Translations under genes and position numbers: made by a program
Shown here: positions 1-54,320 of the stretch, in pieces
How the letters are laid out: every line of letters begins with the position of its first letter
How positions within the stretch are numbered: the first letter of the stretch is position 1
DNA from: a virus
DNA: 54,320 bases
IMG/VR virus record: IMGVR_UViG_3300031673_000059
Span: 1-54,320 of that record
Direction: 5' to 3' (one strand)
Notes under the pieces: generated by a model
Databases searched by the model: none
Told to the model about the DNA's origin: nothing
Seen by the model: the letters and a program-made list of their open reading frames with translations, nothing else

Positions 1-1046
1 CTCAGAGGCCCTCCGTCGCGCTTGGTGGGCTTGTTTTCGGCCCTCTTGAGGTCAGAGACCTGCTCCCGGTCTCCGACTAGCTGGGCCTTCTGACGAGCTC
101 TCTCGGCCTCCAGCTGCTCTTTACTCATGCCCATGGTGTCCTCCTCGGGTAAACCATATGGTGCACCCAGGTCCTCGTTTGGTGCGGCGCGGAACTCACG
201 ATGTTTCTCTTCGGAGTGCTGTGCCTCCGGCGGTTCGGGTGCAGGCCCAAGAGACGCGAGAGGACGTAAGTCCGATCGTGTCCTCAGACCGTTAGGTCTG
301 TCTCCCAATACATCTTCTAGTTCATCTGTACAGGGAAGCAGTGTACTGCCCGAGGGTCGGGCAGTACACTGCCATAGGTCAGGCAGTACACTGCCATAGG
401 TCGGGCAAGACACTGCCATACCTATAGCAGTGTCTTGCCCGAGGGTCGGGCAGTGTACTGCCCGAGGGTCAGGCAGTGTACTGCCCGAGGGTGAGTCGTC
501 CAGACTCGCCATCTCAGGCACTTGCGGCCCAGGACCATCACCCAAAGCATCGCCCAGGCCATCGGCAACGGCGTCATCGGCAACGGCGTCCAAATTCCCG
601 CTCGCCCACCCAGCTGGTCTGCCAGTCCGCTTCGGCCCCTTCCGCTGCTTGAATGATCTCCGCTGAAGCTCTTTGACCCCGCCTGACTCCTCGACGTAGG
701 CGATCGCGTCGACCGCTCTGTTGCTCAGTAGGCGCTCCGGGCAGTTGATGGGCGGAGGCTCTACCAGCGTGTAGACCGGGTATCGCTTGTCGTTATCGCG
801 GTAGCTGATGGAGATCAACCCGAGTCGTTCGAGGTTGCGAAGCGAGTCGAAGATAGTTCGCTCGGCTACCCTGAGCTGTCCAGCCAGGGCACCCTTCGTA
901 AGCCTGCAGACCCTCGGTCCGTCGGTCTTCTTGAGGCAGTAGGACATCAGCAGGGAGTAGAGCCTGAAGTCATGGCTGGTGAGGTCTGGGCAGCGGATGA
1001 TGTCGTCGAAGATCTGTGTGAAGAGGCGATTCTTGTCCTTGCTCAT
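1..1046 (-). CDS. winged-helix DNA-binding protein, replication-initiator-like; partial (leaves window at left edge)
   Basis: The minus-strand ATG at 1046 overlaps the TGA of ORF 1043..1369 (ATGA). Translating codon by codon I find no stop down to position 1, which explains its absence from the ORF track. The N-terminal ~95 aa (MSKDKNRLFTQIFDDIIRCPDLTSHDFRLYSLLMSYC...RTIFDSLRNLERLGLISI) are paralogous to the two upstream wHTH ORFs. The frame reads through the iteron array. An in-frame GGAGG+ATG at 134 is a possible nested start. Confidence 0.6.
   Translation of the reverse strand, partial: MSKDKNRLFTQIFDDIIRCPDLTSHDFRLYSLLMSYCLKKTDGPRVCRLTKGALAGQLRVAERTIFDSLRNLERLGLISISYRDNDKRYPVYTLVEPPPINCPERLLSNRAVDAIAYVEESGGVKELQRRSFKQRKGPKRTGRPAGWASGNLDAVADDAVADGLGDALGDGPGPQVPEMASLDDSPSGSTLPDPRAVHCPTLGQDTAIGMAVSCPTYGSVLPDLWQCTARPSGSTLLPCTDELEDVLGDRPNGLRTRSDLRPLASLGPAPEPPEAQHSEEKHREFRAAPNEDLGAPYGLPEEDTMGMSKEQLEAERARQKAQLVGDREQVSDLKRAENKPTKRDGGPL
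300..336. promoter_or_regulatory. locally AT-rich tract flanking the iteron array (possible DNA-unwinding element)
   Basis: cccaatacatcttctagttcatctgtaca is clearly more AT-rich than its surroundings and abuts iteron 1. Confidence 0.3.
337..493. repeat. iteron array: seven 14-bp near-palindromic boxes at 22-bp phasing
   Basis: Boxes are GGCAGTACACTGCC or its complement GGCAGTGTACTGCC; the two central copies are GGCAAGACACTGCC and its complement. They start at 337, 360, 382, 404, 426, 449 and 472. Copies 2-4 and 5-7 are inverted around a dyad near 421/422. Spacers are of only two kinds (CGAGGGTC, ATAGGTC). Confidence 0.9.
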
Positions 1047-1369
1047 GCGCCGCCTGCACTAGCAAGCTGTCGAAGGACGCTGTAGCCGTTATCTAGGTGC
1101 AGGAGCTCGATGTTCAGCCACCCAGGCGACCGATGGACGATCTTGATGAGTTCGAGCTCAGAGAGACGGCGGAGCGCCCTGCGGACGGTCGACGCGCTGT
1201 AGTTGGTATCGGCGGCCACGGAGCTCACGCTCCCGCAGTCAACCGGGTTGTGATAGTGGGCCCGGTATTCGGCGGCGATGTAGAGGTAGACGATCTTCTC
1301 GGAGGGCGAGAGATCGGCGTCCCGGATAATCCGGCCAGCTACCTCGGTCATCGTCCTATGCTTAGCCAA
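1043..1369 (-). CDS. winged-helix HTH protein (paralog 2 of 3)
   Basis: ORF track, 108 aa. The pattern RIIRDADLSPSEKIVYLYIAAEY...STVRRALRRLSELELIKI is shared with its neighbours. It is coupled to both neighbours by overlaps. Confidence 0.7.
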   Translation of the reverse strand: MAKHRTMTEVAGRIIRDADLSPSEKIVYLYIAAEYRAHYHNPVDCGSVSSVAADTNYSASTVRRALRRLSELELIKIVHRSPGWLNIELLHLDNGYSVLRQLASAGGA

Positions 1370-1757
1370 CGAACTGCTCCGACGAGCTGTTTAGTCGAAT
1401 CAGTCCAGTGTAAGGACCTCGCCGACTCTCCCGGCTAATGAAGCCTCTCTCCTCTAGCCGCGCGAGCACCTCGCACACGGTTCGCTTCGTAAGCCCCGTG
1501 CGCTCTGCGAGAGTTTCGAGGCCGTCGTCGATCTCCTTCGCGCTCGTGCAGAGGTCCATGAGGACCGCGAAGACGCGGACGTCCGACGACCTCATTGACC
1601 GGTCAGACACAAGCCTTCTCGGTACGCGGAGATAGCCCTGTTCACTTCGTTGCATGTGAACCCTCAAGGAGTGGTTAGTGGTGAACTTGACGCCCCGACC
1701 GGCGCAGAAAGAGTCTAGCTTGACCTGAACGGATTTCAAGTCTTTTCCGGCGCGCAT
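1362..1757 (-). CDS. winged-helix HTH protein (paralog 1 of 3)
   Basis: ORF track, 131 aa, with RVFAVLMDLC...LAERTGLTKRTVCEVLARLEERGFISR. An alternative start at ATG 1655 (GAGGG 5 nt upstream) aligns better with the paralog N-termini. Confidence 0.6.
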   Translation of the reverse strand: MRAGKDLKSVQVKLDSFCAGRGVKFTTNHSLRVHMQRSEQGYLRVPRRLVSDRSMRSSDVRVFAVLMDLCTSAKEIDDGLETLAERTGLTKRTVCEVLARLEERGFISRESRRGPYTGLIRLNSSSEQFVG

Positions 1758-1784
1758 CGAAACCCCGACCTATCACCTACATAG

Positions 1785-1792
1785 GTTCTACC
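1785..1792 (-). promoter_or_regulatory. GGTAGAAC -10-like motif, 27 nt upstream of ATG 1757
   Basis: Plus strand reads gttctacc. The TAG inside the motif is the stop of the frame-B ORF ending at 1788. Confidence 0.45.
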
Positions 1793-2231
1793 GGCAGCGC
1801 CAGGCTGCGCGCATGGTCTCTGGACGAACCATGTCGAAGTTCTCTCTGTGTCGCCTTATGCACGGCTCCCTGCGGAGAACACGGAGGCGGGTCGTCCAAC
1901 CGCCACCACGAGCAACATACGCATCAGTGATGCTGTATATGGCGTTCAGGTAAGCCCCACGAACTGGCGGCTCGGCGACGAAGTCGAACGTCATGATCTG
2001 GTAATCGACAACGCCGCCCTGCTCATCAATCGATCCACGACCGCTTTGAGAGATACCGACGCTCGAACCTTCGTTGAGCGCAGCCCGGAACCGCTCAGCG
2101 GCCTCGCCACGCAGCTCGAAGGCCGACGTCATCGTGCTCGCCCACGATTGGGTTCCGGTGACCGGGTTCTGGTTCGACGCAGCACCAGTAGGTGCCTCGG
2201 GCAGCGCGACTCTTACCTCGTCTGCTGATGT
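1788..2231 (-). CDS. +1-frame continuation of the gp23-like module of the FGE fusion protein (frameshift, error or pseudogene)
   Basis: The C-terminal part of track ORF 1788..2516 (...SADEVRVALPEAPTGAAS...MTSAFELRGEAAERFRAAL...) continues the order of conserved blocks seen in the capsid paralogs. Over the same DNA, the tail of frame A is Arg-rich and junk-like. Confidence 0.4.
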   Translation of the reverse strand, partial: TSADEVRVALPEAPTGAASNQNPVTGTQSWASTMTSAFELRGEAAERFRAALNEGSSVGISQSGRGSIDEQGGVVDYQIMTFDFVAEPPVRGAYLNAIYSITDAYVARGGGWTTRLRVLRREPCIRRHRENFDMVRPETMRAAWRCR

Positions 2232-5200
2232 TGTCGAGGTAGAAAAGCATTCCGGCTCGGTTGTCGAGTGGTTGAAGAGGGGGCGGCCAGAAGGGGTTGG
2301 AGAGTCCCTGTCTGACGAGGGGTCCTGCGAACCGGAGGAATGCTGAGTCGCTGCCCCCCTCAGCGACGACTCGGTCCATGTGTCGCTGGTGGTTTTCGAG
2401 GAGCATGCCTGTAAGAGCTCTTGTGAAACTGTCGTCGACTCCTTCGAGGAGGGGGGCCCATTTCTGGGTGTAGCGGTTGACGATGCTCTGAAACTCTGGT
2501 GCCTCAGCAGCGGCACCTCCAGGCCGCTCTTGGAGTAACTCCTGCCTCAACCTCGTCATGGTAGCGAGGATCTCTGATGGTTGAATCGGCGGTGTCGCAG
2601 ACCCAGTTGAGTCCTCGGACGACGCGACCGTCGTCCACACCTCGCTCGGGGGTGCCGTCGTCGATGGTGGCGCAGAAGACGTTGAGTCCGAGTAACTCGG
2701 GTCCGGGAGCGCCGCCGACGATCCGGACCCACTCAGAAAATCCGAGTCACCTCGCTCTCCAGGCTGACCTGGGCCCGAGCCAGCAACGATGTTCACCGGC
2801 TCGGATGATCCTGGAGTCGAAGGCCTCTCCATGCTGGTAGGACTGCCAGTTACCTCCTCGGACGGTGCAGGATCCGAACCCCATCTGCTCGATGGCTCGG
2901 TCCATGACGGATCGTAGGTAGATTCGACCGCTGGTGTTCCGGGGGGCGATTCCGAAGGTTCCCTCGACGATGTGTGTGAGTGGTCTTGGGTTGACCATGA
3001 TGGCCGCCGCTTCTGCTCTTGTGATGTTTGGGCCGTAGAGGGCCCTAACCCAAAAGGGACGTCATCGGGCCCTCCATGCCGCCCGTGGACCGGCCGTAAA
3101 GTCGGGGAGTTCGGGATCGAGCCACCAGGAATCGGCCCGATCCCACCCCTGCCAGTCTCCGCCTCTGAGCGTGTAGGCGTCGATCCCGATGTAGTGCGCG
3201 ACTTCGGGCGAGACTCGCATCCAGTTGGCTGGGTTTCTGACGGTGAGCTCGTAGATTCGTTGGGCCGCCGCCGCGACCCTGGCGATAAAGGGAGGTCACC
3301 TTGCTCTCCAGGCGCACCTGAGTCCGACGTCTCTGACGTCGTTTCCGGCACCTCGCTGCCGTCTGGCGACGAAGCCCTCGTCCTCTCCTCTGAGGACCTT
3401 AGGTCGATCCTCGGCGGTGATTGCGATGTAGGGGGCGTAGATGAACCCGGTGTCAAGGACTGTGTCGCCCTTGTAGCCGAAGAGGAACCCCGTCCTGTCT
3501 CCGTCCTGGGACTGGTCAACATGGATGAGGCGGCCGCCGTCTTGGGATGAGAATGGGGGCTCTGGGTGGACCGTCCACCCAGGCCTGATCCGAAACCCGA
3601 GTCACCTCGCTCTCCAGGCCCCTCGGAGTCCGAGTCCGTGGTCGAGGTCCCAGCCCCAGACTCTGCCGGTGTCGAGGCCTGGGTCGGCGAGTTCGAGCCA
3701 GCAGATCCCCCGGACCCTGATCCGGGGCTGGAAGGGTCCGAGCCGACCGGCGTTGCGTCCTCCGCGTAGGGGCCCAACCCCATCCCGAGGTCGGAGTAAG
3801 CGTCCATGTGCTCGTAGTCAGCGTACCGGTCGAGCAGCTGCCCGGAAGGAGACATGAGACTGTCGCTCAAGGACCCCGAGCTGGTCTCGCCATCCTGGAG
3901 ATCCCTCTGGGGGTCGTCCGACATTCCAACTGATGGACTTGAGGATGTATGGGATACCGTCCTGGTAGAAGATGCCTCCGAGGTAGCAGCGTCCGAGTTC
4001 GCCGAGCTCGATCTCGCTGCATGGGTTGACCCCGAAGGCTCCGTAGGGTCCGAGCTAATGAACCCTGGCTCTCCAGGCTGTCCTGACGCCTCCTCGGTCA
4101 ATGTTGTGGCCCCTGAAGGAGGCGCCTCGCTCCCAATCCCGGGGGGACTCATCCCAGGAGTAGCTTCGGATGAGGAATCGATGATGTTGCATGCGCTCTC
4201 GGACGGAGAGGCCTGCGTAGGGTCCGAGCTAGGCTCTCCAGGCTGGTCGGAGTCCTGCGTCCTGGGCCCCTCCGACTGCTCGTCCGATGTTGCTGACGGG
4301 GAACGGATAGGTCCCGCCGTTGAGATGATATGTAGGAGGGAATCCGTAGTCAGGAACGGGGTTGATGTAGGGTCCGGGCGTTGCTCGCCGTTAGCGATGT
4401 AGCCATTCTCGGGCAGGTCCTCGACCCCTCGAACCCACTGGCACCTGGTCCATTCGAAGACGTTCCCGCAGTTGTCGTGGAGCCCCCAGTTGTTCGGATC
4501 CTTCAGGCCAACTGCCTTGTGCCCGTCCTCAAACTCGCCGCCGAACCAGGCGATCTTCTTTAGGTCCTCATCCGTGTCGCCGTTGGGGTAGCGCGTAGTC
4601 GCTCCGGCCTTAGTCGCGTATTCCCACATCGCCTCAGAGGGGAGCTGAAAGCCGACCCGCTCACCCTTCTCGTTCCAGAGCCAGGCCTGGTAGGCCGCCT
4701 CGACCTCTGCTGAGAACACCAGCGCTTGGTTCTGGACAGGCAGAGGCATGATGTCCGTGTTGACCTGTTGCTCCCACTCTCTCCACGTCAGCGTGAAGGT
4801 CTGATCTGAGTGTGTGAACTTGCAGTTGGTCAACCGTGCAAAGTCCAGCCGGTTGATGAAGTCCTCGACCTCACGGCACCGATCCCAGGAGACGCTCTCA
4901 ACAGGGTGCTCCCCCCACCTGCGCCCATCAGAGTCCTTCAACTCCATGCGGGTCGCAGGCCCGAACGGCGCGTCACCCATGCGGGTGACGTTAAGCCCCT
5001 CCTCGACCATTTCGGTCGTAGGGAAGTGACTCGGGAACTCACGTGTGACGCGGTACCACTCACGCCCGGTCCACGGGTACTTCGCCATCAGGAATGGCTC
5101 GTCGAAGGTCCGCTTGACCTGTTGCTGGGCCGTCTCATCATCAGGGTCCGCAGTGGGACCCATCATGAACTCACCCGAAGGGATCAGAACGAAGATCATC

Positions 5201-5400
5201 CCCGTCGTCTTGTGCTGATACTCAGCCAGGCCTTGGGAGTTGAGCCCGAGACACGAGAAGAGCTCAGTCTCCTCTACGCGCAGTCCGTAGGGGACGTCGT
5301 TTCCGGCCCTGCGGATTCGCGTGATGTAGTCGCCGCGATCGGCCGCGTCGCCTGTAGCCTGCCAACGGCGTTCTGCTGCTCTTAAAGCGGCGTCTGACAT
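2095..5400 (-). CDS. FGE-sulfatase (SUMF1/EgtB/PvdO-type) domain protein with long S/P/T/G/E/D-rich disordered tether and C-terminal gp23-like N-arm module
   Basis: ORF track, 1101 aa. FGE signatures: IPSGEFMMGP, HPVESVSWDRC, LPSEAMWEYATKAG, NNWGLHDNCGNVFEWT. The C-terminal QKWAPLLEGVDD..LLENHQRH..LQPLDNRAGMLFYLD matches the T4 gp23 N-terminal region and the paralogs at 33.8-35.8 kb. AGGAG lies upstream of ATG 5400. Confidence 0.8.
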   Translation of the reverse strand: MSDAALRAAERRWQATGDAADRGDYITRIRRAGNDVPYGLRVEETELFSCLGLNSQGLAEYQHKTTGMIFVLIPSGEFMMGPTADPDDETAQQQVKRTFDEPFLMAKYPWTGREWYRVTREFPSHFPTTEMVEEGLNVTRMGDAPFGPATRMELKDSDGRRWGEHPVESVSWDRCREVEDFINRLDFARLTNCKFTHSDQTFTLTWREWEQQVNTDIMPLPVQNQALVFSAEVEAAYQAWLWNEKGERVGFQLPSEAMWEYATKAGATTRYPNGDTDEDLKKIAWFGGEFEDGHKAVGLKDPNNWGLHDNCGNVFEWTRCQWVRGVEDLPENGYIANGEQRPDPTSTPFLTTDSLLHIISTAGPIRSPSATSDEQSEGPRTQDSDQPGEPSSDPTQASPSESACNIIDSSSEATPGMSPPGIGSEAPPSGATTLTEEASGQPGEPGFISSDPTEPSGSTHAARSSSANSDAATSEASSTRTVSHTSSSPSVGMSDDPQRDLQDGETSSGSLSDSLMSPSGQLLDRYADYEHMDAYSDLGMGLGPYAEDATPVGSDPSSPGSGSGGSAGSNSPTQASTPAESGAGTSTTDSDSEGPGERGDSGFGSGLGGRSTQSPHSHPKTAAASSMLTSPRTETGRGSSSATRATQSLTPGSSTPPTSQSPPRIDLRSSEERTRASSPDGSEVPETTSETSDSGAPGEQGDLPLSPGSRRRPNESTSSPSETQPTGCESRPKSRTTSGSTPTRSEAETGRGGIGPIPGGSIPNSPTLRPVHGRHGGPDDVPFGLGPSTAQTSQEQKRRPSWSTQDHSHTSSREPSESPPGTPAVESTYDPSWTEPSSRWGSDPAPSEEVTGSPTSMERPSTPGSSEPVNIVAGSGPGQPGERGDSDFLSGSGSSAALPDPSYSDSTSSAPPSTTAPPSEVWTTVASSEDSTGSATPPIQPSEILATMTRLRQELLQERPGGAAAEAPEFQSIVNRYTQKWAPLLEGVDDSFTRALTGMLLENHQRHMDRVVAEGGSDSAFLRFAGPLVRQGLSNPFWPPPLQPLDNRAGMLFYLDNISRRGKSRAARGTYWCCVEPEPGHRNPIVGEHDDVGLRAAWRGR

Positions 5401-5418
5401 AATGATCTCCTGGTCTCT

Positions 5419-5427
5419 GTTTTACCC
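5419..5427 (-). promoter_or_regulatory. GGGTAAAAC -10-like motif, 18-nt leader with AGGAG before ATG 5400
   Basis: Plus strand reads gttttaccc, in the 28-nt gap between the ATPase and the FGE gene. Confidence 0.45.
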
Positions 5428-5428
5428 A

Positions 5429-6817
5429 TCAGACTCCAAAGAGCGCATGGAAGAAGCTCTTGGGCTGGTAGGCCTTCTTCTCGGGCTGCTTGGGCGTGAC
5501 CTTGACATTGGGCGAACTGGGACCACTCGACGGATCGAGTCGCAGCAGCTCATCACCGCTCATGGGGCCCCGAAGGAAGCTGTAGGCCCACCGGATCTTG
5601 GTCACAGCGTGCTCCCCGCTCTTCTTCAGGATCAGGAAGTGCCGCTGAGGAATCGACGTCAGGGTCGACGTGTCCACGTTCCGGCTGGAAAGCTCCTTCT
5701 TGAGGTCCCGGGCGCAGTCCCGGGGCCGCAGCTTGCCGAGGAACCAAGTGCCGACGTTGGTCAGCGCCTTGTAGTCCATGTCGTTAGGGTTCTGAGTCCC
5801 GATCAGCATACCGATGCCCTGGGCCCGGCCCTGAGCGAGGAGCGTGCAGATCGGCTTCTTGGTCGGCGGGTTGAGCGGGTAGGGCGGGAGGTAGCCCCGC
5901 GCCTCGTCCAAGACGACCAGCAGCTTCAGCTTGTTGCTGGCCGGCGCCCGGAACATGTAGTCCACGATCGCCGACAGCAGCATGCCAGCGAAGAACTGCC
6001 GCTCACCCTCGTCCAGGTGTCGGAGGGAGAACACCGAGACCTTAGGCTTGCCGGTGCCCACGTAGCTCTCGATCGAGAGCGGAGAACCGTCGAGCCACTT
6101 GGTCGCTTGCCGCCGGAAGCCGACGATCGACCGAGCGATCTGCATCCGCTTCTTCTTGGGGAAGAAGTCGTCGAGGCTCAGGCCATCGATCTCCTTCAGA
6201 TTGGCAGGGGGCGTGTTCAGAGCGGCGGACCACGTGTCCAGACCGGCCGCCTGACCCGAGGCCCAGGCGTCGACCATCACGTCCGTCAGGAAGACGTTCG
6301 CGGGGTCGGTCATGGGGTCGGCGGTGTGGCCGATCGCGTTGAGGACTCCGGCGACCAGGGCCGAGGCCCGGTCCCGCAGCGCTTGCTCACTGTAGTTGCC
6401 GGTGGGAGCGTCGAAGGACGCCAGGACGTTGACGGACTGGCCGCCGCCTCGGGTCTTGCCGGGGGCGTAGATCGTGACATCGGCGGCCGACTTCCACCGC
6501 TGGACGTTGGGAGCCAGGTGGCCGAGCTCCTTCCGAGCTCGGTCAGCGATCTCGCCCGGGTCCTTGCCGTCCTCCGCCCAGGGAGCGAATTCGCCGGCGG
6601 CCAGACCGGGGAAGGCCAGGGCCAGATTGGTGAGGTCGCCCTTGGGGTCAATGATGATCGCGGACGCGCCGCTCAGCACGGCCTCTTCGATCGTGGCGAC
6701 GGTGGCGCCGGTCTTGCCGGAGCCGGTCCGACCCAGGACCACGCCGTGGGTGGTAAGGTCGGCGGGGTCGATCGTGAGAGGAGTTCCGTCGTTCTTGGTG
6801 CCGATCAACATGCTCAT
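5429..6817 (-). CDS. HerA/FtsK-superfamily P-loop ATPase, DUF853 (YjgR)-like
   Basis: Walker A is VLGRTGSGKTG, Walker B is LLVVLDEARG, followed by GIGMLIGTQNPNDMDY. The start is moved to ATG 6817 (MSMLIGT...) because GGTAGAAA sits exactly 5 nt upstream. The track ORF starts at 6856. Confidence 0.8.
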   Translation of the reverse strand: MSMLIGTKNDGTPLTIDPADLTTHGVVLGRTGSGKTGATVATIEEAVLSGASAIIIDPKGDLTNLALAFPGLAAGEFAPWAEDGKDPGEIADRARKELGHLAPNVQRWKSAADVTIYAPGKTRGGGQSVNVLASFDAPTGNYSEQALRDRASALVAGVLNAIGHTADPMTDPANVFLTDVMVDAWASGQAAGLDTWSAALNTPPANLKEIDGLSLDDFFPKKKRMQIARSIVGFRRQATKWLDGSPLSIESYVGTGKPKVSVFSLRHLDEGERQFFAGMLLSAIVDYMFRAPASNKLKLLVVLDEARGYLPPYPLNPPTKKPICTLLAQGRAQGIGMLIGTQNPNDMDYKALTNVGTWFLGKLRPRDCARDLKKELSSRNVDTSTLTSIPQRHFLILKKSGEHAVTKIRWAYSFLRGPMSGDELLRLDPSSGPSSPNVKVTPKQPEKKAYQPKSFFHALFGV

Positions 6818-6822
6818 GGTTG

Positions 6823-6830
6823 TTTCTACC
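6823..6830 (-). promoter_or_regulatory. GGTAGAAA, 5 nt, ATG 6817
   Basis: Plus strand reads cat ggttg tttctacc. Confidence 0.55.
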
Positions 6831-6909
6831 TTTCTTAGCCTTGTGGCTTCAACCACTACGCCGCCCTGCCACGATTCATCGAACTCGGGTATCAGTAAGC
6901 AGGTGACTT

Positions 6910-7440
6910 ATGAATCGATTCTTTGACGAACTGAAGGAGGCCCGTGACCAGGCCGCAGGCAAGAGTCGATTCAATCCCGACAAGAACCTTCGTCTCACCT
7001 ACGTAAGGGAAGAGCCCAAGGGGTGGCCGCTGACCAGGCCAGCTACTCCAGCCGAGTGGGCCCACGTCCTCAAGGTGATGATCATGCGGCGAGTTCCCAG
7101 GCATGAGCCTATTCATAGGACCAAGCTGATCCAATACGTAAGCGGCGACCTGGTGTCCGCAAGCTCCGCCGGAAGGCTCTACATGGGCCCGGAGTCGTGG
7201 GGCATGAGAAGCGTACATCTCGTGCTTGACCGACAGATGATCGGCAAGGACAAGATCCTGAGAACCGCTCCGACGATGGATGACCCGGAAATGGCCTGGA
7301 GTGCTCCTGCCATCTACAGGACCGAGCACGCTGATGGTTGGCTCGGGAGAGTGCCTGTTACCGTGAACGCCCTCGTAGACTTTCTCCCGGTGACCAACGT
7401 CCTAGATTTGATCGTACAGGCGCTCCTGGACGACGAATAG
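6910..7440 (+). CDS. hypothetical protein; C-terminal NVLDLIVQALLDDE
   Basis: ORF track, 176 aa, with protein-like composition. Confidence 0.65.
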   Translation: MNRFFDELKEARDQAAGKSRFNPDKNLRLTYVREEPKGWPLTRPATPAEWAHVLKVMIMRRVPRHEPIHRTKLIQYVSGDLVSASSAGRLYMGPESWGMRSVHLVLDRQMIGKDKILRTAPTMDDPEMAWSAPAIYRTEHADGWLGRVPVTVNALVDFLPVTNVLDLIVQALLDDE

Positions 7441-7633
7441 TAACTTCGCCGAACTGCACGATCGTTCTGGTTGTTTCGATGACCTGCCAGGATGATGCTG
7501 CAGGAAGAGATAGAACCTGTCCATTCACCGCGTCGAGTGCATCAGACTCCGTGTCGTAGTGGCCGCCTGAGCAGAGCATGTTGCCTCGCTCGCTAAAAAG
7601 CAGAAGCTCAAATCGCTTACGCGGATTAGACAA
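7358..7633 (-). CDS. hypothetical small protein
   Basis: ORF track, 91 aa. The first ~65 aa look protein-like. The tail overlaps the convergent gene 6910..7440 and looks like read-on. Confidence 0.4.
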   Translation of the reverse strand: MSNPRKRFELLLFSERGNMLCSGGHYDTESDALDAVNGQVLSLPAASSWQVIETTRTIVQFGEVTIRRPGAPVRSNLGRWSPGESLRGRSR

Positions 7634-7644
7634 GGGTCACGCTC

Positions 7645-8076
7645 TCAGATGTCAGCTAATCGATCGAGGATGGTGGTCGTCTTGGCGATTGGTCTTGGAA
7701 CAGAGTCGGATACGAATAACGGTGAATCGAAGTTAACGGTCATGCCGCCCTCAGGCATTCGGCCGAAGGCCTCGGCCCGCCTGATCACTTGCTGGAGGTC
7801 CCACGCTATCTTGCCCCCTTTCGTAGGGCAACCAGAGATTCCGTGGGAGTGATTGGGGTGGGTGAGCTCGGGAAAGCACAGCTGCCGGGCCTTGTAGAGC
7901 GCATCTTCGCAGGACTTAGAAGCAGCACTGTCAGACAGCTTGTTCCAGAACTGCTCTTGAATGATGTTGAACTGGCCGATGTGAACCCGCGCGAATAGGT
8001 CGAGCGCCGTGACGACCAGCCTGGCCTGCTCCGGCGTCATTGTGACTTGGACGAAGAAGTTCTCGTTTCCGCTCAT
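7645..8076 (-). CDS. hypothetical protein; C-terminal TILDRLADI
   Basis: ORF track, 143 aa. The ATG is 5 nt downstream of GGTATAAA. Confidence 0.7.
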   Translation of the reverse strand: MSGNENFFVQVTMTPEQARLVVTALDLFARVHIGQFNIIQEQFWNKLSDSAASKSCEDALYKARQLCFPELTHPNHSHGISGCPTKGGKIAWDLQQVIRRAEAFGRMPEGGMTVNFDSPLFVSDSVPRPIAKTTTILDRLADI

Positions 8077-8081
8077 GGCGT

Positions 8082-8089
8082 TTTATACC
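8082..8089 (-). promoter_or_regulatory. GGTATAAA, 5 nt, ATG 8076
   Basis: Plus strand reads cat ggcgt tttatacc. It forms a divergent pair with 8112..8119. Confidence 0.55.
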
Positions 8090-8111
8090 GGACTGAACCC
8101 TCGCTTGTCCG

Positions 8112-8119
8112 GGTAGAAG
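8112..8119 (+). promoter_or_regulatory. GGTAGAAG, 6 nt, ATG 8126
   Basis: gggtagaag aatccc atg. Confidence 0.5.
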
Positions 8120-8125
8120 AATCCC

Positions 8126-8890
8126 ATGAGCAGCGAACAAGACAGACTCCGAGATCAAGACGCTCTGCTCGGCAAGAGACCTCACTCCCTGGAACGAGCA
8201 TTCGTTCACAGGACCCGAGGAAAGACTTTCAGGCACCCACGACCGAGCGACTCGGGTCGAGTTCAGCCGGATTTGGTCGAGGAGTTTGGCAAGCTCACCG
8301 GCATCGATTCAACTGATGCTCCAAGCGCGAAATCGCTTAAGGGAGCATTCGAGGCACTACCACCCAAGGCCCAGAAGGCCGCACTCAACCATCTCAGATC
8401 GAAGACGCAGAACTTCGAGGCGCTCTACGCCACGATGCTGGGGCTTCCTAGTCGGATTCGGTCTTTCGTCAAGAAGATTTGGAAGCGGCAAGACAAGTGG
8501 GGTGACTCGTGGGAGAAGGTCGCGTCCGAGATGGCCGCCGGGGCCGCGAAGATCCTGTCTCAGAGAATAGACGTCACCGTCTACACTCCGTTCGCGGTCA
8601 CCAGTGGTGAGGTCGATCGGGATGACCCACGGCTGGAAAGAATGGCTACCGCACAGGCGGAGTGTGATGCACTGCTTTGCCTGTTTGCCCACTACTTCAT
8701 CATCGGCGTTACCGGCCACATCGCTATGCACTGCATGTCCTATCGGATTGATGACCCGGCGACCGCTGGGGTAGTCGATGTGGCTGACTACGGATCGTTT
8801 GACGCCAGCGCCCGGCGGCATCGGCAGCTGAAGGTGTTGGAAGCGGCCAAGAAATACGGGTGGGAAATACCAGAGCGGAGTGACAAGTGA
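8126..8890 (+). CDS. hypothetical protein
   Basis: ORF track, 254 aa. The start is supported by the promoter motif. Confidence 0.65.
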   Translation: MSSEQDRLRDQDALLGKRPHSLERAFVHRTRGKTFRHPRPSDSGRVQPDLVEEFGKLTGIDSTDAPSAKSLKGAFEALPPKAQKAALNHLRSKTQNFEALYATMLGLPSRIRSFVKKIWKRQDKWGDSWEKVASEMAAGAAKILSQRIDVTVYTPFAVTSGEVDRDDPRLERMATAQAECDALLCLFAHYFIIGVTGHIAMHCMSYRIDDPATAGVVDVADYGSFDASARRHRQLKVLEAAKKYGWEIPERSDK

Positions 8891-9414
8891 CGGGCTCAGA
8901 CAAGAACGCGATTATCCTCAGCGCCACTAGGGACGGAGGAATGGTCCAGCTCAACTTGGACGACATGAAGGGCAAGGTCGCTGACCAGATGCGAGCCTTC
9001 CTTCTCAACATGCTTCCTGCTGAGGCCTTCAACGGTGTGATCGAGCAGGCCTTCAAGAGGCTAACCGAGCCCAGGCCTCCGAAGAATGACCGGTACGGTA
9101 AGCCCCAAGGATCGGAGCAGCCGTCCGAGCTCGAAGAGATGGTCATCATCGAGATGCGAAAACAACTCGCGACGAAGGTCGAGGAGTGGGGTAAGAGGTG
9201 GAAGGAGACATCGGCCGCCGACCGAGCCAGGGACCAGGCCATGTCGGATCTGGTCGACCGAGCGGCTTCTGGGTTCGTAACCCGGGTCGCGTCTCAGATC
9301 GTCCAGGACTCCTTGGCGAACCTGGCCACCTCGGCGAACACCACAGTGTGTCAGTGCGGCCGGGTAGTATCCCGGTTGAGGTCCTGTCCTGATTGCGGCG
9401 TCTACAATGACTGA
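8887..9414 (+). CDS. hypothetical protein with C-terminal zinc ribbon (CQCG..CPDCG)
   Basis: ORF track, 175 aa. GTGA overlap with the upstream gene. Confidence 0.65.
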   Translation: MTGSDKNAIILSATRDGGMVQLNLDDMKGKVADQMRAFLLNMLPAEAFNGVIEQAFKRLTEPRPPKNDRYGKPQGSEQPSELEEMVIIEMRKQLATKVEEWGKRWKETSAADRARDQAMSDLVDRAASGFVTRVASQIVQDSLANLATSANTTVCQCGRVVSRLRSCPDCGVYND

Positions 9415-9426
9415 GGGTGATGGTTC

Positions 9427-9891
9427 ATGGCCAAGAAGCGGCGAAAGCAGAAAGCGGCGGCCGATATGCTGTCGGTGATCACCGAGGAGACCCATCAGGT
9501 CGAGACCCCGGCCGAGACCCCGGCGAAGGAGGACACGGGGCCCCCCTCCTTGGGGCTCTGTGGTGTATGCCAGAAGGAGCGAAAGCAGGAGATCGCTTTC
9601 TACGACTGTGATGAGCACTGGGAGCTACCCGGGCATCCCGATCACATCTTTCGGAGCGTCTGTGTCAGCTGCGCTGGTGACTACGCGGAACGAGGGAAGT
9701 GTGCCGAGCTCGTTTACGCGGCCATGCGGGAAGCCTTCGCAAAGAAGGGCATGGGCGTCCACGAGATCGAATCGGCCGTCCATGTGATGTGGAGAACCTT
9801 CTGGGTCGATCTCGACGACGCGGCCCTGATCAAGATGGCCAGGAAACTCAAGGTCAACCACCCTTGGACCAAGGGGAAGAAAACCAAGTAG
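9427..9891 (+). CDS. hypothetical Cys-rich protein
   Basis: ORF track, 154 aa, with a basic N-terminus and CGVC..CDEH..CVSC. Confidence 0.65.
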   Translation: MAKKRRKQKAAADMLSVITEETHQVETPAETPAKEDTGPPSLGLCGVCQKERKQEIAFYDCDEHWELPGHPDHIFRSVCVSCAGDYAERGKCAELVYAAMREAFAKKGMGVHEIESAVHVMWRTFWVDLDDAALIKMARKLKVNHPWTKGKKTK

Positions 9892-9958
9892 GGCTAATAC
9901 CTCCCGATAGCTCAGGTCGCCCGTTAATCTACGTAAGTAGGTGCAACGGAGGCCGCCG

Positions 9959-10771
9959 ATGAGGGTTCGAGAGCTTCTAATCCCACTAGTGATGCTGGGA
10001 ACGCCGGCTTTCGGACAATGCCGAGGGGCGGACGTCTCTCCTATCGAGTCGACCACTCCACCGCCCGAACCACCTAGAGCCCCAGACATCATCGAGTCTG
10101 TTATCCAGCCGACGATGACGATGACCACGAACGTGGCATTCGTGGTTGATACGTCTGGGTCTATGGACAATGATGGCCGGGTTGGCATGGCGCTTACTTT
10201 CGCCAGAGGGTTGATTGAGCGACCGACCGATCAGCTGATGATCGCTCTCCTGTCCTTCAAAGATTCACACATGAGGTGGCCCGGACTCACTGCCCAGGAG
10301 CGCGAGGCGGCTCGCATCGCCGGAACACTCCAGGCGGCCAGCTCGACTCCTCCTCCGAAGGGTTGGACCTACTTTCCAGGAGTCCCAGAGCTCGCGAGTG
10401 CTCAGGCATGGCTCACTGCGCGTGGGGCGAGCGGTGGCACAAACCCAGTCAGCGCGATCGCCGAGATCTTGTCCGAGAGCGTTAGAGATCTCACCGTCGT
10501 CCTGATCACTGATGGTGAGGACTTCGATGTTCCAGCCTTCAGATTGGCCGTGACCGCAGGCCAGGCAAGCAGAGTTCAGCGCGGTGTTGGTCGTGCGGTT
10601 ATTTTCGTTATCGGCACAGGAGGGGCCGCCGCGAATAAGCAGCATCTGCGTGATGTAGGAACGTCAGAGGGCGGCGGCCTCCACGTCATTCGTAGACCCG
10701 CCCCTCCGCCTCCACCCCAGAGGGCGCCGCAGATACCTGACCTAGATATGCCCTGGTCGCGTGACGACTAG
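9959..10771 (+). CDS. secreted von Willebrand factor A (vWA) domain protein
   Basis: The MIDAS motif is VVDTSGSM, with a later GGTN...VVLITDGEDF. The N-terminus MRVRELLIPLVMLGTPAFG looks like a signal peptide. The start is moved to ATG 9959 (GGAGG 7 nt upstream). The tail is proline-rich. Confidence 0.8.
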   Translation: MRVRELLIPLVMLGTPAFGQCRGADVSPIESTTPPPEPPRAPDIIESVIQPTMTMTTNVAFVVDTSGSMDNDGRVGMALTFARGLIERPTDQLMIALLSFKDSHMRWPGLTAQEREAARIAGTLQAASSTPPPKGWTYFPGVPELASAQAWLTARGASGGTNPVSAIAEILSESVRDLTVVLITDGEDFDVPAFRLAVTAGQASRVQRGVGRAVIFVIGTGGAAANKQHLRDVGTSEGGGLHVIRRPAPPPPPQRAPQIPDLDMPWSRDD

Positions 10772-11025
10772 ATCCACTGAACCTTGGCGCGGCGCGAGCT
10801 GCGCTTCGAGATCAGGTCGTCGAGTACCGTGGTCTGGTCGAACACGAGATCGACCTTGAAACCTAGTGCCCTTGCGACGATGGCCACGTCCTTGAGGCGC
10901 ATCTCCTCATCACCTCGAAGAATTCCTCTGACCTTCCTCCTGTCCATGCCAAGGATCTTGGCAAGCTCTGCAGGCTTCATCTCACGCTGCTCTAACTCCT
11001 CGCGGAGCTTGGCGTTACCCGTCAT
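10768..11025 (-). CDS. XRE-family helix-turn-helix regulator
   Basis: MKPAELAKILGMDRRKVRGILRGDEEMRLKDVAIVARALG. The start is ATG 11025 (GAGGTG upstream). The C-terminal region contains TVLDDLI. Confidence 0.75.
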   Translation of the reverse strand: MTGNAKLREELEQREMKPAELAKILGMDRRKVRGILRGDEEMRLKDVAIVARALGFKVDLVFDQTTVLDDLISKRSSRRAKVQWI

Positions 11026-11087
11026 GAGGCACCTCACTGTTCGATGAGCTGCTCTCATCCTATCGGAAGGGGCGACCTCAGGCGGCG

Positions 11088-11095
11088 GTATAATC
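11088..11095 (+). promoter_or_regulatory. GGTATAAT -10 element upstream of recQ
   Basis: A perfect TATAAT at 11090-11095, followed by GGGAG and then ATG 11114. Confidence 0.5.
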
Positions 11096-11113
11096 ACTCA
11101 TCCGGGAGTGTTC

Positions 11114-12922
11114 ATGTCTGAAGATATCGCTCGACGCATCGAAACCGTCGAGAGCCTGCTCGGGTTCAATCTGCGCAGCTACCAGAACCAGGCGCTGACC
11201 GCCATCGGTCAAGGAAAGAACGTGATCTTGCACGTTCCGACCGGCGGCGGAAAGACGGTTGCGTTTCAAGGCGCTCCCTACGTGTCCCCCCATGATGGGA
11301 TCACGGTGATCCTCTATCCGCTGAGGGCTCTGGTGAAGGATCAGACTCGTCGCTTCAAGGAGATCGGTCTACCGTCCGTGACGCTATATGGGGAGACTCC
11401 TCCTAAAGACCGTCCGGCTATCTATGAGAGGATCGCCAACGGTAGCGCCAAGATCCTCCTTACGACTCCCGAGTCGTTCGACATGAATCGCCGCCTCCAG
11501 GCGGTACTCACTGAGCGAGGCGTGTCAGTCCTTACGGTTGATGAGGCCCATGCCTACGAGGAGTGGGCCGACGGCTTCAGACCGACATACCGGCGGGCCG
11601 GGCACGTCGCCCAGCGTGTAGGTGTGAAGCAGTTCCTCCTCTGCTCGGCGACCCTGACATCCAAGGGGTTCAAGACGGCTAGGGAGACCATCGGCCAGGA
11701 CAACTGGACCATCGTTCAGGTCCCGCCCATCAGGTCCAATCTCGTATACCGAGATCTGAGTGAGCCCAGCAGTGAGATCCTCTGTCGCGCCGTTCGCGGG
11801 GATGGTCTGGAAGCTCCTGGGATCGTCTTCTTCACGACGGTCAAGTGCCTGAACGAGACAGCCGACTTCATCGAACGGAAGACCAGGCGAAAGGTCCTTC
11901 GCTACAACGGTGGTATGACCGGCAAGGACCGCAGGGAGGCCCAGGATACTTTCATGTCCGGCGACCACTGGATCTTCGCTACCAAAGCGTTCGGCATGGG
12001 CATCGACAAGGACAACATCAGAAACATCATCCACTTCCAGCTACCCAATTCGATTCTCTCATACGCCCAAGAATGCGGAAGATCGGGTCGAGACGGCCAC
12101 GAGTCGACCTGTTTTCTGACCCAGAGCGAGGACGGCAACGCGGCCCAGTTCCTGATCAGCATGAGCGTCCCATCGATCAATCAGGTGCGCAGGGTCTGGA
12201 ACCTCCTTCAGACCCACTCCCTGAACTACGCCGACTGGTTTGATGTTGACTGGCCTGAGATCGCCAGCAGGGCGGATTTCTCGATCCAGCTGGTCCAGGC
12301 CTGTGTGAGCTGGCTGTTTACCGGAAAGATGATCGAGAAGAAGCAGAAGAGGCTCAACTGGAAGTTCACGATTCACGCTGATTCCGATGAGAAGGCCATC
12401 AAGTACAAGAGAAAGACGCCAGAAATCCTCGACATGCTGCGCGCGGAAGCGATGGTCGAGCAGGGACCTTCAACCTTCGAGCTGCGGCCTGAGTTACTGT
12501 CCGACAGTGTGGGCCAGGTGTTCGTCGGCTGGAGGGCGAAGCTTCGGAAGATGGTCGAGCTCGGGATCATCGAGATCGATGAGCCTCCTAAGGCGAAGTC
12601 TCAGTATCGATTCCTCCACAGGAGTTTTCACTTTGCCCAGGGCGAGGAGCAGCTGACTAAGTCTCGCTCAAGGGCGTTCGATCGTCTGGACGACATGCGA
12701 CGGCTGCAGGCCGCCCCTCCTCATCAACGGCGAAATCTCATGGAGGCGGCCATCTCTCTCAAGCTCGGCAACATCGATGGGCTTGAGATCATGGACGGTC
12801 AATACGATGAGCCGGTCGCGCCATCCAAGCCAGCCCAGAAGAAGAAGAAGAGCGAATCCACCGACCCGTTCAAGTTCGATGGGGACGGCGATGACGACGA
12901 CCCGTTCGTCATTCCCTTCTAG
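11114..12922 (+). CDS. recQ: RecQ-family DEAH-box DNA helicase
   Basis: Motifs are HVPTGGGKT, TVDEAHAYEEW, ATKAFGMGIDKDNIRNIIHFQLP and QECGRSGRDG. The start could be ATG 11114 or GTG 11108. Confidence 0.9.
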   Translation: MSEDIARRIETVESLLGFNLRSYQNQALTAIGQGKNVILHVPTGGGKTVAFQGAPYVSPHDGITVILYPLRALVKDQTRRFKEIGLPSVTLYGETPPKDRPAIYERIANGSAKILLTTPESFDMNRRLQAVLTERGVSVLTVDEAHAYEEWADGFRPTYRRAGHVAQRVGVKQFLLCSATLTSKGFKTARETIGQDNWTIVQVPPIRSNLVYRDLSEPSSEILCRAVRGDGLEAPGIVFFTTVKCLNETADFIERKTRRKVLRYNGGMTGKDRREAQDTFMSGDHWIFATKAFGMGIDKDNIRNIIHFQLPNSILSYAQECGRSGRDGHESTCFLTQSEDGNAAQFLISMSVPSINQVRRVWNLLQTHSLNYADWFDVDWPEIASRADFSIQLVQACVSWLFTGKMIEKKQKRLNWKFTIHADSDEKAIKYKRKTPEILDMLRAEAMVEQGPSTFELRPELLSDSVGQVFVGWRAKLRKMVELGIIEIDEPPKAKSQYRFLHRSFHFAQGEEQLTKSRSRAFDRLDDMRRLQAAPPHQRRNLMEAAISLKLGNIDGLEIMDGQYDEPVAPSKPAQKKKKSESTDPFKFDGDGDDDDPFVIPF

Positions 12923-12932
12923 GCGTACATAG

Positions 12933-12966
12933 CAAGACGGCCGCGACCTGCGCCGCAGCCGTCTTG
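12933..12966. terminator. hairpin (9-bp stem caagacggc/gccgtcttg) after recQ
   Basis: Read directly from the sequence. It lies between convergent genes. Confidence 0.4.
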
Positions 12967-12969
12967 CGT

Positions 12970-12997
12970 GGACAACTAGGACTGCTCCTAGTTGTCC
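12970..12997. terminator. bidirectional terminator hairpin (perfect 11-bp stem, 6-nt loop)
   Basis: ggacaactagg actgct cctagttgtcc. It overlaps the stop codon of the convergent gene 12988..13554. Confidence 0.6.
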
Positions 12998-13554
12998 GCC
13001 GACACGACGTCCGTAGACGCCGTTGCGGTCGCAGCCTCGCTGCCTGCGTAGTAGCGAAGCCCCCTACGCTGACCCTCGGTTCGGATGTCACCGTTCTCCC
13101 GGGCAGAGTTCAGGATCCGACGGATCGTGCCCTGCGGAAGCTTGGTGTGGCCCTCGATGTCGGTCATGTTGCAGCCCTCGTTCTTCCGAACGAAGCCAAT
13201 GATCAGGTCAGGCCTGACCGGCTTTCGCTTGGTCGACTTCGCGACCGCTGGATTGGCCTTGCTGACCTTCTCCTGCCGCGTGGACTGCTTCTTGGTGACC
13301 TTCGGCTTCGAGGTCTTCTTGGTGACCTTCTTGGTGACCTTCGGCTTCGAGGCCTTCTTGGCGGCCGTCTTCTTCTTCTTGGCGGCCGTCTTCTTGGCGG
13401 CCTTCTGAGTGGTCACCCTGGGGGCTACCGCCTCCCCTAGCGCTACCGTCGTGGCCTTGTGGGCCACCCAGGTGTCGCCGACCCTGAAAGGCTTCACGCC
13501 CTGCGCCATCGCTGGCGTGATCGTGAAAACGACCGGTCCGCTCTGATTAGTCAT
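12988..13554 (-). CDS. lysine-rich histone H1-like / winged-helix DNA-binding protein
   Basis: The central region is KKAAKKTAAKKKKTAAKKASKPKVTKKVTKKTSKPKVTKK, encoded by tandem DNA repeats at about 13290-13400. The C-terminal wH-like segment is IIGFVRKNEGCNMTDIEGHTKLPQGTIRRILNSAREN. GGAGG precedes the ATG. Confidence 0.8.
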   Translation of the reverse strand: MTNQSGPVVFTITPAMAQGVKPFRVGDTWVAHKATTVALGEAVAPRVTTQKAAKKTAAKKKKTAAKKASKPKVTKKVTKKTSKPKVTKKQSTRQEKVSKANPAVAKSTKRKPVRPDLIIGFVRKNEGCNMTDIEGHTKLPQGTIRRILNSARENGDIRTEGQRRGLRYYAGSEAATATASTDVVSADN

Positions 13555-13825
13555 GAGAACACTTTCCTCCGTGTTGGATGGTGGTAACGATTACGGGACA
13601 GTTCAGTGTGGTCGGTGTAGGCGTATGGCGTGTCGTCCGATCAACATCGGATCCGCCTTTTGACTGAGTATTAACTGCCGTCACCGATGGTGACTCTACA
13701 CATCTGTTCCATGTCTCGCCACTAATACGGAAACGATTTCTCTCCGCAGCGCAGATTCCATCGGTCCTACAGGCGGCGGCCGATGATCGATGTGTATAAG
13801 TAGTTGCCATGGTGACAGGTTCGGG

Positions 13826-14347
13826 CTAACCCCGGCTGGACCTCTTTCGGGTCGGCCGGGCTACCGCCCTCTTCTTCTTCTTCTTCTTCTTCGTCTTGAC
13901 CTTCATCTGCCGGGTCCGCGCGTAGCTGATCTTCTTCTTGCTCTGCCGAAGTTCCAGCACGTCGTTCAGCCGCTCCTCGATGAGTCGGGTCCACTCGTCT
14001 CCTCGTGACTGACTGTCCTTTGCGATGAGGAACTCAGTCCACAGCACTCGGGTCACATCTGAGAGCGGCTGCTCTCGACTCTTTGCGTAGTCCCGGAGCT
14101 TGTCGGCGACGATGACCGGAACGATCGCGCCCATCGACTGAACAGGTCTCGGGAAGAGCCTACCGAACGGGGCGAGCTCGACCTGCTTTTCACCTGCCTC
14201 GTGAACTTCGAGTTTGACCAAGACCGTGACGGTCCGCCCTCTCTTCTCCTCGGCCTTCTTGGCCCTGGAGATCGCGTTTCGGTTGTCGGCGAGTTCGCTC
14301 TGCGTGACTTCGATCGTCGTCGCATCGAGAGAGTAGTTCAGCTGCAT
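13826..14347 (-). CDS. hypothetical protein with poly-Lys tail
   Basis: ORF track, 173 aa. GGAGGGG precedes the ATG. Confidence 0.65.
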   Translation of the reverse strand: MQLNYSLDATTIEVTQSELADNRNAISRAKKAEEKRGRTVTVLVKLEVHEAGEKQVELAPFGRLFPRPVQSMGAIVPVIVADKLRDYAKSREQPLSDVTRVLWTEFLIAKDSQSRGDEWTRLIEERLNDVLELRQSKKKISYARTRQMKVKTKKKKKKKRAVARPTRKRSSRG

Positions 14348-14393
14348 GGCCCCTCCATCCGTTCATTTGTGGATTTCAGCCTGATTCGAGCCT

Positions 14394-14401
14394 TTTATAC
14401 C
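14394..14401 (-). promoter_or_regulatory. GGTATAAA motif, 46-nt leader to ATG 14347
   Basis: Plus strand reads tttatacc. Confidence 0.4.
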
Positions 14402-14554
14402 TGATTTCTCTTTCGACGATCGCCTCCGATGCCCTAAATAAGTGGAAGATTCTACATGTCATTAGCAGGTGATGACTCGGCCAAGTCCAAGTAACGTAAC
14501 GTCTTAAAGAAAATCTCAGGAAAGCTTGATCCTCACTCTCAGATCCGTATAACA

Positions 14555-14885
14555 GGGGCACTCAGCGGTTGTTGGGTGTTGCGGGTTGCTTTCGGGCGGC
14601 GCGCAGTCGAGACCTGGGACGGACATCGACTTCGGTTGATGGAGAGAAGGGTCGAGGGCGACGACTTGTGGTCGGAGGTCATACTCTGCTGCAGGAGACG
14701 GGCTCCTCAAGGGTGAGTCTCTTGAAGGCGGCGCCGAGTGGAGGCGACAACTAGCCGAACGGGTAATGCCGTCGGCGGGTGCAGCAGACCTTGTTTCCAG
14801 CCACTCTAGGGCGGGCAGAGCAGGGACGAAGACAACCGGCGGGACACGAAGAGGGCGGAGCAGGGAGACCTGTTCCGCCCTTCTT
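14555..14885 (+). ncRNA. candidate structured non-coding RNA or long structured 5' UTR (unclassified)
   Basis: Lies within a 636-nt gap that has only junk-like ORFs. There is a 7-bp helix capped by a UUCG tetraloop (14624-14641) and several other GC helices. It ends in the hairpin agggcgga/tccgccct (14852-14881) followed by tcttc. Confidence 0.25.
14852..14881 (+). terminator. terminator-like hairpin (8-bp stem, 14-nt loop)
   Basis: agggcgga ... tccgccct followed by tcttcac. The U-tract is weak. Confidence 0.35.
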
Positions 14886-14983
14886 CACATCCACCACGCT
14901 GACTCCGCTTTGCCTAACTCCCGTGAGTCTGATAGCATCATGATCTATACTGATGCAGGGCTTATCAGTCTCAGGGGTGATCG

Positions 14984-16183
14984 ATGTCTGGATTCGCGAC
15001 AGCGGGTACTGGTTCAGAGGGTGTTCTAAACGCCGTTTCGCACTCTGGAATCGACCACACGGGTATTCTCGGGGTCGGATCCGGAGGTGGCGACGCGTTT
15101 CCCATCGGGTGCATGGTCCCCTTTGGGGCCCTTGTCTCCGCCATTCCAGCCGGGTGGCTGGCCTGTGACGGGTCGGAGTATGGGCGTACAGGCGGAGACC
15201 CGAGCCCACAGCCCACGCTGTTTGGAATCATCGGCACCGCCTGGGGCATCGGTGACGGGTCCACTACCTTCAACGTCCCAGATCTCCGACACCGTGGTGT
15301 TGCCGGCATCAACGACGGAACACTACCTGCCGGCCCCGACGGTGGGTTCACCACTCGATCCCTTGGACAGCTCGCCGGCTCCGAGACCCACTCCCACACC
15401 GTCAACAACCACTCCCACACCATCTCGTCAGACGGAGCTCACACCCACACAGGCACTACTGATCCCAACGGTGTCAACATTATTGAGAGCTTGGCACCCA
15501 CTTACCCTGGTAACGACGGCATCAACTCGCGTCACACCCACACGTTCACCACCGGCGGCGCATCTCCTTCGACCCACTCTCACGGCTCGGTCACTGGACA
15601 ATCCAACCCGTCTACCAACGCGCAGCCTGGGTTCGGTCCGACCGCGTTCTGCCCGTTCATCATCAAGGCTGTAGCAGTTGGCGGTGGGGCTGGTGGTATC
15701 TCGAACCAGGTCAACGCAGGTCCTCTCCAGGGACCCCAGCCCACGATCAACTACATCGAAGGCCCCGGGATCTCGATCACGGCGGTGGAGAACATTCCTC
15801 AGAACCGCAACGACGTTACGATCAACGCCACTGGGGCGTTCGCGACACTTCCCTTCGGGTGCACCTTCGTCACTCCGAACAACTACGCAGTCGCCCACGG
15901 CGATGGTGCTCAGACTGAGATTGGATCTCTTACGGTGATCACTCAGACAGCATCACCGATTGCCGGCGGAACGGTCACACTGTCGTGGAACGTCTCTTTC
16001 TCCGGAGGAGATGCTCGCGTGTTCGTGAATGGGGTTGCCGCCGGCACACCGGTCACCCTCTCCACAGCTAACGGCGCTAGTGCGCAAGCGATTGCCGTCG
16101 CGGCCGGGGACAGGATCGCGGTCGAGTATCAGACCGGAACAGCGCCCGGACCTGCTCTCTTTGAGGTACACGTAGGCCCGTAG
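14984..16183 (+). CDS. phage tail-collar domain fibre protein (MdpB-like)
   Basis: The collar signature is GCMVPFGALVSAIPAGWLACDGSEY...LFGIIGTAWGIGDGSTTFNVPDLRHRGVAG. It is followed by HSHTVNNHSHTISSDGAHTHTG repeats. Confidence 0.85.
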   Translation: MSGFATAGTGSEGVLNAVSHSGIDHTGILGVGSGGGDAFPIGCMVPFGALVSAIPAGWLACDGSEYGRTGGDPSPQPTLFGIIGTAWGIGDGSTTFNVPDLRHRGVAGINDGTLPAGPDGGFTTRSLGQLAGSETHSHTVNNHSHTISSDGAHTHTGTTDPNGVNIIESLAPTYPGNDGINSRHTHTFTTGGASPSTHSHGSVTGQSNPSTNAQPGFGPTAFCPFIIKAVAVGGGAGGISNQVNAGPLQGPQPTINYIEGPGISITAVENIPQNRNDVTINATGAFATLPFGCTFVTPNNYAVAHGDGAQTEIGSLTVITQTASPIAGGTVTLSWNVSFSGGDARVFVNGVAAGTPVTLSTANGASAQAIAVAAGDRIAVEYQTGTAPGPALFEVHVGP

Positions 16184-16186
16184 GTC

Positions 16187-16636
16187 CTAGTAGTTCTCAA
16201 ACTCGGCGTGGCCCTCATCGATGAGTGTGTCGCCTAGGCTCTTCCAGCCGCCCTCTACCTTGTATAGGCACACAATTAGCCAACGGCCATATTTGCCCTT
16301 GTCGCCGCTCTTGAAGGACCAGACGCGGAGCTTCTGACCGACGCCTAGGAGCTCCTCGGCGCGCTGCTCGGCCAGAGCACCCATCTCCTTCTCCTTGCCC
16401 CGCGTCTCCCAGGCGTCGACGCAGTCGTCGCTCTTGTCGTCTGGGGTCAGGACGGCGCCCTCGGCCAGCAGGCGGCAGTAGGCTCGGACATCGATCTCGA
16501 AGCCGATGTCAATTCGAAGGCGGAAGCTATCGCCGTCGATGACTCCTTCTAGTTTGCCCACATCCGGCACGACCTCAGCCTCTCTCCAGGGTGTATCGAA
16601 AGGCGTCGTCTCTTCGTCGGTCCACAGCTTGCCCAT
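16187..16636 (-). CDS. staphylococcal-nuclease (SNase/thermonuclease)-like protein
   Basis: GVIDGDSFRLRI...CVDAWETRG...GALAEQRAEELLGVGQKLRV...DKGKYGRWLIVCLY...LIDEGHA follows the order of SNase-fold blocks. Confidence 0.65.
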   Translation of the reverse strand: MGKLWTDEETTPFDTPWREAEVVPDVGKLEGVIDGDSFRLRIDIGFEIDVRAYCRLLAEGAVLTPDDKSDDCVDAWETRGKEKEMGALAEQRAEELLGVGQKLRVWSFKSGDKGKYGRWLIVCLYKVEGGWKSLGDTLIDEGHAEFENY

Positions 16637-16679
16637 GAGCGGCCTCCAGGTGTCTGTAGGCTACATCATTAGGCGGGTA

Positions 16680-16687
16680 GGTAGAAT
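16680..16687 (+). promoter_or_regulatory. GGTAGAAT, 5 nt, ATG 16693
   Basis: ggtagaat agggt atg. Confidence 0.55.
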
Positions 16688-16692
16688 AGGGT

Positions 16693-17058
16693 ATGAAGAC
16701 CGGCGCGAGGAAGGCAGTCGTCCGTAAGCTACGGAAGATGGTGAACCGGCATATCGGCAACATGGTCGATGAGAAGTTCGAAATGGGCTGCCTGGCGGCA
16801 AGTCTGTTCCCGGACTGGGTTGAGAGCGACTACTCCACCTTTGATCTTTACCTGTTCCACGGCTGTGGAATCCCATGGAACATCGCCAGTCGCCTGGAGA
16901 CGATGGCTCACACCTACTACGAGATTCCATCTCTTCAGATTTGGATGCAGGTGGGATACACAAGAGCCGCCCAAGCAGCCGGACAAGGCCGAGAGGGCCA
17001 AATCCGAGCGCTGCTTGAAAGCGGCTCTAATGTGCTAGACGTGATGACGTTGATCTAG
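16693..17058 (+). CDS. hypothetical protein; C-terminal NVLDVMTLI
   Basis: ORF track, 121 aa. Confidence 0.65.
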   Translation: MKTGARKAVVRKLRKMVNRHIGNMVDEKFEMGCLAASLFPDWVESDYSTFDLYLFHGCGIPWNIASRLETMAHTYYEIPSLQIWMQVGYTRAAQAAGQGREGQIRALLESGSNVLDVMTLI

Positions 17059-18140
17059 ACGGCGATCGGCGCTTCGGTGCAGACCGTGGTGAGGATCCTG
17101 GTGCAGACCCGGTAGGGGTCGCAGTTGGCTCCGGGTCGCCGATCTTCGATGTAGCCGTAGCCCTGCTGGGCTACCTGGGCGGGGATGCGGATCGAGCAGC
17201 CGCGATCACTGTCACCGACCTTGAACGTGTTGATGTCGCACGTCTCGTGCTTGCCGGTCAGGCGCTTCTCCAGGCCGAAGCCGTAGTCTGCGATGTGCTC
17301 GGCGTGGACCTCCGACATCGCCTTGACCGCCGCCGCGATAGCCGACTTGCCGGTGCCTGGGTCTCGCATCTCCTTCGTGGAGAAGTTTGTGTGAGCGCCC
17401 GCACCGTTCCAGTCGCCTTGCTCAGGCTTGCAGTTGAGGGTGGCCGAGATGCCGTAGTCCTCGCCGATCCGGAACAGGAGCCAACGCGCAAAGATCAGGT
17501 GATCTGCGACTGTGAGAGGGTCGGCTGACTCGCCCGGGAACCCAGGACGATGACCGATCTGGAACTCCCACTGACCCAGCATGACTTCGGCATTGATGCC
17601 GTAGATCATCAGCCCGGCCCTCATGCAGGCGCTGAGGTGATCCTCGACCAGCTTGCGGCCCGCAACCTCGTCAGCTCCGACGCCGCAGTAGTAGGGTCCC
17701 TGAGCGCGCTGCGGGAGTCCCTTCTCCGGCCATCCAAGGGGGCGGCCAGTGTCTAGGTTGTAGAGCGTGTACTCCTGCTCGAAGCCGAACCAGGGATCGT
17801 GGTCCTCAGCGACCGACATGATGTCCCGCAGACGGCTGCGAGTGTTGGTCTTGTGCGGCATGTCGTCTGGAGTGGTGACCTCGCACAGGACCAGGAAGTT
17901 GGCGCCGCCGCGAATCGGGTCGTTGACGACGCGAACCGGGGTGAGCACCTGGTCTGAGTTGGACGTCCCCGCCTGATTGGTCGACGAGCCGTCGAAACCC
18001 CAGACCGGAAAGGACGTGTAGTCGATGACGCCCTTCTGATCATCGGGTAGATAGACCACACGGGTCTTCGACCGAAGGTTCTGGACAGGGATGTCGGCGG
18101 ATCCGCCGTCCATCCAGATGTATTCAGCTCGTACGTGCAT
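17055..18140 (-). CDS. glnII: glutamine synthetase type II (eukaryote-like GSII)
   Basis: 361 aa. Blocks are AEYIWMDGG...LRSKTRVV, FGFEQEYTL, YYCGVGA, INAEVMLGQWEFQIG, GAGAHTNFS, RLTGKHET and SIRIP...YIEDRRPGANCDPY. Confidence 0.92.
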   Translation of the reverse strand: MHVRAEYIWMDGGSADIPVQNLRSKTRVVYLPDDQKGVIDYTSFPVWGFDGSSTNQAGTSNSDQVLTPVRVVNDPIRGGANFLVLCEVTTPDDMPHKTNTRSRLRDIMSVAEDHDPWFGFEQEYTLYNLDTGRPLGWPEKGLPQRAQGPYYCGVGADEVAGRKLVEDHLSACMRAGLMIYGINAEVMLGQWEFQIGHRPGFPGESADPLTVADHLIFARWLLFRIGEDYGISATLNCKPEQGDWNGAGAHTNFSTKEMRDPGTGKSAIAAAVKAMSEVHAEHIADYGFGLEKRLTGKHETCDINTFKVGDSDRGCSIRIPAQVAQQGYGYIEDRRPGANCDPYRVCTRILTTVCTEAPIAV

Positions 18141-18226
18141 AAGGCCCTTCCTGACTAATGGGGTTTGAAAGGGCAGTTTATAGCGTACTTAGGGCCGCCT
18201 CGTCGAGCCAGCTCTTATGATCGGGC

Positions 18227-18421
18227 TCATTCACCGATCAGAGCGGCGGCCAGCGTGTTCATGAACGGGCCCACCACAGCATCGTTGCTGAGTCGACGAG
18301 CCGTCATCACCACGCGTGGCATATCGATGTGGTCCTCCGCGCATAGAGAGCGGATGATGGCTTGAGCTTCCTCACCTTTGAGTGAGGCCAACCAACGAAG
18401 CAGGTGTTCTTCAGGTGTCAT
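18227..18421 (-). CDS. hypothetical small protein
   Basis: MTPEEHLLRWLASLKGEEAQAIIRSL... AGGAG lies 5 nt before ATG 18421. The longer track ORF 18227..18877 is junk upstream of this point. Confidence 0.55.
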   Translation of the reverse strand: MTPEEHLLRWLASLKGEEAQAIIRSLCAEDHIDMPRVVMTARRLSNDAVVGPFMNTLAAALIGE

Positions 18422-18429
18422 AGGGTCTC

Positions 18430-19611
18430 CTAGTCTATTGATCCGACGATCCGATCGAGCACACCGACCATGTCGAGCATTGTCCCTAGGTATTCGATCG
18501 CCTTGTCTTTCCCCCAGGCGTGGAGCAGACACTCCCTCTCCTTGGGGCCGCCCTTGCAGGTTACCCCGTCCTTCTCGCCGAGCGCCTTGACTACGCTCGA
18601 ATCGAACGCCTCGTTGTTCTTCCTCTGCATCTTGATGTTGATGACCCTCTTCCGAGGGCCGATGGTGATGGTGTAGTCGCCGTAGGCGATGGCGTACCAA
18701 GGCTCGTTTTTGAACTGGTCCTTGTAGTAGCCGTTGGGGAGCTCCGTCCTCGTCTTGTTGGCCAGTCCGACCGCCTCGAAGATCTCGTTGAAGAGCTTGG
18801 CGTGCCGGAGCTTGATCGGGTCGACCGGGACCTCGATTTCCTGACTCCGCCCTGCGTCCACCGCCTCCCAGGTCCACTCGCCGTCGACCTTGTTCTGGAT
18901 CCAGACGCTGACCTCATCGCCGGGAACCTGGGGAGGGATAGGGGACGCAGGGTGCCCAGTCTGGTACCAGGACTTCTTGCCGGCCGCCGCGTGGGCTTCG
19001 AGCGCGTCTAGGATCTCCTGGGAGTGTCTCTTTACCTCGTAGAGGGCGTTCTCGGCCATGTTCTTGAGAACTGCCATCCGGTCGATGGCGTCAGGGGCGT
19101 CCATCATGCCCCATTCCGAGCCCGGGTCTGACACCCGCCTCTTCCAGTTGGGCTCCCACTGACCGATGGTTTTCAGGAGGCCGAGGAGCAGAGGACCCTT
19201 CTTGGGCTCGGCTACCCCGCCATCGAGAAGCGGAAAGACCAGCATCCCGATCGGGCCTCCGGCTCCGAGTTCGGCCAGCCTAGCGACAGCAGTGTTCCGA
19301 TCTGCCTCAGGGGTCAAGGGGGTGACAAGCGCTCTGAGCTGAGAGACCTCTTCGTCGAAGGCGGCCTTGTTGGCCCGCCAGGTCTTGAGGACCGTGCCGT
19401 TGAACCAGTCGGCCACCCTCTCGGAGAGACCCTCGCCCGGCTTCCGCATGAGCATGAAGAGGTTCCCGCCGTCGGCGGCCATATGGACCCCGAACCGGTC
19501 GCAGCCCTTGCACTTGAAGTTGCTCTGCGACATCCCGCCGAAGGAACCACCGTGACCCTGCCACTTAGGCGCGGCGCAGATACAGGACGGTACGTTCTCT
19601 GGCAACGCCAT
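18430..19611 (-). CDS. hypothetical protein; C-terminal GVLDRIVGSID
   Basis: ORF track, 393 aa. TAATG overlap with the NADAR gene. Confidence 0.7.
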   Translation of the reverse strand: MALPENVPSCICAAPKWQGHGGSFGGMSQSNFKCKGCDRFGVHMAADGGNLFMLMRKPGEGLSERVADWFNGTVLKTWRANKAAFDEEVSQLRALVTPLTPEADRNTAVARLAELGAGGPIGMLVFPLLDGGVAEPKKGPLLLGLLKTIGQWEPNWKRRVSDPGSEWGMMDAPDAIDRMAVLKNMAENALYEVKRHSQEILDALEAHAAAGKKSWYQTGHPASPIPPQVPGDEVSVWIQNKVDGEWTWEAVDAGRSQEIEVPVDPIKLRHAKLFNEIFEAVGLANKTRTELPNGYYKDQFKNEPWYAIAYGDYTITIGPRKRVINIKMQRKNNEAFDSSVVKALGEKDGVTCKGGPKERECLLHAWGKDKAIEYLGTMLDMVGVLDRIVGSID

Positions 19612-20048
19612 TAGGGCATCTCCATGATCTCTGCTCTGATATCCATCAAAATGCGGCCCAAGTGATTTTCTCCCTCACCCTCACAGACCCCCCAAAAGGT
19701 GTCGCGCCAAGAGTTTCCTTCGACCAGGTGCTGTCGTCCGGTCAGGATCAACTTCTCTCTGAGTCCAGGGTTCTCGAACTTCTTCCGCAGGATCCCTTTC
19801 ATCGTAGCGAGCTTGCAGATCCGCTCATTCTTGGTCCAGCCCTTAGACAGGGTGACCTTCTGGCCCAATCGCTTAGCCTTGCCGCAGGACTTGGCCTCCC
19901 TGATCTCTCGCCTTTGCTCAGGATCATCAGTCTTGGCGGCCTGATAGGCATGCTCTGAAGATGGATAAACGTCCCCCTGCCACTCGATGTCGATCATGTG
20001 GAAGTTGGAGAGCCAGCGGTATTCGCCTTTGAAGTCGGTGATGCTCAC
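19611..20048 (-). CDS. NADAR (YbiA/DUF1768) family protein
   Basis: YRWLSNFH...SSEHAYQAAK...AKRLG...W...KLATMKGILRKKF.NPGLREKLILTGRQHLVEGNSWRDTFWGV...GENHLGRILMDIR. The start is GTG 20048 (GTGA overlap). Confidence 0.85.
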   Translation of the reverse strand: MSITDFKGEYRWLSNFHMIDIEWQGDVYPSSEHAYQAAKTDDPEQRREIREAKSCGKAKRLGQKVTLSKGWTKNERICKLATMKGILRKKFENPGLREKLILTGRQHLVEGNSWRDTFWGVCEGEGENHLGRILMDIRAEIMEMP

Positions 20049-20314
20049 TTCGGCCCCTGACCGTAGGCGTGGTCCCAGTGCTCGTCTTCGGCGATCTCTT
20101 GGTCGGTCGGCAGTCTGTCGACCGTCACCACAGCCTCCAGCCGAGGGGCACCGAGGAGCGGGTAGTTGAAGACCCATTCCACACTCAGGACCTTCATTCG
20201 GTCGTCACTGATGTGCTTGTTGCGGAGGATCGACCCGACGGGCGGTGGCCCGTCTACAGCCTTCATCCTGTAGGGGTCTGGTACGACCCCTGGCCCTTTG
20301 TGCTTGATGATCAT
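20045..20314 (-). CDS. hypothetical protein
   Basis: MIIKHKGPGVV... The start is ATG 20314, with an ATGA overlap with the upstream gene. Confidence 0.6.
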   Translation of the reverse strand: MIIKHKGPGVVPDPYRMKAVDGPPPVGSILRNKHISDDRMKVLSVEWVFNYPLLGAPRLEAVVTVDRLPTDQEIAEDEHWDHAYGQGPK

Positions 20315-20892
20315 TTGTTGAACTGCTCGTAGTCTTCCTCGTCGTAGGCACGACAGGACGGATGATGGGCGTTGCCGCGACTCTCGCCGCAGCAGCACTC
20401 GGAGACGTGTTTGCCGCAGTCACACCACTCGGACGATCGCGACCCCGCCGCGTAGGTCTGGAGCGTGGGCTTAGGCGCAGGCTCAACCGGCTCGATGGGA
20501 GCTGGGCCGACCTTGCCGATCAGCTTGGGGCGGCGCTTCCCCCAAGCCCTGAGTTCTTCTACGTTCGGCGGCCGCCACTCACCAGTCCAGTGCTCGGACG
20601 TGTCCCACTCCTCGGGGTCCTCAGGGTGGTTCGACCTGTAGCTCGTGAGCTTGAGCTCGCCCTCGAATACCCACACACCAGGGGCAGGGGGCTCATCCAA
20701 GCCGTAGTCGCAGATGGACATCGACATGATGTTCTCCACGTAGACGCTGAACATCGGCTTCTCCTCTTCCCAGCTCAGGAGCATGCCATCGCTGCCGTCA
20801 TGCGGAACGGCGGCAAAGACCTTGATCTTCTGGGGACCGCATGTGCCACCCCGGTCGCCTGGTAGCTTGATTTGTTCTCCTCGTGTGCTCAT
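20311..20892 (-). CDS. hypothetical protein with Cys-rich tail
   Basis: MSTRGEQIKLPGD... The start is ATG 20892 (TAATG overlap). Confidence 0.65.
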   Translation of the reverse strand: MSTRGEQIKLPGDRGGTCGPQKIKVFAAVPHDGSDGMLLSWEEEKPMFSVYVENIMSMSICDYGLDEPPAPGVWVFEGELKLTSYRSNHPEDPEEWDTSEHWTGEWRPPNVEELRAWGKRRPKLIGKVGPAPIEPVEPAPKPTLQTYAAGSRSSEWCDCGKHVSECCCGESRGNAHHPSCRAYDEEDYEQFNK

Positions 20893-21509
20893 TAGGGCTT
20901 CAGCTCCTCTGCAAACCGTGTGTCTTCGGACGCGACGTGCTGCATGAACCAGCACAGCGCTTGATACCTGAAGTAGGTATTGACGTCGTGGTCCCTAAAG
21001 CTGGGAGGATCGTCGTAGTCGTGGGAGGAACAGATCTCATGCCATTCCCGCTCGGCCTCCCGTGGATGGTCCTTGGACGGGAACTCTCTCCAAGCCCGAA
21101 GCATCTTGATGTAATTGGTCACTGACGTCTTGTCGCCGGTCCTCCGCTCCTCGCCGATCCGCTCGACGAGGTAAGCCTCAACCGCGTCCGCGTCGAAGAC
21201 TTCGTTCTGGTTCTGGAGCGAGAGCTTGGACATCGGGTAGTAGGGCTGGTCGGGCTTCATCTTGCAGCCCAGCGCCCACCGGAGCGGCTTCCGGTGGTTC
21301 ACATTCAAAACCATGTCGCCGATGTCGCCAGTGACGACGATGCTGCCGGGCACCATGATCACTCTGAAGTGATAGACCCCGGTGCCCTTCTCGCCGCAGA
21401 ACCACAATCCGGGCCCCTCCCTGGTGATCTGATGCTTGTCGAAGGTCTGGAACCCGACGACCTGTTCCAGTGCCTTCTCGTTGTTCGTCTTGGGACGTGC
21501 CTTGTTCAT
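20892..21509 (-). CDS. hypothetical protein
   Basis: ORF track, 205 aa. The ATG is 5 nt downstream of GGGTAAAAG. Confidence 0.7.
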   Translation of the reverse strand: MNKARPKTNNEKALEQVVGFQTFDKHQITREGPGLWFCGEKGTGVYHFRVIMVPGSIVVTGDIGDMVLNVNHRKPLRWALGCKMKPDQPYYPMSKLSLQNQNEVFDADAVEAYLVERIGEERRTGDKTSVTNYIKMLRAWREFPSKDHPREAEREWHEICSSHDYDDPPSFRDHDVNTYFRYQALCWFMQHVASEDTRFAEELKP

Positions 21510-21514
21510 AGCGT

Positions 21515-21522
21515 CTTTTACC
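21515..21522 (-). promoter_or_regulatory. GGTAAAAG, 5 nt, ATG 21509
   Basis: Plus strand reads cat agcgt cttttacc(c). Confidence 0.55.
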
Positions 21523-21565
21523 CGTCGATCGACACAGATACGAGGTAAACAAGTCTTAGGAACAG

Positions 21566-22423
21566 ATGAGATATTACGACAAACGAGGAAACCCCATTAC
21601 GCTGGAGCAGTGGTCTGTTCTCCTCAACGACCCTGACTACCAACGGGTTGCGATCGACCAAGGCTCGGGCAGGCAGGTCTCCACCGTCTGGTTGGGACTG
21701 GATCACCGGCATGGAAGAGGCGGATCGCCGCTTATCTTCGAGACCATGGTCTTTCCGATGAGTCCTAACGGTGATGTAGGCGTGGGCGAAATCGACGCCG
21801 ATCGATACTCCACCCTGGAAGAGGCCCTAGCAGGCCACGCAGAGATGGCAAAGGATCACGCTTACGTGCTGGACAAGATCGTCAGGAAGCTGGAGGAGTC
21901 CGACAAGTCGGTCAAGGTCTGGACCATTCAGACGGAGGCGGCCTACGAGGAGCTCAAGGCGGAGGGAACGCTCTACGGTGACTGGAGCCGGGTGGACAAG
22001 GACTTCAAGAAGGCCTACTACTGGCTCTGCCATCAGATGGAGAATAGGGGCATGAGACTGAGGGGGCGGCCGCCGATCTGGGCTTGGCAGACGAAGCCCG
22101 ACCTCCGGCACAACGCCCATCTCGAAAAGGGCGAGAAGGGCGTTCGACTGGAGTTGGAGGTTCCGTCGGTTGAGCTTCTGGCGTCGAACTACAGTGCATG
22201 GCACTGCGTGCTCAACGATCACTACCTCACGTCTACCGACGCCGAGACCGACAAGGCGTTCTCTGATGACGGCTACACCAGGGATGAGATCGAGCTCAGC
22301 TGGCAGAAGGTGTTCGACCTGGACTACTGCGTGTCCGCCGACTACGGGTCTGCGGTCCAGCTGACGATGCCGGCCCTGGAGCTCCACTACGTGAAGAAGG
22401 CTCAGGCGTTTCGAGGACGGTAG
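21566..22423 (+). CDS. two-domain protein: small phage domain + DUF3841
   Basis: The N-terminal part is TVWLGLDH...LIFETMVF...RYSTLEEALAGH, ending in YVLDKIVRKLEES. The C-terminal part is VWTIQTEAAYEEL...YYWLCHQMENRG...PIWAWQTKPDLR...SAWHCVLND...SWQKVFDL. Confidence 0.8.
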   Translation: MRYYDKRGNPITLEQWSVLLNDPDYQRVAIDQGSGRQVSTVWLGLDHRHGRGGSPLIFETMVFPMSPNGDVGVGEIDADRYSTLEEALAGHAEMAKDHAYVLDKIVRKLEESDKSVKVWTIQTEAAYEELKAEGTLYGDWSRVDKDFKKAYYWLCHQMENRGMRLRGRPPIWAWQTKPDLRHNAHLEKGEKGVRLELEVPSVELLASNYSAWHCVLNDHYLTSTDAETDKAFSDDGYTRDEIELSWQKVFDLDYCVSADYGSAVQLTMPALELHYVKKAQAFRGR

Positions 22424-22604
22424 GCCTCTCGTGAGCCCTCGTTCGCGGGTCCGGACGCTTGACCTTTCCGGTGATCTTTCGGGTAAAAGCCTTTGTCTCT
22501 TGGGTCACGTGGCCCCCGCAGGTCGAGCAGAGCCAACCTGCCTCTGTAAGCTCGCACCTACGGGCATCAGCATCAGTCTTACAGAGGACGCACTTGACGG
22601 TCAC
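22296..22604 (-). CDS. hypothetical zinc-ribbon protein
   Basis: The GTG start gives MTVKCVLCKTD..WLCSTCGGH. The tail overlaps convergent gene 21566..22423 by 128 nt. Confidence 0.4.
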   Translation of the reverse strand: MTVKCVLCKTDADARRCELTEAGWLCSTCGGHVTQETKAFTRKITGKVKRPDPRTRAHERPTVLETPEPSSRSGAPGPASSAGPQTRSRRTRSSPGRTPSAS

Positions 22605-22610
22605 ATCACT

Positions 22611-23096
22611 ATGTTAGATGAGTCGAGCCCCTTTGTGATCAAAGTCCCGGAGGGTGCGTCCCACATAGACCTAGGGCCGATTCTTCGCCCACTGATCTTC
22701 TCAATCCTGAAGCGTGGCCTAACCGATCCGGTGGCCATCGAGCGATACATCAAGGATGGGGACGAGGCCCTCGCCTACCGAGAGCTTCTCCCCAAGATCA
22801 ACAGCGCCCTTCTGATCAACTATCTGCTTCAGCACGACTGGGTTCAGGCAAACAAGAACCACGTCTGCGTAGCATTCGTCAGAGAATACGATGCCAAGCG
22901 ACCGACGTACGATCGATACGGCCCAAACGTTCGAGTTCACCTAGAGCGGGAGGATGCGAACCACCTGCTCCACAGACACAACGACACTATCGGCGACATC
23001 GCGCAGCACGACAGAAAGAGCAAGTTGGAGGTCACCAAGGAGATCATCGCCTCGGCCAACATCCTTGATCGAATCGTGGCTGAGCTAGGCGACTAA
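22611..23096 (+). CDS. hypothetical protein; C-terminal NILDRIVAELGD
   Basis: Start moved to ATG 22611 (MLDESSPFVIKV...). The upstream part of the track ORF looks like junk. Confidence 0.65.
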   Translation: MLDESSPFVIKVPEGASHIDLGPILRPLIFSILKRGLTDPVAIERYIKDGDEALAYRELLPKINSALLINYLLQHDWVQANKNHVCVAFVREYDAKRPTYDRYGPNVRVHLEREDANHLLHRHNDTIGDIAQHDRKSKLEVTKEIIASANILDRIVAELGD

Positions 23097-24187
23097 TGTG
23101 CGACGTCGTGCCGCTCCCTCACGAAAGAGGGGAACCGGGGCACGCCAGCGTTGGTGAGCTCTTGGTATCGGTAGGTGATGGTCGCGCCGATCATGGGCGG
23201 ATTGTCCCGTTGAGCGTCGGACATGCCCGTGCCGACCTTGAACTCGGTCCCGTCGGCGGCCCGAACCTCCAAGGCACCACATCGACCCTTGTGTCGGCCC
23301 TTGCCCTTGGTGTAGCCGGTCACGGTCGCCTCGGCGTCGTGGAAGGTCTTGACCTTCAGGAGGGAGTGGGATCGCCCCGCCTCGTAGAGAGACTCAGGTT
23401 GCCTCAGCATGAGACCCTCACCACCGGCCGCATCCATGAGGGTCAGCGCCTTCATCAGGTAGTCGATGCTCCTGCACTGGCTCTGAGCCACCGCTTCGCC
23501 GTAGGGCATGAACTCGACGACCTTGTTGACGACCTTGAATCGGTCCTCAACCCGCTTGTCGAAGCCGGGCGTGTCGAAGACGAGGTACTTGACCTTCTTC
23601 CAGAGGTCTCCAGCGTTGTGCCGTCGGACGATGCTGACGGTGTCCTGGAAGAGACCTCGACCGACGAAGAGCTCGCCGTCGAGAGGGAAGGAGGGGAACC
23701 CTTCAGTGAACCAGGCGGGGGCGTGGTAGACGTTGCCGAGCCGGGATAGGAACTTCGTGCCGTCCCAGTAGGCTCGGACGCCGTCCAGCTTCTCGCTCAT
23801 CCACCACCCGGCGATGTCCTGCTCACCGTCCCACTTGTGGGCCAGGAGGATCTCAGGGACCTCCTTCGGAGCGACTACCAGCTTAGGAGCGGCGGCCTTC
23901 TTGGTGCCCTTCTTGGTCTTAGGGGCGGCGGCCACACCGTCGAGAGGGTTCTTCTTCTTCTTCTTCTTCCACGCCGTGGGCATGTTGTCGTGACCGACCC
24001 GGGAGACCTCGGCCTCAGCGCCCCGGTGTGTCACAAGGTGCTTACAGGTCCGGATGTCGATCGCGTGCGACTGCATCTTCCAGGCGACGCAGGAGCAGTC
24101 GTAGACGCCCCCAATGTTCCGCAGAACGTAGGGCGTCTTACCAGAACCCTTTACCTCAGTCGTCTCGCCATCATTCAGGTCAGCCAT
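23093..24187 (-). CDS. ATP-dependent DNA ligase (LigE-like core) with N-terminal SWIM-type zinc finger
   Basis: The KxDG motif is MSEKLDGVRAYWDG, followed by LDGELFVGRG. The N-terminal CSCVAWKMQ...CKH fits the CxCxnCxH pattern. Confidence 0.9.
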   Translation of the reverse strand: MADLNDGETTEVKGSGKTPYVLRNIGGVYDCSCVAWKMQSHAIDIRTCKHLVTHRGAEAEVSRVGHDNMPTAWKKKKKKNPLDGVAAAPKTKKGTKKAAAPKLVVAPKEVPEILLAHKWDGEQDIAGWWMSEKLDGVRAYWDGTKFLSRLGNVYHAPAWFTEGFPSFPLDGELFVGRGLFQDTVSIVRRHNAGDLWKKVKYLVFDTPGFDKRVEDRFKVVNKVVEFMPYGEAVAQSQCRSIDYLMKALTLMDAAGGEGLMLRQPESLYEAGRSHSLLKVKTFHDAEATVTGYTKGKGRHKGRCGALEVRAADGTEFKVGTGMSDAQRDNPPMIGATITYRYQELTNAGVPRFPSFVRERHDVAH

Positions 24188-24192
24188 GAAGT

Positions 24193-24200
24193 CTTATACC
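24193..24200 (-). promoter_or_regulatory. GGTATAAG, 5 nt, ATG 24187
   Basis: Plus strand reads cat gaagt cttatacc. Confidence 0.55.
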
Positions 24201-24206
24201 TCTATT

Positions 24207-24231
24207 CGTGGTGGTTGATTCACCCACCACG
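24207..24231 (-). terminator. hairpin (8-bp stem cgtggtgg/ccaccacg) downstream of gene 24286..24546
   Basis: Read directly from the sequence. It lies immediately upstream of the ligase promoter motif. Confidence 0.4.
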
Positions 24232-24285
24232 AGTGGCCGAGCTGATTCATCGAGTTCTAGTGGTATGGCCGGTGATCCACGTCGG

Positions 24286-24546
24286 TCATTGATGCTCCTC
24301 ATCGTGGCAGTCATCACAGTATTGACCGGCGGCCAGGCGTCTCCAGACCCTAGTCACCATGCGTGCGCATGATGAGCACTTGTAGACGCGGGGCTCCTCC
24401 CTCTCGGGAGGCTCGTAGTCCTCGCAGTCACACCCCGGCTCTACACACTCGTCCTGGCGAGTGGCGTACCAACAGCCTGGGCGGGAGAGCGGCAGGTGGT
24501 CATGACCACACTCCGCGCACGACTCGGAGTCAATGACGTGCTCCAC
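24286..24546 (-). CDS. hypothetical Cys-rich protein
   Basis: ORF track, 86 aa, with multiple CxxC pairs. Confidence 0.6.
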   Translation of the reverse strand: MEHVIDSESCAECGHDHLPLSRPGCWYATRQDECVEPGCDCEDYEPPEREEPRVYKCSSCARMVTRVWRRLAAGQYCDDCHDEEHQ

Positions 24547-25019
24547 TACTGGGAGTCGCTGCCGACCTCGTTGAGGTCGATGTGAATGGGCAACCCACTG
24601 ATGATCGAATTGTCGGCCAGCCGACTCGCCCGTGAGTTGTAGTCTTCTACTAGAGCAATACGTCTCTTCTGAGCGTCGAGGATCGCCTGGTTCAGGCGCC
24701 GTGACTCAACGCGGTCTTCCTCGCGCGAGATGCTCAGGAGACCGGACCTCTCGGCAACCTCCGCCTGGTGCCTGGCGAGCGCATCCTGCGCGAGTCTTAC
24801 CTCGACATCGGATCCAGCGATTACCTCGCGTTGCTCCAGGAACCAGTCCCGGTCGATGGTCACCGCGTCGACCTTGCTGTTCATGTGAAGGGCCAGCTTG
24901 GTGACCGTCACACCCACGCTGATCAACACGATCAGCAGCACGATCCTGACGATCCACCTCGTGATCCGCTCCGGCGACGCGACCTTGTCTACCGTCTTCT
25001 CGATCTCATCCAGTGGCAT
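24546..25019 (-). CDS. single-pass membrane protein with coiled-coil ectodomain
   Basis: The TM segment is WIVRIVLLIVLISVGVTV. Start moved to ATG 25019 (GAGGGAG 6 nt upstream). Confidence 0.65.
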   Translation of the reverse strand: MPLDEIEKTVDKVASPERITRWIVRIVLLIVLISVGVTVTKLALHMNSKVDAVTIDRDWFLEQREVIAGSDVEVRLAQDALARHQAEVAERSGLLSISREEDRVESRRLNQAILDAQKRRIALVEDYNSRASRLADNSIISGLPIHIDLNEVGSDSQ

Positions 25020-25407
25020 CGTCGTCTCCCTCAATCAGCGCCAGCTTGTCTAGCGCGTTTAGTTCTTCTAGCTCGTCCTGGTAGATCTGCGTGGCAGAGA
25101 ACTCACCATCCATCGTCTGGATCGACCAGTAGTTCCCGGCCCTCATGCCGGGGGTGTCTGGGGTGTAGTGGGTCAGCCGGACGAAGGTCCCTGGCTCGGG
25201 GCTCATCACCTCCTTGTGCCAGCCGTTCTCCGTCTCCCACTCCTTGTAGAGTTCCGGCGTCGGATCCTTCAGCTTGAAGACCTTGCCGACCATCGCATAC
25301 ATCCGATCCCGAAACGGGAGCTCATGGCCATTCCAATAGTCCCGGCACTCCTCGGTGTCCTCCTCGTGGCCGAGCACATCACACCGGGAGCAGTAGGTCT
25401 CGTTCAC
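25006..25407 (-). CDS. hypothetical protein; C-terminal NALDKLALIEGDDDATG
   Basis: ORF track, 133 aa. GTGA overlap. Confidence 0.65.
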   Translation of the reverse strand: MNETYCSRCDVLGHEEDTEECRDYWNGHELPFRDRMYAMVGKVFKLKDPTPELYKEWETENGWHKEVMSPEPGTFVRLTHYTPDTPGMRAGNYWSIQTMDGEFSATQIYQDELEELNALDKLALIEGDDDATG

Positions 25408-25730
25408 CAGGAATCGGCCCTTCCGGTTCGATCCATGTGACCGAGGATCTCTTCGATCCTGTCGTAGTGCTGTTGCCGCCGCTCGGCGAACTGGCTCAGG
25501 CTGATGATCTCCTCCTGACAGTTGGCGAAGCTACCGTTGATCGACATGAGTTCGACCTTGAGTTGCATGATCGGTGTAGGCTGCCGGAACTTAGCCGACA
25601 CGCCCGGGATACCGGGCAGAGCGTCTATAGGCGCGTCGTGGTAGCCACATGAGCCGCAGTATTTGGACCTGATGTCCATCTCGTTGAAGGACCGTCGTGA
25701 ACACTTTGGGCAGACGATGGCGTCGGCCAT
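25404..25730 (-). CDS. hypothetical zinc-ribbon protein
   Basis: CPKC...CGSCG, 108 aa. Confidence 0.65.
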   Translation of the reverse strand: MADAIVCPKCSRRSFNEMDIRSKYCGSCGYHDAPIDALPGIPGVSAKFRQPTPIMQLKVELMSINGSFANCQEEIISLSQFAERRQQHYDRIEEILGHMDRTGRADSW

Positions 25731-26084
25731 TCAGACCTCACAGACGATGTCGGCTCGAACCAATCGAGCGAACCCGTTCTTTTGTCGCTTTGCGGGCTTG
25801 CCGTCCTTCTTGTAGGCAACGTCGTGACCCTTCCACCAGTAGGCCTCGAACTTGGCGCCCCACGGGGAGAGCTCAAGCACCTTCGCTCGGCCTAGGAGGA
25901 TGGACTTGTCGCCCCTCGCGACTCGGAGAGTCGCGTAGTCGCCCTTTCGATCAAAGAAGACCTGGGCGTCCTTCCACGTCTCCTCCTTCCTAGACCCCAT
26001 CTTCTGGGTATGGAAGTTGAAGTCGTCAACCGGTTCGTCGTAGGTGATCTTGACCGTGCCGTAGCTGAAGTGCGTGAGGATCAT
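25731..26084 (-). CDS. hypothetical protein
   Basis: ORF track, 117 aa. The ATG is 5 nt downstream of GGGTAAAAG. Confidence 0.65.
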   Translation of the reverse strand: MILTHFSYGTVKITYDEPVDDFNFHTQKMGSRKEETWKDAQVFFDRKGDYATLRVARGDKSILLGRAKVLELSPWGAKFEAYWWKGHDVAYKKDGKPAKRQKNGFARLVRADIVCEV

Positions 26085-26089
26085 GCACT

Positions 26090-26097
26090 CTTTTACC
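26090..26097 (-). promoter_or_regulatory. GGTAAAAG, 5 nt, ATG 26084
   Basis: Plus strand reads cat gcact cttttacc(c). Confidence 0.55.
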
Positions 26098-26127
26098 CGG
26101 GGCGTCGGCTGTCGCCCAGCCGAGACT

Positions 26128-26307
26128 CTAGCAGCGAGTACCCTCAGGTCGGTTGAGCATCGTCTGGACAGTCTTCGGCTCCAACGCCTTGGTCAGGTTC
26201 TCCTTGACCTTGTCAGCCTGGAGCTTGGTGAACGACACAGAGCCGTCCTCTGCTGTGGCCATGCTGAGAGCGCCCTGAAACCAATTACAAAAATCTCTGG
26301 TATCCAT
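26128..26307 (-). CDS. hypothetical small protein (paralog of 26316..26678 N-terminus)
   Basis: MDTRDFCNWFQGAL... AGGAGG lies 4 nt before ATG 26307. Confidence 0.6.
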   Translation of the reverse strand: MDTRDFCNWFQGALSMATAEDGSVSFTKLQADKVKENLTKALEPKTVQTMLNRPEGTRC

Positions 26308-26315
26308 CGTGCCTC

Positions 26316-26678
26316 CTAGCACATCATTCGGGTGTCATGGCGACCACCGGATGGTCGCTTCAGCGCCTTGGTGGCTGTCGCTTGCGCCGTTTCGATCTTC
26401 TTCTCTAGCTCCTTTAGCTTCTCCTCCGACAGGGGCGTGAGCGTGTCGGCCCCTAAGTCATCGAGGAGCGAACGAAGCTTGTTGACGTCCACACCGTCGT
26501 GGACCGCCTGGAGAGCCCCCTGGACATTCGGGTCGTCTGAATGCGATGGGTCGATTTCGTGGAGGAAAACGAGGTTGAGATGTCTCCTGATGAGATCGGT
26601 CTGACGCTCATCAAGGGTCTTCGGGTCGGCCAGCTCGAATAGGCCCTGCAGCCAGTAAGCAAAGTCTCGACTAGTGAT
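26316..26678 (-). CDS. hypothetical protein with probable non-canonical ATC start
   Basis: An open frame encodes (I)TSRDFAYWLQGLFELADPKTLDERQTDLIRRHLNLVFLHEIDP...KKIETAQATATKALKRPSGGRHDTRMMC. There is no ATG/GTG/TTG between the upstream in-frame stop and this point. GGAGG lies 6 nt before ATC 26678. The ATC aligns with the ATG of the downstream paralog. Confidence 0.55.
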   Translation of the reverse strand: MTSRDFAYWLQGLFELADPKTLDERQTDLIRRHLNLVFLHEIDPSHSDDPNVQGALQAVHDGVDVNKLRSLLDDLGADTLTPLSEEKLKELEKKIETAQATATKALKRPSGGRHDTRMMC

Positions 26679-26745
26679 GACGCACCTCCAAACCGTGAAA
26701 ACTAGAGCGATTTGGAGGCATTCTAGTAGAAACTAACGGAAATGA

Positions 26746-26982
26746 CTAGTCCGTTCCCTCGTAGCCGGCGAACCGGTCGTTAGGACCCTGGTCTTCATCG
26801 ATCTTGTGCGTCCACTCCCACGGGAAGTCCGAGATCTGACGTTGGCCGCATCTGACTTGGGTGAAGGTGATTACGGCGTTTATCTCATCCAACCACTGCT
26901 CGGCTGGTGGTCCTACGAGGCGCTGGATTGTGCCGTCGGCATACTCGAACTCAACCCTCACCATCGGCGACTTGTCGGCCAC
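26746..26982 (-). CDS. hypothetical small protein
   Basis: ORF track, 78 aa. GGAGGG lies 7 nt before GTG 26982. Confidence 0.6.
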   Translation of the reverse strand: MADKSPMVRVEFEYADGTIQRLVGPPAEQWLDEINAVITFTQVRCGQRQISDFPWEWTHKIDEDQGPNDRFAGYEGTD

Positions 26983-27352
26983 TTGACGACCCTCCTACAG
27001 CATCAACGATGTCATCCAGGATCATAACCCGTCGTAGGTAGGGCAGGACGATGTCTCTCACCCGATGTCTGTTGAGATAGCCACCAGAGCCGTCGTTCTG
27101 GGTGAAGGCCCTATCTCCGTTGATCGAGGACTCTCCGGGGATGAAAAGATCGACCCATAGACCTCGCAGCTGCTCGAACTTGATGTCCACATCCCCGAGC
27201 CGGCAGGTGATCATGGATCCGGATCCCCAGTTCACGGGTATCGACTTGCCGTGGAGCTTCAACAGCTTGAAGCATCGATCCTTGAGCTCTTTGACAAGCG
27301 CCTCTTGGGTAGCATTGTCTTCAGTAGTTCCAGTCTGATCGTCGTCCCACAT
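26951..27352 (-). CDS. hypothetical protein; near-C-terminal MILDDIVDAVGG
   Basis: ORF track, 133 aa. The ATG is 6 nt downstream of GGTAAAAC. Confidence 0.65.
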   Translation of the reverse strand: MWDDDQTGTTEDNATQEALVKELKDRCFKLLKLHGKSIPVNWGSGSMITCRLGDVDIKFEQLRGLWVDLFIPGESSINGDRAFTQNDGSGGYLNRHRVRDIVLPYLRRVMILDDIVDAVGGSSSGRQVADGEG

Positions 27353-27358
27353 GTCTGG

Positions 27359-27366
27359 GTTTTACC
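27359..27366 (-). promoter_or_regulatory. GGTAAAAC, 6 nt, ATG 27352
   Basis: Back-to-back with 27368..27375. Confidence 0.5.
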
Positions 27367-27367
27367 G

Positions 27368-27375
27368 GGTAGAAC
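27368..27375 (+). promoter_or_regulatory. GGTAGAAC, 5 nt, ATG 27381
   Basis: gggtagaac atggt atg. Confidence 0.55.
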
Positions 27376-27380
27376 ATGGT

Positions 27381-28121
27381 ATGACTCGAATGACGATCAT
27401 GAGAGGTGGACCGGGCTCTGGTAAGAGCTTTCAGGTTGCCCAGCTCTGCTTCACCAGGGACAAGGCTCCTGTCGTCTGCTCTGCGGACGAGTTCTTCGTT
27501 GATGACAACGGAAACTACAGCTTCGATCCCAGATGGCTGGGGAGGGCCCACGGCGCTTGCCTGAAGAAGTGCGTGGAGTCGATGGTCGCTCGGGAAAACG
27601 TCATCATCGACAACACCAACAGCAGTCCGACCGAGATGATCCCCTACCTGGCCTTGTGTCAGGCGTTCGGTTATTCCTGCACTGTGATCAAGGTCCTTTG
27701 CGACCGGAAGATCGCTTGGAAGCGGCAGTCGCACGGAGTGCCGGAGGACAAGTTCAACGAGATCCACTCCGCCGTTGAGCAGACCAAGGTCCCGTCCCTT
27801 TACCGGGGTGCTCCGTGGCTGACCGAGAGGGAGGTCAGGTCGGACGGACTCTATCGGCCGCATCCCAAGATCTACCAGCCCTACTCCGGAGCTCGGTGCA
27901 TCAAGTGCTCCGGCAACATCGTCTACAGCTACTCCGACGGGACCAAGGAGGGCTTCCGGTACTGTGACCACGAGGAAGACTGGTGCACGTGCCCTGACGG
28001 TCAAGAGGAGCCAGGGGAACCGTACGCTGGTCTCCCCCGCGAGTGCAACTGCGGGGTGAGCAAAGGCCTGCGGTCCGACCACGAGTCACAGTGTCAGGCG
28101 ACCTACATCCAGAGGAAGTGA
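27381..28121 (+). CDS. P-loop kinase, AAA_33 / N4BP2-like (polynucleotide-kinase-like) with Cys-rich C-terminal extension
   Basis: MRGGPGSGKS...SADEFF...Y.FDP..LGRAHGAC...VIIDNTNSSPTEMIPY...HGVPEDKF. Confidence 0.75.
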   Translation: MTRMTIMRGGPGSGKSFQVAQLCFTRDKAPVVCSADEFFVDDNGNYSFDPRWLGRAHGACLKKCVESMVARENVIIDNTNSSPTEMIPYLALCQAFGYSCTVIKVLCDRKIAWKRQSHGVPEDKFNEIHSAVEQTKVPSLYRGAPWLTEREVRSDGLYRPHPKIYQPYSGARCIKCSGNIVYSYSDGTKEGFRYCDHEEDWCTCPDGQEEPGEPYAGLPRECNCGVSKGLRSDHESQCQATYIQRK

Positions 28122-28723
28122 TGCTCGAAGAACGACAAAAGGAGCGAGACGCCGTCGCCGCCGACTACGCGGCTATCGGGGTTGAGATCGCCAAGGCCAA
28201 GCTGGCTAGCGAGCCCACCGAGGTTCTCATCGAACAGGCGGCCGAGCTCAAGGAAAGGCTCAAGGACCTAGACGAGCTCATCTCTCACCTGATCCCCAAG
28301 GAGGAGAGGCCCAGGCCGAAGATCGAGGACTGCATCCTGCGGCGGCTCTACAAGCTCAAGTGCCGGAACCTAAAGATGGGTATTTATGACGGCAAGCAGG
28401 GCTTTATCGGCATTCGGAGCAAGTTTGCGTCGCGCTTCCTCGACACTGAGTATCACTGGGACCAGGGTCCGCCTTACGGCACGGTGCACACGGCCATCGA
28501 TACTGGCGTCGATCTCCCCGCGCACATCTCGCTCTGCGAGGCGCCGGGCACGGTCGATCAGACTACTGACCGGTGGGTCGAGTTCGACAAGCCCATCGCC
28601 GATGGCGGTAGGGGCTGGTACTACGCCGATACTGGTGAGGCTAGCGCGGACATCGTACCGGTGGGAAAGACCAACACCGCGCTCTTCGATTGGCTTGTTG
28701 AGCAAGGCGCTGTTCCCGACTAG
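28121..28723 (+). CDS. hypothetical protein with N-terminal coiled coil
   Basis: The start is ATG 28121, overlapping the upstream TGA by 1 nt. Confidence 0.65.
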   Translation: MLEERQKERDAVAADYAAIGVEIAKAKLASEPTEVLIEQAAELKERLKDLDELISHLIPKEERPRPKIEDCILRRLYKLKCRNLKMGIYDGKQGFIGIRSKFASRFLDTEYHWDQGPPYGTVHTAIDTGVDLPAHISLCEAPGTVDQTTDRWVEFDKPIADGGRGWYYADTGEASADIVPVGKTNTALFDWLVEQGAVPD

Positions 28724-28798
28724 ATTCACCGCATGGACCGCTCGGGGCCTCGCAGAAATAGGGGACACAGAGATCGACTCTCCTGGGTAAGAGAGAGT

Positions 28799-29254
28799 AT
28801 GAGCGACGTCCAACTATATCGAGCATCTGTTGAGATCCTGGTCTGGCACCCTGAAGCTGAGACCTGGGACAAGCCTGACGAGAACCCCCGGCTACTTACG
28901 GTCACAAATCGGCGGTGGGGAGGGTTCTCCTGCCCTGGTGGAAAGGTCGAGAAGGGCGAGAGCCTGATGGCGGCCGCCAGACGGGAGTTCTTCGAAGAGA
29001 CTGGCTGCGAGGCCCACAACCTCGAACAGTGGATGGGCGGGGTTCACTATGACGCGCCGAAGGACGAAGGACCGCCGTGGTTCTGCATGGCATTCTGGGC
29101 CAACATCGGGGATCAGATCCCAACCCAGCAAGAGGAAGGGACGGAGATCGGCTGGCACACGCCTCAACAGCTGATGAGCGACTCTATCTACCCTGAGTGG
29201 TATCGATTCCTCTTCGCCCAAGCGGACATGGGCTACCAACTAAAGGACATCTAA
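28799..29254 (+). CDS. Nudix hydrolase (MutT-like)
   Basis: The Nudix box is PGGKVEKGESLMAAARREFFEETG. Start moved to ATG 28799. Confidence 0.85.
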   Translation: MSDVQLYRASVEILVWHPEAETWDKPDENPRLLTVTNRRWGGFSCPGGKVEKGESLMAAARREFFEETGCEAHNLEQWMGGVHYDAPKDEGPPWFCMAFWANIGDQIPTQQEEGTEIGWHTPQQLMSDSIYPEWYRFLFAQADMGYQLKDI

Positions 29255-29547
29255 TGAACTGCCCGATGTGTGACCGAGATCGAGACTTGACGTTCCATCA
29301 CTTGATCCCGCAGACGTGCCACAAGAACAAGTGGTTCAAGAAGAACTTCACCAGGGAGGAGATGCACGCCGGCATCGACATCTGCCGAGACTGTCACTCG
29401 GCGATCCACAAGTACATCCCCAACGAGAAGAAGCTTGGACGGGACTACAACACGATCGAGAAGCTGATGGCCCACACGGCACTAGCCAAGTACGTCGAGT
29501 GGCTCAGCAAGCAGCGACGGCAGGGAAGGTTTAAGGTCAGAGTATGA
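29254..29547 (+). CDS. HNH endonuclease-like protein
   Basis: CPMCD...HHLIP...CRDCHSAIH. TAATG overlap. Confidence 0.7.
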   Translation: MNCPMCDRDRDLTFHHLIPQTCHKNKWFKKNFTREEMHAGIDICRDCHSAIHKYIPNEKKLGRDYNTIEKLMAHTALAKYVEWLSKQRRQGRFKVRV

Positions 29548-29858
29548 AGGTCACGGTTAAGGAAGAGTTCGATCTCTTCGAGCTCTTCGTGCATGACACC
29601 GAAGCGATTCACGCCCTCTGCCCATACGAAGTGGCCGAGGCCATTAACGAACACTTGTGCGAATCAGGCTGGAAGGTCAGCCCGCCGGAGAGCCTGAGCC
29701 GGTTCACCCTCTTCAGTATCGATGATGAGGAGGAGGGATACCTGGAGCGCTACTACACCGCCCAACAGGTGAAGGATGCTTTCCCACCCGAGGTTGTCGA
29801 AGCCCTCGAAGAGATCAACGAACTAGAGTTCGATCTCAGCCCGAGGAAGCAGAGCTAG
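29544..29858 (+). CDS. hypothetical acidic protein
   Basis: ORF track, 104 aa. ATGA overlap. Confidence 0.6.
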   Translation: MKVTVKEEFDLFELFVHDTEAIHALCPYEVAEAINEHLCESGWKVSPPESLSRFTLFSIDDEEEGYLERYYTAQQVKDAFPPEVVEALEEINELEFDLSPRKQS

Positions 29859-30370
29859 ACTCCGTGGAGCAGCGCCGACCGTAGGTCATGATGGACCGGA
29901 ATCGGACCAGCTGGCGCCGGAAGGCCCAACGCGGTTGCGAACTTGTCCACACCGTTGGCGATGGATGCTAGGTAGCGGTTCTTGGGCGAACCCTCTGGGA
30001 AGCCCAGGACTACGCGATCGGGCCAAGTGGCGGCCATGAACCCGAACTCGACGTTGGTGGTGAACGCCGGCATATTCTCCAGGTTACGGGGCACCCAGAA
30101 GAGAACTCGCTCGGCACGACCTAGCGCCTGCCACTCCCACTCGACCTGGCGTTGGTAGTCGCCACACCAGCCCCAGTTCTCGTCTTGAGGGACGAAGACG
30201 TAGCCGGTGTAGCCGGCCTCCTCCAAGATCTCCAACGCTTCCTGCCGCCACCCCTGAACGTTCTTGTCGCGCGGTGTTGGTCCCGCCAGGAAGATGCTGT
30301 TGGGTGTGACCCCCCTCCGCGTCGGAGGCAGGTCTTGGGGAACGAAGACGACCTTAGGACCGATGGACAC
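29855..30370 (-). CDS. nucleoside 2-deoxyribosyltransferase-like protein (Nuc_deoxyri_tr2-type)
   Basis: SIFLAGPTPR...WRQEALEIL...QVEWEWQALGRAERVLFWVPRNLENMPAFTTNVEFG. Confidence 0.65.
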   Translation of the reverse strand: MSIGPKVVFVPQDLPPTRRGVTPNSIFLAGPTPRDKNVQGWRQEALEILEEAGYTGYVFVPQDENWGWCGDYQRQVEWEWQALGRAERVLFWVPRNLENMPAFTTNVEFGFMAATWPDRVVLGFPEGSPKNRYLASIANGVDKFATALGLPAPAGPIPVHHDLRSALLHGV

Positions 30371-30590
30371 GAGCTCTCTCCTCCTCGATTGTCTGAGCCA
30401 CGTAGGCGCAGACCTCGACGATGCTGAGGATTGAATCAGACTCCTTGAGCTTGTCGCCGAATTCAGTCCTGGTCTTCACACCGGCCGCCTCGACCATGTG
30501 GGAAGGGAGGTGTTCTGCAAGCCCGTCGAGCATACGCCCTCGGATCTGAGCGAATCGCAGCTGGTCAGCGTCGCTGAGTGGGTCCGGCAC
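30354..30590 (-). CDS. hypothetical protein (tandem paralog of 30565..30828)
   Basis: RFAQIRGRMLDGLAEHLP compares with RFIAIKNRMIRDLATHLP. The start is GTG 30590 (AGGAGA 6 nt upstream) or TTG 30611. Confidence 0.55.
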   Translation of the reverse strand: MPDPLSDADQLRFAQIRGRMLDGLAEHLPSHMVEAAGVKTRTEFGDKLKESDSILSIVEVCAYVAQTIEEERARVHRS

Positions 30591-30828
30591 TGGCTTTCTC
30601 CTCGTGGTCAATGCAGACCGCAGTCCACGCTGTGATGTCGATGATCGCCGTCAACGTCTCGGATGTGTAGATGTGCTTGTGAAATTCGGCGCGATCCTTT
30701 GAGCCGGAGTTAGACAGCCAGTCGTCCGGCAGATGTGTGGCGAGGTCGCGGATCATCCGGTTCTTGATTGCGATAAACCTAGCATTCACGATCGGGTCTT
30801 GGGGGCTTGGACCGGTCGGCTCGTTCAT
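30565..30828 (-). CDS. hypothetical protein (tandem paralog)
   Basis: ORF track, 87 aa. GGAGG precedes the ATG. Confidence 0.6.
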   Translation of the reverse strand: MNEPTGPSPQDPIVNARFIAIKNRMIRDLATHLPDDWLSNSGSKDRAEFHKHIYTSETLTAIIDITAWTAVCIDHEEKASAGPTQRR

Positions 30829-30918
30829 ACAACTCCTCCGAGTACCACAGGGTAAATCAAATCCTTCCTCCGTGGCAGCAACGCGGTTAAAAACGACACG
30901 GTGACTAAGGCCGGTGCG

Positions 30919-31161
30919 TTATCCACCCTTAGTTAAGGCGTAGGCCATGACCTCAAGGACGGTTACGACTCGCCAGCCATCGGGTCCCTGAAGGTTCCAG
31001 CCGCCGGACATCGTAACTTTTCTTGTGATCGGGTCGACGCTATCTGCTATCGCAAACACCCCGTTCTTAGACTCTCGGACCAAGTAGGTTGAATGGCAAC
31101 CGTCGCCGATCCACCTGGCTTTCGTCGACATGATCAACTGGCCTTCGACAAACCGTTCCAT
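30919..31161 (-). CDS. hypothetical protein; C-terminal TVLEVMAYALTKGG
   Basis: Start moved to ATG 31161 (MERFVEGQ...), 5 nt downstream of GGTAGAAG. Confidence 0.6.
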   Translation of the reverse strand: MERFVEGQLIMSTKARWIGDGCHSTYLVRESKNGVFAIADSVDPITRKVTMSGGWNLQGPDGWRVVTVLEVMAYALTKGG

Positions 31162-31166
31162 AAGCA

Positions 31167-31174
31167 CTTCTACC
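31167..31174 (-). promoter_or_regulatory. GGTAGAAG, 5 nt, ATG 31161
   Basis: Divergent pair with 31184..31191. Confidence 0.55.
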
Positions 31175-31183
31175 GCGTTCGGA

Positions 31184-31191
31184 GGTAGAAC
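31184..31191 (+). promoter_or_regulatory. GGTAGAAC, 5 nt, ATG 31197 (clpS)
   Basis: ggtagaac cagtc atg. Confidence 0.55.
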
Positions 31192-31196
31192 CAGTC

Positions 31197-31505
31197 ATGT
31201 CCACCGAGACGATCACCGAAACCGATACGACCACCAGGCTCATCCCGCCCTGGCACGTGATACTCCTCAACGACGACGACCACAGCTTCGAGTATGTCAT
31301 CGCCATGCTCTACGCGGTCTTCGGGTTTCCCCCTACCAAGGGGTTTAAGCACGCCGAGGAGGTCGACGCGACCGGTCGGACCATCTTGATTACTACCAGT
31401 CGTGAGCACGCCGAGCTGAAGCAGGAACAGTGTCACGCCTTCGGCCCCGACCCCCTAGTCCCCAGGTGCAAGGGATCCATGACCTGCATCATTGAGCCAG
31501 CATGA
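31197..31505 (+). CDS. clpS: ClpS, ATP-dependent Clp protease adaptor (N-degron recognin)
   Basis: PPWHVILLNDDDHSFEYVIAMLYAVFGF....GFKHAEEVDATGRTILITTSREHAELK. Confidence 0.9.
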   Translation: MSTETITETDTTTRLIPPWHVILLNDDDHSFEYVIAMLYAVFGFPPTKGFKHAEEVDATGRTILITTSREHAELKQEQCHAFGPDPLVPRCKGSMTCIIEPA

Positions 31506-31810
31506 GCGACGACAAGACACCTCTCAACGCGACGAGACTCGCTGCGATCTACGAGACCGCCAAAGTGTGGTCCGTAGACCGGTGCGAAGGCGCGTATCAC
31601 CAGGACGGCTGTAAGTGTGTGAGGCGCAGTCCTCTGTCCGGGCCGGCGGCCGAGATGATCGAGGAGATCAGACGCCTTCGACAGATCGCGGAGGACACAG
31701 TCAAGCAGTCGGCCCTAGTTGAGGGTCCAGACGGGCCGAAGGTGATGATCAGCTACGAGAGCTTCCGTCAGTTAGCGGAGGCGGCCAAAGACAACGAGCG
31801 ATATGACTAA
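31502..31810 (+). CDS. hypothetical protein
   Basis: ORF track, 102 aa. ATGA overlap. Confidence 0.6.
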   Translation: MSDDKTPLNATRLAAIYETAKVWSVDRCEGAYHQDGCKCVRRSPLSGPAAEMIEEIRRLRQIAEDTVKQSALVEGPDGPKVMISYESFRQLAEAAKDNERYD

Positions 31811-31985
31811 GACTCACTACACTTGTCAGGCCATGGTGCGAGGTACCAGTAAAGCTGGGTGTCATCAGGAGATTCAGGCGGCCGCACGAGACTACAAGAC
31901 TTTGCGATCAGCTGGCTGGGCTCACAACGGAAACTACCGTCGGGATCACTGGAAGTGCCCAGCGTGCAAACCGGAGAATATCTGA
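31803..31985 (+). CDS. hypothetical small Cys protein
   Basis: ORF track, 60 aa, ending in CPACK. Confidence 0.55.
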   Translation: MTKTHYTCQAMVRGTSKAGCHQEIQAAARDYKTLRSAGWAHNGNYRRDHWKCPACKPENI

Positions 31986-32488
31986 TGGGAATGAGCTACA
32001 GGACCTACGTGGGGCCCTATCTCTGGTGCAGTGTTCGGACCCGACCGGCGACAAAGGAGATCAGGCTCTGCGCGCGGTCGGAGTGCCGGTTCTTCCGAGA
32101 GAGCAGTCCCATGCCCAGCGACAGCAACTTCTGCCCCCAATGCGGCACACCGGCCGTAGACAAGATCGTCGAGGTCGAGGGACAGGTCGAAGAGATCCTC
32201 AGCAGCTGCGATCTCATGGAGGCCACCAACGAGAATCTAGTTCCGGTCAACAACAACTACGCGGACGCCGGGGTCCACCTGTTCGTCTCGAACCTCGCCA
32301 AGGCTCCGGGCCTTCGACTGGAGAGGGGAGGAGATCTCGGCGAGATCATGCAGTATGACGGTGTGATCATTGATCAAGAGCTCACGGCCTTCAGGGAGCG
32401 GCACGCCGATGATCTGGAGATCGTCTACGAGCACTACGGCGAGGATCGTGTTGAGGTCCGGTGGGGCGTGTTGGCCTCTTACGGGTGA
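31985..32488 (+). CDS. hypothetical protein with zinc ribbon (CPQCG)
   Basis: The start is ATG 31985 (TGATG overlap). Confidence 0.65.
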   Translation: MGMSYRTYVGPYLWCSVRTRPATKEIRLCARSECRFFRESSPMPSDSNFCPQCGTPAVDKIVEVEGQVEEILSSCDLMEATNENLVPVNNNYADAGVHLFVSNLAKAPGLRLERGGDLGEIMQYDGVIIDQELTAFRERHADDLEIVYEHYGEDRVEVRWGVLASYG

Positions 32489-32808
32489 AAAAGACGAAGA
32501 TCGTGAACTGTCTACGCGAAGAGTTCGATGTGTATATCGGACGAGCGGGCAAGGGTCACGACGGAACCTTCGGTAATCCGTTCAGGCGCGGCCCGGACGA
32601 CCCCCCAGGCTCGACGCTCATCAAGTTCGAGGAGTATTTCCTCAAGCGCGTCGAGGAGGACCAGGAGTTCCGAGAGAAGGTTCTCGCCCTAAAGGGTAAG
32701 AGGTTAGGATGCTTCTGTCCGCCTAAGAGGGCGTGCCACGGTCGCACCTATGTCAGGTGGCTGGACGGCGAACCCGAGCCAAAGGCGGAGCAGCTGGAGT
32801 TCTTCTGA
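32485..32808 (+). CDS. DUF4326 domain protein
   Basis: FDVYIGRAGKG....FGNPF...EEYFLKRV...LKGKRLGCFCPPKRACHG. The start is GTG 32485 (GTGA overlap). Confidence 0.75.
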   Translation: MKKTKIVNCLREEFDVYIGRAGKGHDGTFGNPFRRGPDDPPGSTLIKFEEYFLKRVEEDQEFREKVLALKGKRLGCFCPPKRACHGRTYVRWLDGEPEPKAEQLEFF

Positions 32809-33128
32809 TGACCGAGCCTGAGAAATACGACTACACGACGCCGGCCGTGGTGAAGAAGATTCTGACCCCTGGCATGGCTCTGGACATCACGTTGGAGCAG
32901 GCTCAAGAGGCCATCAAGGATCTCGCGAAGGCGCTCCAGGACACGCGTGAGCGTTACACCGCTCTGGAGTACAAGCACCACAAGGCTATGTCCGATGTCG
33001 AGATCCGGCTGGCGCAGGCACGGGGGCAGAAGCCCGACCAGCCGAAGTATCAGGACGGCATTCGCTATGCCTCCGAGACCCCCCGTCCCATGGGCCCGGA
33101 CGGTTTCCCGCAGCGAGGCATCGTCTAG
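32808..33128 (+). CDS. hypothetical protein
   Basis: The start is ATG 32808 (TGATG overlap). Confidence 0.6.
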   Translation: MTEPEKYDYTTPAVVKKILTPGMALDITLEQAQEAIKDLAKALQDTRERYTALEYKHHKAMSDVEIRLAQARGQKPDQPKYQDGIRYASETPRPMGPDGFPQRGIV

Positions 33129-33133
33129 CGCCG

Positions 33134-33141
33134 GGTAGAAC
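33134..33141 (+). promoter_or_regulatory. GGTAGAAC, 5 nt, ATG 33147
   Basis: gggtagaac acggt atg; nearly identical to the 27367-27383 unit. Confidence 0.55.
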
Positions 33142-33146
33142 ACGGT

Positions 33147-33485
33147 ATGAGAGAGCCCCCGTACGACAAGATCGAGCTGATAGACCTCAAGCCGTGCCCG
33201 TTTTGCGGTCATACGCAGCGGGGAGTGGAGCCGAACACTAGGGTCCGGATCATGTTCGTCGGTATGGCCGTCTACGTACAGTGTGGGCGCTGTCGTGCGA
33301 TAGGGTCTAGTGTAGGGATACCGGGCCACATTGATGAGCTTGGTGCGTTTATGGATATGGTTGCCGACGTAGACATCTTCGGCCTCCCGTCAAACCCTCG
33401 GGCATTCAACGACTGTGAACTCGATCTCTGGATGTCGCAGCTCGCCGCCAAGTTCTGGAACAACCGAAAGCCCCAGCGAGCGTGA
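33147..33485 (+). CDS. lar: Lar-family restriction alleviation protein
   Basis: LKPCPFCGH...YVQCGRCRAIG...AAKFWNNR is the Lar-family pattern as I recall it. Confidence 0.65.
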   Translation: MREPPYDKIELIDLKPCPFCGHTQRGVEPNTRVRIMFVGMAVYVQCGRCRAIGSSVGIPGHIDELGAFMDMVADVDIFGLPSNPRAFNDCELDLWMSQLAAKFWNNRKPQRA

Positions 33486-33703
33486 TGGACCACCACGCAC
33501 TGCTCTATTCCCACGCTGTCGTCCAGGCCGCCCGGGTCGGTCTGCCTCTGCACTGGGAGGAAGACATCATGACCTTCACCGCCCCGGGGCATGACGACTG
33601 GATCATCGGTTGGTGCCCCAACACCTTCAATCAGCTGCGGATCAAGGTGATGAGGTTTCACCAACCTGAGGACGCCTACCCGGACATCAAGCGGGAGTGT
33701 TGA
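33482..33703 (+). CDS. hypothetical protein (ends at in-frame TGA 33701; see extension)
   Basis: ORF track, 73 aa. ATGA-type overlap. Confidence 0.6.
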   Translation: MMDHHALLYSHAVVQAARVGLPLHWEEDIMTFTAPGHDDWIIGWCPNTFNQLRIKVMRFHQPEDAYPDIKREC

Positions 33704-33844
33704 ACCTACGACTGGGAGGTGGGCGCCAGGCTGGTTGCCCAACTGATCGCGTCCAAGGACCCACTAGGGCTGGTCGAGTCGTGGGAGACGCCGGACAACT
33801 GCGAGCTGCCAGGATATGGCCGGGTGCGGATCGACAACGTCTAG
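33704..33844 (+). other. 46 in-frame coding-like codons after TGA 33701 (readthrough / selenocysteine / sequencing error candidate)
   Basis: TYDWEVGARLVAQLIASKDPLGLVESWETPDNCELPGYGRVRIDNV*. Most third positions are G/C, as in genes here. There is no usable start codon. It ends in a 4-nt overlap (ctag) with the stop of the convergent capsid gene. Confidence 0.4.
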
Positions 33845-34779
33845 TAGGGCGTTCCGGCCAACGTGATCAGAGATGCGAACTCCGGCCTCACGAGTGTGAT
33901 TTTGTGCCGGGTGCGGATCGCGCGCCGAAGAGTCTTGTCGGCCGGATCTACGAAGTTCGGTGTGATCTCGACCATGGTGTAAGGACTGTAGATGACGCAC
34001 GTATCCATTACGCTGTCGTCTGCCTGATACCAGGCCAGCAGCTTCCCTACGGGGAAGAGGGGATCCAGGTAGACGCCCCTGCCGTCAACCTCGCCGATTT
34101 TGGCGATGCCGTCTGCCTCTTGGACGTCAAAGCCAAGCTGGGCCAGCATCGCCGCGTTGCCAATGACCCTGTTTGCCGGGTTCCGCTGAGACCCCCGATG
34201 GACGATGTGGGCCGCCCTGTCCAGAGCTTCTTTGAGATCACCGCCGGCGGCCAACTCGATCTTGTTGTTGTCCAGGACGCCGTTCAGGATCGTTCCTACG
34301 ATCTCCCGAGCCACCTCGGTCAGGAGTGCGTCGATGTTCAGAGCCCCCTCTTCGTTGACGTCGGTGTGTGCCTTGCAGCGCCTCGACTCCGCTCGGATCT
34401 CTTGAGGGATGATGTCCAGCACGACGGAAGGCACCTTGACCTTCCTCTCGACGCCGTCTTGAATCAGGGTCGCCTCCTCCATCTCCCCGAAGCGCGGCTT
34501 GTAGTAGTAGACGATCCCGATCGGCCCAGTCATCGGCTGCACCGCGCAGAGGTCCGGGAGCACGTGGGTCCGGACCGAGGCCTTGAGGTTATCGAAGAGA
34601 TCCTCCGTCCACGAGCCGAGGACCAATGCCCGGGTCTCCTCGACGAGACGCTGAAGGTGTCTGCTCTGGTTCTCGCAGACCATGGCAGCGATGTTCGACC
34701 TGTAGCCGTCCTCTAGGCCCCACTTGGTGCGGAGCTTCTCTAGATAGCTCTCGTCCGGCATACCATCAAGCTGAGTCAT
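33841..34779 (-). CDS. T4 gp23/gp24-family capsid-fold protein, compact paralog A
   Basis: LRTKWGLEDGY..MVCENQSRH, DLCAVQPMTGPIGIVYYYK, ANRVIGNAAML and GVYLDPLFP..LAWY....MDTCVIYSPY match the remembered T4 gp23 blocks (KWKPLLEG..IFENQ, VQPMNSPTGQVF, YRVYIDQY..GYKGP..DAGIYYAPY). The start is ATG 34779 (AGGAGG 4 nt upstream). Confidence 0.85.
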   Translation of the reverse strand: MTQLDGMPDESYLEKLRTKWGLEDGYRSNIAAMVCENQSRHLQRLVEETRALVLGSWTEDLFDNLKASVRTHVLPDLCAVQPMTGPIGIVYYYKPRFGEMEEATLIQDGVERKVKVPSVVLDIIPQEIRAESRRCKAHTDVNEEGALNIDALLTEVAREIVGTILNGVLDNNKIELAAGGDLKEALDRAAHIVHRGSQRNPANRVIGNAAMLAQLGFDVQEADGIAKIGEVDGRGVYLDPLFPVGKLLAWYQADDSVMDTCVIYSPYTMVEITPNFVDPADKTLRRAIRTRHKITLVRPEFASLITLAGTPY

Positions 34780-34824
34780 AGTTCCTCCTGATGCGGAGGG
34801 TACCACAACTACATCAGATTTACA

Positions 34825-35778
34825 TCAGACAATCTGCGCCAACCGCTCCAGGACGTTGACCTTAACCACCTGGATGTGGCTCGGATGGGCCACATGGATG
34901 TTGTGGTTCAGGTAGATCGCGAAGTTGTGGCGGCCGTCCATCGGATCGAGCGGGTAGCAGAAGGGCGAGTAGACGACCGGCGTGTCTACGATGCTTGGTC
35001 CCATGTACCAGAGCATTACTTCACCGTCAGGGAACAGCGGATCCAGGTAGACGTGCATCCTCTGCTTGTAGACGCCTACCTTCTTCACCAGGCCGGTATC
35101 AGTCGTGTCCCACTCGTCCGGATCCTCCGGCGAGAAAAGCTCCAACATCTTCTCATTGCCGATCACGTGATTGGCCGGGCCCCGCATGCAGCGCTTGTGG
35201 ACCATCTGCGAGGCGCGAAGGATATCAGTGTCGAACGCGGTGTAGGTCGACTCCAACACATTGCCGGCGGCCGATCCCGCGCCGTGCATGACGCCCAACA
35301 CCTCGCGGATGGACGCCAGCATGACCGAGTCGAACACGCTGTCGATGAGCGCGAAGTTTCCTGGGTAGATCCTGACGCCGAGTCGCCTGATGGAGGCTTG
35401 GACGTTGACCGTCTGCAGGTTCAACGTCATCGTCGGGATCGATGTGCTCCCAGGAGTAGTGGGTCCGGCCGGCGTGGTGATGTTGGTTTGGCCGTAGAAG
35501 CCGATGGTGTCTGATGGCCTCCGTAGGGGCTGGACCGACACCATGTCGATCAGGGGGCAGTGCACCCAGGCCTTCACGAGAGCTCGGTAGAACTTGTCCT
35601 TCCAGTTGTCGCCATAGGTCTCTTCCAGATCATCGGGGATCAGCGATGAGCAAAGGACGTTGGCCTGGTTCTCCAACAGTAGAGCGATGACGCCAGAGCG
35701 CTTGTGATGGCCGGGGAGGTAACCCTCCCACTTCTCGGTCAGAGCCTTGATGTGGTCGTTGTCCAACATGGTGGGCAT
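34825..35778 (-). CDS. T4 gp23/gp24-family capsid-fold protein, compact paralog B; C-terminal NVLERLAQIV
   Basis: TEKWEGYLPG..LLLENQANV, MVSVQPLRRPSDTIGFYG, ANHVIGNEKML and MHVYLDPLFPDGEVMLWYMGPSIVDTPVVYSPF. Confidence 0.85.
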   Translation of the reverse strand: MPTMLDNDHIKALTEKWEGYLPGHHKRSGVIALLLENQANVLCSSLIPDDLEETYGDNWKDKFYRALVKAWVHCPLIDMVSVQPLRRPSDTIGFYGQTNITTPAGPTTPGSTSIPTMTLNLQTVNVQASIRRLGVRIYPGNFALIDSVFDSVMLASIREVLGVMHGAGSAAGNVLESTYTAFDTDILRASQMVHKRCMRGPANHVIGNEKMLELFSPEDPDEWDTTDTGLVKKVGVYKQRMHVYLDPLFPDGEVMLWYMGPSIVDTPVVYSPFCYPLDPMDGRHNFAIYLNHNIHVAHPSHIQVVKVNVLERLAQIV

Positions 35779-35803
35779 AGTACCACAAGCCCACCCAAGG
35801 TCA

Positions 35804-36139
35804 TCAGTTGTGTCGATGCTCGGCGATTTTCTCCTTGTTCTCGCTCATGAGCTGCCACTGCCGGCGGTCCGCCTCGTCGTTGCGGTCCAGGCGCGCGTTG
35901 ATAACCGCCCGATCCTCCTTGAGGGCCTGGATCGCCTTCTCGTTCTCACTAAGGCGCGAGTGGATGCCACCGAAGACGTAGCTGATGACCGCGATTGAGC
36001 CAGGAATGAAGACCAGCGCGAGAAGCGCGAGGAGTCCCTTGACCGCCCACTGAGGGATATGTCCAGGGTCCGATTGCTGGACCACAATCGGCGCCGGGGC
36101 CTGAGGATCAAAAGGGGCTGGGTCGTCTGGGGGCATCAC
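35804..36139 (-). CDS. single-pass membrane protein with coiled coil
   Basis: The TM segment is GLLALLALVFIPGSIAVISYVFGG, followed by a charged helix. Confidence 0.65.
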   Translation of the reverse strand: MMPPDDPAPFDPQAPAPIVVQQSDPGHIPQWAVKGLLALLALVFIPGSIAVISYVFGGIHSRLSENEKAIQALKEDRAVINARLDRNDEADRRQWQLMSENKEKIAEHRHN

Positions 36140-36166
36140 TAACCTCTGAGGACGAGGATAGCAATC

Positions 36167-36188
36167 AACCCTAGCTAAACGTAGGGTT
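36167..36188 (-). terminator. hairpin (7-bp stem aacccta/tagggtt) at the stop of gene 36188..36541
   Basis: Read directly from the sequence. No clear U-tract. Confidence 0.35.
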
Positions 36189-36541
36189 TAGGACTTGATG
36201 TAGCCCGTGCGGCCGCAGTTCTTGCAGGTCTCGTCTCGGGCAATCCAGCCCGTGCCGACGCAGTCCGGGCAGGCCCTTAGGCCCAATAGGCTTACGAGCT
36301 TGTTGCGCGGCGTCGTGCCGACCAGGCCCACGTCCTTGAGCTCTGAGAACGTGGTCAGAATGCCGAGCGCTTGGTGGTGCTTGGAGACGACCTTGCCCAT
36401 GCCGTCCAGCTCGGTCTCGGCCTTGGCCCTCCTCTCCTCATCAGCTGCGAGGTAGGCGGTGACCGCGTCACACATCTTCTCCAGCGCGACCAGCGACTTG
36501 TACATCTGTTGGCGCATTTGGTCTTCAGCTGGAGTGGTCAT
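36188..36541 (-). CDS. protein with C-terminal DnaJ-type CxxCxGxG zinc finger
   Basis: CPDCVGTGW...CKNCGRTGY. Confidence 0.7.
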   Translation of the reverse strand: MTTPAEDQMRQQMYKSLVALEKMCDAVTAYLAADEERRAKAETELDGMGKVVSKHHQALGILTTFSELKDVGLVGTTPRNKLVSLLGLRACPDCVGTGWIARDETCKNCGRTGYIKS

Positions 36542-36845
36542 CGAGCTCCTTGGCCATCTGGTCGAGCACGTTGATCGACTCGACCTTCTCTACCCACATG
36601 GGATAGTACCAGGTCTTGGGCATGACCACACCGTTTGTCGTTTTGATCGTGAGGGGGCCGGGACTGTCCTTCCAGGAGATCCGGATCTCCCCGTCGTCGT
36701 CATCGTTCATGGGCAGACACTCGACGACTACGCCGGTGAACTCCCAGTCGTAGCCGCCGGCCTCCTTGTCGAGCCAGACGACCTCGTCTCCGAGCCTAAG
36801 CCAGCATCCGTTGGGCGTCTTCCAAGCCACAAGCGTTGTCTCCAT
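36525..36845 (-). CDS. hypothetical protein; C-terminal NVLDQMAKELDDHSS
   Basis: ORF track, 106 aa. Confidence 0.65.
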   Translation of the reverse strand: METTLVAWKTPNGCWLRLGDEVVWLDKEAGGYDWEFTGVVVECLPMNDDDDGEIRISWKDSPGPLTIKTTNGVVMPKTWYYPMWVEKVESINVLDQMAKELDDHSS

Positions 36846-37219
36846 CAGTCGAAGTCTGCTTCCACAGCCATCCGGACAAGCACGTTGTTGAAGTCGTTGA
36901 AGTCGGCCAGAAGCTGATCGATCAGCTTCTGCTCACTCATCGTCGATCCATCTTGCCTGAGGGCCAAAGGGATGATGTTGAACCAGACGACGTTGTTGAA
37001 GGAGGCGTTTCCCCTTCGGTACTTCTTGGCCAAGAACTGCTGGAAGTCCTGAAACGTGCTCGTGCCGTGTAGACCGGCGTGCTCGTCAGCCCCCCACGCG
37101 TAACCGCTGATGTAGGAGACGGCCATGTCGTAGTTGGTCTTCCCTACGTACATCGCTGGCCGGAGCAGGATTTCCCGAATCCTCTTAACGATCTTCGGCG
37201 ACAACCTAGTGCTGTGCAT
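36845..37219 (-). CDS. hypothetical protein; C-terminal NVLVRMAVEADFD
   Basis: The start is ATG 37219 (GAGGAG 5 nt upstream), giving MHSTRLSPKIVKRIREILLRPAMYVG... Confidence 0.65.
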   Translation of the reverse strand: MHSTRLSPKIVKRIREILLRPAMYVGKTNYDMAVSYISGYAWGADEHAGLHGTSTFQDFQQFLAKKYRRGNASFNNVVWFNIIPLALRQDGSTMSEQKLIDQLLADFNDFNNVLVRMAVEADFD

Positions 37220-37221
37220 GG

Positions 37222-37506
37222 TTACTCCTCGATGGCGCCCAGGATGTCGAGCACGGTGCCGTTGATGTTGGTGTCTAGCGTCTGCAGTCGCTGTGGACTG
37301 AGGATCCTGATCCGCCCCGTCTTGAGGTTGAGGGCCGCTCGAACATCGCATGTTCCTCGGCAGCAAGAGAGCAGAGCGAATGTCGTCTCCAGTGAACCGG
37401 CCTCTCCTCCAACGCCGTCCTGCGTAAGGAGCTGACCATCGATGGGGCACCGCTGCTGCATGAGCCGAGCGATACGGTCGTGCTTGGCCTGCTTGGCCTT
37501 ACTCAT
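37222..37506 (-). CDS. hypothetical protein; C-terminal TVLDILGAIEE
   Basis: ORF track, 94 aa. Confidence 0.6.
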   Translation of the reverse strand: MSKAKQAKHDRIARLMQQRCPIDGQLLTQDGVGGEAGSLETTFALLSCCRGTCDVRAALNLKTGRIRILSPQRLQTLDTNINGTVLDILGAIEE

Positions 37507-37825
37507 CGATCAACCGCTCGCCGTTCTCGTCGACGAACTCACACGTGGAGTAGGCGGCGGCCGTCATGTCGGCGTGTCGCACCCACCAGACGTCCCCGCC
37601 GTGGCCTCCCACCCAGGAGCCGAGCTCCCCCCAGGCTCCAGGTCGTCGAGCTTCGATGTGCTTCTCCGCGATTAGGAAGCCCCCAGTCCCATGGAGGGGG
37701 GCAACCGTCCTGACGAGCTTCCGGCCGCTGGCTCGGCACCGAGCTCGGACCAACCTCTCGGCCGCGTCCTCGGTGCCCTGCTCCATGAAGGCTCGTTCGA
37801 GCTCTCGTAGTTGAGCGTCGCTCAT
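37499..37825 (-). CDS. hypothetical protein
   Basis: ORF track, 108 aa. The N-terminus MSDAQLRELERAF..G.EDAAERLVRARCRA resembles the N-terminus of the FGE protein (MSDAALRAAERRWQATGDAADRGDYITRIRRA). Confidence 0.6.
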   Translation of the reverse strand: MSDAQLRELERAFMEQGTEDAAERLVRARCRASGRKLVRTVAPLHGTGGFLIAEKHIEARRPGAWGELGSWVGGHGGDVWWVRHADMTAAAYSTCEFVDENGERLIDE

Positions 37826-38214
37826 GCTTCCTTCTTACTGCCGGACATCGACATGAGGAAGATGAGACCGACCGGCAGGGACAGCCCAATACCAAGGCCC
37901 GCGATCAGTCCGCCGAAGCCTCCGACGCCGTATCCGATGCCCATCGAGACTAGAACCACGACCAGCGCGACACCGATAAAGGCGCAACAGGCGAGGGCAC
38001 CTTCACCGTTCGACTCAGGCTTGCCCCAACCGCACCGATCACAGTGCTGCTCCATGATCCTCCACGAGACCGAGAAGGTGCAGTTCGGGCACTTCTTGTG
38101 ATCGGTCTTGGGCTTGTCCTTGGGCTTGTTGGCCTGAGTGTTCTCCGTGTTCTGATACCGCCGGTTCCCGGCGGTGTCGTCGTGGAGCCAACCATCAGAT
38201 CCTCGGTACTTCAT
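37822..38214 (-). CDS. membrane protein: zinc ribbon + glycine-zipper TM helices
   Basis: CPNC...CDRCG, then ALACCAFIGVALVVVLVSMGIGYGVGGFGGLIAGLGIGLSLPVGLIFL. Confidence 0.7.
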   Translation of the reverse strand: MKYRGSDGWLHDDTAGNRRYQNTENTQANKPKDKPKTDHKKCPNCTFSVSWRIMEQHCDRCGWGKPESNGEGALACCAFIGVALVVVLVSMGIGYGVGGFGGLIAGLGIGLSLPVGLIFLMSMSGSKKEA

Positions 38215-38654
38215 CCCTGCTCCACCCTCACCAGGAACGGCGGCCGGTACGTGGGGAACACCGACCGGACCCAGTGATCCCAGTGGGTGTTCTCCCAGTC
38301 GTAGTCATCGACGATCCGGGGCTCGTTCTGGTAGTTGATGACGCCTACCTGGAGGCAGCTGGGATCGGTCAGCTTCTTGCCGGCGGCCCTCTTCCAGTAG
38401 GCTACTACCAGAGCGTCAGCATACCTAGTGCCCTGGTCGGGTCGAGTGCTCATGTCGATACCGACGATGACCTCCTCGGACTCGCCCAGCTTGTTCCAGA
38501 AGTGCTGGACCAAGTCCGGCACCTCAACTGCCATGGCGTGGACCTGTAGTCCACCGTCCTTGTCCATCGAGATCATCTGGTGAGGGTAGACTCCTTCCTC
38601 ATCGATCGCGATCTTGACCATGCCCATAAACGTCTCGGGGAGCGTCTCGCTCAT
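38211..38654 (-). CDS. hypothetical protein
   Basis: The start is ATG 38654 (ATGA overlap), giving MSETLPETFMGMVKIAIDEEG... The longer track ORF is junk upstream of this point. Confidence 0.65.
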   Translation of the reverse strand: MSETLPETFMGMVKIAIDEEGVYPHQMISMDKDGGLQVHAMAVEVPDLVQHFWNKLGESEEVIVGIDMSTRPDQGTRYADALVVAYWKRAAGKKLTDPSCLQVGVINYQNEPRIVDDYDWENTHWDHWVRSVFPTYRPPFLVRVEQG

Positions 38655-39259
38655 GCTTCGTCTTCCTTGTCCGATTTGTCTAGGGCGTGGACGATCCGGT
38701 CTAGGAGCGGCATCGTCTCGTCTTCCAGCTCCCACTCGTGGACCTGACACATCATCCGGCATACTTCGTGGAAGTCGCTGATCCGCCTCTTGCCCCAGTA
38801 CTTGTCCCGAATGACGGCGGTGGCCGGAGCCTCCCAAGAGTAGTTGTTGTCCGTCCAGCAGTAGTTCTGCTCGGTACCCTCGGTCCATTGGTGGATCGTC
38901 GCCTGCGTGTCGGACATTAGCTGGAGGCCGTGCGCAACCTCGATCGCGTGGGCTCGCATGAGCTCGACGTTTGGCACGTTCCGCATGATGATTGTGATTA
39001 CCTCGCCGCTCCTGTCGTGAGCGACCGGGTCGGTCTTGTGGAGGACCAACTTGCTCACGTCCCGCCAGGGGATGTGGAAGCACTTCTCCAGCATCGCAAG
39101 TCGGTCGTAACCATCATCAGGCTTGTGTCTGAAGCACAACGCCTCGTAGGCACCGTCCTCTCTCCGATATAGCTGGGTGCAGAACCGACCTCCTCTGCCG
39201 CCCTCTTGGTGGCACTTGGTGCAGTGAAGCTCGCCCCTGAAGACCTTGCCGTTTTCCAT
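38651..39259 (-). CDS. hypothetical Cys/His-rich protein; C-terminal PLLDRIVHALDKSDKEDEA
   Basis: ORF track, 202 aa. First gene of an 11-gene coupled block. Confidence 0.7.
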   Translation of the reverse strand: MENGKVFRGELHCTKCHQEGGRGGRFCTQLYRREDGAYEALCFRHKPDDGYDRLAMLEKCFHIPWRDVSKLVLHKTDPVAHDRSGEVITIIMRNVPNVELMRAHAIEVAHGLQLMSDTQATIHQWTEGTEQNYCWTDNNYSWEAPATAVIRDKYWGKRRISDFHEVCRMMCQVHEWELEDETMPLLDRIVHALDKSDKEDEA

Positions 39260-39283
39260 ACCTCTTCTACCTAGAAAGAGGTA
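39259..39283 (-). terminator. hairpin (perfect 8-bp stem tacctctt/aagaggta) directly after the DHH gene stop, with a promoter motif in its loop
   Basis: Read directly from the sequence. The loop ctacctaga carries part of GGTAGAAG. Confidence 0.45.
39264..39271 (-). promoter_or_regulatory. GGTAGAAG, 4 nt, ATG 39259
   Basis: Plus strand reads cat acct cttctacc. Confidence 0.5.
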
Positions 39284-40450
39284 TTAGGCGTCCACGGTTC
39301 CAGACTCGTCCTTGTCGTAGAACCACTCCATGATCCGCTTGTGGATCAGCTCCTCCATCTCGGAGTCCGAGACCCACGGACCAACGCCCGGGAACTCGAA
39401 GAGCGCTCCACCCTCGGCCGATCCATCAGGGAGCGACTTGGCCCCCGACTTGTCGCCGAACCGGTCTGCGAGCGTCTCGCCGAGGGGTGTGGTGTAGTCC
39501 TCGCTCCTGGCGCAGACTCGAATCTTCAGTGTGACATCGCCGGTTGTCTTGTCCTTGACCTCGACAACCGCCCACGTGACCGCCAACGGCGCTCCGACGG
39601 TCCTCAGGAGCTCATCGGCGACCATGGCCAGGTCGTCGCCGCACTTCTCCGGGATCCGGCCCAGACCGCCTAGGATTCGACCCTTACGGTAGGTGTCGTG
39701 CTTGTCCACGTAGGCTACTGCTCGGGACAGGTGCTTCAGGAAGGAGAACTGGCGCTTGTAGTTGACCAGGTCGCAGAGCAAGGAAGCGTCTGTGTAGCGC
39801 TTGACCCAGGCATAGGCCTGGTCATCACGCTCCCCCGACCGTGTGTTGCTCTTGCAGTCGGTGTAAATGCCGAGGGCGAGCATCAGCGCCAGGTCGGATT
39901 TGAACTCCCAGGTCTCCGGCGTGATCTCTGAAAGAAGCTCTGCGACCATCGTACTTGCCGAGCCTGAACTCTCGTCGAGCCAGAGAAAGATGTCCTCTCG
40001 GTCCTTGATGTCAGACTTCTCGTGATGATCGACCACGATCACCGGCTCGATCACGAAGGGCAGGCGGCTGTCCTTTGACTTGCTGGAGTCGACCAGGACG
40101 ATGTTCTCTGGGCACTGACCGGATGAATCAGTGTTCGGGTCCGTGAGCGACCGCATCCTGCTCATCAGACCGAGCTTCTGGCAGAGCGCCTCGTTTTGGG
40201 GATGCCCCACTCGTCCTTGGTAGTAGATGTGAGAGGTATGGCCGAGTTGGCTCAGGACTTCTTGCATACCGAAGGCCGACCCGATTGCGTCGGGGTCGAT
40301 CTGAGCGATGTAGATGGCGAATGGGCCATGCTCGGCCCGTTCCGCCGCCACTCGCCTCAACTTCTCGATACGACTCTCGTCGATACCGGGGCGTGCGATC
40401 TTCCGGGTAACGGTCATCGTCTCCTGGGCAAGCGCCTTTACTTCGGCCAT
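39284..40450 (-). CDS. DHH-family phosphoesterase (NrnA/RecJ-like)
   Basis: IAQIDPDAIGSAFG (DxD motif) and VIVVDHHEKSD (DHH motif). Start moved to ATG 40450 (MAEVKALAQE...). Confidence 0.8.
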   Translation of the reverse strand: MAEVKALAQETMTVTRKIARPGIDESRIEKLRRVAAERAEHGPFAIYIAQIDPDAIGSAFGMQEVLSQLGHTSHIYYQGRVGHPQNEALCQKLGLMSRMRSLTDPNTDSSGQCPENIVLVDSSKSKDSRLPFVIEPVIVVDHHEKSDIKDREDIFLWLDESSGSASTMVAELLSEITPETWEFKSDLALMLALGIYTDCKSNTRSGERDDQAYAWVKRYTDASLLCDLVNYKRQFSFLKHLSRAVAYVDKHDTYRKGRILGGLGRIPEKCGDDLAMVADELLRTVGAPLAVTWAVVEVKDKTTGDVTLKIRVCARSEDYTTPLGETLADRFGDKSGAKSLPDGSAEGGALFEFPGVGPWVSDSEMEELIHKRIMEWFYDKDESGTVDA

Positions 40451-40524
40451 CCTAGAACCTCGCTCGTGCTTAGTGAAATCGGATCTCGCGCGAAGCGCGA
40501 GACCTAGTGTAGTGCGCAGGCTTC

Positions 40525-40532
40525 CTTTTACC
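40525..40532 (-). promoter_or_regulatory. GGTAAAAG motif, 74-nt leader to ATG 40450
   Basis: Plus strand reads cttttacc(c). Divergent with 40548..40555. Confidence 0.4.
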
Positions 40533-40547
40533 CTATCGGCCGAATTC

Positions 40548-40555
40548 GGTATAAC
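40548..40555 (+). promoter_or_regulatory. GGTATAAC, 7 nt, ATG 40563
   Basis: ggtataac aaacccc atg. Confidence 0.5.
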
Positions 40556-40562
40556 AAACCCC

Positions 40563-41027
40563 ATGAACGACACAATCAAAAACGATGACGCTAAGCATCA
40601 ATACGTGTTGGTTGCCATGTGGACCGCGAAGGATCATCACGGGCAAGAGCAATACTCCCACCGAGTGGTTCATTCGACGTGGGAGGGCGAGTGGGACCCG
40701 AAAGGTATCGTCGAGCGCTACGTCCAGACGGAGCACCCGACCTGGATGCCGGACAGCTTCGGCAAGATCGGATACTTCATGGCGGAGGCTGAGGTCGAGC
40801 TCAGCCGAGTCGCGGTCTATAAGGTGGTCGGCGGCCGCCACGAAGACGCCTGGCCTGAATGGCTTGAGGAAGCAAGGGCTAAGCGCGCCTCAATCGATGT
40901 GGAGCGCGAGCGTATGGCCGACATGCAGACGATCGCACTGCTTCAGAGGAAGTGGGGCCTAGGTGAGCAAACAGAAGCCAAAGAAGCGAGCGCAGCGACT
41001 GAAGAGGGCGAAGCGGCGGAAGCATAG
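40563..41027 (+). CDS. hypothetical protein with acidic tail
   Basis: Start moved to ATG 40563 (MNDTIKNDDAKHQYVLVAMW...). Confidence 0.65.
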   Translation: MNDTIKNDDAKHQYVLVAMWTAKDHHGQEQYSHRVVHSTWEGEWDPKGIVERYVQTEHPTWMPDSFGKIGYFMAEAEVELSRVAVYKVVGGRHEDAWPEWLEEARAKRASIDVERERMADMQTIALLQRKWGLGEQTEAKEASAATEEGEAAEA

Positions 41028-41253
41028 GTTCGACCTAGCCATCGAGCACTTCACTGAGTGCGGCGATGCGGCTCAGCCGAAGGCGTGGATCTCGGACCCC
41101 AAGACAGGCATGCACGTCGAGTTCGTGTGCCCTAAGTGCAAGTTGAAGTACTGGCGGCACAATGAGACCTGGGAGTTTGAGATCAGGGGCGTCGGCAGGA
41201 TCTGTGCCAACAACCCTACAGTCCTCGATCTACTTACCCTGGGAGAGGTATAA
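40963..41253 (+). CDS. hypothetical basic/zinc-ribbon protein; C-terminal TVLDLLTLGEV
   Basis: ORF track, 96 aa (GTG start). It overlaps the previous gene by 65 nt. Confidence 0.55.
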   Translation: MSKQKPKKRAQRLKRAKRRKHRFDLAIEHFTECGDAAQPKAWISDPKTGMHVEFVCPKCKLKYWRHNETWEFEIRGVGRICANNPTVLDLLTLGEV

Positions 41254-41417
41254 CGTAGGCATCGCCTGCCTGGACGTGTGAGGGACGCTTTGCACGGTAG
41301 CGAACCGGTGCCCAACACCGGATCTCGTATGGGTAGGGGATCAGGGGGTGTTGCACAGCCCCGCAGCGGCAACTCACACGGCGGACCTGGGTCAGGACGC
41401 GCAGTTGTCAACGGAGT

Positions 41418-41440
41418 CAGCCCTGGGCTAGCCGGGGCTG
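41418..41440. terminator. hairpin (9-bp stem incl. one GU) followed by tcttcgtttcc; stop codon of minus gene 41428.. lies in its loop
   Basis: cagccctgg gctag ccggggctg. Confidence 0.45.
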
Positions 41441-41814
41441 TCTTCGTTTCCGGCCGCCTGTTTTGCCGCCAGGGCCCTCTCGTCCATCATGTTGATCAGC
41501 CGGACCACCTTGGCGATTTTCTCGTCGGTCGTCCTGGAGTCGCAGACCTTGTCGATCACCTTCGAGCTGGCATGCTCGATGATGGCCCTGACCTTGGGCT
41601 GAAGCTGGGCGATGTAGAACTCCAGGTGCTCAGGGTGGACTGCGATATCGACCCGAGCATTGTTGAGCTTGGCGTATTCGGGGATCCCGGGGACGACCTC
41701 TTCCAAGAGGGCGGTCCTCCGCTCACCTTCCTTCGCCCCCCATTTCACGGTGAACTGGGCCAGGATTCGTTCGCGGATCTCCGCCTCGGTTGGATCAGGC
41801 GCCTCGTCAGACAT
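41428..41814 (-). CDS. hypothetical protein
   Basis: ORF track, 128 aa. AAGGAG precedes the ATG. Confidence 0.65.
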   Translation of the reverse strand: MSDEAPDPTEAEIRERILAQFTVKWGAKEGERRTALLEEVVPGIPEYAKLNNARVDIAVHPEHLEFYIAQLQPKVRAIIEHASSKVIDKVCDSRTTDEKIAKVVRLINMMDERALAAKQAAGNEDSPG

Positions 41815-41870
41815 CGTCTACTCCTTGTCCCAACTAGTAATAACGCATGAGCTTAGTGATTCGGAACCAA

Positions 41871-41894
41871 GTACACGAGAAATATCTCGTGTAC
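41871..41894. promoter_or_regulatory. perfect 10-4-10 palindrome GTACACGAGA-AATA-TCTCGTGTAC (operator candidate)
   Basis: Read directly from the sequence, in a divergent intergenic region. It shares the GTACAC/GTGTAC core with the iterons. Confidence 0.5.
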
Positions 41895-41925
41895 CGATAG
41901 CTCGATAGCTCGGAGCCACATCACA

Positions 41926-41933
41926 GGTATAAG
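41926..41933 (+). promoter_or_regulatory. GGTATAAG motif, 30-nt leader with GGAG to ATG 41964
   Basis: caggtataagaaacc. Confidence 0.45.
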
Positions 41934-41963
41934 AAACCACCAACCTGCAATGGAGAATAAAGA

Positions 41964-42536
41964 ATGTCGACCACCTCAATCCCAACCGAGATCGCCCAGC
42001 GCTGCGACGCCACCAAGATCAAGGTCGGAGACATCTACTCACGTCATTCGTTCGGCACGGTCAAGCAGATCGAGAAGGTCTACGACCACGTCACCCGACG
42101 GAACATCACGATGCTGACGATCGAGAACTCCAACGGCAACAGTTGGCAGATCGGCGCTGACATCGCCGCTCTGGAGTTCAGCATCGCCTCGCAGTTCGAG
42201 GACGAGGAGAAGGTCTCCCGCACCCGCATGATCGAGATCATGCTGGAGCACCCCCGCACGGCCATGACCATCAACTTCAACAAGAAGCCCAAGGTCGAAG
42301 ACGTCGCCAAGGCCCTCCAGGAGGGCAAGACCGGCACGGCCAAGGACTGGAAGGCACTGGTCAAGGAGCAGCTTGAGGGCGCCGAGCGGACCATGCTTGG
42401 GTACCACGTCTGTAGTTTCGACGAACACCGCCGCCTCCGCTTCCAGGACGCTGAGGCGAAGGGCCAGCGATTGGTCGATCCTCGGACCTTGAACTGGTTG
42501 GTGGTCGACCGCGTCAAGTACACCATCACTAAGTAG
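41964..42536 (+). CDS. hypothetical protein
   Basis: ORF track, 190 aa, with an own promoter and SD. Confidence 0.7.
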   Translation: MSTTSIPTEIAQRCDATKIKVGDIYSRHSFGTVKQIEKVYDHVTRRNITMLTIENSNGNSWQIGADIAALEFSIASQFEDEEKVSRTRMIEIMLEHPRTAMTINFNKKPKVEDVAKALQEGKTGTAKDWKALVKEQLEGAERTMLGYHVCSFDEHRRLRFQDAEAKGQRLVDPRTLNWLVVDRVKYTITK

Positions 42537-42546
42537 GAGAGTCGCC

Positions 42547-43098
42547 ATGATCAAGGGATTGCGTTGCCCCAACTGCGACACCACCGTCCACAAGGACACC
42601 ATCATCGACTTCCTTCTCAGCAAGAAGGCCTCGCACCTCCGGTGCAAGAACGCCTTCTGCAACATTCGCTGGAACCGATCCGCCTTAGAGGCCAACAAGG
42701 CACAGTTCCTCGGTGCGGAGGCGCCGAAACCAGCTCCTAAGCCCGTCGAGGCCTCAGTCAAGGTCGCGATGACGAAGATGGTGGTTCCGGCCCACACGAC
42801 CGTGGATGTGGTGAAGCGCGCGGGTATGCCGGTCACGCCGACGACAGGTAGCTGGTTGGACCGGATCCGAACGATCGCGCAGCACCATGCCCAAACCAAC
42901 GGCGTGGTGTCCATCGATGATCTACGTCTCTGGGCGGACATCCACAAGGATCACCCGACCAGCTCAAGCTCGTGGGGCGCGGTCTTCCAGGGCGACCAGT
43001 GGAAGAAGGTAAGTGAGAAGAACTCCACCTACGCCAAGAGCCGCTCGCGGAAGGTCTCCGTCTGGGCGCTTAGGACTCCTGCCAGGGTGTCCGCCTAA
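42547..43098 (+). CDS. hypothetical protein with N-terminal zinc ribbon
   Basis: CPNCD...CKNAFC; 183 aa. Confidence 0.65.
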   Translation: MIKGLRCPNCDTTVHKDTIIDFLLSKKASHLRCKNAFCNIRWNRSALEANKAQFLGAEAPKPAPKPVEASVKVAMTKMVVPAHTTVDVVKRAGMPVTPTTGSWLDRIRTIAQHHAQTNGVVSIDDLRLWADIHKDHPTSSSSWGAVFQGDQWKKVSEKNSTYAKSRSRKVSVWALRTPARVSA

Positions 43099-43407
43099 GT
43101 GGACGTCGACGCAGTTCGCAGAGCAGCAAGCGAGCCATGCGCAGCTTCCCTGACGTCTTGTTCAGAGTGCAAGGGTTCAGGGGAGTGTACTGCTGATGTG
43201 AATGACATTGGTGACTGCAAGAAGTGTGGCTGGTCAGCAGAGAACCACTGGGGCGGATCGCGGCGGTGCACTTCTTGTTTTGGCTGGGGCACAGAGACAG
43301 AGTATCCTTGCTGGCAGTACATCAACGACACGCCTGACCTTTGGTGCGACTCCTGTAAGGCGCAGCCGCCCGAAGTGACGGACGAGCAGTTCTACGAGGA
43401 GCATTAG
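43099..43407 (+). CDS. hypothetical Cys-rich protein
   Basis: ORF track, 102 aa, with about 12 Cys. Confidence 0.6.
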   Translation: MDVDAVRRAASEPCAASLTSCSECKGSGECTADVNDIGDCKKCGWSAENHWGGSRRCTSCFGWGTETEYPCWQYINDTPDLWCDSCKAQPPEVTDEQFYEEH

Positions 43408-44108
43408 TGGCATCAACTCGCGAGACGACGGGTGAACAGCAGGTTCCGGACATCGTCTGGGATCTGCCTCACTTCCAAAGCTGGCTGCAGGCCCAGAAAG
43501 GCGCCGGAAACAGGCTCGACGGGTTCAAGCCTGTTTTCCTCTTCCCTGCCGGGGGAAAGCCTTTCTTTTGGGCAGCCCACGTCAACGTCTACGTGGCATC
43601 CGAGAACCGGAACAAGGTCAACGAGGTGGTTATCTCTCGGCCGGACATCATGCACATCGTCCTGCTCCACAAGCCACTCAGGCTGAGTGACAAGATCAGG
43701 GCGGTGATGGTGCGGGAGTTCCGCTCGCCGGCGGCCACACCGAACGGGTTCATTCTGGAGACTCCCGGCGGAAGCTCGCTCAAGGGCGAGGACCCGCTGA
43801 CCATCGCTTCACAGGAGCTCGAAGAGGAGACCGGCATGGTCATCAGTCCAGATCGGCTAGTGCCCCTTGGGGCTAGGCAGCTGATGGGGACGATGTCTGC
43901 TCACAAGGCTCACGTCTACGCCGCATTGCTCAATGACCAGGACATGGACAGAGCATTGGCAGAGGCTGGGAAGACGCACGGCAACGAGGGCGACTCGGAG
44001 CGAACCTTCGTCGAGGTGCACGACGTTGGCATGCTCGTGCGTGAGCCCACCACCGACTGGGCTACGCTGGGTATGATCTACGCGGCGGCCGAAGCGCTCG
44101 GAATCTAA
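43407..44108 (+). CDS. Nudix hydrolase (ADP-ribose pyrophosphatase-like)
   Basis: The Nudix box is PGGSSLKGEDPLTIASQELEEETG. Confidence 0.8.
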   Translation: MASTRETTGEQQVPDIVWDLPHFQSWLQAQKGAGNRLDGFKPVFLFPAGGKPFFWAAHVNVYVASENRNKVNEVVISRPDIMHIVLLHKPLRLSDKIRAVMVREFRSPAATPNGFILETPGGSSLKGEDPLTIASQELEEETGMVISPDRLVPLGARQLMGTMSAHKAHVYAALLNDQDMDRALAEAGKTHGNEGDSERTFVEVHDVGMLVREPTTDWATLGMIYAAAEALGI

Positions 44109-44149
44109 TCCATCTCCTTGTGCCCCATGGTGGGGTACAGACGTCCGTT

Positions 44150-44181
44150 GAAGAGGCCGGGACCGCAACCCCGGCCTCTTC
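44150..44181 (+). terminator. strong hairpin (perfect 12-bp stem gaagaggccggg/cccggcctcttc, 8-nt loop)
   Basis: Read directly from the sequence, 42 nt after the Nudix stop. Confidence 0.65.
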
Positions 44182-44226
44182 GCTTGTACTTCGATGAATC
44201 AGGGCTCTTAGACGTTGGCGGTGAAA

Positions 44227-44234
44227 GGTAGAAC
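44227..44234 (+). promoter_or_regulatory. GGTAGAAC, 5 nt, ATG 44240
   Basis: ggtagaac acacc atg. Confidence 0.55.
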
Positions 44235-44239
44235 ACACC

Positions 44240-44416
44240 ATGAGTCAAGTCCCGTGCACCGGCCCTGAGTGTCTGCTCTGTAAGCTCCTTGGCGAGCCCA
44301 CCTCCGTTCAGGTTCCGGTCAAGGACCTGAACGACGACGGCAAGGTCAAGTTGATGACCATGAAGAAGAACAAGGCTCTGGAGCTCGGCCTGATCAAGGA
44401 CGAGGCTAATGACTGA
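44240..44416 (+). CDS. hypothetical small protein (58 aa, below ORF-track cutoff)
   Basis: MSQVPCTGPECLLCKLLGEPTSVQVPVKDLNDDGKVKLMTMKKNKALELGLIKDEAND*. The start is fixed by the promoter motif. Confidence 0.5.
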   Translation: MSQVPCTGPECLLCKLLGEPTSVQVPVKDLNDDGKVKLMTMKKNKALELGLIKDEAND

Positions 44417-44756
44417 GACGCAGACCAGACTCAATCTCCTCGACCGACTGGCGATGATCGCCGAGACCAAGGAGATCAAGATCAACGTCCACGGAATGGA
44501 TGGCAACGCCGGGAACCTTATCGGCGTCTGCAAGTCGGCCATGTGGGCAGAGAAGCTCCCGCCTGCAGTCGTGGGGACCTTTCAGCGTGAGGCCCGATCC
44601 AAAGACTACGCCCACGCCCTGGTGACCTGTGACCTGTGGTTCACGCTCGTCGACATCGCACCGTCTGGATCGAGCGGGTCTCTCATCGGCAGCTTGCGGC
44701 GGCTCGGCCTGGCGCCGAAGCCCCAGGAGGAACTCTGTTGGAGAGGGTGGGACTGA
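44409..44756 (+). CDS. hypothetical protein; motif-like NLLDRLAMIAE at the N-terminus
   Basis: ORF track, 115 aa. Confidence 0.6.
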   Translation: MTETQTRLNLLDRLAMIAETKEIKINVHGMDGNAGNLIGVCKSAMWAEKLPPAVVGTFQREARSKDYAHALVTCDLWFTLVDIAPSGSSGSLIGSLRRLGLAPKPQEELCWRGWD

Positions 44757-44953
44757 TGCCTGAGCCGAGGATCAGGCTCTACTGGAGCAAGAGGGAGAAC
44801 TCCCTGATGGGGGACAATGATGAGGGCGCCGGCAGAGGCACCGTCATCTACCTTTTCTCGCTCTTTGACAAAGACGTTCGAGACGAGCTCGAACGGCGGG
44901 GCTACGACCTCACGACCCTGAGGTTCCAGATCAGGAAGAAGCCTGATGCCTAA
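44756..44953 (+). CDS. hypothetical small protein
   Basis: The start is ATG 44756 (TGATG overlap), giving MPEPRIRLYWSKRENS... Confidence 0.55.
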   Translation: MPEPRIRLYWSKRENSLMGDNDEGAGRGTVIYLFSLFDKDVRDELERRGYDLTTLRFQIRKKPDA

Positions 44954-45470
44954 GTACCGGGAGGAGCGACAACTCAAGGCCCCGGTCCCCGGAGCCTTCG
45001 GGCTCGGCGCCAACGAGGACGCGCGGGCCAGGGACCTGTGGCAGCTGACCCAGCGACAAGCTCGGTATAGGGACAGGCTCTACATCTTCGTCGAGGAGGA
45101 GTATGGCTACGCCTCTTACCTGTGGACTTATCCCGGGACCCCAGAAGAGCTCGTCGATGACTGGTGCGCGGGTAGGGTTCCGTGGAGCGGACCGCTCGAC
45201 AAGCCCCTCTACAGAGGGGAGTTCAATCCGGCCGCCTTCCACACGCACGAGGCGAATCGAGGCATGCCCTATCCGCGATCTCTGGAACTACGGCTCACAG
45301 AGACCAACCAGGTGGTCGAAGGGTTCTCCCATATCAGCCACTTCGATGGGATCGCCCACTACCATGAGGAGGATGACTCCCACCTAAGGGTCGGCTTCTA
45401 CGAGGTCAACGGGTTCCGAAAGCCCGAGGTCGTGTTCCACGTCCTCGATGCGCTGGCCGCGATTACATAG
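44946..45470 (+). CDS. hypothetical protein; C-terminal HVLDALAAIT
   Basis: ORF track, 174 aa. Confidence 0.65.
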   Translation: MPKYREERQLKAPVPGAFGLGANEDARARDLWQLTQRQARYRDRLYIFVEEEYGYASYLWTYPGTPEELVDDWCAGRVPWSGPLDKPLYRGEFNPAAFHTHEANRGMPYPRSLELRLTETNQVVEGFSHISHFDGIAHYHEEDDSHLRVGFYEVNGFRKPEVVFHVLDALAAIT

Positions 45471-46029
45471 CCATTCCGCCGTAGGCGGAGCGGTCCATCA
45501 TCGGGTCGGTGTTGTCCGTGCCGGAGTCTGGCAGCGATAGGAGAGGCATGCGGTCGAGCTCATCGAACTCGCTGCCGTCTACCGTCTGGTAGCGCTGCAG
45601 GATGAGCATCTTCGTCTCGTCGTCGATCAGCTTGTCGAGCGCAGGGAAGACCTTGGATTCTTCTTCCTGGAAGTGATGATCGAGGCCTTCGAGGATCACG
45701 AACACGAGCTGGCGAGCCTGGTCCTCGACGTTCGTAAGTCTCGCTGAGAACAGGATCGTGTTCAGGCGGCCGATCCGAGCGAGCGTCTGGTCGTGCTCCT
45801 TGAAGAGCTCAGGCAGGACCTTGTTGTCCGCCTTGAGGAACTTCATCCCGATCAGGTAGAGGACCGATTCCTCCCGCAGAACATGGGACTGGAGCAGGTC
45901 AGACATCTGCTGAGATGTATGCCGCATGCCAGGGATGTCGAACCGTTCGGTGTGGGCTCTCAGCTCACCGGCTAAGGTCCTTACCCGGGCGTGATCGCGC
46001 AGCAGGGGCTCAATGATGCTCTTTGACAT
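45463..46029 (-). CDS. hemerythrin HHE cation-binding domain protein
   Basis: LLRDHARV...HVLREESVLY...EHDQTL...LDHHFQEEESKVFPAL. Confidence 0.8.
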   Translation of the reverse strand: MSKSIIEPLLRDHARVRTLAGELRAHTERFDIPGMRHTSQQMSDLLQSHVLREESVLYLIGMKFLKADNKVLPELFKEHDQTLARIGRLNTILFSARLTNVEDQARQLVFVILEGLDHHFQEEESKVFPALDKLIDDETKMLILQRYQTVDGSEFDELDRMPLLSLPDSGTDNTDPMMDRSAYGGMAM

Positions 46030-46076
46030 ACCTGATCTCCAGGGCAGCTGGACATCAGTAGGATAGCATCGTAAAC

Positions 46077-46820
46077 CTAGTTATCGAAGGCGATGACGAT
46101 TCTCACCTGATCCGGCGGTCCGAGAGCCACCAGCGAGGGGATCACGTCCACAAAGTTCTGGACGACGTCCCGGTAGGTCCTGGGCAGGGTGAGGGCCACG
46201 TAGGGTCCCAGCTGTTGGTAACCCCCGCCCAGACGGCACTTGCGTCGCCTGACCAGCTTCTTGGTCGTGTTGCTCAGTAGCAGCAGAAGCATCTCATCCT
46301 CGGTCACCTCTCTGTGGACGGCCACCAGGTCCTTGTGCCACATCGCCCGGCCGGTGACGTATTGCTCCTCCTCCAGCCTGGAAGGGAGCTTCCCGGTGTC
46401 CTTCCACTCAAGGTATTGGTTGGCGAATAGCGCCATTTTCTCGTGAAAGCAGACCGTGTCCCAGTCAGCGTCGAGGAGCTCCTGGACCGTGAAATGGGTG
46501 TGGGAGTGATACTCGTGGCTCTCGGCGTCAAGGGCTTTCAAGGTCGCCTTCGCGGCGTCTTCTGGAAAGCCCCGATTAGCGAATAACGCATCAACTGATC
46601 TCCATCGAACGCCGGCCAGGACTCCGAACAGAGCGTAGTTCCTCTCAGAAAGTTCGTTCAGATAGTCCGGCCATTCAGCCAGCCACTCGTCGTAAGGGAC
46701 ATCCTCACCTCTGTCCTCTCGACGACGACGGCTGGACCGGCGGCCATCCTTCGAGTCACGGAGCCCCCACCGGCCGTTTCGGCCCTTCACCTCGATCACA
46801 GGATGCGCGTCGGTTCCCAT
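46077..46820 (-). CDS. hypothetical protein
   Basis: Start moved to ATG 46820 (MGTDAHPVIEV...), 5 nt downstream of GGTAGAAC. Confidence 0.65.
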   Translation of the reverse strand: MGTDAHPVIEVKGRNGRWGLRDSKDGRRSSRRRREDRGEDVPYDEWLAEWPDYLNELSERNYALFGVLAGVRWRSVDALFANRGFPEDAAKATLKALDAESHEYHSHTHFTVQELLDADWDTVCFHEKMALFANQYLEWKDTGKLPSRLEEEQYVTGRAMWHKDLVAVHREVTEDEMLLLLLSNTTKKLVRRRKCRLGGGYQQLGPYVALTLPRTYRDVVQNFVDVIPSLVALGPPDQVRIVIAFDN

Positions 46821-46825
46821 GTTTA

Positions 46826-46833
46826 GTTCTACC
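46826..46833 (-). promoter_or_regulatory. GGTAGAAC, 5 nt, ATG 46820
   Basis: Plus strand reads cat gttta gttctacc. Divergent with 46872..46879. Confidence 0.55.
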
Positions 46834-46871
46834 TTCGATGAATCGCTGTTGGTCGCTCGTTGGTTCTGAAA

Positions 46872-46879
46872 GGTAGAAG
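46872..46879 (+). promoter_or_regulatory. GGTAGAAG, 5 nt, ATG 46885
   Basis: ggtagaag aacgt atg. Confidence 0.55.
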
Positions 46880-46884
46880 AACGT

Positions 46885-47580
46885 ATGACGCACCTGTCTG
46901 ACAAGGAAAAGGAAGAGCACCTCAAGCTCGTCCTGGACGAACTCCCTCCCGAGTTCAAGAAGCTGGCCGATCTCCGGTCCTACGGACCCCAGTTGCGGGT
47001 CAGCCATGCAACGGTCGAGGTCGAACACGACTGGTACAGCAAAGCCAACACGATGAAGCTGTCCTTCAGTTACAACGTCCTGGACGAAGAAGGCGTCGGG
47101 GCTAAGAATCGATCGTGGAAGCAGCGAGGTCGAGACAACAAGTTCTGCTACGACCGATGCGCCGCACACATCGTCGATGTGCTCACCAAGTATGAAGCTC
47201 TTCAAAAGCGGCGGCGACAGGGCGATTCCATCGCCAAGAAGCGGGGCGAGGTCCTCAAGGAGGCCTTCAGGAGCGACCCTCTGCTCGGCGGCCTGGATCT
47301 TGAAGTCCAGACTAGTACCACTCCACGGACGGAGTCCGGGTCGGTAGACGTCGAAATCCGGGGCAAGGACTATTGCGGCTCCAACGCTTCGTTGAAGTTC
47401 GACGGCGAGGCCTTTCACGGCCAGGTGGACGTCTACGGGCTCTCGGCTGAGCAAGTGGCGGCCCTGATGGTTGTCGTAAGACTCGACAAGCTGGGTGTGC
47501 TCGACCTGATCGCGCTCTCTGACGACTCGATCCTCGGTGCATCCATCCGAAAACTGACCGAAGGGCTTAACAACGCATGA
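46885..47580 (+). CDS. hypothetical protein; GVLDLIALSDD 17 aa from the C-terminus
   Basis: ORF track, 231 aa. Confidence 0.65.
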   Translation: MTHLSDKEKEEHLKLVLDELPPEFKKLADLRSYGPQLRVSHATVEVEHDWYSKANTMKLSFSYNVLDEEGVGAKNRSWKQRGRDNKFCYDRCAAHIVDVLTKYEALQKRRRQGDSIAKKRGEVLKEAFRSDPLLGGLDLEVQTSTTPRTESGSVDVEIRGKDYCGSNASLKFDGEAFHGQVDVYGLSAEQVAALMVVVRLDKLGVLDLIALSDDSILGASIRKLTEGLNNA

Positions 47581-48002
47581 AGTTCTACGCCGTATTCAAG
47601 ACTGTGGTCGAGAAGCATGTCGAGCTCGACGCCGACAGCTGGGAAGCGGCGGCCGAGATCGCCAACACGATGAAGCGGCCGATCGTCCAGGCCGAGACTT
47701 CACTTGAAGTCGTCGCCATGTGTGCGTGCGAACACCCCGAGTGCGAGTGCGACTACTACGACGCGGCCCACGAGCTCGTCGGTCCTTGCAACAAGTGCGG
47801 CTTCCAGATCCTTGAGCGGGGTTGTACCGATGCGTGCAAGGACCAGCACCAGCACTCGGAGAGCGACCTCACTTACAGCCGAGGTGGCGGTTGGTGCTCG
47901 ACGAAGCACGGCCACATGTCGTGGTGCTCCCAGGCCTGCCGAGATGCTGATCGAGCTAATGATCCAGAGGTCGAAGTACTCGACAGGATGGCAGGGATCT
48001 AG
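47577..48002 (+). CDS. hypothetical Cys-rich protein; C-terminal EVLDRMAGI
   Basis: ORF track, 141 aa. ATGA overlap. Confidence 0.65.
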   Translation: MKFYAVFKTVVEKHVELDADSWEAAAEIANTMKRPIVQAETSLEVVAMCACEHPECECDYYDAAHELVGPCNKCGFQILERGCTDACKDQHQHSESDLTYSRGGGWCSTKHGHMSWCSQACRDADRANDPEVEVLDRMAGI

Positions 48003-48244
48003 AACGAGTAGAGACCGGCCCCAGGTCCGCCTGATGACGGCGGCCGAGGAAGACCACGCTTCGCTCTCAACTTCTCATCAAGCATGGCCAGCTGCTCGAC
48101 ACGAGCCGTCTCCACGAACGGACGTAGGTCCCAGTTGTAGTCGCCCTTGACCTGGACGTTGTAGGGTCCGATCCACAGGTTCTGCTTCTCGCAGTAGTGG
48201 AACCCACGCTCGATGAGAGCCTGGCGATAGTCGTCAGGCGACAT
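47999..48244 (-). CDS. hypothetical protein (paralog of 48412..48738)
   Basis: Shared blocks are RGF.(Y/W)C..Q.W(I/V)GP and DE(K/Q)LRAKRG.PR. Confidence 0.6.
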   Translation of the reverse strand: MSPDDYRQALIERGFHYCEKQNLWIGPYNVQVKGDYNWDLRPFVETARVEQLAMLDEKLRAKRGLPRPPSSGGPGAGLYSF

Positions 48245-48380
48245 CGATCCACAGCTCCTCGAACTCCCCGCTCTCGCGAAGCGCCTTCAAATCGGCTTCT
48301 AAGTCTTGATCGCGCCTGGGTTTAGTATTTACCACACCGAAAACAAGGTCCCAACACCATCTAAACGCTGCTTTGATCAT
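48234..48380 (-). CDS. possible small protein (48 aa, below ORF-track cutoff)
   Basis: MIKAAFRWCWDLVFGVVNTKPRRDQDLEADLKALRESGEFEELWIDVA*. AAGGA lies 8 nt upstream. Its stop overlaps the start of the next gene. Confidence 0.35.
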   Translation of the reverse strand: MIKAAFRWCWDLVFGVVNTKPRRDQDLEADLKALRESGEFEELWIDVA

Positions 48381-48411
48381 GGGTTAGGTCCTTGTGTACC
48401 GCAATGCAGAG

Positions 48412-48738
48412 TTACTGCCCCGGCGGCGCGGATTGGCGGTATGGATCTCGTGGTTGACCACGCTTTGCGCGCAGCTGCTCGTCGACATCAGCGAGCAGTG
48501 ACTTGCGCAGCCCCGAGATCCCAGGACCGACCATGCCGCCCATGAGGCCCGACGTTCCGATCCCGTCTGGAGTGTCGCGGCCCGACGTCGTGGGGTAGTT
48601 GGACTCGTTCGCCACGCCGGTGACGGTGATCCCGAAGGGGCCGACCCACTGATTACCGCACCAGCGGAATCCACGAGACTTGAGCTCAGCCTCGAATTGT
48701 GGAGCGGACATCGGCGGTTTATCGAACGGTCCAGACAT
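48412..48738 (-). CDS. hypothetical protein (paralog of 47999..48244)
   Basis: ORF track, 108 aa. Confidence 0.6.
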   Translation of the reverse strand: MSGPFDKPPMSAPQFEAELKSRGFRWCGNQWVGPFGITVTGVANESNYPTTSGRDTPDGIGTSGLMGGMVGPGISGLRKSLLADVDEQLRAKRGQPRDPYRQSAPPGQ

Positions 48739-48901
48739 AACCCCAGTCTAGCTGACGCGGGGACTAAACCGTCGGATGCAGAACGGTGTGTACAAATTCC
48801 GCTGTGGCTTTCCTACTACTGATGCGCTACGACGGACCTCAAAAAATGCGGTACCACTAAATGGTCGGTCGATGAATGCCGCCGGGTATACGTAAGCAGA
48901 G

Positions 48902-49345
48902 ATGAAGCCTACCGCCTACCGAATCAAGCGAACCAAGTTAGCCGACGCTGACACCTTTGACGGCAACCATCCGGGGCACGTCGCCTACTTACAGATCCAC
49001 ATCAGCGGCGGCCGGAAGTATGGGTTCAAGTCGAACCCGCGTGTCTGTCTTTACTGCAAGGACTACCACGAGGCGATTGATTTTCCGACGGCGGCCGCCG
49101 CCAAGAGGCAGCTCAGGTCCTCCGCCGTGAGGTCCTACTTTGCCCCGGAGATCAGCTGGGTACACGACGGCTACAAGGTCGAGGTGGTCGAGCTCCGGTT
49201 CGAGGAGTGCGACGAGACCAACGCCTTCTTCAAGGCGAAGGCGCCCTTCGAGCCTGCAGTTCCCGCCGGGCACCACGTCGTGGTCAGGGAGCGGGTGGTC
49301 TGGCCTGTTCCTCCTGTCCTCGACCGATTGGCGGCCATCGAATGA
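48902..49345 (+). CDS. hypothetical protein; C-terminal PVLDRLAAIE
   Basis: ORF track, 147 aa. Confidence 0.65.
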   Translation: MKPTAYRIKRTKLADADTFDGNHPGHVAYLQIHISGGRKYGFKSNPRVCLYCKDYHEAIDFPTAAAAKRQLRSSAVRSYFAPEISWVHDGYKVEVVELRFEECDETNAFFKAKAPFEPAVPAGHHVVVRERVVWPVPPVLDRLAAIE

Positions 49346-49707
49346 CCGAAGGGGAGATCGTCGAAGAGGTCCTCGCTCGGACGAAGGAGCTCGCCAAGCT
49401 CCACGCCGCACCGCTACGGACTCACTCCGCCGGCGAGAGGGACTTCAACTTCAACAACTTCTGGTTCAAAATCTCGTTCTACGTTCCGAAGTACTGGTCG
49501 CTCTTAGGTCCGAAGTTCGGAGAGATCAAGACGCTGGCGGTCTACGCCACCGGCACCTATACCAATCCGCTTTTCTGGCTCAACCGAGAGGCGAGTAGTC
49601 CTGATGGGCTGTGGGAGATTGACAAGCCCGCGTGTGAGGGCCTTCTAATCTCGCTGCGAGCATCGATGATCCTTGATGATCTCGCGGGTATCAGTCCTGG
49701 GGCCTAA
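49342..49707 (+). CDS. hypothetical protein; C-terminal MILDDLAGISPGA
   Basis: The start is ATG 49342 (ATGA overlap), giving MTEGEIVEEVLARTKEL... Confidence 0.6.
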   Translation: MTEGEIVEEVLARTKELAKLHAAPLRTHSAGERDFNFNNFWFKISFYVPKYWSLLGPKFGEIKTLAVYATGTYTNPLFWLNREASSPDGLWEIDKPACEGLLISLRASMILDDLAGISPGA

Positions 49708-49750
49708 GATAGACGGTCGCTGATTCTCTTCCTGACAGAAGTACACAAGA

Positions 49751-54320: not shown

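Follow-up and report, generated by a model that had tools for sequence, protein, structure and literature searches.

The window analyzed here is the whole stretch of viral DNA in the IMG/VR record IMGVR_UViG_3300031673_000059, 54,320 nucleotides in length. At its left end, three winged-helix-turn-helix (wHTH) genes lie in a row on the minus strand, the third of which is a partial gene for a probable replication initiator. The genes and the encoded parts of this protein are listed below in gene direction.

1362-1757, minus strand: wHTH paralog A, TrmB/MarR-like, 131 aa when read from ATG 1757
1043-1369, minus strand: wHTH paralog B, HTH_36 (Pfam PF13730, E = 1.7e-7), 108 aa
3-1046, minus strand: putative initiator gene, partial (codons 1-348 of about 521), its ORF running off the window at position 1
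612-1046, minus strand: N-terminal winged-helix DNA-binding domain, aa 1 to about 145, ending in the motif KRTGRP
135-599, minus strand: part of the ORF encoding a predicted disordered linker, aa 150-304, which carries all cis elements of the putative origin
560-589: perfect 15-bp tandem duplication (CATCGGCAACGGCGT twice), encoding DAVAD DAVAD

Paralog A would have 97 aa if read from ATG 1655, as it is called in relatives, and the stop codon of paralog B overlaps the initiator start as ATGA. From ATG 1046 the minus-strand frame is free of stops down to position 3, while the other two minus-strand frames of the same stretch hold many. The repeat array described below, which an earlier sequence-only reading had placed within the open frame of the third wHTH paralog, does lie there. 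A full-length homolog of the third protein (P0001) is 521 aa long and 97% identical.

The AlphaFold2 model of this protein has one winged-helix domain and an all-helical C-terminal domain (hereafter N-domain and C-domain). The pLDDT is 82-96 for residues 10-130, within the N-domain, and below 50 for residues 150-304, the linker. The best PDB matches of the N-domain in Foldseek were the N-domains of RepA_N initiators (5kbj, 4pql, 4pt7), followed by MarR-type domains; the RepA_N matches are weak (E = 4e-3 to 1.6e-2, TM about 0.5 on the target), TubR is also among the weak fold matches, and those of the C-domain are weak as well. No Pfam model matched the initiator past its threshold, and HTH_Crp_2, below its cut-off, was the only one at E ≤ 0.01. 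Its PHROG matches are likewise weak and limited to phrog_8102 and phrog_270, "replication initiation protein" (E about 2e-4); the "O-like" PHROG matches at the locus belong to the two small wHTH paralogs and not to the initiator. The acidic linker noted in the earlier reading is present in the translation as DAVADDAVADGLGDALGDG. Along the gene, GC at codon position 3 drops from about 0.8-0.9 (1046-640) to 0.4-0.57 (600-150) and recovers after 146. In family alignments the linker is not conserved as protein, whereas DNA motifs in the same region are conserved.

Directly downstream of the initiator are genes for a 215-aa DnaC-like helicase loader (phrog_50, E = 3.6e-19), DnaB, a primase, a helicase and a UvsX-like recombinase. 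A gene for a HerA/FtsK-like ATPase lies 4-5 kb from the array, and no gene for ParA, TubZ or terminase adjoins it.

The array consists of seven 14-bp near-palindromic boxes at 337-485, with the consensus GGCAGTACACTGCC or its reverse complement GGCAGTGTACTGCC. The boxes are listed in gene order, with their plus-strand sequences.

472-485: iteron box 1, GGCAGTGTACTGCC
449-462: iteron box 2, GGCAGTGTACTGCC
426-439: iteron box 3, a variant, AGCAGTGTCTTGCC
404-417: iteron box 4, a variant, GGCAAGACACTGCC, forming an inverted pair with box 3 around 421/422
382-395: iteron box 5, GGCAGTACACTGCC
360-373: iteron box 6, GGCAGTACACTGCC
337-350: iteron box 7, the last, AGCAGTGTACTGCC

The seven boxes had been recognized in the sequence-only reading, and they are not random. 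When the box pattern was searched with up to three mismatches, 15 strand-matches were found in the window, compared with 4.5 ± 2.4 in shuffled sequences (0 of 100 shuffles reached 15). Twelve of these matches fall in the array, and the other three (at 43181, 50440 and 51936) are at chance level; hence the scan for further copies that had been suggested revealed none outside 337-485 in the 54-kb window. The boxes start at 337, 360, 382, 404, 426, 449 and 472, giving start-to-start spacings of 23, 22, 22, 22, 23 and 23 bp, so the phase is 22/23 bp rather than the strict 22 bp first proposed. Along the plus strand, their orientations follow the order B, A, A, A, B, B, B, and the two central variants (GGCAAGACACTGCC and AGCAGTGTCTTGCC) lie in a 20-nt inverted pair (95% complementary) centered at 421/422. 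The opposed groups around a dyad near 421 are therefore real in the window, but they are specific to its lineage, as the boxes of relatives are all direct or alternating. Because the boxes themselves are near-palindromes, grouping around a dyad is probably not essential. A comparison with Rfam returned no known RNA family and only sub-threshold matches to miRNA hairpins, which arise because the boxes are inverted.

Related loci, on contigs of 203-369 kb, share this arrangement. All 13 have 2-7 near-palindromic boxes, and the ten that encode both domains all have an ORF uninterrupted across 3-7 palindromic boxes in the same 22/23-bp phase. Among the 48 spacings in the 13 loci, 36 are 22 or 23 bp and 8 are 44-46 bp. 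The box sequence varies by lineage (GGCAGTACACTGCC, TGGCAACCAGTTGCCA, ATGAACTCCAGTTCAT, TGGAACTGGAGTTCCA, CTGCCACTCAGGTGGCAG, GCTCGCCCAGACGAGC), and in the two relatives checked each lineage's own box is limited to its array. One locus, L017, is split: an intergenic gap holds four boxes spaced 23 bp apart, together with an AT-rich stretch, an inverted repeat and the conserved motif. On one side of the gap is a wHTH gene other than that of the family, closed by a TGA stop, and on the other a free-standing C-domain gene. The relative L001 shows only two differences from the window over positions 172-1800, too few for this comparison to say how constrained the origin is.

The boxes are read in three frames and in both orientations, and their period is not a multiple of three. 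Thus the selected unit is DNA and not peptide. That the repeats were instead selected as a peptide repeat, with incidental DNA symmetry, is scarcely credible to us, even though the short motifs GSTLP, AVHC and QCTA recur in the translation and some relatives have peptide repeats of 15 residues. The latter follow from the spacing itself, since 22 + 23 = 45 bp is 15 codons. One and the same box is translated in different frames and directions, the boxes are palindromes, the encoded protein segment is unconserved and has a disorder prediction, and in L017 a similar array is noncoding.

It had been suggested that one or more of the three wHTH proteins bind the boxes. The family comparison narrows this to the third, the initiator, as the probable binder. 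Paralog A is highly conserved (80-84% identical) across lineages with differing boxes, paralog B is missing from L003, whose box equals that of the window, and the recognition helix of the third protein (AERTIFDSLRNL in the window) tracks the box: the form AERTxxDSLRNL is common to three lineages that have the window's box, and other lineages differ.

The array is followed in gene direction, and preceded, by further cis motifs within the linker-coding part.

492-507: small inverted repeat TGAGTC-GTCCA-GACTC, just 5' of the first box in gene direction, kept in at least six lineages
303-336: candidate DNA-unwinding stretch, AT- and purine-rich, reading CCCTGTACAGATGAACTAGAAGATGTATTGGGAGA in gene direction
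285-300: inverted repeat 1, CAGACC-TAAC-GGTCTG in gene direction, with compensatory changes and a constant offset in 11 of 13 loci
262-273: inverted repeat 2, GGAC-TTAC-GTCC in gene direction, its center exactly 25 nt from that of inverted repeat 1
177-197, minus strand: conserved motif GAGTTCCGCGCCGCACCAAAC, encoding FRAAPNE, in single copy in the window and kept across loci
132-149, minus strand: Shine-Dalgarno-like GAGGAGGA (149-142) and in-frame ATG (134-132), a candidate start for the C-domain alone

The AT-rich flank of the array, also pointed out before, coincides with the lowest-GC 40-nt window of the gene, which begins inside the last box and extends into 303-336 (40% GC, compared with 60% for the gene). 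The corresponding minimum likewise sits after the last box in L001-L004 and in lambda O. With no more than about 60% AT over some 35 bp, the stretch is much less AT-rich than its lambda equivalent (20% GC). Its start, GGTACAGA, is nearly invariant among the 13 loci.

The distance of 25 nt between the centers of inverted repeats 1 and 2 is fixed in eight loci, and their stems of 4-9 bp covary. In this small set of eight sequences, some of them related, 85% of stem positions pair, eight pairs are changed on both sides (19 cells), and G-T pairing is almost absent. None of 500 shuffles reached the observed values, and control positions slid along the alignment gave 24-39% pairing. The folding energy of the single strand at 225-345 is ordinary (z = -1.0), so the case for the inverted repeats is based on covariation and not on energy. 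The motif GAGTTCCGCGCCGCACCAAAC is also found where the region is noncoding, in the intergenic gap of L017 (5940-5953). It is possibly a promoter or a binding site; its single copy in the window speaks against a phage promoter that recurs across the 54 kb, and a promoter scan near the internal start found no sigma-70 promoter.

The parallel with the origin of phage lambda drawn in the sequence-only reading holds for the order of elements, the phased iterons with dyad symmetry and the neighboring loader gene. Lambda, too, has its origin in mid-gene, with the DNA-binding N-domain of the initiator encoded on one side of it and the loader-recruiting C-domain on the other, and iterons, an AT-rich stretch and an inverted repeat with a 4-nt center follow one another in the same order along the gene (PMC7466680). 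The lambda iterons are likewise phased and have internal dyad symmetry, with spacings of 20, 24 and 23 bp compared with 22/23 bp here. The lambda inverted repeat has 12-nt arms and a 4-nt center, and two covarying inverted repeats with 4-nt centers occur here. A helicase-loader gene comes next in both, but here it is DnaC-like and not lambda P. There are also differences: lambda has four iterons instead of seven boxes, its AT-rich part is much lower in GC, it lacks the two extra small wHTH genes upstream and the conserved internal start, and, unlike lambda, the relatives are phages of 200-370 kb and the host genome is about 60% GC. The initiator has no significant sequence similarity to the lambda O family and no match to Pfam Phage_rep_O.

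Two readings would give the array a role other than replication. As an operator or roadblock, it would be bound within the gene by a wHTH protein that controls transcription of the downstream replication operon. Its boxes are palindromic like those of operators, three HTH genes stand in a row, the array lies within an operon transcribed one way, and the conserved motif lies about 60 nt before the internal start. We nonetheless consider this improbable, because phased sets of 3-7 copies, with a conserved low-GC stretch and inverted repeats behind them, are rare for operators, the elements match the lambda origin one by one, and the carrier protein has the two-domain architecture of an initiator and adjoins a loader and a helicase. 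Autoregulation would in any case be compatible with origin function, so that the auto-operator offered earlier as an alternative is not needed. More improbable still is a partition (centromere-like) or packaging (pac) site inside the gene of its binding protein. Plasmid centromeres do have phased repeats bound by wHTH proteins, TubR is among the weak fold matches, pac sites inside small-terminase (terS) genes are known, and the HerA/FtsK-like ATPase is encoded nearby. But the neighbors of the array are the loader, helicase and primase genes, with no ParA, TubZ or terminase next door; the carrier, with its 521 aa, has PHROG matches solely to replication initiators and not to a small terminase; and an AT-rich stretch followed by inverted repeats suits an origin.

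The sequence-only reading had also hinted at a nested product starting at 134, and the relatives strengthen this. An ATG or GTG preceded by a GGAG-type motif occupies this column in nine of nine loci, where all four valines are encoded by GTG, and the free-standing C-domain gene of L017 begins exactly there. Database proteins consisting of the C-domain alone in two further loci, L018 and L019, were considered as split genes and rejected; their contigs begin inside the array, with the N-terminal part missing, and such proteins at contig ends are not countable as evidence for splitting. Replication proteins made in two sizes through an in-frame internal start are known from T7 (gp4A/4B), f1 (gII/gX), phiX174 (A/A*) and R6K (pi). 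The candidate start here is likewise in frame, and it is conserved with its own ribosome-binding site. It would give the C-terminal part as the predicted second product. We know of no such case in which the origin lies between the two starts, as it would here.

These observations bear on another possibility, that the array is an origin but serves a two-protein system, in which a DNA-binding N-terminal part and a separate C-domain started at 134 are made and the open frame between them is only tolerated. L017 has just this two-gene arrangement, with a stop ahead of its array, and the conserved internal start with its Shine-Dalgarno motif, the loss of coding bias across 600-150 and the predicted disorder of the linker would all fit. 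We regard it as unlikely, though less so than the other alternatives. Every one of the ten loci that have the family's N-domain keeps the frame open, with the domains in frame, across about 450-500 nt of unconserved sequence, in which stops or frame changes would be expected without selection at protein identities of 29-47%; the other two frames of this stretch in the window are indeed full of stops. Furthermore, the N-terminal gene of L017 has no detectable homology to the N-domain of the family (hhalign probability 1.7%), so that L017 looks like a domain replacement and not the ancestral state.

Outside the lambda group, a close parallel is with the RepA_N plasmid initiators (the Rep proteins of pSK41 and pTZ2162), whose winged-helix N-domain is the best solved structural match, albeit a weak one (E = 4e-3). 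In pSK41 the Rep boxes are central in the rep gene, the linker encoded by the origin can be deleted, and the C-domain of Rep recruits the DnaG primase (PMC5703833). The central position of the origin and the predicted disorder of the linker region agree with this type (PMC5703833). RepA_N iterons reportedly converge on a poly-A tract (PMC7145576), a feature not seen here; the element is a phage instead of a plasmid from Firmicutes, the C-domain has no sequence relationship to that of the RepA_N proteins, and the Pfam RepA_N model PF06970 does not match the initiator. The module of Bacillus phage SPP1 (initiator G38P, loader G39P, helicase G40P) gave a weak match to the loader and none to the initiator, and there is no sequence relationship between the modules. 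A Rep_3 initiator of iteron plasmids (WH1-WH2) was considered and rejected: there is no Rep_3 match, the protein has a single winged helix and a helical C-domain, and the iterons are inside the gene.

Taken together, the array is likely, in our judgment, to be the core of a theta-type origin located inside the gene of its own initiator, in a large, probably huge dsDNA phage. The replication origin that the sequence-only reading proposed is thus supported by a layout conserved in about a dozen loci, by the loader, DnaB and primase context and by the lambda order of elements. Very probably this is an origin of the lambda and pSK41 type, at which replication would fire and the initiator would bind the boxes. 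An origin inside the initiator gene is a known layout; this protein family, unannotated and from large phages, and its origins are previously undescribed, and a literature search returned nothing describing the family. The clade is small, with 63 cluster representatives at 50% identity out of 1.84 billion. A blastn comparison of window positions 1-1800 with 50,697 GenBank phage records gave no match, and GTDB with one genome per species (bacteria and archaea) held no relative, and thus no prophage and no clue to the host.

We infer the following course of events, from binding of the boxes through unwinding and recruitment to translation at the internal start. Dimers of the N-terminal winged-helix domain of the ~521-aa protein would bind the seven boxes. 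As the boxes are about two helical turns apart, the bound dimers would stand on roughly one face of the DNA and could form an O-some-like complex. Strain from this complex would open the neighboring AT- and purine-rich stretch (303-336). The disordered linker encoded by the origin DNA would tether the helical C-domain, which would bring in the DnaC-like loader and DnaB, followed by the primase. The inverted repeats at 285-300 and 262-273 may act as DNA, either as hairpins on the opened strand or as symmetric protein sites, and could help loading or priming. The conserved start at 134 probably also gives the C-domain alone.

Cumulative GC skew varies only at noise level and has no usable extremum, both in the window alone and over 64.8 kb (the window and 10.5 kb from L001). 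The longer stretch shows just a shallow local minimum, located 1-2 kb past the array. A huge phage may use more than one origin or rely on recombination for its replication, and a UvsX-like gene is nearby.

A more far-reaching reading, which we put forward tentatively and hold to be possible rather than probable, is that the locus is a self-contained origin cassette doing more than that of lambda by combining the linker, the origin signals and the control of a nested product. The same ~450 bp would be linker, iterons, unwinding element and two structure-forming signals 25 nt apart, and would also hold the control region and ribosome-binding site for a nested free C-domain. By competing or cooperating with the full-length initiator for the DnaC-like loader and DnaB, this free C-domain would determine how often the origin fires. 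Paralog A would recognize a motif other than the iterons, namely the GGTACAGA stretch, the CC-TAAC-GG core or TGTACGCCGCGCCGC. The split L017 would then show that the DNA-binding head can be swapped while the C-domain gene is kept.

To our knowledge, few origins have been mapped in huge phages that are known from metagenomes alone, and this locus provides a concrete candidate origin and initiator for a small clade. The placement of an origin in the linker of its initiator, as in lambda and pSK41-type plasmids, recurs here in a family without detectable sequence kinship to either. Its natural variants mark the parts that act as DNA: the box changes with the recognition helix, the inverted repeats covary, and one split variant is noncoding. 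The layout also gives a rule for annotating origins: a wHTH gene whose unconserved middle holds 3-7 palindromic boxes spaced 22/23 bp apart and which is followed by a DnaC-like loader and DnaB. The region is a candidate minimal replicon for vectors in a host of about 60% GC.

The seven repeats of the window lie in the minus-strand reading frame of the third wHTH protein (the initiator), and on comparative sequence evidence the array is likely to be a lambda-type origin embedded in its own initiator gene. The frame had been described as stop-free in a sequence-only reading of this DNA, and it is indeed open from ATG 1046 to position 3; the remaining two minus frames of the stretch contain many stops. 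G/C at third codon positions is 0.8-0.9 over 1046-640, falls to 0.4-0.57 over 600-150 and rises again past 146, thus the repeat stretch is open yet unlike ordinary coding DNA. The full-length initiator, known from the 97% identical homolog P0001 in the related locus L001, has 521 residues. Other homologs, from metagenomes, are 29-47% identical; one (locus L002) is from NCBI assembly GCA_902729895.1, where its contig has 355.7 kb, and another is on a 203.5-kb IMG/VR contig. A profile search yielded only 63 relatives at E <= 1e-3 among 1.84 billion cluster representatives; GTDB genomes yielded no relative, and GenBank phages gave no DNA-level match to the locus. Three parts of the initiator are distinguished by the family alignment:

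Residues 1 to ~145: N-domain, conserved
Residues ~150-350: middle, unconserved
Residues ~355-490: C-domain, conserved

In the AlphaFold2 model the N-domain is a winged helix and the C-domain is helical, both predicted with confidence; residues 150-304, with pLDDT < 50, are exactly the segment that the repeats and the DNA flanking them encode. The acidic beginning of the linker includes DAVAD-DAVAD, which stems from a perfect tandem duplication of 15 bp (CATCGGCAACGGCGT x2) at window 560-589; the L001 copy has one mismatch.

The boxes, of type GGCAGTACACTGCC or its reverse complement GGCAGTGTACTGCC, fall within window 337-485:

Starts 337, 360, 382, 404, 426, 449 and 472: seven boxes, 14 bp each

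A strict 22-bp phasing had been proposed; the two-turn phase stands, but the measured steps of 23, 22, 22, 22, 23 and 23 bp are not strict. Because each box is a near-palindrome, the A and B orientations differ only at two central bases. The order on the + strand is B, A, A, A, B, B, B, and the two variant boxes in the centre make up the 20-nt inverted pair around 421/422. At a tolerance of up to three mismatches, the box pattern has 15 strand-matches in the 54-kb window (4.5 +/- 2.4 in shuffles), 12 of them in the array. A GAGTC-N5-GACTC motif (TGAGTCGTCCAGACTC) was observed at window 492-507, close to the first box on its 5' side. The same motif is kept there, without covariation, in at least six lineages, and is absent from L009, L015 and L017.

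The array is present at the same place in every related locus containing the region, with two (at a contig end) to seven boxes, and the boxes are confined to it in the loci checked. Measured start to start, the boxes of 13 loci give 48 spacings: 22 bp in 19 cases, 23 bp in 17, 44-46 bp in eight and 32-35 bp in four.

Box sequences in the window and related loci
GGCAGTACACTGCC: window, L001, L003, L009
TGGCAACCAGTTGCCA: L002, L006, L019
ATGAACTCCAGTTCAT: L004, L014, L018
TGGAACTGGAGTTCCA: L011
CCCACACTCCAGT type: L012, L013
CTGCCACTCAGGTGGCAG: L015
GCTCGCCCAGACGAGC: L017

L003 and the window share an identical box despite proteins just 42% identical and different spacers, which is the signature of a selected DNA site. 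The boxes are translated in differing frames and in both orientations, thus selection is not on a peptide repeat; that reading was ruled out both by the frames and orientations seen and by L017. The ATGAACTCCAGTTCAT box has a TGA in one frame (arrays at L004 1780-1863 and L014 152-280). Alternating 23/22-bp (or 45-bp) spacings in these two arrays keep the boxes to only two of the three frames, so that none falls in the frame with the TGA. The window's box has no stops in any of the six frames, and all three frames are used.

Thirteen loci were aligned in gene direction over the region between the last box and the internal start, an in-frame ATG at window 134. A purine/AT-rich stretch past the last box opens with a nearly invariant CC(C)GGTACAGA and contains the gene's lowest-GC 40-nt window in the window and L001-L004, as also in lambda O; it is of modest strength. 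Three elements come after it:

285-300: inverted repeat 1, NNNCC-TAAC-GGNNN (CAGACC-TAAC-GGTCTG in the window)
262-273: inverted repeat 2, 4-nt centre and 4-9-bp stem (GGAC-TTAC-GTCC in the window)
177-197, minus strand: conserved motif TGTACGCCGCGCCGCACCAAA (GAGTTCCGCGCCGCACCAAAC in the window), before the internal start

In eight loci the two inverted repeats have a centre-to-centre distance of exactly 25 nt. In a gapless 47-column alignment of eight loci, a small and partly related sample, 85% of cells are paired, compared with 24-39% when the partner was slid by 1-3 columns. Changes on both sides occur in 8 of 15 pairs (19 cells), and the observed pairing values were matched in none of 500 shuffles. 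Some compensatory changes are at synonymous sites, e.g., the third base of a Gly codon, or CTG vs TTG for Leu. Since just one G-T pair occurs in 120 cells, the pattern speaks for a palindrome or hairpin of the DNA and against an RNA structure. The motif at 177-197 (L017 5940-5953; L015 3689-3702) is kept whether it is coding (FRAAPNE) or non-coding (L017), and, written as GTTCCGCGC(C/G)(G/A)CACC(A)AA, it lies 35-60 nt ahead of the internal start. It occurs once in the window, where a promoter scan found no sigma-70 match at 177-197, and could be a specialised promoter or binding site. The array, open frame, AT-rich stretch and inverted repeats are thus kept across relatives, in agreement with the lambda-ori-like origin proposed from sequence.

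The locus on the 73-kb contig L017 is split (4809-6693). Upstream of its array is a gene for a different 273-aa HTH protein, terminated by TGA and non-homologous to the initiator N-domain in sequence comparison, and a gene of its own, 230 aa long and starting MPETPEQQ, encodes the C-domain. In the 370-bp gap between them, four GCTCGCCCAGACGAGC boxes recur every 23 bp, together with an AT-rich stretch, the conserved CTCG preceded by an inverted repeat, and a TGTTCCGCGCGACACC motif; therefore the cis layout exists also as non-coding DNA. By its arrangement, L017 shows that the putative origin-region elements act as DNA and that the predicted C-domain can work as its own polypeptide. At the column of window ATG 134, ATG or GTG is found in all nine loci examined (GTG for all four valines), with a GGAG-type motif 6-10 nt upstream though the encoded residues vary, and several C-domain-only database proteins begin at this residue. 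Two of these proteins were rejected as split genes, being contig-end artefacts; L017 is not one. A nested second product at 134 had been suggested earlier, and with the free-standing C-domain gene of L017 such a C-domain product is well supported as a prediction. The split arrangement and the conserved internal start would also suit a two-protein system in which the read-through frame across the origin is merely tolerated, but this is unlikely, being contradicted by the same frame with no stop between the domains in 10 of 10 loci holding both. Between the window and L001, 28 of the 30 differences in 1-1800 are confined to a 118-nt patch (54-171) right after the internal start, with peptides MGMSKEQLEAERARQKAQLVGDREQV vs MGMSKEELAALRARQKALRPGARGQV; the patch looks like a recombination mosaic or hypervariable segment.

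The binder had been proposed as one or more of the three wHTH proteins. The recognition helix of the initiator N-domain, AERTxxDSLRNL, is common to the three same-box lineages (P0001, P0002, P0005), and the residues differ in other-box lineages: SERTIFNSTRSL in L002 and SVRGVTK(L/I)(L/I)RRL in the two ATGAAC-box lineages. The wHTH-A protein is encoded upstream:

Window 1362-1757, minus strand: wHTH-A
L002 9395-9694: wHTH-A
L004 648-941: wHTH-A
L003 3810-4100: wHTH-A

It remains 80-84% identical, with its helix unchanged, across lineages with differing boxes, and so cannot set box specificity; wHTH-B is missing from L003 although this locus has the window's box. Together these comparisons favor the initiator's own N-domain as the best candidate for binding the boxes, and neither small protein. 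The adjoining initiator, at 34-47% identity across lineages with different iterons, is far less conserved than wHTH-A, which may recognize a conserved motif of the origin region other than the iterons.

Gene order in L001 and L002 (the 355.7-kb relative) begins with a HerA-like ATPase, an FGE-sulfatase-domain protein, wHTH-A (TrmB-like), wHTH-B (HTH_36) and the initiator, followed by a 215-aa DnaC-like helicase loader (PHROG E = 3.6e-19) and, beyond it, DnaB, Toprim primase, ResIII helicase and a UvsX/RecA-like recombinase, all on a single strand. Inteins (Intein_splicing, LAGLIDADG) were observed in the DnaB and ResIII helicase of L002 (12252-14879 and 16074-18809); both are intein-free in L001. 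Elsewhere the window has genes for a DNA ligase and for helicases, as well as major-head-like genes. The element is a phage related to huge phages. The wHTH-B stop overlaps the initiator start as ATGA at 1043-1046. The sole sigma-70-like promoter match in 1-1900 (TTGAAA-16-TAGACT, 1712-1739, minus strand) is directly upstream of the wHTH-A short start, ATG 1655, a placement that fits a single operon of wHTH-A, wHTH-B and initiator. The minus strand at 2095-5400 holds a 1101-aa ORF with an N-terminal FGE-sulfatase domain and a tail of ~700 S/P/T/G-rich low-complexity residues in which PGERGDS(D/G)F-like motifs recur; the ORF listing shows many overlapping ORFs in alternative frames at this place, and the L002 counterpart has only 471 aa.

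At the proposed origin, dimers of the initiator would bind the boxes at intervals of about two helical turns, the adjoining AT-rich stretch would open, and the tethered C-domain, its role guessed from context and weak fold matches, would recruit the DnaC-like loader and DnaB. An array serving as operator only is very improbable, as the array, AT-rich stretch and inverted repeats agree with an origin point for point; a partition or packaging site, for which no matching neighbor genes were found, deserves hardly any credence. GC skew over the available 65 kb is uninformative on origin position, and in huge phages replication may start from several origins or be driven by recombination.

Lambda has the same element order: iterons (39034-39118), AT-rich stretch, then inverted repeat GTCAGAGAATTC-TGGC-GAATCCTCTGAC, and its O gene documents the origin-inside-initiator design (PMC7466680). 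In pSK41, four Rep boxes are central in rep, the central part of Rep encoded by the ori is a linker that can be dispensed with, and primase is the binding partner of the C-domain (PMC5703833). On the proposed reading, the window's initiator would share this embedded-origin design with both proteins. Membership in the lambda O or RepA_N families was not established by sequence against Pfam and PHROG, and is only weakly suggested by structure; for this reason we would place the initiator in neither, and file it as the same kind of system in a new family. The origin-in-initiator layout is textbook. What appears to be undescribed in the literature is the initiator protein family, its occurrence in huge phages and in a high-GC setting, the covarying inverted-repeat pair at a fixed distance, and the conserved internal start together with a natural split variant.

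Follow-up and report, generated by a model that had tools for sequence, protein, structure and literature searches.

Bacterial STAND NTPase systems use FGE-like domains as sensors (PMC13581612), as an earlier note on this DNA had stated, and in proteins of the same fold the C-terminal part is varied by diversity-generating retroelements (DGRs; PMC5006420, PMC5758913). C_CC.T and T_TT.Y tetramers are frameshift-prone in E. coli, where C_CC.Y tetramers on their own are weak shifters (PMC4066793), and GGAUUUU has been proven to be slippery (PMC4737148). In the literature, we found no description of alternative C-terminal cassettes hidden in a second frame. Here, we analysed a viral window of 54,320 nt (IMG/VR record IMGVR_UViG_3300031673_000059), in which the parts of the locus described below all lie on the minus strand. 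At one locus, the missing closing segment of an FGE-sulfatase domain ('RV.RGG.W...GFR.AWR.R-stop', about 45 residues) is present ten times: eight tandem copies occupy the -1 frame of an apparent linker (cassettes C1-C8 in frame F1), one is in frame behind a gp23 fragment (cassette A), and the tenth (cassette B) is found further downstream, in the +1 frame, preceded by a gp21 prohead-protease fragment. On balance, and with moderate confidence, these sequence features suggest that the locus encodes one FGE-type C-type-lectin-fold ligand-binding protein, of which serial -1 recoding would produce isoforms with alternative closing cassettes.

The trunk ORF (frame A, 2095..5400) encodes 1101 aa, with AGGAG 7 nt ahead of its ATG and its stop at 2097-2095. 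It opens with a helical region of about 55 aa (5236..5400; MSDAALRAAERRW...), which the alignments show to be kept in all relatives and for which AF2 predicts helices at residues 3-16, 19-31 and 38-44 with a pLDDT of about 80. The FGE-sulfatase domain that follows (FGE-N, 4393..5193, FGE-type C-type-lectin fold) has a frame A GC3 of 0.75-0.88 and is matched by Pfam PF03781 at aa 70-336 (E 2.8e-19, 70.2 bits). This match covers profile positions 5-207 of 255 only, and the last 48 or so profile positions are lacking. Behind FGE-N come about 640 aa rich in S/P/T/G/E/D. The earlier note had read this one ORF as an FGE-sulfatase domain followed by extended low-complexity sequence and a piece of the gp23 N-terminus, which Pfam and the capsid HMM bear out. 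Its disordered linker tethering two domains, in contrast, turned out to be the out-of-frame reading of eight more FGE C-terminal copies. The ORF runs from the FGE-N body through a spacer, which is C1-C8 read in their +1 frame, to cassette A. The neighbours of the gene in the window are of replication type (a HerA-like ATPase and wHTH proteins), and the flanks of the related locus L005 add DnaB and a primase.

The repeated tail is identified as the FGE C-terminus because the close homologues P0019-P0022 (49-51% identical in FGE-N) end in frame with RV.RGGSW..CRSA.R..LGFRPAWRSA, and because Pfam coverage in the window stops at 207/255. Among the window cassettes, C1-C4 are degenerate. C1 (4229..4390; ..TPGPYINPVPDYGFPPTYHLNGGTYPF..GLRPAWRA*) does not extend the Pfam match when joined to FGE-N (71.9 bits). 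C2 (4055..4228; LGPYAGLSV...IRSYSW...RTAWRARVH*) has a C_CC.T 6 nt past the preceding stop, and C3 (3818..4054; LGPYGAFGVNPCSEIELGELG...SFRAAARPVR*) has orthologues in L016 and L021. C4 (3602..3817; ..PLRGGRN...GLRGAWRAR*) appears to be broken, with its LGPY start sitting in frame A; frame A GC3 is 0.85-0.88 at 3900-3840. In most cassettes of the window lineage an insert directly precedes RGG.W, and the identifiable inserts derive from the T4-type major capsid protein (N-terminus, A-domain and C-terminus) and the prohead protease (N- and C-terminal parts). C5 (3296..3601; tail ..GLRCAWRAR*, heptamer G_GGT_TTC at its start) carries a C-terminal capsid-protein fragment (GFLFGYKGDTVLDTGFIYAPYIAIT) that matches Pfam Gp23 positions 301-326 (E 1.3e-3) and positions 336-370 of the capsid HMM (E about 1e-6). 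The insert of C6 (3062..3295; TLRGGDW...GPRAAWRAR*, heptamer C_CCT_TTA at 3292-3286) is a capsid A-domain fragment (AAAAQRIYELTVRNPANWMRVSPEVAHY; capsid HMM 262-292, E 1e-3 to 2e-3), and that of C7 (2747..3061; TVRGGNW...GPRSAWRAR*, heptamer C_CCT_TTT at 3058-3052) is an N-terminal fragment of the gp21-type protease (IVEGTFGIAPRNTSGRIYLRSVMDRAIEQ; protease HMM 37-59, E 0.012, with E 9.5e-4 for the corresponding fragment of L021). C8 (2504..2746; LGFSEWVRIVGG...VVRGLNWVCDTADSTIRDPRYHDE..PRAAWRCRC*) starts with G_GAT_TTT and has orthologues in L003, L005 and L021.

The gp23 fragment is inserted into the final in-frame copy of the C-terminal segment that belongs to the FGE domain itself. This insert of cassette A (2236..2472) comprises the propeptide helix KWAPLLEG..LLENHQRH, VAE/G, FLRFAGPLVRQ and LQPLDNRAGMLFY, and the stretch QKWAPLLEG...LLENHQRH...FLRFAGPLVRQ...LQPLDNRAGMLFYLD shares homology with the first 90 or so residues of T4-type major capsid proteins. 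It matches positions 7-92 of an HMM built from four canonical capsid proteins (E 1e-10), retrieves capsid-protein N-termini in a search of 1.8 billion proteins (E 2e-4 to 9e-4), and is 34% identical to Melnitz phage gp23 over 76 aa. The VAE/G is a candidate cleavage-type site at the same position as the T4 LTE/A cleavage. Two capsid paralogs had been noted at 33.8-35.8 kb, and both are indeed Pfam Gp23 proteins; the claimed resemblance of the segment to the pair holds for paralog A (pairwise E 1e-5, 44 aa) and is not significant for paralog B. A third capsid module of about 250 aa, joined across the frameshift, is absent: there are just 80-110 or so gp23 N-terminal residues, Pfam Gp23 has no match to the trunk ORF, capsid similarity stops at ...MLFYLD, and the frame-shifted tail is protease-like. 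The 1101-aa product ends with the cassette A tail (2095..2208; AARGTYWCCVEPEPGHRNPIVGEHDDVGLRAAWRGR plus stop), an FGE C-terminal segment that aligns with the canonical ends of P0019-P0022. When FGE-N and cassette A were modelled together with AF2, the tail did not dock (pLDDT below 25).

As had been proposed, there is a second frame that carries on beyond the trunk stop. This frame B ORF (1788..2516, +1 of the trunk) has a conserved GTG at 2516, with P0005 among the evidence, and consists of about 135 low-complexity aa overlapping cassette A followed by cassette B; between about 2220 and 1790, GC3 speaks for frame B. The cassette B insert (1917..2123; ..NEGSSVGISQSGRGSIDEQGGVVDYQIMTFDFVAEPPVRGAY) is the C-terminal third of a gp21-type prohead protease, as indicated by the protease HMM (104-172/204, E 3.4e-16) and by P0013 and P0016, and the frame B continuation is 30% identical to the Serratia phage BF protease. 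The insert keeps the Ser motif and is missing the His-bearing half. The cassette B tail (1788..1913; YVARGGGWTTRLRVLRREPCIRRHRENFDMVRPETMRAAWRCR plus TAG) is again the FGE C-terminal segment, and FGE-N joined to it scores 80.6 bits against Pfam instead of 70.2, with the match reaching position 229. The route to this +1-frame cassette is out of line with the -1 scheme, and cassette B may be translated from its own conserved GTG.

Tandem -1-frame cassettes were found in 10 analysed viral or metagenomic loci, the window included, and the first cassette behind FGE-N is -1 out of frame in all 10. Their number is 8 in the window, 2 in L003, 14 in L005, at least 11 in L016, 8 in L018, 4-5 in L019, 3 in L020, about 10 in L021, 2 in L007 and 3 in L008. 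The two-frame layout recurs in independent assemblies from different samples, and L007, L008, L019 and L020 share the architecture but lack any capsid fragment. The cassettes of simpler relatives are canonical. The hypothetical -1 product of L008 gives a single contiguous Pfam match (5-254/255, 129.6 bits), compared to 108.5 bits for its FGE-N alone. An additional frameshift lies within FGE-N in L022.

At junctions leading to an F1 cassette, a C_CC.T or T_TT.Y tetramer in the trunk register lies 3-12 nt past the preceding stop in 49/49 cases, against a background of 13.7% of windows; at junctions leading to an in-frame cassette the tetramer is present in 2/7 and absent from 5/7. The three trunk ORFs examined contain 8 canonical X_XXY_YYZ heptamers, of which 7 lie 3-6 nt past a cassette stop. 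The junction Phe codon is TTT in 16/16 (14% genome-wide), the Pro codon is always CCC (34% genome-wide), and Arg codons are AGA/AGG in 67% (27% genome-wide), although these deviations and the 49/49 count are not independent because the junctions are homologous repeats. Part of the junction DNA conservation could be caused by a frame A peptide motif (PGE.GDSDF / SDPT). The candidate -1 slip site into C1 is the first in-register C_CC.T (4369..4372; cgc ccg gaC CCT aca), 19 nt past the F1 stop TAA (4393-4391), and its CCCGGACCCTA motif also opens cassettes in relatives. SD-like tetramers lie upstream of 56/64 tails, ATG, GTG and TTG are all absent before RGG.W in 43/63 F1 cassettes, and the RNA that follows the junctions shows no consistent structure (z from -2.2 to +2.5).

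Frame A and F1 are both kept open, and both are under selection, at the array. Synonymous shuffling of F1 predicts 4.8 frame A stops across the window array, which has 0 (P<0.0005). For the three tested loci, the expected numbers of frame A stops are 4.8, 1.8 and 3.6, and each has 0; F1 has 7 versus 19.8 expected, 1 versus 7.5 and 13 versus 44.3, and stops in frame B match expectation. The window, like L003 and L005, has frame B open over about 250 codons, and elsewhere that frame has as many stops as expected. Between the window and L004 (97.5% identical), all 19 substitutions in 3171-2959 are non-synonymous in frame A, while 13 are at F1 third positions and 11 leave the F1 protein unchanged. 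Third-position substitutions between L016 and L021 number 54 in F1, 34 in A and 23 in B in the array (p 0.0013), and 72 (A) versus 23 and 33 in FGE-N. For C6, dN/dS is 0.17-0.57 in F1 versus 0.4-2.1 in frame A (0.27 versus 2.07 in the least saturated pair), and its alignment score with the L005 orthologue is 148 in F1 and 59 in frame A; dN/dS speaks clearly for F1 in C6 only, C5 and C8 being ambiguous. These substitution patterns show that F1 is under purifying selection inside the array.

A silent reservoir, in which only the last in-frame cassette is translated and the upstream copies are untranslated donors that replace it or one another by homologous recombination through conserved junction sequences, like pilS copies or orphan Rhs/CdiA tips, is an unlikely alternative. 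Near-identical genomes do differ in a mosaic, cassette-local fashion: 16 of the 46 differences between the window and L004 fall within one 112-nt stretch of C6, mostly F1-synonymous, with none in the next 518 nt, and all 30 differences between L005 and L013 lie inside two adjacent cassettes. The junction DNA is conserved, cassette number varies from 2 to 14 among relatives, and an open trunk would be required by a reservoir as well. However, recombination of donors leaves unexplained why the upstream cassettes of each of the 10 loci all share one frame, exactly -1 relative to the trunk, why a stop is kept right behind each tail, why the trunk-register tetramer marks every F1 cassette start and so few in-frame junctions, and why the cassette next to FGE-N is never simply in frame; a recombinase or inverted repeats were not seen. 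We consider it improbable that the protein is, as first read, a fusion of an FGE domain, a disordered linker and a truncated capsid module, taken into or onto the capsid by its gp23-like end, with the second-frame features as duplication debris. The gp23 homology is real, including the propeptide helix and VAE/G, and the further prohead-protein inserts would fit co-assembly with the prohead core, but the capsid portion is short and without a Pfam Gp23 match, the tail beyond the frameshift is a protease-like piece plus an FGE end, four relatives dispense with the capsid fragment, F1 is depleted of stops and under purifying selection, and the gene sits among replication-type genes.

Decay, with the array as non-functional debris and the frame B tail as a pseudogene remnant or assembly frameshift, seems very unlikely. 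The degenerate C1-C4, the apparently broken C4 and the extra frameshift of L022 agree with it; recurrence of the layout in independent assemblies, two frames open against expectation, the third-position bias in F1, and orthologous cassettes conserved as proteins across distant relatives do not. Least credible is a DGR target, whose extra copies would be template and variable repeats for a reverse transcriptase elsewhere in the genome of about 200 kb. The fold and the repeated C-terminal part are those of DGR-varied proteins, and one relative has an Asn-rich terminal cassette (RGGSWNNTASNC), but cassettes of one locus are just 68-89% identical, with mismatches on all four bases, and are unequal in length. 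No YxDD-type reverse transcriptase ORF was found in the 54-kb window, and the families listed for the flanks of L005, L007 and L008 include no RVT. With no reverse transcriptase found and no adenine-specific mismatches, the locus is therefore not taken to be a DGR.

In the serial -1 recoding that we favour, the closing segment of the FGE domain would be hard-coded as ten alternative cassettes, head to tail. The body (FGE-N, frame A) is followed by eight -1-frame cassettes, each with its own stop, through which the trunk frame passes without a stop, as the hydrophilic spacer that had looked like a 640-aa linker, into cassette A. The -1-frame cassettes are probably reached by ribosome slippage: ribosomes on the trunk would slip -1 at C_CC.U or U_UU.Y sites 3-12 nt past the preceding cassette's stop and 9-16 nt downstream of a Shine-Dalgarno-like GGAG/GAGG, translate one cassette and terminate, and those that do not slip would make the 1101-aa protein. 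The predicted output is a nested isoform family with a common body, an ever longer spacer and exactly one closing cassette apiece. Whereas DGRs mutate the matching C-terminal segment in related proteins, this viral locus would hard-code its variants.

ORF A, the trunk of the locus (2095..5400, minus strand, 1101 aa), has a good ribosome-binding site and encodes an FGE-like N-terminal body (FGE-N), a long spacer (the 'linker') and, in the same frame (frame A), a final segment that we call cassette A. The earlier note had recognized an FGE-sulfatase domain with a low-complexity stretch behind it; that stretch is present, and residues 70-336 match the FGE-sulfatase family PF03781 with 70.2 bits (cut-off 23.3, E 2.8e-19), although the domain is incomplete. 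The Pfam match covers only positions 5-207 of the 255 in the profile, and ORF A contains no complete contiguous FGE domain with the closing RV.RGGSW...GFR strands; its closing segment is found ~730 residues further downstream in frame, in cassette A, or in other frames. The homologous proteins P0019-P0022, which are 49-51% identical to the N-terminal part of the trunk, end in frame with RV.RGGSW..CRSA.R..LGFRPAWRSA, the canonical FGE C-terminus. Since these proteins carry it in frame, we take the tail that ends each cassette to be what the body of the trunk lacks, namely the segment that closes the FGE-type C-type-lectin fold; in this fold the N-terminal and C-terminal strands form a pair (PMC5006420). 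When FGE-N of the related locus L008 was joined to its first copy of the segment by a -1 shift, one full-length Pfam match resulted (5-254 of 255, 129.6 bits), compared to 108.5 bits for the body alone. The AF2 model of FGE-N with cassette A was uninformative (two helices at pLDDT 50-59, the remainder <25). The catalytic Cys pair of human FGE (SUMF1-type) is a C-x4-C in the C-terminal segment. By inspection against this motif, the cassettes of the relatives have a single Cys (CRSA) and the tails of the window lack C-x4-C. The proteins encoded at 5236-5400 and 37499-37825 also share an MSDA.LR..ER start, a helical motif present in all trunk homologues; the pairwise similarity of ORF 37499..37825 to the trunk N-terminus is not significant (E 0.73).

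Every reading frame of the locus closes with '...R.AWR.R-stop', of which there are six copies on the same strand between 3640 and 1788 and none elsewhere in the 54 kb. Across the 'linker', the highest GC3 is in the -1 frame of the trunk (F1), which falls into eight pieces (C1-C8), each ending in this motif. C1-C4 are degenerate, and C4 (3602-3960, minus strand) seems split, with its LGPY start and the non-repetitive LLDRYADYEHMDAYSDLGMGLGPYAED in frame A, where GC3 climbs to 0.85-0.88, and its RGG...AWRAR tail in F1. Read in frame A, the repeated DNA motif of the array gives GQPGERGDSDF; Tandem Repeats Finder reported no repeats. In the simpler relatives, the closing segment fills the -1 frame of the 'linker' as two to five perfect copies in tandem, each beginning at the P.GP motif of the domain directly behind the preceding stop. 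One metagenome scan and the viral collection yielded 13 loci, of which ten distinct ones were analysed. All ten have FGE-N in one frame; behind it come 2 to 14 cassettes, every one of them -1 to that frame, and then a last cassette in the trunk frame. Several have a further +1-frame cassette at the end. Close relatives were found on viral or metagenomic contigs and in none of 185,579 bacterial and archaeal genomes, and the literature searched held no description of this arrangement. At the core of the locus is a conserved array of alternative lectin-tail cassettes, dual-coded and with junctions of the frameshift type. In one locus, L022 (Ga0114918_10005048, 3402-6283), the reading frame changes once more within FGE-N, which puts trunk and cassettes alike one frame over; the locus may contain an assembly error, be a pseudogene or use a further recoding site.

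Both frames of the array appear to be under constraint. Synonymous shuffles were performed at three loci with one frame treated as coding. With F1 as coding, frame A had 0, 0 and 0 stops compared to 4.8, 1.8 and 3.6 expected (P<0.0005, 0.11 and 0.0065); with frame A as coding, F1 had 7, 1 and 13 stops, all of them cassette ends, compared to 19.8, 7.5 and 44.3 expected. The +1 frame (frame B) behaved as non-coding in this test. Between the window and locus L004 (97.5% identical), 19 of the 46 differing sites fall inside 3171-2959; all 19 are non-synonymous in frame A, while in F1 13 of them hit third positions and 11 leave the amino acid unchanged. Between loci L016 and L021, the periodicity of substitution switches from frame A in FGE-N (72 third-position substitutions vs 23 and 33) to F1 in the array (54 vs 34 and 23, p 0.0013). 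C6 is far better conserved in F1, with an alignment score of 148 compared to 59 in frame A and, for the least saturated pair, a dN/dS of 0.27 compared to 2.07. The contrast is weak for C5 and C8, and the DNA of the window and of locus L003 is too divergent for substitutions to be phased. Loci L005 and L013 (99.3% identical) differ only inside two adjacent cassettes (L005 about 6128-6540), by 30 substitutions and by deletions of 2 nt and 1 nt that compensate each other, so that both frames are regained after 9 nt; over 1 kb of FGE-N there are zero differences.

The junctions into F1 cassettes share a candidate slip motif. A C_CC.T or T_TT.Y tetramer in the trunk frame, 3-12 nt past the previous F1 stop, is found at 49/49 of them, compared to a background of 13.7% of windows; five of the seven junctions into an in-frame cassette lack it. 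The junctions are repeats of common descent, and counts made on them are therefore not independent observations. Such tetramers are of the kinds that tend to shift in E. coli (PMC4066793). The window ORF has just three canonical heptamers, G_GGT_TTC, C_CCT_TTA and C_CCT_TTT, which stand exactly where C5, C6 and C7 begin, and G_GAU_UUU is the proven site of Pea enation mosaic virus (PMC4737148). Junction codons depart from genome usage in the direction that creates slippery runs and an upstream GGAG/GAGG, and this Shine-Dalgarno-like element precedes 56 of 64 tails. No consistent or conserved downstream RNA structure was seen at the junctions.

Other ways of decoding the cassettes were considered. 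Internal initiation was rejected, since 43 of 63 cassettes contain neither ATG nor GTG nor TTG ahead of RGG.W; the GTG within the junction motif opens the non-coding frame B. In three lineages, the frame B stretch that leads to cassette B begins at a conserved GTG and remains open for ~250 codons. The junction stops are a mixture of TGA, TAG and TAA, which argues against recoding of TGA as a sense codon, and the other genes of the window use the standard code. An RF2-like +1 frameshift at AGG_TGA is opposed by the last sense codon before the stops, which varies (AGG, CGA, CGG, CGT, TGC, CCC). In the scheme that we favor, a ribosome would slip -1 at a junction, translate one F1 cassette and then stop immediately. 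The trunk has no closing segment before the last cassette, so any ribosome would finish with exactly one. Cassettes that are not used would be read through in the wrong frame at the cost of the 'linker', and this would explain its stop-free, hydrophilic composition.

Most cassettes in the lineage of the window carry an insert before RGG.W. The inserts that can be identified are fragments of prohead proteins, and such fragments were found in cassette frames only. With a capsid HMM built from four canonical T4-type capsid proteins, the cassette A insert matched the gp23 N-terminus (HMM 7-92, E 1e-10), the C6 insert the gp23 A-domain (HMM 262-292) and the C5 insert the gp23 C-terminus (HMM 336-370; Pfam Gp23 E 1.3e-3), while the cassette insert of locus L018 corresponds to the gp23 spine helix (HMM 181-205). 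The C7 insert resembles the N-terminal strand-helix of the prohead protease gp21 (HMM 37-59), and that of cassette B its C-terminal third (HMM 104-172 of 204, E 3.4e-16). PHROGs gave a single match, to a capsid protein, for ten further cassettes, and the inserts of C3, C4 and C8 had no identified match.

The QKWAPLLEG...MLFYLD stretch of cassette A, which the earlier note had read as gp23-like, is therefore one of at least five such fragments. Its gp23 likeness holds in the HMM match and in an exhaustive search of 1.8 billion proteins, which returned capsid N-termini; it is 34% identical to Melnitz phage gp23 over 76 aa. The likeness that had been claimed to both Gp23-family capsid paralogs of the window was found for paralog A (pairwise E 1e-5) and not for paralog B (not significant). 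The frame-shifted continuation, read before as more capsid, proved to be a different protein: ORF B (1788..2516, minus strand, +1 frame), where GC3 favors frame B from about 2220, matches the C-terminal third of a gp21-type prohead protease, as well as the Serratia phage BF protease, phrog_207 and P0013/P0016. The catalytic Ser motif is kept: in the alignment to the proteases of phage BF and Melnitz, GISQSG stands opposite their GVSSRG; the His-bearing half is absent from frame B, which is of low complexity upstream. Pfam gave no Gp23 match for either ORF A or ORF B, and of the capsid HMM only the N-terminal positions 7-92 matched, so that a family-level match over the fold core is absent. A capsid reading of the C6 tail (LDP.LP..AW vs VY.DP.FP..GY) was discarded, since the in-frame ends of P0019-P0022 show it to be an FGE C-terminus. 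No matches were obtained in a word-indexed protein search with the joined C-terminus, or with paralog B as a query against viral contigs. Overall, the earlier observation is partly confirmed and its interpretation partly supported. Compared with T4 gp23 and gp21, the inserts are pieces only 25-90 residues long, not in the original order, each inside a lectin-tail cassette and without a complete HK97 fold, and they are closer to canonical T4-type proteins than to the phage's own ~320-aa capsid paralogs (42.4 vs 29.6 bits). The inserts could target or load the protein into the prohead, could when displayed be decoys for host defence sensors of conserved phage capsid proteins, or could contribute to the binding site.

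The window is phage-like, with 60% G+C and no tRNAs, and encodes a DEAD-box helicase, an ATP-dependent ligase, a tail-collar protein, a HerA-like ATPase and the two capsid paralogs. Its closest relative with a long sequence is the 203.5-kb IMG/VR contig L003 (ATPase 79% identical), and the order ATPase, cassette gene, two winged-helix genes is kept in L003 and the 157.5-kb contig L005. The small winged-helix (HTH_36/MarR-like) pair always lies behind the cassette locus (window 1043-1757, minus strand; L003 14000-14660; L005 8688-9312) and precedes the replication block in L003 and L005. The capsid paralogs (33841-35778), which share 27% identity, lie outside any canonical head module: PHROGs found no portal, scaffold or protease among the eight neighboring ORFs, up to 40579. 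The 431-aa ORF 39284..40579 resembles a DHH phosphoesterase by eye, and the only protease-like sequences of the window are the fragments inside cassettes. A glutamine-synthetase-like gene lies at 17055-18140, minus strand (Pfam Gln-synt_C E 3.7e-12, Gln-synt_N E 3.9e-8). Three more overlapping pairs of long same-strand ORFs in different frames (18227-19611, 38211-39259 and 46077-47454, all minus) may be ordinary high-GC shadow ORFs or further two-frame genes. The 867-aa minus-strand ORF at 51434-54320 (GC1 0.87, rich in L/R/G/D/V) is typical of the antisense of a real gene, and probably opposes a plus-strand gene running off the window end. In L003, a related jumbo phage, the 875-aa DnaB-like helicase (16908-19535) has an apparent intein-like insertion (CLSPDTPV...VHNT, endonuclease-like middle); the L005 orthologue has 461 aa.

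We tentatively propose, as a reading that is quite possible but somewhat short of probable, that the locus is a hard-wired, translation-level diversity generator, in which serial -1 sites would choose among cassettes and yield ~10 lectin-fold binders per infected cell, and as many as about 15 in relatives. Cassettes left unused would serve a second purpose, as an evolved spacer free of stops. The C-terminally different isoforms recall programmed -1 frameshifting in E. coli dnaX, IS911/IS3, lambda G/GT and T7 10A/10B, with which the array shares zero-frame Z_ZZ.N tetramers or X_XXZ_ZZN heptamers (PMC4066793), a Shine-Dalgarno-like element upstream, spaced much as in dnaX, and conservation of the -1-frame product. 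Unlike those cases, it has up to 14 serial candidate sites per ORF, each leading to an alternative copy of the same structural element and then an immediate stop, and no downstream stimulatory structure was found; here the mechanism is inferred from sequence. The main rival is that the cassettes are a silent reservoir, which would fit the cassette-local, mosaic variation between near-identical genomes. However, it leaves the uniform -1 frame, the stops and the slippery sites unexplained. In Rhs/CdiA orphan tips, pilS cassettes, the R64 shufflon and the invertible Mu/P1 tail-fibre ends, recombination supplies alternative C-terminal modules. The array resembles these in its constant N-terminal body, tandem store of C-terminal ends, conserved junctions and cassette-local, mosaic variation between close relatives. 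It differs in that the cassettes lie within an expressed ORF, all in its -1 frame, each with its own stop and slippery site, and no recombinase or inverted repeats were seen.

The variable proteins of diversity-generating retroelements (DGRs), such as Bordetella phage Mtd and Treponema TvpA, belong to the same FGE-type C-type-lectin fold family and are likewise phage-borne. In them the varied part is the same C-terminal segment up to the stop codon, with a conserved RGGSW, CRSA.R and GFR scaffold and variable intervening loops (PMC5006420). The surface hypermutated by DGRs is also the one in which the proposed binders would differ. As far as the sequence covered goes, a DGR is excluded: of the ~200-kb genome, the 54-kb window has no ORF with YxDD, the flanks of L005, L007 and L008 list no RVT family, and there is no adenine-only template/variable repeat pair. 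Identity between cassette pairs is 68-89%, and all four bases are affected by mismatches. In place of a reverse transcriptase, a template repeat and adenine-specific mutagenesis, the locus has a finite set of 3-15 hard-coded cassettes inside a gene in another reading frame. FGE-sulfatase-like domains are also ligand-sensing modules of bacterial STAND/NLR-like defence NTPases (PMC13581612, PMC10907252); the domain family is the same, but here it is phage-encoded and without an NTPase or effector domain.

The architecture is invisible to gene callers and domain scans, which return an 'FGE-sulfatase plus disordered region', and thus similar arrays may hide in other 'linkers'. The capsid- and protease-derived inserts link the locus to current research into how bacterial receptors recognize conserved structural proteins of phages, and they are concrete peptides that are candidate decoys or packaging signals. 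If our reading is true, two coding frames would be deliberately maintained over an unusually long stretch (1.9 kb here and, in a relative, 3.2 kb), and the array would be a third way to diversify a C-type-lectin-fold binding site, beside retroelement hypermutation and DNA shuffling, one that would need neither an enzyme nor a change in the DNA.

Follow-up and report, generated by a model that had tools for sequence, protein, structure and literature searches.

The minus-strand region 5400→1788 of the window (the whole 54,320-nt stretch of viral DNA analyzed here, IMG/VR record IMGVR_UViG_3300031673_000059) probably represents one recoded gene (probability about 0.6, judged from its sequence), in which alternative C-terminal cassettes would be reached by serial -1 frameshifting from a transit frame. 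The initial annotation had flagged a +1 reading-frame break inside a gp23-like module at 2205–2240 of this region. As read from the sequence and its relatives, this break is neither an error nor junk, nor does it mark a broken capsid gene. Positions 2205–2240 are the seam between the insert and the tail of one cassette (cassette 8), and the +1 ORF is the next cassette (cassette 9), not a continuation of a capsid protein.

Layout of the gene and its cassettes

Frame X (f0) denotes the frame of ORF 2095..5400 (-), which runs without stops for 1101 amino acids from an ATG at 5400. It encodes, in this order, the N-terminal part of an FGE-sulfatase/C-type-lectin-like domain, an S/T/P-rich "transit" reading over the cassettes of frame X-1, and cassette 8. 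The N-terminal two thirds of the FGE domain are encoded in X at 5400–4393 (-). The ORF matches the profile of PF03781 with 70.2 bits (cut-off 23.3) over residues 70–336; the match, located at 4393..5193 (-), spans profile positions 5–207 of 255 and covers the N-terminal part only. The complete domain is not contiguous in one frame: the Pfam match stops at profile position 207, the N-part is followed in X by a low-complexity linker, and the tails are found in X-1 or, 740 codons further on, in X.

Nine tandem cassettes at 4390→1788 (-) are spread over three reading frames, with seven in X-1, one in X (cassette 8) and one in X+1 (cassette 9). Their consensus is 'P.GP[YF] … RGG.W … AWR.R-stop', and they end with the missing C-terminal piece of the FGE-sulfatase/C-type-lectin domain (…RGG.W…AWR.R-stop); nine '…RG..W…AWR.R-stop' tails were counted in the window. 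Most cassettes also contain an insert similar to part of a conserved phage protein, namely the major capsid protein, portal, prohead protease, ribonucleotide reductase or DNA polymerase. The matches behind these insert identities are weak, with E values of 1e-3 to 1e-5 each. The capsid-like pieces in separate cassettes stand in non-native order. The gene neighborhood is of early or replication type (HerA-like ATPase, HTH genes, DnaB).

All cassettes lie on the minus strand. The junction between the N-part and cassette 1 carries the motif GGACCCTAC (4367..4375), which reads PDPT in X and PGPY in X-1; its C CCU in the X register is a candidate -1 P-site slip. L001 and L006 keep this DNA motif at the same junction, and it also opens many cassettes. 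Cassette 1 (X-1, 4229..4390) consists of a tail only (…TYHLNGGTYPF…GLRPAWRA, stop TAG). Cassette 2 (X-1, 4055..4228; LGPY…AWRARVH, stop TAG) and cassette 3a (X-1, 3818..4054; TGA end) carry the slip-prone GGACCCTAC at 4225–4217 and 4051–4043, respectively. The insert of cassette 3a, …NPCSEIELGELGRCYLGG…, is ribonucleotide-reductase-like; the cassette has orthologues in L005, L022 and L024, and phrog_367 matched two members (best E 6.6e-5). A portal(gp20)-like block, GQLLDRYADYEHMD…PYAEDATPVG, follows in frame X at 3742..3843, where GC3 favors X; the block is in frame X in relatives as well. Its portal label rests on the motif, as the window's block itself had no match in the domain and phrog searches, and one array cassette matched Portal_T4 and phrog_213 weakly (E 0.03). 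Cassette 3b (X-1, 3602..3817) has the tail …RVRGICW…GLRGAWRAR with stop TGA and the slip-prone GGACCCTTC at 3739–3731.

Cassette 4 (X-1, 3296..3601) combines a major-capsid C-terminal-like insert, GFLFGYKGDTVLDTGFIYAPYIAIT (Pfam Gp23, E 0.0013), with a tail. It contains the in-register heptamer G GGU UUC at 3598–3592, followed after a 6-nt spacer by a hairpin of -22 kcal/mol, and its phase pattern [7,19,16] identifies X-1 as the selected frame. Cassette 5 (X-1, 3062..3295) has a capsid 'RNPANW' block and a tail, with the heptamer C CCU UUA at 3292–3286 and then a hairpin; cassette 6 (X-1, 2747..3061) has C CCU UUU at 3058–3052, also followed by a hairpin. The AWRAR stop that precedes cassette 6 is written in different codons (GCA TGG AGG GCC CGA TGA). 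Cassette 7 (X-1, 2504..2746; …VVRGLNWVCDTADSTIRDP…RAAWRCRC, stop TGA) carries GGAUUUUC (U UUU in register) at 2743–2736 and then a hairpin of -16 kcal/mol; no slip site was found downstream of its stop. Cassette 8, in frame X, comprises a gp23 N-terminus-like insert (2230..2500; QSIVNRYTQKWAPLLEG…AGMLFYLD) and a tail (2095..2229; NISRRGKSRAARGTYWCC…GLRAAWRGR, stop TGA). Cassette 9 (X+1, 1788..2097) contains a prohead-protease-like insert, …GISQSGRGSIDEQGGVVDYQIMTFDFVAEPPVRGAYL…, which matched phrog_207 (prohead protease; E 1e-4 to 6.5e-5), and the tail YVARGGGW…RAAWRCR with stop TAG.

Chimeras of the N-part and individual tails were scored in silico against PF03781, with no tail or a scrambled tail as controls. 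The controls gave 71.8 bits (no tail) and 74.0 bits (scrambled tail, reaching profile position 230). Several tails extended the match to positions 254–255 and raised the score from 71.8 to 80–92 bits: an L005 tail gave 92.0 bits (profile 5–254), the L005 X tail 81.2 bits (profile 5–255), the window's cassette 7 tail 82.0 bits (compared to 74.0 for the scrambled tail) and its cassette 9 tail, from X+1, 80.3 bits. The window's X tail (cassette 8) was weak at 76.7 bits, 2.7 above the scrambled tail, with a match extending to 254 of 255. With the cassette 5 tail, the match ended at position 223, short of the 230 reached by the scrambled tail, and adding the tails of cassettes 1 and 3b brought no gain in the Pfam match. 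By these profile comparisons, the cassette tails appear to correspond to the missing C-terminal positions of the FGE profile. AlphaFold2 modeling left the X tail undocked from the N-part, with a pLDDT of about 30.

Conservation, dual coding and slip sites

Cassette anatomy, conservation, dual coding and slip-site statistics are shown by the computational analysis. The layout is common to eight related phage contigs. L001, L005, L006 (partial), L022, L023 and L024 have this cassette layout with the same frame offsets. In L025 and L026, which show the ancestral layout, all cassettes, the gp23-N-like one among them, lie in X-1 and are preceded by C CCU UUC, and X is terminated by the protease-like cassette. 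Distant relatives have the protease-like cassette (the equivalent of cassette 9) in frame X. Homologues of the long ORF were found in 13 relatives (636–1733 aa), and those inspected end in a tail, except P0012. The number of cassettes among relatives ranges from 4 to about 19.

The number of X stops expected over the array was simulated given the X-1 protein and the codon usage of the genome. X contains no stops there, compared to 11.0±2.8 expected in the window and 11.2±2.8 in L005, and 0 of 2000 simulations reached zero. X+1 (f1), the control frame over the array, had the expected number of stops. Mismatches sorted by X phase showed that X is selected in the N-part (57/47/133, with the peak at X codon position 3) and X-1 in the array (74/145/98). 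From the comparison of L022 and L024, X is selected in the cassette 8 insert and X+1 in cassette 9. Dual coding extends over ~1.9 kb of the window, and over 2.8 kb in L005.

An in-register slippery site was present at 47 of the 55 internal boundaries, a few nucleotides past the previous stop. Seven of the eight boundaries without one precede a block in frame X, where no shift is needed. Canonical XXXYYYZ heptamers in the X register occurred 15 times within 24 nt after X-1 stops and twice elsewhere (~7,870 codons), and U_UUU in the X register 21 times near X-1 stops and 5 times elsewhere. All slip motifs of the window begin at X phase 3. Codon choice was biased at the same places: Phe was TTT in 36 of 46 cases at cassette starts, compared to 5 of 148 in cassette bodies and 18% in the window's genes, and the first Arg of WRxR was AGA or AGG in 45 of 55 X-1 cassettes, compared to 26% genome-wide, with terminal cassettes using CGN. 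These AGR codons create a GGAG Shine-Dalgarno-like element upstream. Hairpins 3' of the canonical heptamers were more stable than those of controls (mean -14.1 versus -8.6 kcal/mol, p=2e-5), and the C_CCU and U_UUU classes showed no hairpin enrichment. Canonical heptamers make up only about one third of the slip sites, and slippage of a single tRNA would be needed at those of the C_CCU and U_UUU classes. Because the conserved start of the X-1 peptide (LGF / PF / GPY) is encoded by the slip motifs as well, their conservation is partly at the protein level. The slippery sequences, placed in the upstream register where the -1 frame opens, are consistent with -1 sites, and the GGAG elements and, for canonical heptamers but not for U_UUU and C_CCU, the hairpins are predicted stimulatory elements.

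The frame break at 2205–2240 and alternative explanations

Capsid similarity in the ORF frame does end near MLFYLD, as the initial annotation stated: similarity to the window's gp23-like proteins stops at ~2230 and is confined to an N-terminal block. In frame X, QSIVNRYTQKW…ENHQRHMDRVVAE matches residues 19–57 of the paralog at 33841–34806; the true full-length gp23-like paralogs are located at 33841–35778. A profile of the gp23-N-like block from 8 genomes had T4 gp23 residues 8–62 as its top PDB match, with an E of 0.45 that is not significant alone, and the Pfam Gp23 search of the X cassette gave no match. A full-length gp23-like HK97-fold capsid protein (PF07068) was rejected for this ORF, in which only a block of ~45–90 N-terminal residues is similar. 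The last 45 codons, which had been taken for Arg-rich junk, read …AARGTYWCCVEPEPGHRNPIVGEHDDVGLRAAWRGR* and form one of the nine conserved tails; this tail resembles the L001 and cassette 7 tails, and long-ORF relatives also finish with such a tail.

Across cassette 8, X+1 is kept open and S/T/P-rich (2098..2543 (-); 0 stops in 5 genomes, P 0.03–0.2 each), and we interpret it there as the old transit frame. All five genomes whose X+1 cassette is intact keep it open from ~2543, whereas L023, where this cassette is truncated, has 6 stops in X+1, as expected by chance. This pattern suggests that entry into X+1 is more likely near 2543–2490 than at 2224–2232. UUU_C at 2493–2490 (-) is a candidate +1 slip from X to X+1 (UUU to UUC); this TTTC (X codon UUU, then C) retains a rare Phe codon in 5/5 genomes, and no stimulator was found nearby. 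At the cassette 7/cassette 8 boundary, the 18-mer GCGGCCTGGAGGTGCCGC (2510..2527 (-)) is invariant in five genomes. It forms a GCGGC/GCCGC stem with a GGAGGU loop and includes the GTG (2516–2514) that opens ORF 1788..2516; its invariance may just reflect conserved peptides in two frames. The context of the X stop showed no conservation among the relatives compared, and the search for an entry signal into X+1 yielded no convincing one.

The shift originally proposed, a programmed +1 frameshift at ~2224–2232 that joins the gp23-like block to the +1 frame and restores one capsid-like protein, is highly improbable. It accounts for the end of capsid similarity in X at ~2230 and for an X+1 frame that is open there; ORF 1788..2516 is indeed open and carries coding-like sequence as far as the TAG at 1788. 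However, comparative data contradict it. The X+1 stretch 2220–2100, described as continuing the capsid paralog, has no detectable similarity to capsid paralogs (best E 0.69, two sequences) and is unconserved and S/T/P-rich in relatives, whereas the same DNA holds a conserved tail in X. Conserved X+1 sequence begins at the X stop (2097–2095) and is prohead-protease-like, not capsid-like, followed by an FGE-type tail; the predicted fusion …MLFYLDN/SADEVR… is unsupported. Nothing marks the site itself, since ctc gac aac atc agc aga cga is unconserved and contains no shift-prone codon, stop or conserved stimulator. The part of the proposal that holds is that this gene very likely involves recoding. 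An indel from sequencing or assembly has nothing in its favor beyond the frame change itself and a practically negligible probability: L027, an independent contig from ENA, agrees over 6306 nt apart from 2 SNPs and shows no indel, and the offsets recur in at least five divergent genomes, that from X to X+1 being the same in L001, L005, L022 and L024 at ~50% protein identity.

Three further explanations dispense with serial shifting. The cassettes could form a silent library, with one product translated and the X-1 and X+1 cassettes acting as donors that are moved through pilS-, vls- or shufflon-like recombination or gene conversion, or through a DGR-like retroelement. Tandem, same-oriented cassettes with short conserved DNA at both ends, their variable number between relatives, and the FGE/CLec fold, the usual DGR target (PMC5758913), agree with such a library. 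It is nevertheless unlikely, as the junction motif has the same DNA register in the N-part and in the cassettes, so that recombination within the motif would leave them out of frame, and as the stop-free X, the rare TTT/AGR codons and the in-register heptamers are left unexplained. Neither a reverse transcriptase nor a recombinase was seen among the best 25 of 38 Pfam families for the 60 window ORFs, the repeats are all direct, and no template-like repeat of any tail occurs in the window. Quite unlikely is also a relic array of 3'-end tandem duplications that drifted out of frame, leaving only the frame-X protein functional and the +1 ORF decaying. Gene callers annotate the long ORF in every relative, and some cassettes look degenerate (cassette 1, without Pfam extension, and the truncated X+1 cassette of L023). 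Yet orthologous cassettes persist at ~50% divergence with X-1 or X+1 coding substitution patterns, AWRAR is retained through synonymous codons, the placement of slip sites and their absence before X-frame blocks are non-random, and X+1 openness tracks cassette integrity. Decay of the module, which the initial annotation had considered, likewise disagrees with the purifying selection visible in X-1 throughout the array and, beyond the X stop, in X+1. Translation of the cassettes, especially ORF 1788..2516, as separate small proteins by internal initiation or reinitiation, acting alone or in trans with the N-part, we regard as very unlikely. GTG 2516 lies inside the invariant 18-mer with its GGAGG element, and in all five genomes an X+1 stop precedes it by 7–9 codons, after which ~240 codons are open. 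However, the GGAG directly abuts this GTG with no spacer, X-1 cassettes begin right after the preceding stop without ATG, GTG or TTG, start codons near the X stop are unconserved, and, judging from the FGE fold, a lectin tail of 45 aa needs the N-part in order to fold.

Proposed mechanism, known systems and significance

In the recoded-gene reading, frame X would serve as a stop-free transit frame after the N-terminal two thirds of the FGE domain, with each cassette offering an alternative version of the missing C-terminal third. An X-register slippery site, with a GGAG Shine-Dalgarno-like element upstream and at some sites a hairpin after it, would open each X-1 cassette; at each site a fraction of ribosomes would slip by -1 and take the rest of the protein from that cassette. 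Ribosomes that stay in X throughout would finish with cassette 8, that is, with the gp23-N-like insert and its tail. Cassette 9 would be the ancestral default end: a 1-nt change in this lineage may have hard-wired cassette 8 into X, and the old transit frame would have become X+1. X+1 would then be entered upstream of cassette 8 (candidates UUU_C at 2493–2490 or GTG 2516), or possibly at the X stop. We infer actual shifting of ribosomes, the route into X+1 and the biological role from these patterns. Counting against this reading, products of distal cassettes would hold up to ~700 residues of disordered linker within one domain.

dnaX of E. coli (tau/gamma) combines a Shine-Dalgarno-like element, a slippery heptamer and a hairpin at one site, with one short alternative end. 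The window's candidate sites resemble it in having GGAG ~11–13 nt before C CCU UUA-type heptamers, a 5–7-nt spacer and a hairpin. Unlike dnaX, the window contains 8 candidate sites (~17 at most in relatives), each opening a different domain-completing cassette of 50–120 aa, and a long dual-coded transit frame. In the lambda-like tail assembly chaperone G/GT, a conserved phage -1 frameshift, the hallmark is a conserved overlap, not a conserved sequence. The predicted shifts here are likewise phage -1 frameshifts that would give a protein a different C-terminal domain, but G/GT has a single two-ORF overlap in the tail module, whereas this gene belongs to an unrelated family, has serial sites and lies in an early or replication-type neighborhood. 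The X-1 cassette ends GGAGAG-CG-AGG-UGA-C recall the +1 frameshift of prfB (RF2), with a Shine-Dalgarno-like element, P-site codon and UGA-C, and a +1 shift there would bring ribosomes back to X. Unlike in prfB, re-pairing from AGG to GGU is poor, TAG and TAA also serve as cassette stops, and the X stop before the +1 ORF lacks such a context.

Switching in shufflons, the Mu G segment and the pilS/vls silent cassettes proceeds through DNA inversion or gene conversion, for which recombinases as well as inverted or long repeats are required. These systems share with this gene several alternative C-terminal segments beside a constant part; the window's cassettes, in contrast, are direct, have a fixed out-of-frame pattern and are flanked by translational slip signals. 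Invertible cassettes were rejected, as the boundary repeats are all direct and the best 25 of 38 Pfam families include no recombinase. In DGR variable proteins (Bordetella phage Mtd, Treponema TvpA), variability is concentrated in the C-terminal RGGSW…GFR segment, which forms the ligand-binding face (PMC5758913, PMC5006420, PMC6328139). The fold family, FGE-type C-type lectin, is the same, but the window's variants are hard-coded as separate cassettes that differ in length and inserts, not by adenine-directed substitution. A DGR was rejected too: there is no RVT family among the best 25 of 38 Pfam families for the 60 window ORFs, and no tail repeat outside the array in these 54 kb of a ~200 kb genome.

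We are aware of no earlier gene in which domain-completing cassettes are selected through many serial frameshift sites, and the known cases rely on a single site or, occasionally, on two. The full-text literature searched contained no description of such a system, which is limited evidence of novelty. If ribosomes do shift, this would be the first gene known to us in which many serial sites choose among alternative cassettes, and a third phage route to protein diversification beside DGR mutagenesis and DNA inversion. Its dual-coded stretch is unusually long. Gene callers overlook all the cassettes and give only a 636–1733-aa 'FGE-sulfatase' ORF that ends in a very long disordered tail; this family calls for annotation that takes all frames into account. 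Tentatively, and with a little less than even odds, the gene might encode a lectin-like FGE-fold scaffold whose ligand-binding C-terminal third is picked at translation through serial -1 sites from ~17 cassettes at most, many with fragments mimicking phage proteins, so that binding or bait variants would be made from one mRNA independently of a DGR. The embedded capsid, portal, protease, ribonucleotide reductase and polymerase fragments point to a role, as yet unexplored, in conflict among phages or between phage and host; speculatively, competing phages or host sensors of the mimicked proteins could be the targets that the products sense, decoy or interfere with.

The flagged discontinuity and its cassettes

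The frame discontinuity flagged at 2205–2240 marks one step in an array of cassettes that occupies three frames; all of its features lie on the minus strand. Frame X is that of the 1101-aa open reading frame (ORF) 2095–5400, frame X+1 that of the ORF 1788–2516, and X-1 is the third frame. The long ORF opens with the N-terminal two thirds of an FGE-sulfatase/C-type-lectin-like domain (N-part, 5400–4393) and matched Pfam FGE-sulfatase only at profile positions 5–207 of 255. The C-terminal FGE strands (P.GP … RV.RGGSW … GFRCAR) are absent from the contiguous frame. Nine minus-strand segments match these absent strands and end in …[VL]RG..W … about 25 aa … AWR[ACG]R-stop. Seven of these tails are in X-1 (ends at 4229, 4055, 3602, 3296, 3062, 2747, and 2504), one is in X (2095) and one in X+1 (1788). 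They close nine tandem cassettes (4390 to 1788), each consisting of an optional insert and a tail. The AWRAR-stop at 3079 is encoded by GCA TGG AGG GCC CGA TGA, and elsewhere by GCC TGG AGA GCG AGG TGA; because this copy uses other codons, it is the peptide, more than a DNA repeat, that is conserved. The repeated 19-mer GCCTGGAGAGCGAGGTGAC was rejected as a promoter, ribosome binding site, or splice donor, since the 3079 copy is recoded and a start codon never follows the motif.

The tails were joined in silico to the N-part and scored against the FGE Pfam profile. The N-part alone reached 71.8 bits (profile 5–208), and 74.0 bits with a scrambled tail (5–230). The scores were 76.7 bits with the window's X tail (5–254), 80.3 with its X+1 tail (5–229), and 82.0 with its cassette 7 tail (5–236), and 81.2 (5–255) and 92.0 bits (5–254) with the X tail and tail a of the related contig L005. 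Pfam thus supports the window's own X tail weakly, as its chimera scored only 76.7 bits, compared to 74.0 for the scrambled tail. AlphaFold2, run on the 1101-aa ORF with 12 homologues, modeled the N-part with moderate confidence and left the X tail unplaced (pLDDT about 30). This C-terminus (…AARGTYWCCVEPEPGHRNPIVGEHDDVGLRAAWRGR-stop), initially dismissed as Arg-rich junk, is nevertheless a conserved tail, one of the nine, and can be aligned to the other tails and to the long-ORF ends in relatives.

Cassette 8 carries the capsid-like insert in frame X. The similarity of frame X to the window's two gp23-like capsid proteins (33841–34806 and 34825–35778, both short, Pfam Gp23) is confined to an N-terminal block, where QSIVNRYTQKW…ENHQRHMDRVVAE resembles residues 19–57 of one paralog. 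As annotated, it stops near …MLFYLD (~2230). When the block was aligned from eight genomes and the resulting profile compared with the PDB, residues 8–62 of T4 gp23 ranked first, though at a non-significant E=0.45. The two paralogs themselves (33841–35778, −) are adjacent, unusually short at 321 and 317 aa, and 27% identical to each other. Their relatives are remote (<30% identity) and were found only in Flavobacterium and Microcystis jumbo phages and uncultured megaphage records. No known phage gave a near or distant DNA match to the window sequence.

Frame X+1 is open down to the TAG at 1788, again as annotated, but it does not continue the capsid. Its 2220–2100 segment is not similar to either paralog, is S/T/P-rich, and is unconserved in relatives. 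Conservation starts at the X stop (ERFRAAL in the window, NRWNELV in L005, ARWRNLI in L001). The downstream insert (…GISQSGRGSIDEQGGVVDYQIMTFDFVAEPP…) matches phrog_207, the family of prohead (head maturation) proteases, at E 1e-4, resembles the GVSSRGLGS region of T4 gp21, and is followed by an FGE tail; the protease-like profile had no match in the PDB. Between the related contigs L022 and L024, the substitution peak is at X codon position 3 as far as the gp23-like block extends and moves to X+1 position 3 past the X stop. The X+1 ORF is the next cassette, cassette 9. The frame junction proposed at ~2224–2232 was wrong: at 2205–2240, a capsid-like insert joins a lectin-type tail inside one cassette.

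Conservation among relatives and neighboring loci

Searches with the FGE N-part found three related contigs (L001, a 203-kb IMG/VR contig, L005, and L006) and 13 homologous long ORFs of 636–1733 aa; the contigs of five of these are L022–L026. The window, L001, L005, L022, and L024 share one plan: 2–17 X-1 cassettes, then one X cassette (gp23-N-like), which ends the long ORF, then one X+1 cassette (protease-like). L023 follows the same plan with a truncated X+1 cassette. Cassette orthologues are recognizable between genomes. The surroundings are also conserved: the gene upstream encodes a HerA-like ATPase, and downstream come small HTH genes. An independent ENA contig (L027, k141_1478031) differed from the window over 6306 nt by two SNPs (window 2984, inside cassette 6, and 1479) and no indels. 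The suspected sequencing or assembly indel and decay of the module are both rejected, because the frame layout is conserved across relatives.

Several further loci were observed. The ATPase gene (DUF87/HerA; 5429–6856, −), which in relatives always directly precedes the FGE cassette gene, has an antisense 478-aa ORF (5402–6838, +), a reminder that long spurious ORFs arise at the window's GC content. The 867-aa ORF at 51434–54037 (−; GC 0.87 at codon position 1, L/R/G/D/V-rich, no family match) is probably a spurious reading that masks a genuine gene in a different frame or on the opposite strand. In L005 (Ga0307379_10033534, 1640–2290), the FGE N-part is interrupted by an HNH-endonuclease-like ORF (…CSKCG…IEADHFKGYDPEHHLTIQWLCKPCHAAK…, frame 1). 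Copies of a duplicated segment, MWQRD…NGFIAHGE.CPD, lie on either side of this ORF, suggesting that a mobile endonuclease or an intron has inserted itself into the FGE gene. Related phages carry inteins: a DnaB-like gene in L023 (10839–11618) has Intein_splicing and LAGLIDADG matches, and one frame of L001 (about 15900–16500) reads a Hint-like CLSPDT… segment. The window also encodes a glutamine-synthetase-like protein (17055–18140, −) and, elsewhere, two NUDIX proteins, NADAR, ClpS, hemerythrin, a DHH phosphoesterase, an ATP-dependent DNA ligase, and a tail-collar protein. Such auxiliary genes are typical of large phages.

Slip sites, dual-frame constraint, and the probable mode of decoding

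The X-1 cassettes begin right past the previous stop with CTCGGACCCTAC (LGPY), CTCGGATTTTCC (LGFS), or …CCCTTT[ACT] (xPF). Read in X, these motifs are in-register slip-prone sequences: C CCU, U UUU, and the canonical heptamers C CCU UUN and G GGU UUC. Fifteen canonical heptamers in X register lie within 24 nt past an X-1 stop, compared to two elsewhere (about 7,870 codons); for U_UUU, the counts are 21 near boundaries and five elsewhere. A slip site is present at 47 of 55 boundaries. At seven of the remaining eight, the block that follows is in X and no shift is needed (in five genomes the final X-1 boundary, in two a portal-like block); the eighth is a one-base variant. In the window, the sites are at 4375–4367, 4225–4217, 4051–4043, 3739–3731, 3598–3592, 3292–3286, 3058–3052, and 2743–2736. 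An additional GGGTTTC heptamer lies at 1759–1765 (−), just upstream of the ATG of the next gene (1757), in a stretch annotated as a promoter motif (AGGTCGGGGTTTCGATG).

Codon choice is also skewed at the boundaries. Phe is encoded by TTT in 36 of 46 cases at cassette starts, in 5 of 148 in cassette bodies, and in 36 of 199 in window genes. The first Arg of WRxR is AGA/AGG in 45 of 55 X-1 cassettes (26% genome-wide), giving UGGAGR (a GGAG element), and CGN in the terminal X and X+1 cassettes. Because CGA would keep the X peptide PGE equally, this choice reflects a preference at the RNA level. Hairpins 5–7 nt past canonical heptamers averaged −14.1 kcal/mol, compared to −8.6 in control windows (p=2e-5), a significance reached only once the test was anchored on heptamers and split by class (p=0.13 at a fixed offset); no enrichment followed C CCU or U UUU. 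The signal anatomy is that of dnaX-type −1 frameshifting, here recurring at every cassette. Literature searches turned up no such array.

Both X and X-1 are constrained across the array. Mismatches between L022 and L024 by X phase were 57/47/133 in the N-part, an X coding pattern, and 74/145/98 in the array. The latter is an X-1 pattern, since X phases 1 and 2 are X-1 positions 2 and 3. In ordinary window genes, the alternative frames contain roughly 0.03 stops per codon, yet frame X has none across the array in either the window or L005. When synonymous codons were resampled with the X-1 protein fixed, 11.0±2.8 (window) and 11.2±2.8 (L005) X stops were expected, and zero was reached in 0 of 2000 simulations. 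Stops in the control frame X+1 were as numerous as expected. Third positions in X-1 have moved from G toward C and A, and X is therefore S/T/P/D/E-rich and stop-free.

Serial programmed frameshifting is the most likely way in which the array is decoded, a reading that, like every mechanistic point made here, we infer from sequence. Of the programmed frameshift in the initial annotation, the real and conserved discontinuity stands; its site and the proposed fusion do not. DNA recombination between the boundary repeats would leave the frames unchanged and the codon-level signals unexplained, and independent initiation of the cassettes is opposed by the lack of start codons in X-1 cassettes. A diversity-generating retroelement (DGR) was rejected, as no reverse transcriptase was among the Pfam families listed (best 25 of 38) and no template repeat was found in the 54-kb window. 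An alternative genetic code or stop read-through was likewise rejected: TGA, TAG, and TAA all end cassettes, and ordinary genes are normal.

Origin of the last cassette and the nature of the inserts

In the more distant relatives L025 and L026, all cassettes follow a C CCU UUC heptamer and are read in X-1, the gp23-N-like one among them, and frame X ends in the protease-like cassette, as it does in the homologous ORFs P0009–P0013. The transit frame therefore ended ancestrally, by default, in the protease-like cassette, relative to which the gp23-N-like cassette always lags by one frame. The slip site ahead of the gp23-N-like cassette has been lost in the window's lineage; this cassette is now continuous with X, and X+1 is what used to be the transit frame. 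Accordingly, X+1 contains no stop across cassette 8 in any of the five genomes whose X+1 cassette is intact (P 0.03–0.2 each; product about 1e-6, with kinship ignored). L023, with its truncated X+1 cassette, has six X+1 stops, as expected. Ribosomes may enter X+1 by UUU-to-UUC +1 slippage at a conserved rare UUU followed by C (2493–2490; 5/5 genomes) or at a GTG at 2516 within an invariant 18-mer (2527–2510). An event at the X stop is a further candidate, with a stop context that is not conserved; reinitiation or +1 slippage there was rejected because no start codon and no shift-prone codon is conserved at that point. The C6 run in KWAPLLEG was also rejected as a +1 site, not being conserved in relatives.

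Scanned singly against Pfam and PHROG, the window's cassettes gave mostly no match, and signal appeared only with a set of 68 cassettes from six genomes. Matches were to Gp23/major head protein (three members, best E 1.7e-5), prohead protease (two, 6.5e-5), ribonucleotide reductase (two, 6.6e-5; motif NPCGEI…L…CN), DNA polymerase A (one, 0.016), T4-type portal (one, 0.03), and FGE-sulfatase (one, 0.012). This list is biased, because only fragments of well-conserved families are recognizable. The order of the capsid-like pieces differs from the native one. We speculate that the array may serve as a repertoire of binding or bait variants.

Follow-up and report, generated by a model that had tools for sequence, protein, structure and literature searches.

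The window analysed here, a 54,320-nucleotide stretch of a large uncultured phage, encodes a short peptide that is shared by about one fifth of its proteins (about 20%), mostly at the C-terminus. This shared peptide is real, and it is stronger than the earlier note on this DNA had stated. We think that it is probably a portable helix through which proteins dock onto a shared candidate partner, in a clade of large uncultured phages with short gp23-like capsid proteins. The same tag was sought in the literature, Pfam, PHROGs and the PDB, and none was found.

The tag has the ten-residue consensus N-V-L-D-R-L-A-x-I. In the last 32 residues of the approximately 93 window proteins, the pattern [VI]-L-D-x-[LIM]-[AV] is matched 17 times in its strict form and 21 times in a relaxed one. 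The regular expression [VIL]L[DE].[LIM][AVGT] gives 20 matches in the call of about 93 genes, 17 of which fall inside the last 32 residues, and the binomial probability of such C-terminal placement is 4e-10. The earlier note expected less than one C-terminal match and proposed a comparison with shuffled proteomes, and its estimate is borne out: the shuffles (n=2000) gave a mean of 0.26 and a maximum of 4, against the 17 observed. A leave-one-out position-specific scoring matrix (PSSM) of the tag, with a threshold of at least 10 bits, retrieves 18 matches, 17 C-terminal and one N-terminal; among the ORFs of the window it matches 18 of 89 gene ORFs versus 1 of 529 non-gene ORFs. The translations given at the outset for the 20 C-terminal instances and the three variants are all correct. 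Among the weaker members of that list are 10768..11025 (TVLDDLIS) and 36845..37219 (NVLVRMAVE); the latter is counted as real because its orthologs keep the variant tag, and 26316..26678 (SLLDDLG) is unconvincing as a member. Extra instances were found in 1043..1351 (possible variant SVLRQLA) and in a gene just past the right window end, L006:12728..13135, with the C-terminus ...GTVLDDIVEALEETDE, and 50479..51000 has a decayed copy (its L017 ortholog ends in PLLDRLRKEL). The gene pipeline missed 40963..41253, yet a tagged ortholog is present in L030, and for 22611..23096 three starts are possible (22431, 22611 or 22731).

Table 1. Copies of the tag and related features in the window; "stop" marks copies followed directly by the stop codon.
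Feature	Positions	Strand	Carrier or remark
Possible degenerate variant SVLRQLASAG	1052..1081	-	winged-HTH protein 1043..1351
NVLDLIVQAL	7396..7425	+	176-aa protein 6910..7440
TILDRLADI, stop	7648..7674	-	143-aa protein 7645..8076
Weaker tag TVLDDLISKR	10801..10830	-	10768..11025, immediately 3' of XRE-type HTH domain
NVLDVMTLI, stop	17029..17055	+	16693..17058
GVLDRIVGSI	18436..18465	-	393-aa protein 18430..19611
Internal YVLDKIVRKL	21863..21892	+	fusion gene 21566..22423
NILDRIVAEL	23058..23087	+	ORF with end at 23096
NALDKLALIE	25030..25059	-	25006..25407
MILDDIVDAV	26996..27025	-	26951..27352
TVLEVMAYAL, Glu variant	30934..30963	-	30919..31161
Capsid paralog A, short gp23-like, untagged	33841..34779	-	
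NVLERLAQIV, stop	34828..34857	-	capsid paralog B, 34825..35778
NVLDQMAKEL	36543..36572	-	36525..36845
Variant NVLVRMAVEA	36857..36886	-	36845..37219
TVLDILGAIE	37228..37257	-	37222..37506
PLLDRIVHAL	38681..38710	-	38651..39259
TVLDLLTLGE	41218..41247	+	40963..41253
N-terminal NLLDRLAMIA	44433..44462	+	44409..44756
HVLDALAAIT, stop	45438..45467	+	44946..45470
GVLDLIALSD	47494..47523	+	46885..47580; then second conserved stretch DDSILGxSI
EVLDRMAGI, stop	47973..47999	+	47577..48002
PVLDRLAAIE, stop	49313..49342	+	48902..49345
MILDDLAGIS	49666..49695	+	49342..49707

A DNA weight matrix of the tag sites holds its information at codon positions 1-2 and only 0.07-0.45 bits at position 3, in agreement with the original claim that the conservation lies in the protein and not in the DNA. 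The best matches of this matrix are all in frame, and a search of the window with it found no out-of-frame, antisense or intergenic copies. Between orthologs, 63% of the identical tag residues are encoded by different codons, the synonymous sites in the tag are saturated, and the orthologs are 69.6% identical in the tag but 49.0% identical outside it (Fisher p = 2.6e-5). These comparisons indicate that purifying selection keeps the tag at the protein level. They also bear on the idea that the peptide is a by-product of translating a promoter, a terminator, or a processing or recombination site in the DNA or RNA of gene ends, or an artefact of chance or composition. The motif Leu codons deviate mildly in its favour, with CTG in 2 of 21 versus 34% genome-wide, but the idea is refuted by the shuffles and the non-gene ORFs, which yield about 0-1 matches, by the DNA matrix and by the codon differences between orthologs, and we give it virtually no credence.

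The relatives, which were reached via the family of short gp23-like capsid proteins and include contigs of 150, 203 and 52 kb from other metagenomes, carry the tag on 15-20% of their genes: 9 of 45 in L025 (a 203-kb IMG/VR contig), 7 of 35 in L030, 7 of 46 in L034 (a 150-kb scaffold), and several genes in L021, L023 and L031. In these genomes, independent of the training set, the PSSM gives 21 matches in 4512 C-terminal residues versus 9 in 14,800 other residues. Every member seen of ten orthogroups carries the tag, and it is never present on ClpS, ligase, DHH, kinase, DUF4326 and other families in the window or the relatives; across the genomes compared, its presence or absence is fixed per protein family. 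In L023, a distant relative, the ortholog of 7645..8076 has retained the tag as GILDQLADI, and in L025 those of 26951..27352 and 44946..45470 end in MILDDLADI and RVLDALASIR. L030 has TLLDRIVNELD, followed by the stop, for the ORF with its end at 23096, SALDRLALLD for 25006..25407, and EVLDRLAGIE at the end of its ortholog of 47577..48002. Tagged orthologs are present for 36525..36845 (L025, L031) and 38651..39259 (L025, L030, L034), and those of 36845..37219 (L021, L025, L031, L034) have V, T or I in place of the Asp, with the rest of the motif kept. The internal copy in 21566..22423 is explained by the fusion of a tagged small protein to a DUF3841 protein, which are two separate genes in L030. 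The product of 44756..44953 is without the tag, though its L025 and L030 orthologs have it, and the N-terminal copy of 44409..44756 has a counterpart, NPLDRLVEAT, near the N-terminus of L025_1881_2444. Judged from such gene comparisons, the tag is modular, being gained, lost and able to outlive gene fusion, and it behaves throughout the clade as a portable, selected module, as a docking or targeting tag predicts.

The motif takes the form [N/T/G/P]-[VIL]-L-D-[R/x]-[LIM]-[AV]-x-[E/A/I]-[LVI], and in most copies a short acidic tail comes after it. We infer a helix capping box made of the Asp and the N/T/G residue, and a single hydrophobic stripe made up of V/I, L, L/I/M, A/V and I/L. The peptide had been called amphipathic from the start, and this description holds: it has an N-cap, the hydrophobic moment (0.48 at 100 degrees versus 0.20 at 170 degrees) favours a helix, and in the AlphaFold model of capsid paralog B (mean pLDDT 92) the tag forms helix 308-315 with a pLDDT of 91-97. 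The tag is thus modelled as an amphipathic alpha-helix of 9-10 residues, with the helical conformation seen in one model. The high confidence of this helix in a monomer suggests that it can pack in cis, and for that reason a purely structural role in capsid paralog B is possible. Extended to all carriers, the tag would have no common partner and would serve as a general helix for C-terminal capping or oligomerisation, packing on its own carrier and spread by gene-end recombination. There is a precedent for such promiscuous modules in SHOCT, a very short, mostly C-terminal module on many unrelated proteins (PMC3581485); SHOCT is, however, a distinct Pfam family, and the tag is shorter, limited to one phage clade and without a SHOCT-type Pfam match on its carriers. 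We consider this extension rather improbable, since folds as unrelated as HK97, HTH and zinc ribbons would not each constrain the same seven positions, the sequence stays constant between carriers and over deep divergence, and the copies are too dissimilar in their DNA to have recombined recently.

A different comparison is offered by the T4 capsid targeting sequence (CTS), a short N-terminal peptide that sends several unrelated proteins into the gp23-type prohead and is removed by gp21 at (L/I)-x-E. With gp23-like capsid proteins, a hydrophobic-x-acidic core and Glu in place of Asp at two tag sites, the tag might be a T4-like prohead protease site, cut after V-L-D so that the tail is a C-terminal propeptide. 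We regard this as very improbable. The tag is C-terminal and helical, also in the capsid B model; its conservation runs at least five residues past the Asp with helical periodicity; the V, T or I in the 36845..37219 orthogroup is a loss of the acidic residue that P1, the position just ahead of the cut, should not tolerate; and none of the loci shows a protease gene.

The carriers were described as otherwise unrelated, and all-against-all BLASTP indeed finds no similarity among the tagged proteins, which range from 58 to 393 aa and include HK97, HTH and zinc-ribbon folds. Almost all are unannotated, some being HTH or zinc-ribbon proteins, and a Pfam and PHROGs search of them gave no matches apart from XRE HTH and Gp23. 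Most tagged genes lie downstream of a promoter-like GGTA[TGA]A[AG], as do the helicase, ligase, kinase and ClpS genes, and the upstream motif of the capsid genes differs. In this arrangement the tagged genes do not resemble a module devoted to the head. A promoter type common to tagged and non-structural genes, small unannotated carriers, the C-terminal site, and a ClpS homolog near the tagged genes that is conserved in every relative would all suit a degron or adaptor tag, through which a protease or unfoldase system of the phage or its host clears small, probably early proteins at a set time. Such a role is nevertheless unlikely. Known ClpX-type C-degrons require a free terminus, and ClpS recognises N-terminal residues, not C-terminal helices; here the core lies 0-24 residues before the true C-terminus with variable acidic tails after it, selected N-terminal and internal copies also exist, and in the capsid paralog the tag is predicted to be a well-packed helix.

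The HTH or zinc-ribbon carriers and a phage that is distantly T4-like in its capsid protein also invite comparison with the sliding clamp ligands of T4. There, gp43, gp33 and gp55 bind one hub through interchangeable hydrophobic/acidic C-terminal epitopes on variable linkers (PMC2988020), and the tag is similarly hydrophobic and acidic, C-terminal, position-tolerant and placed on unrelated proteins. That it is a clamp-binding epitope seems to us highly improbable, however, as the DNA enzymes (ligase, helicase, DHH, kinase, NUDIX) are untagged in the window and relatives while a capsid paralog carries the tag, the residues of the tag include no aromatic ones and are spaced as in a helix (i, i+3/4), not as in an extended peptide, and no clamp gene was seen.

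We return to the docking helix and its candidate partner. Among the tagged families, the minor capsid paralog alone has a known function, and this is the sole basis for the tentative proposal, favoured here though rather doubtful, that the partner is capsid-associated, with the tag docking onto the HK97-fold shell or the prohead interior. Capsid paralog B has an HK97 fold for which Foldseek retrieves encapsulins too. Its B-type orthologs P0131, P0137, P0144 and P0158 carry the tag C-terminally, and P0135, P0142 and P0158 have an internal motif copy ahead of the spine helix; because of these copies the gp23-like shell, one of the partners suggested earlier, remains the sole candidate with a sequence-level link, although in L034 the capsid paralog is without the motif and its neighbouring genes are tagged. 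A further link to the capsid is that four tagged genes lie immediately upstream of the capsid genes. Capsid paralog A may be the shell and receptor. No portal, protease, scaffold or terminase genes were found near the capsid paralogs in any locus. The other suggested shell, the major vault protein (MVP) homolog, is disfavoured as the partner: other MVP-carrying phage contigs are without tags, and no MVP was found in IMG/VR, home of the tag-rich 203-kb relative. The XRE-type regulator among the tagged proteins would be unusual as cargo and counts against the docking reading.

In the pyrenoid Rubisco-binding motif and the encapsulation peptides of bacterial microcompartments, one short amphipathic or linear motif brings many unrelated proteins to a protein-bounded compartment or hub; the tag differs from them in being viral and in sequence, with no microcompartment shell or Rubisco context. 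The comparison with encapsulins and the T4 CTS in the earlier note stands as a functional analogy, but the tag lacks the defining features of both families. Family 1 encapsulin peptides, which are short, usually C-terminal and occasionally N-terminal, bring unrelated cargo inside an HK97-fold shell (PMC8346489). The phage likewise has a short, mostly C-terminal peptide on unrelated proteins and an HK97-fold shell. However, the encapsulin consensus SDGSLGIGSLKRS is Gly/Ser-rich and quite unlike the tag, the phage shell is Gp23-like by Pfam and has T4 gp23 and gp24 as its nearest matches, one to a few cargo types contrast with dozens of tagged proteins, and the setting is a large phage genome. 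In the 80alpha scaffolding protein (SP) and SaPI1 CpmB, a C-terminal 11-residue amphipathic helix binds the N-arm helix on the inner face of the HK97-fold capsid protein via L-x-x-I-A (PMC5644958). A short C-terminal amphipathic helix is again common to otherwise different proteins, and the L-x-x-I-A spacing of the SP/CpmB contacts L194, I197 and A198 (PMC5644958) recurs in the tag core L-D-R-[LIM]-[AV]. The tag has no counterpart of their RIIK hook, its carriers make up about 20% of the proteome versus two proteins in 80alpha/SaPI1, and they include no recognisable scaffolding proteins; capsid docking of the tag is putative.

A short linear docking motif would be the most economical mechanism. 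The amphipathic helix, which about 20% of the clade's proteins carry, mostly at their C-terminus, would insert its hydrophobic face into a groove of one conserved partner, and many unrelated small proteins would thereby be recruited to one place or machine. The docking interpretation proposed earlier keeps its footing in the protein-level conservation, the unrelated carriers, the amphipathic helix and the selected, portable character of the module; a single partner for all tagged proteins is what we infer from them. Should that partner be capsid-associated, docking may resemble that of the SP and CpmB C-terminal helices and the encapsulin targeting peptides, and the tagged proteins would be head-internal cargo.

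Re-translation of the window returned every tag instance that the earlier note had listed. The regular expression [VIL]L[DE].[LIM][AVGT] has 20 matches in the window, 17 of which fall within the last 32 residues of their proteins (binomial P = 4e-10 for the C-terminal position). The note's estimate that fewer than one such match would arise by chance proved sound, as shuffled proteomes gave a mean of 0.26 C-terminal matches and, over 2000 shuffles, never more than 4. The best control for composition is the window's own non-gene ORFs, only 1 of 529 of which ends with the motif, compared with 18 of the 89 gene ORFs. Scored with a leave-one-out position-specific scoring matrix (PSSM) trained on the window tags, 18 sites at 10 bits or more stand apart from the background, 17 of them C-terminal and one N-terminal. 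On a relaxed count, 21 of the approximately 93 proteins are tagged at the C-terminus, one more near the N-terminus and one internally, which makes 23 copies.

The possibility that the repeated element is a signal in the DNA is refuted by the weak information at third codon positions and by the codon differences between orthologs. In a DNA weight matrix the information resides at codon positions 1 and 2, with only 0.07-0.45 bits at third positions, which upholds the note's view that conservation is at the protein level. The hydrophobic positions are filled by L/I/M or V/I through codons that differ at the first base; the top matrix matches outside the training sites are again in frame, and no strong out-of-frame or intergenic copy was found over the window. 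The codon use of the invariant Leu is mildly off the genome pattern, a deviation we regard as unimportant because 63% of the identical tag residues use different codons between orthologs.

The tag has the consensus [N/T/G/P]-[VIL]-L-D-[R>Q,D,A,L]-[LIM]-[AV]-x-[E/A/I]-[LVI], exemplified by the 12-16-mer DPEVEVLDRLAGIE, with hydrophobic residues at i, i+1, i+4, i+5 and i+7/8. Its hydrophobic moment is 0.48 at 100 degrees (helix) versus 0.20 at 170 degrees (strand), in favour of the amphipathic peptide that the note had suggested, and helical rather than extended. The residue preceding the core would be a typical helix N-cap, with the Asp at the N3 position of a capping box. In 13 of 21 tags the protein ends no more than four residues past the core; the remainder have tails of up to 18 residues. 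The tails are acidic, with Asp enriched 2.8-fold and a net charge of -18 over 90 residues.

The carriers are 58-393 aa long and have no similarity to one another, for which reason hidden paralogy was rejected. Pfam and PHROGs gave them no functional assignment beyond a few exceptions (HTH, zinc ribbon, capsid paralog B), and neither collection has a model covering the tag. When all tagged proteins were searched against Pfam at E <= 0.05, the only matches were to HTH families and, in one weak case, to a zinc ribbon; SHOCT was not among them. The ortholog pair of the gene at 50479..51000 found nothing as a query in a metagenome scan.

The window itself has a G+C content of 60% and is densely packed with about 93 genes, whose short units often change strand. 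Besides the products in the table, its annotations include a HerA/FtsK-type ATPase, a DEAD helicase, an ATP-dependent ligase, a glutamine-synthetase-like protein, DHH, NUDIX, AAA_33, ClpS and hemerythrin, among others. Megablast of 20 kb of the window against GenBank phages gave no match, and an identical genome is present in several soil metagenome assemblies, one of which (L006) lengthens the window by 2.3 kb; the source soils are JGI 3300031578 and 3300031669. At 2095..5400 (-) lies an ORF of 1101 aa with an FGE-sulfatase domain, which was called by the public pipeline and missed by the codon model; its codon-position G+C of 0.59/0.59/0.69 is atypical compared with about 0.60/0.42/0.80 in other genes. 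The DEAD/DEAH helicase at 11114..12922 (+) ends in ...DGDGDDDDPFVIPF, an acidic tail with a terminal hydrophobic/aromatic residue that resembles the C-termini of SSB and T7 gp2.5/gp4; by its sequence it is a second C-terminal docking-type motif of the same genome, distinct from the tag.

Features of the window, members of the short gp23-like family, and related contigs
Feature	Location or identifier	Strand	Evidence or remark
Capsid paralog A, short gp23-like	33841..34779	-	Pfam Gp23
Capsid paralog B, short gp23-like; annotated carrier	34825..35778	-	Pfam Gp23; HK97-fold model
Major vault protein (MVP) homolog, 979 aa	51425..54320, completed in L006:8251..11190	+	Sequence similarity
XRE-type HTH carrier	10768..11025		Pfam
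Weak zinc-ribbon carrier	40963..41253		Pfam (E = 0.008)
Winged-HTH carrier, doubtful tag variant	1043..1351		Pfam
GGTA[TGA]A[AG] element, examples	8077-8125, 24188-24285, 44109-44239, 46821-46884, 51271-51424		
B-type capsid homolog	P0131		C-terminal tag ...NVLERMAKAVEDAD
B-type capsid homolog	P0137		C-terminal tag ...NVLDQVADAVS
B-type capsid homolog	P0144		C-terminal tag ...NALDRIAKAVTP
B-type capsid homolog	P0158		C-terminal tag ...GLLDRLARSVT; internal tag-like APTLLDRLAH
Capsid homolog	P0135		Internal tag-like STVLDRIID, just before spine helix
Capsid homolog	P0142		Internal tag-like SPTVLDRMVA, just before spine helix
3.3 kb contig	L021		Tags on 3/11 genes
Distant relative	L023/L024		At least 5 tagged neighbours, including ortholog of 7645..8076
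203.5-kb IMG/VR contig IMGVR_UViG_3300025150_000002	L025-L027		Tags on 9/45 genes
52.5-kb contig Ga0233410_10000025	L030		Tags on 7/35 genes
12.7 kb contig	L031		3-7 tags
150.8-kb ERZ28654253 scaffold_19	L034		Tags on 7/46 genes

Searches for related loci with capsid B alone or MVP alone found nothing, nor did a capsid alignment against the genome collection; capsid B has almost no homologs detectable by word-indexed search. An exhaustive profile search with both paralogs, which are 27% identical, recovered a family of short (about 290-350 aa) gp23-like proteins, and the contigs encoding them are syntenic with the window and full of tags. The PSSM, in whose training these relatives played no part, has 21 matches among 4512 C-terminal residues in them versus 9 among 14,800 other residues; the internal capsid motif accounts for three of the nine. 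There were no tags in phage-like contigs that share only the MVP gene (L015, L016, L018-L020; about 72 kb), where the sole match above threshold, NSNVNDTLVGEV, is not a tag, nor in L028, a more distant gp23-type locus.

Across these genomes, the presence of a tag follows the protein family: in ten orthogroups all members seen have it, and in others, among them ClpS, ligase, DHH, kinase, DUF4326 and capsid A, none has. In 13 pairs of orthologs, the nine-residue core is 69.6% identical and the remainder 49.0% (p = 2.6e-5). In the orthogroup of 36845..37219, V, T or I replaces the Asp in four genomes with all other positions kept. The Asp is therefore not indispensable, which argues against a role as a protease P1 residue or a metal ligand. 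The internal copy at 21566..22423 (+) lies in a fusion of a small tagged protein to a DUF3841 protein, and is explained by L030, where the counterparts are two adjacent genes (17370..17717 and 16910..17422): one is a 115-aa protein with ...YILDRIAREL... at its end, the other the DUF3841 protein. The copy near the N-terminus of 44409..44756 is matched by one in L025, and the tag lost from 44756..44953 is retained in its L025 and L030 orthologs.

The short gp23-like family (33841..35778 (-) and P0126-P0166) comprises A-type and B-type paralogs and is found only in uncultured large phages. The A-type members have neither the C-terminal tag nor the internal motif, which in P0158 likewise sits just ahead of the spine helix. 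With a 6-sequence alignment the AlphaFold model of capsid B was unusable (pLDDT 41); the 52-sequence family alignment used instead gave an HK97 fold (pLDDT 92, pTM 0.90) with predicted spine helix, E-loop, and P and A domains, in which the tag forms helix 308-315 (pLDDT 91-97). The top Foldseek matches are T4 gp23 and gp24 (probability 1.00), and encapsulins were also retrieved. They may be the virion capsid proteins; no portal, protease or terminase gene adjoins them in the loci read. Always directly upstream of the capsid gene(s) is a small conserved protein (35804..36136 (-); orthologs in L021, L029, L030, L031 and L034) with one transmembrane helix, a coiled-coil segment and a His-rich C-terminus (...KEKIAEHRHN). 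As a single-pass membrane protein that is not scaffold-like, it was rejected as scaffold or receptor. Among the tagged genes adjoining the capsid genes, 36188..36541 (-) encodes a small protein with two DnaJ-type CxxCxGxG zinc-finger motifs; its ortholog L031:1512..1973 has a tag-like SALERMADAI near the N-terminus.

A shared short targeting or docking peptide is already a known kind of thing. New here are the sequence of the tag, its occurrence in viruses, its proteome-wide spread over 15-23% of genes and its conservation throughout the clade. No description of such a tag was found in the full-text literature, and a 36-tag profile retrieved from PDB sequences only a de novo designed protein (E = 0.2). 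The note had drawn analogies with encapsulin cargo peptides and T4 capsid targeting sequences, and the tag does not show the defining sequence, gene context or position of either class. The encapsulin family 1 consensus is SDGSLGIGSLKRS, of (L/T)VGSL type (PMC8346489), whereas the tag reads [N/T]-[VI]-L-D-R-[LIM]-[AV]-x-[EAI]-[LVI]. Encapsulin cargo genes lie beside the shell gene in non-phage genomes, unlike the present large phage genome with relatives of 150-203 kb, and the shell-like proteins here match Pfam Gp23 and are closest to T4 gp23 and gp24. The T4 sequence is N-terminal and is removed by the prohead protease at (L/I)-x-E, whereas 21 of 23 window copies are C-terminal, one conserved orthogroup has V, T or I at the acidic position, and no protease gene was found in the loci read. 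A reading of the tag as a prohead-protease cleavage site fits poorly for the same dispensable Asp, and also because the segment is predicted to be helical. A close mechanistic precedent exists in the 80alpha scaffolding protein and SaPI1 CpmB, in which a C-terminal amphipathic helix of about 11 residues contacts the capsid N-arm via an L-x-x-I-A face (PMC5644958). The tag is likewise a C-terminal amphipathic helix, judging from the model and the hydrophobic moment, but it is not followed by the RIIK hook, its tails being acidic or absent. Encapsulin targeting peptides, which bind their shell on its luminal face, are a second precedent for capsid docking (PMC8346489).

It is fairly probable, in our estimate, that the tag is a portable helix by which proteins dock onto one conserved partner. 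A structural helix that has no partner would leave unexplained why unrelated folds share the sequence. A clamp "toolbelt" motif has the composition in its favour, as the T4-type clamp-binding epitope is a hydrophobic and acidic C-terminus on the polymerase and late transcription factors (PMC2988020). It fits poorly with a genome in which ligase, helicase and the other DNA enzymes are all untagged, and no polymerase, gp33/gp55-like or clamp gene occurs in the DNA read. A degron also fits poorly, since the tag tolerates different positions and ClpS reads N-termini. The ClpS homolog at 31197..31505 (+) keeps its synteny, a few kb from a capsid gene, in every relative read (L021, L025, L030, L031, L034).

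For the docking partner, MVP, one of the note's candidates, is disfavoured by the MVP phage contigs that are free of tags; an MVP alignment against IMG/VR found no MVP, though the tag-rich 203-kb relative resides there. The MVP homolog is 47-59% identical to proteins from Planctomycetes, Polyangia and other MAGs, a similarity that hints at the host and at acquisition of MVP from it. MVP and DUF7873 also occur together in a separate phage-like contig group (L015, L016, L018, L019), with a Ro60/TROVE-vWA protein in L015, L018 and L019 and not in the short L016. The VWA protein at 9941..10771 (+), with an intact MIDAS motif (DTSGS), a signal-peptide or lipobox-like N-terminus and a Pro-rich C-terminus, is probably exported to judge from these features. 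Binding of the tag Asp through its MIDAS was rejected on account of the export-signal-like N-terminus and the one tag family that lacks the Asp. The tag bears what we take to be a resemblance to MIM1/MIT-type binding motifs; this candidate was rejected as well, there being no MIT or Vps4-like domain in the Pfam matches of about 40 window proteins and the fetched loci.

A specifically capsid-associated destination is considered because the minor capsid paralog has the motif and several tagged genes abut capsid genes, the only functional clue. We rate it as possible though rather unlikely. Against it stand the tagged genes of L034, where the capsid paralog is untagged, the lack of head-morphogenesis genes alongside the capsid paralogs in the loci read, and the promoter-like element of the tagged genes, which is that of replication and metabolism genes and not of the capsid genes. 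This element, GGTA[TGA]A[AG], lies 5-12 nt upstream of many window start codons, a position that implies leaderless or near-leaderless mRNAs; GGTATAA is 29-fold enriched in upstream regions, and TCGATGAAT often lies some 20-25 nt further upstream. Capsid A and B do not have the element, and both are preceded by TTGTGGTAC.

With similar reserve we put forward, as a tentative proposal, that a clade of large phages has a protein-sorting code of its own, in which the conserved ten-residue helix is a zip code. It would direct about one fifth of the phage proteins, for the most part small and of unknown function, to one place that consists of gp23-like capsid proteins or is attached to them. That place might be the interior of the head, so that many takeover proteins would be co-injected, or an intracellular compartment derived from the capsid. 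If true, this would be the first address tag on a proteome scale to be described in a bacterial virus, and it could be used as it stands to load foreign proteins. Should the capsid be the destination, an HK97-type shell would have a natural, modular system for loading proteins, with a cargo diversity far broader than that of encapsulins or T4 capsid targeting, of interest to phage biology (co-injected effectors) and to engineering. The tag also offers a direct experimental handle, through peptide pull-down, localisation of GFP-tag fusions and tag swaps. As a docking signal, it would assign a common partner or destination to dozens of otherwise uninterpretable phage proteins, and what defines the clade of phages that carry it is a molecular system, not their gene content.
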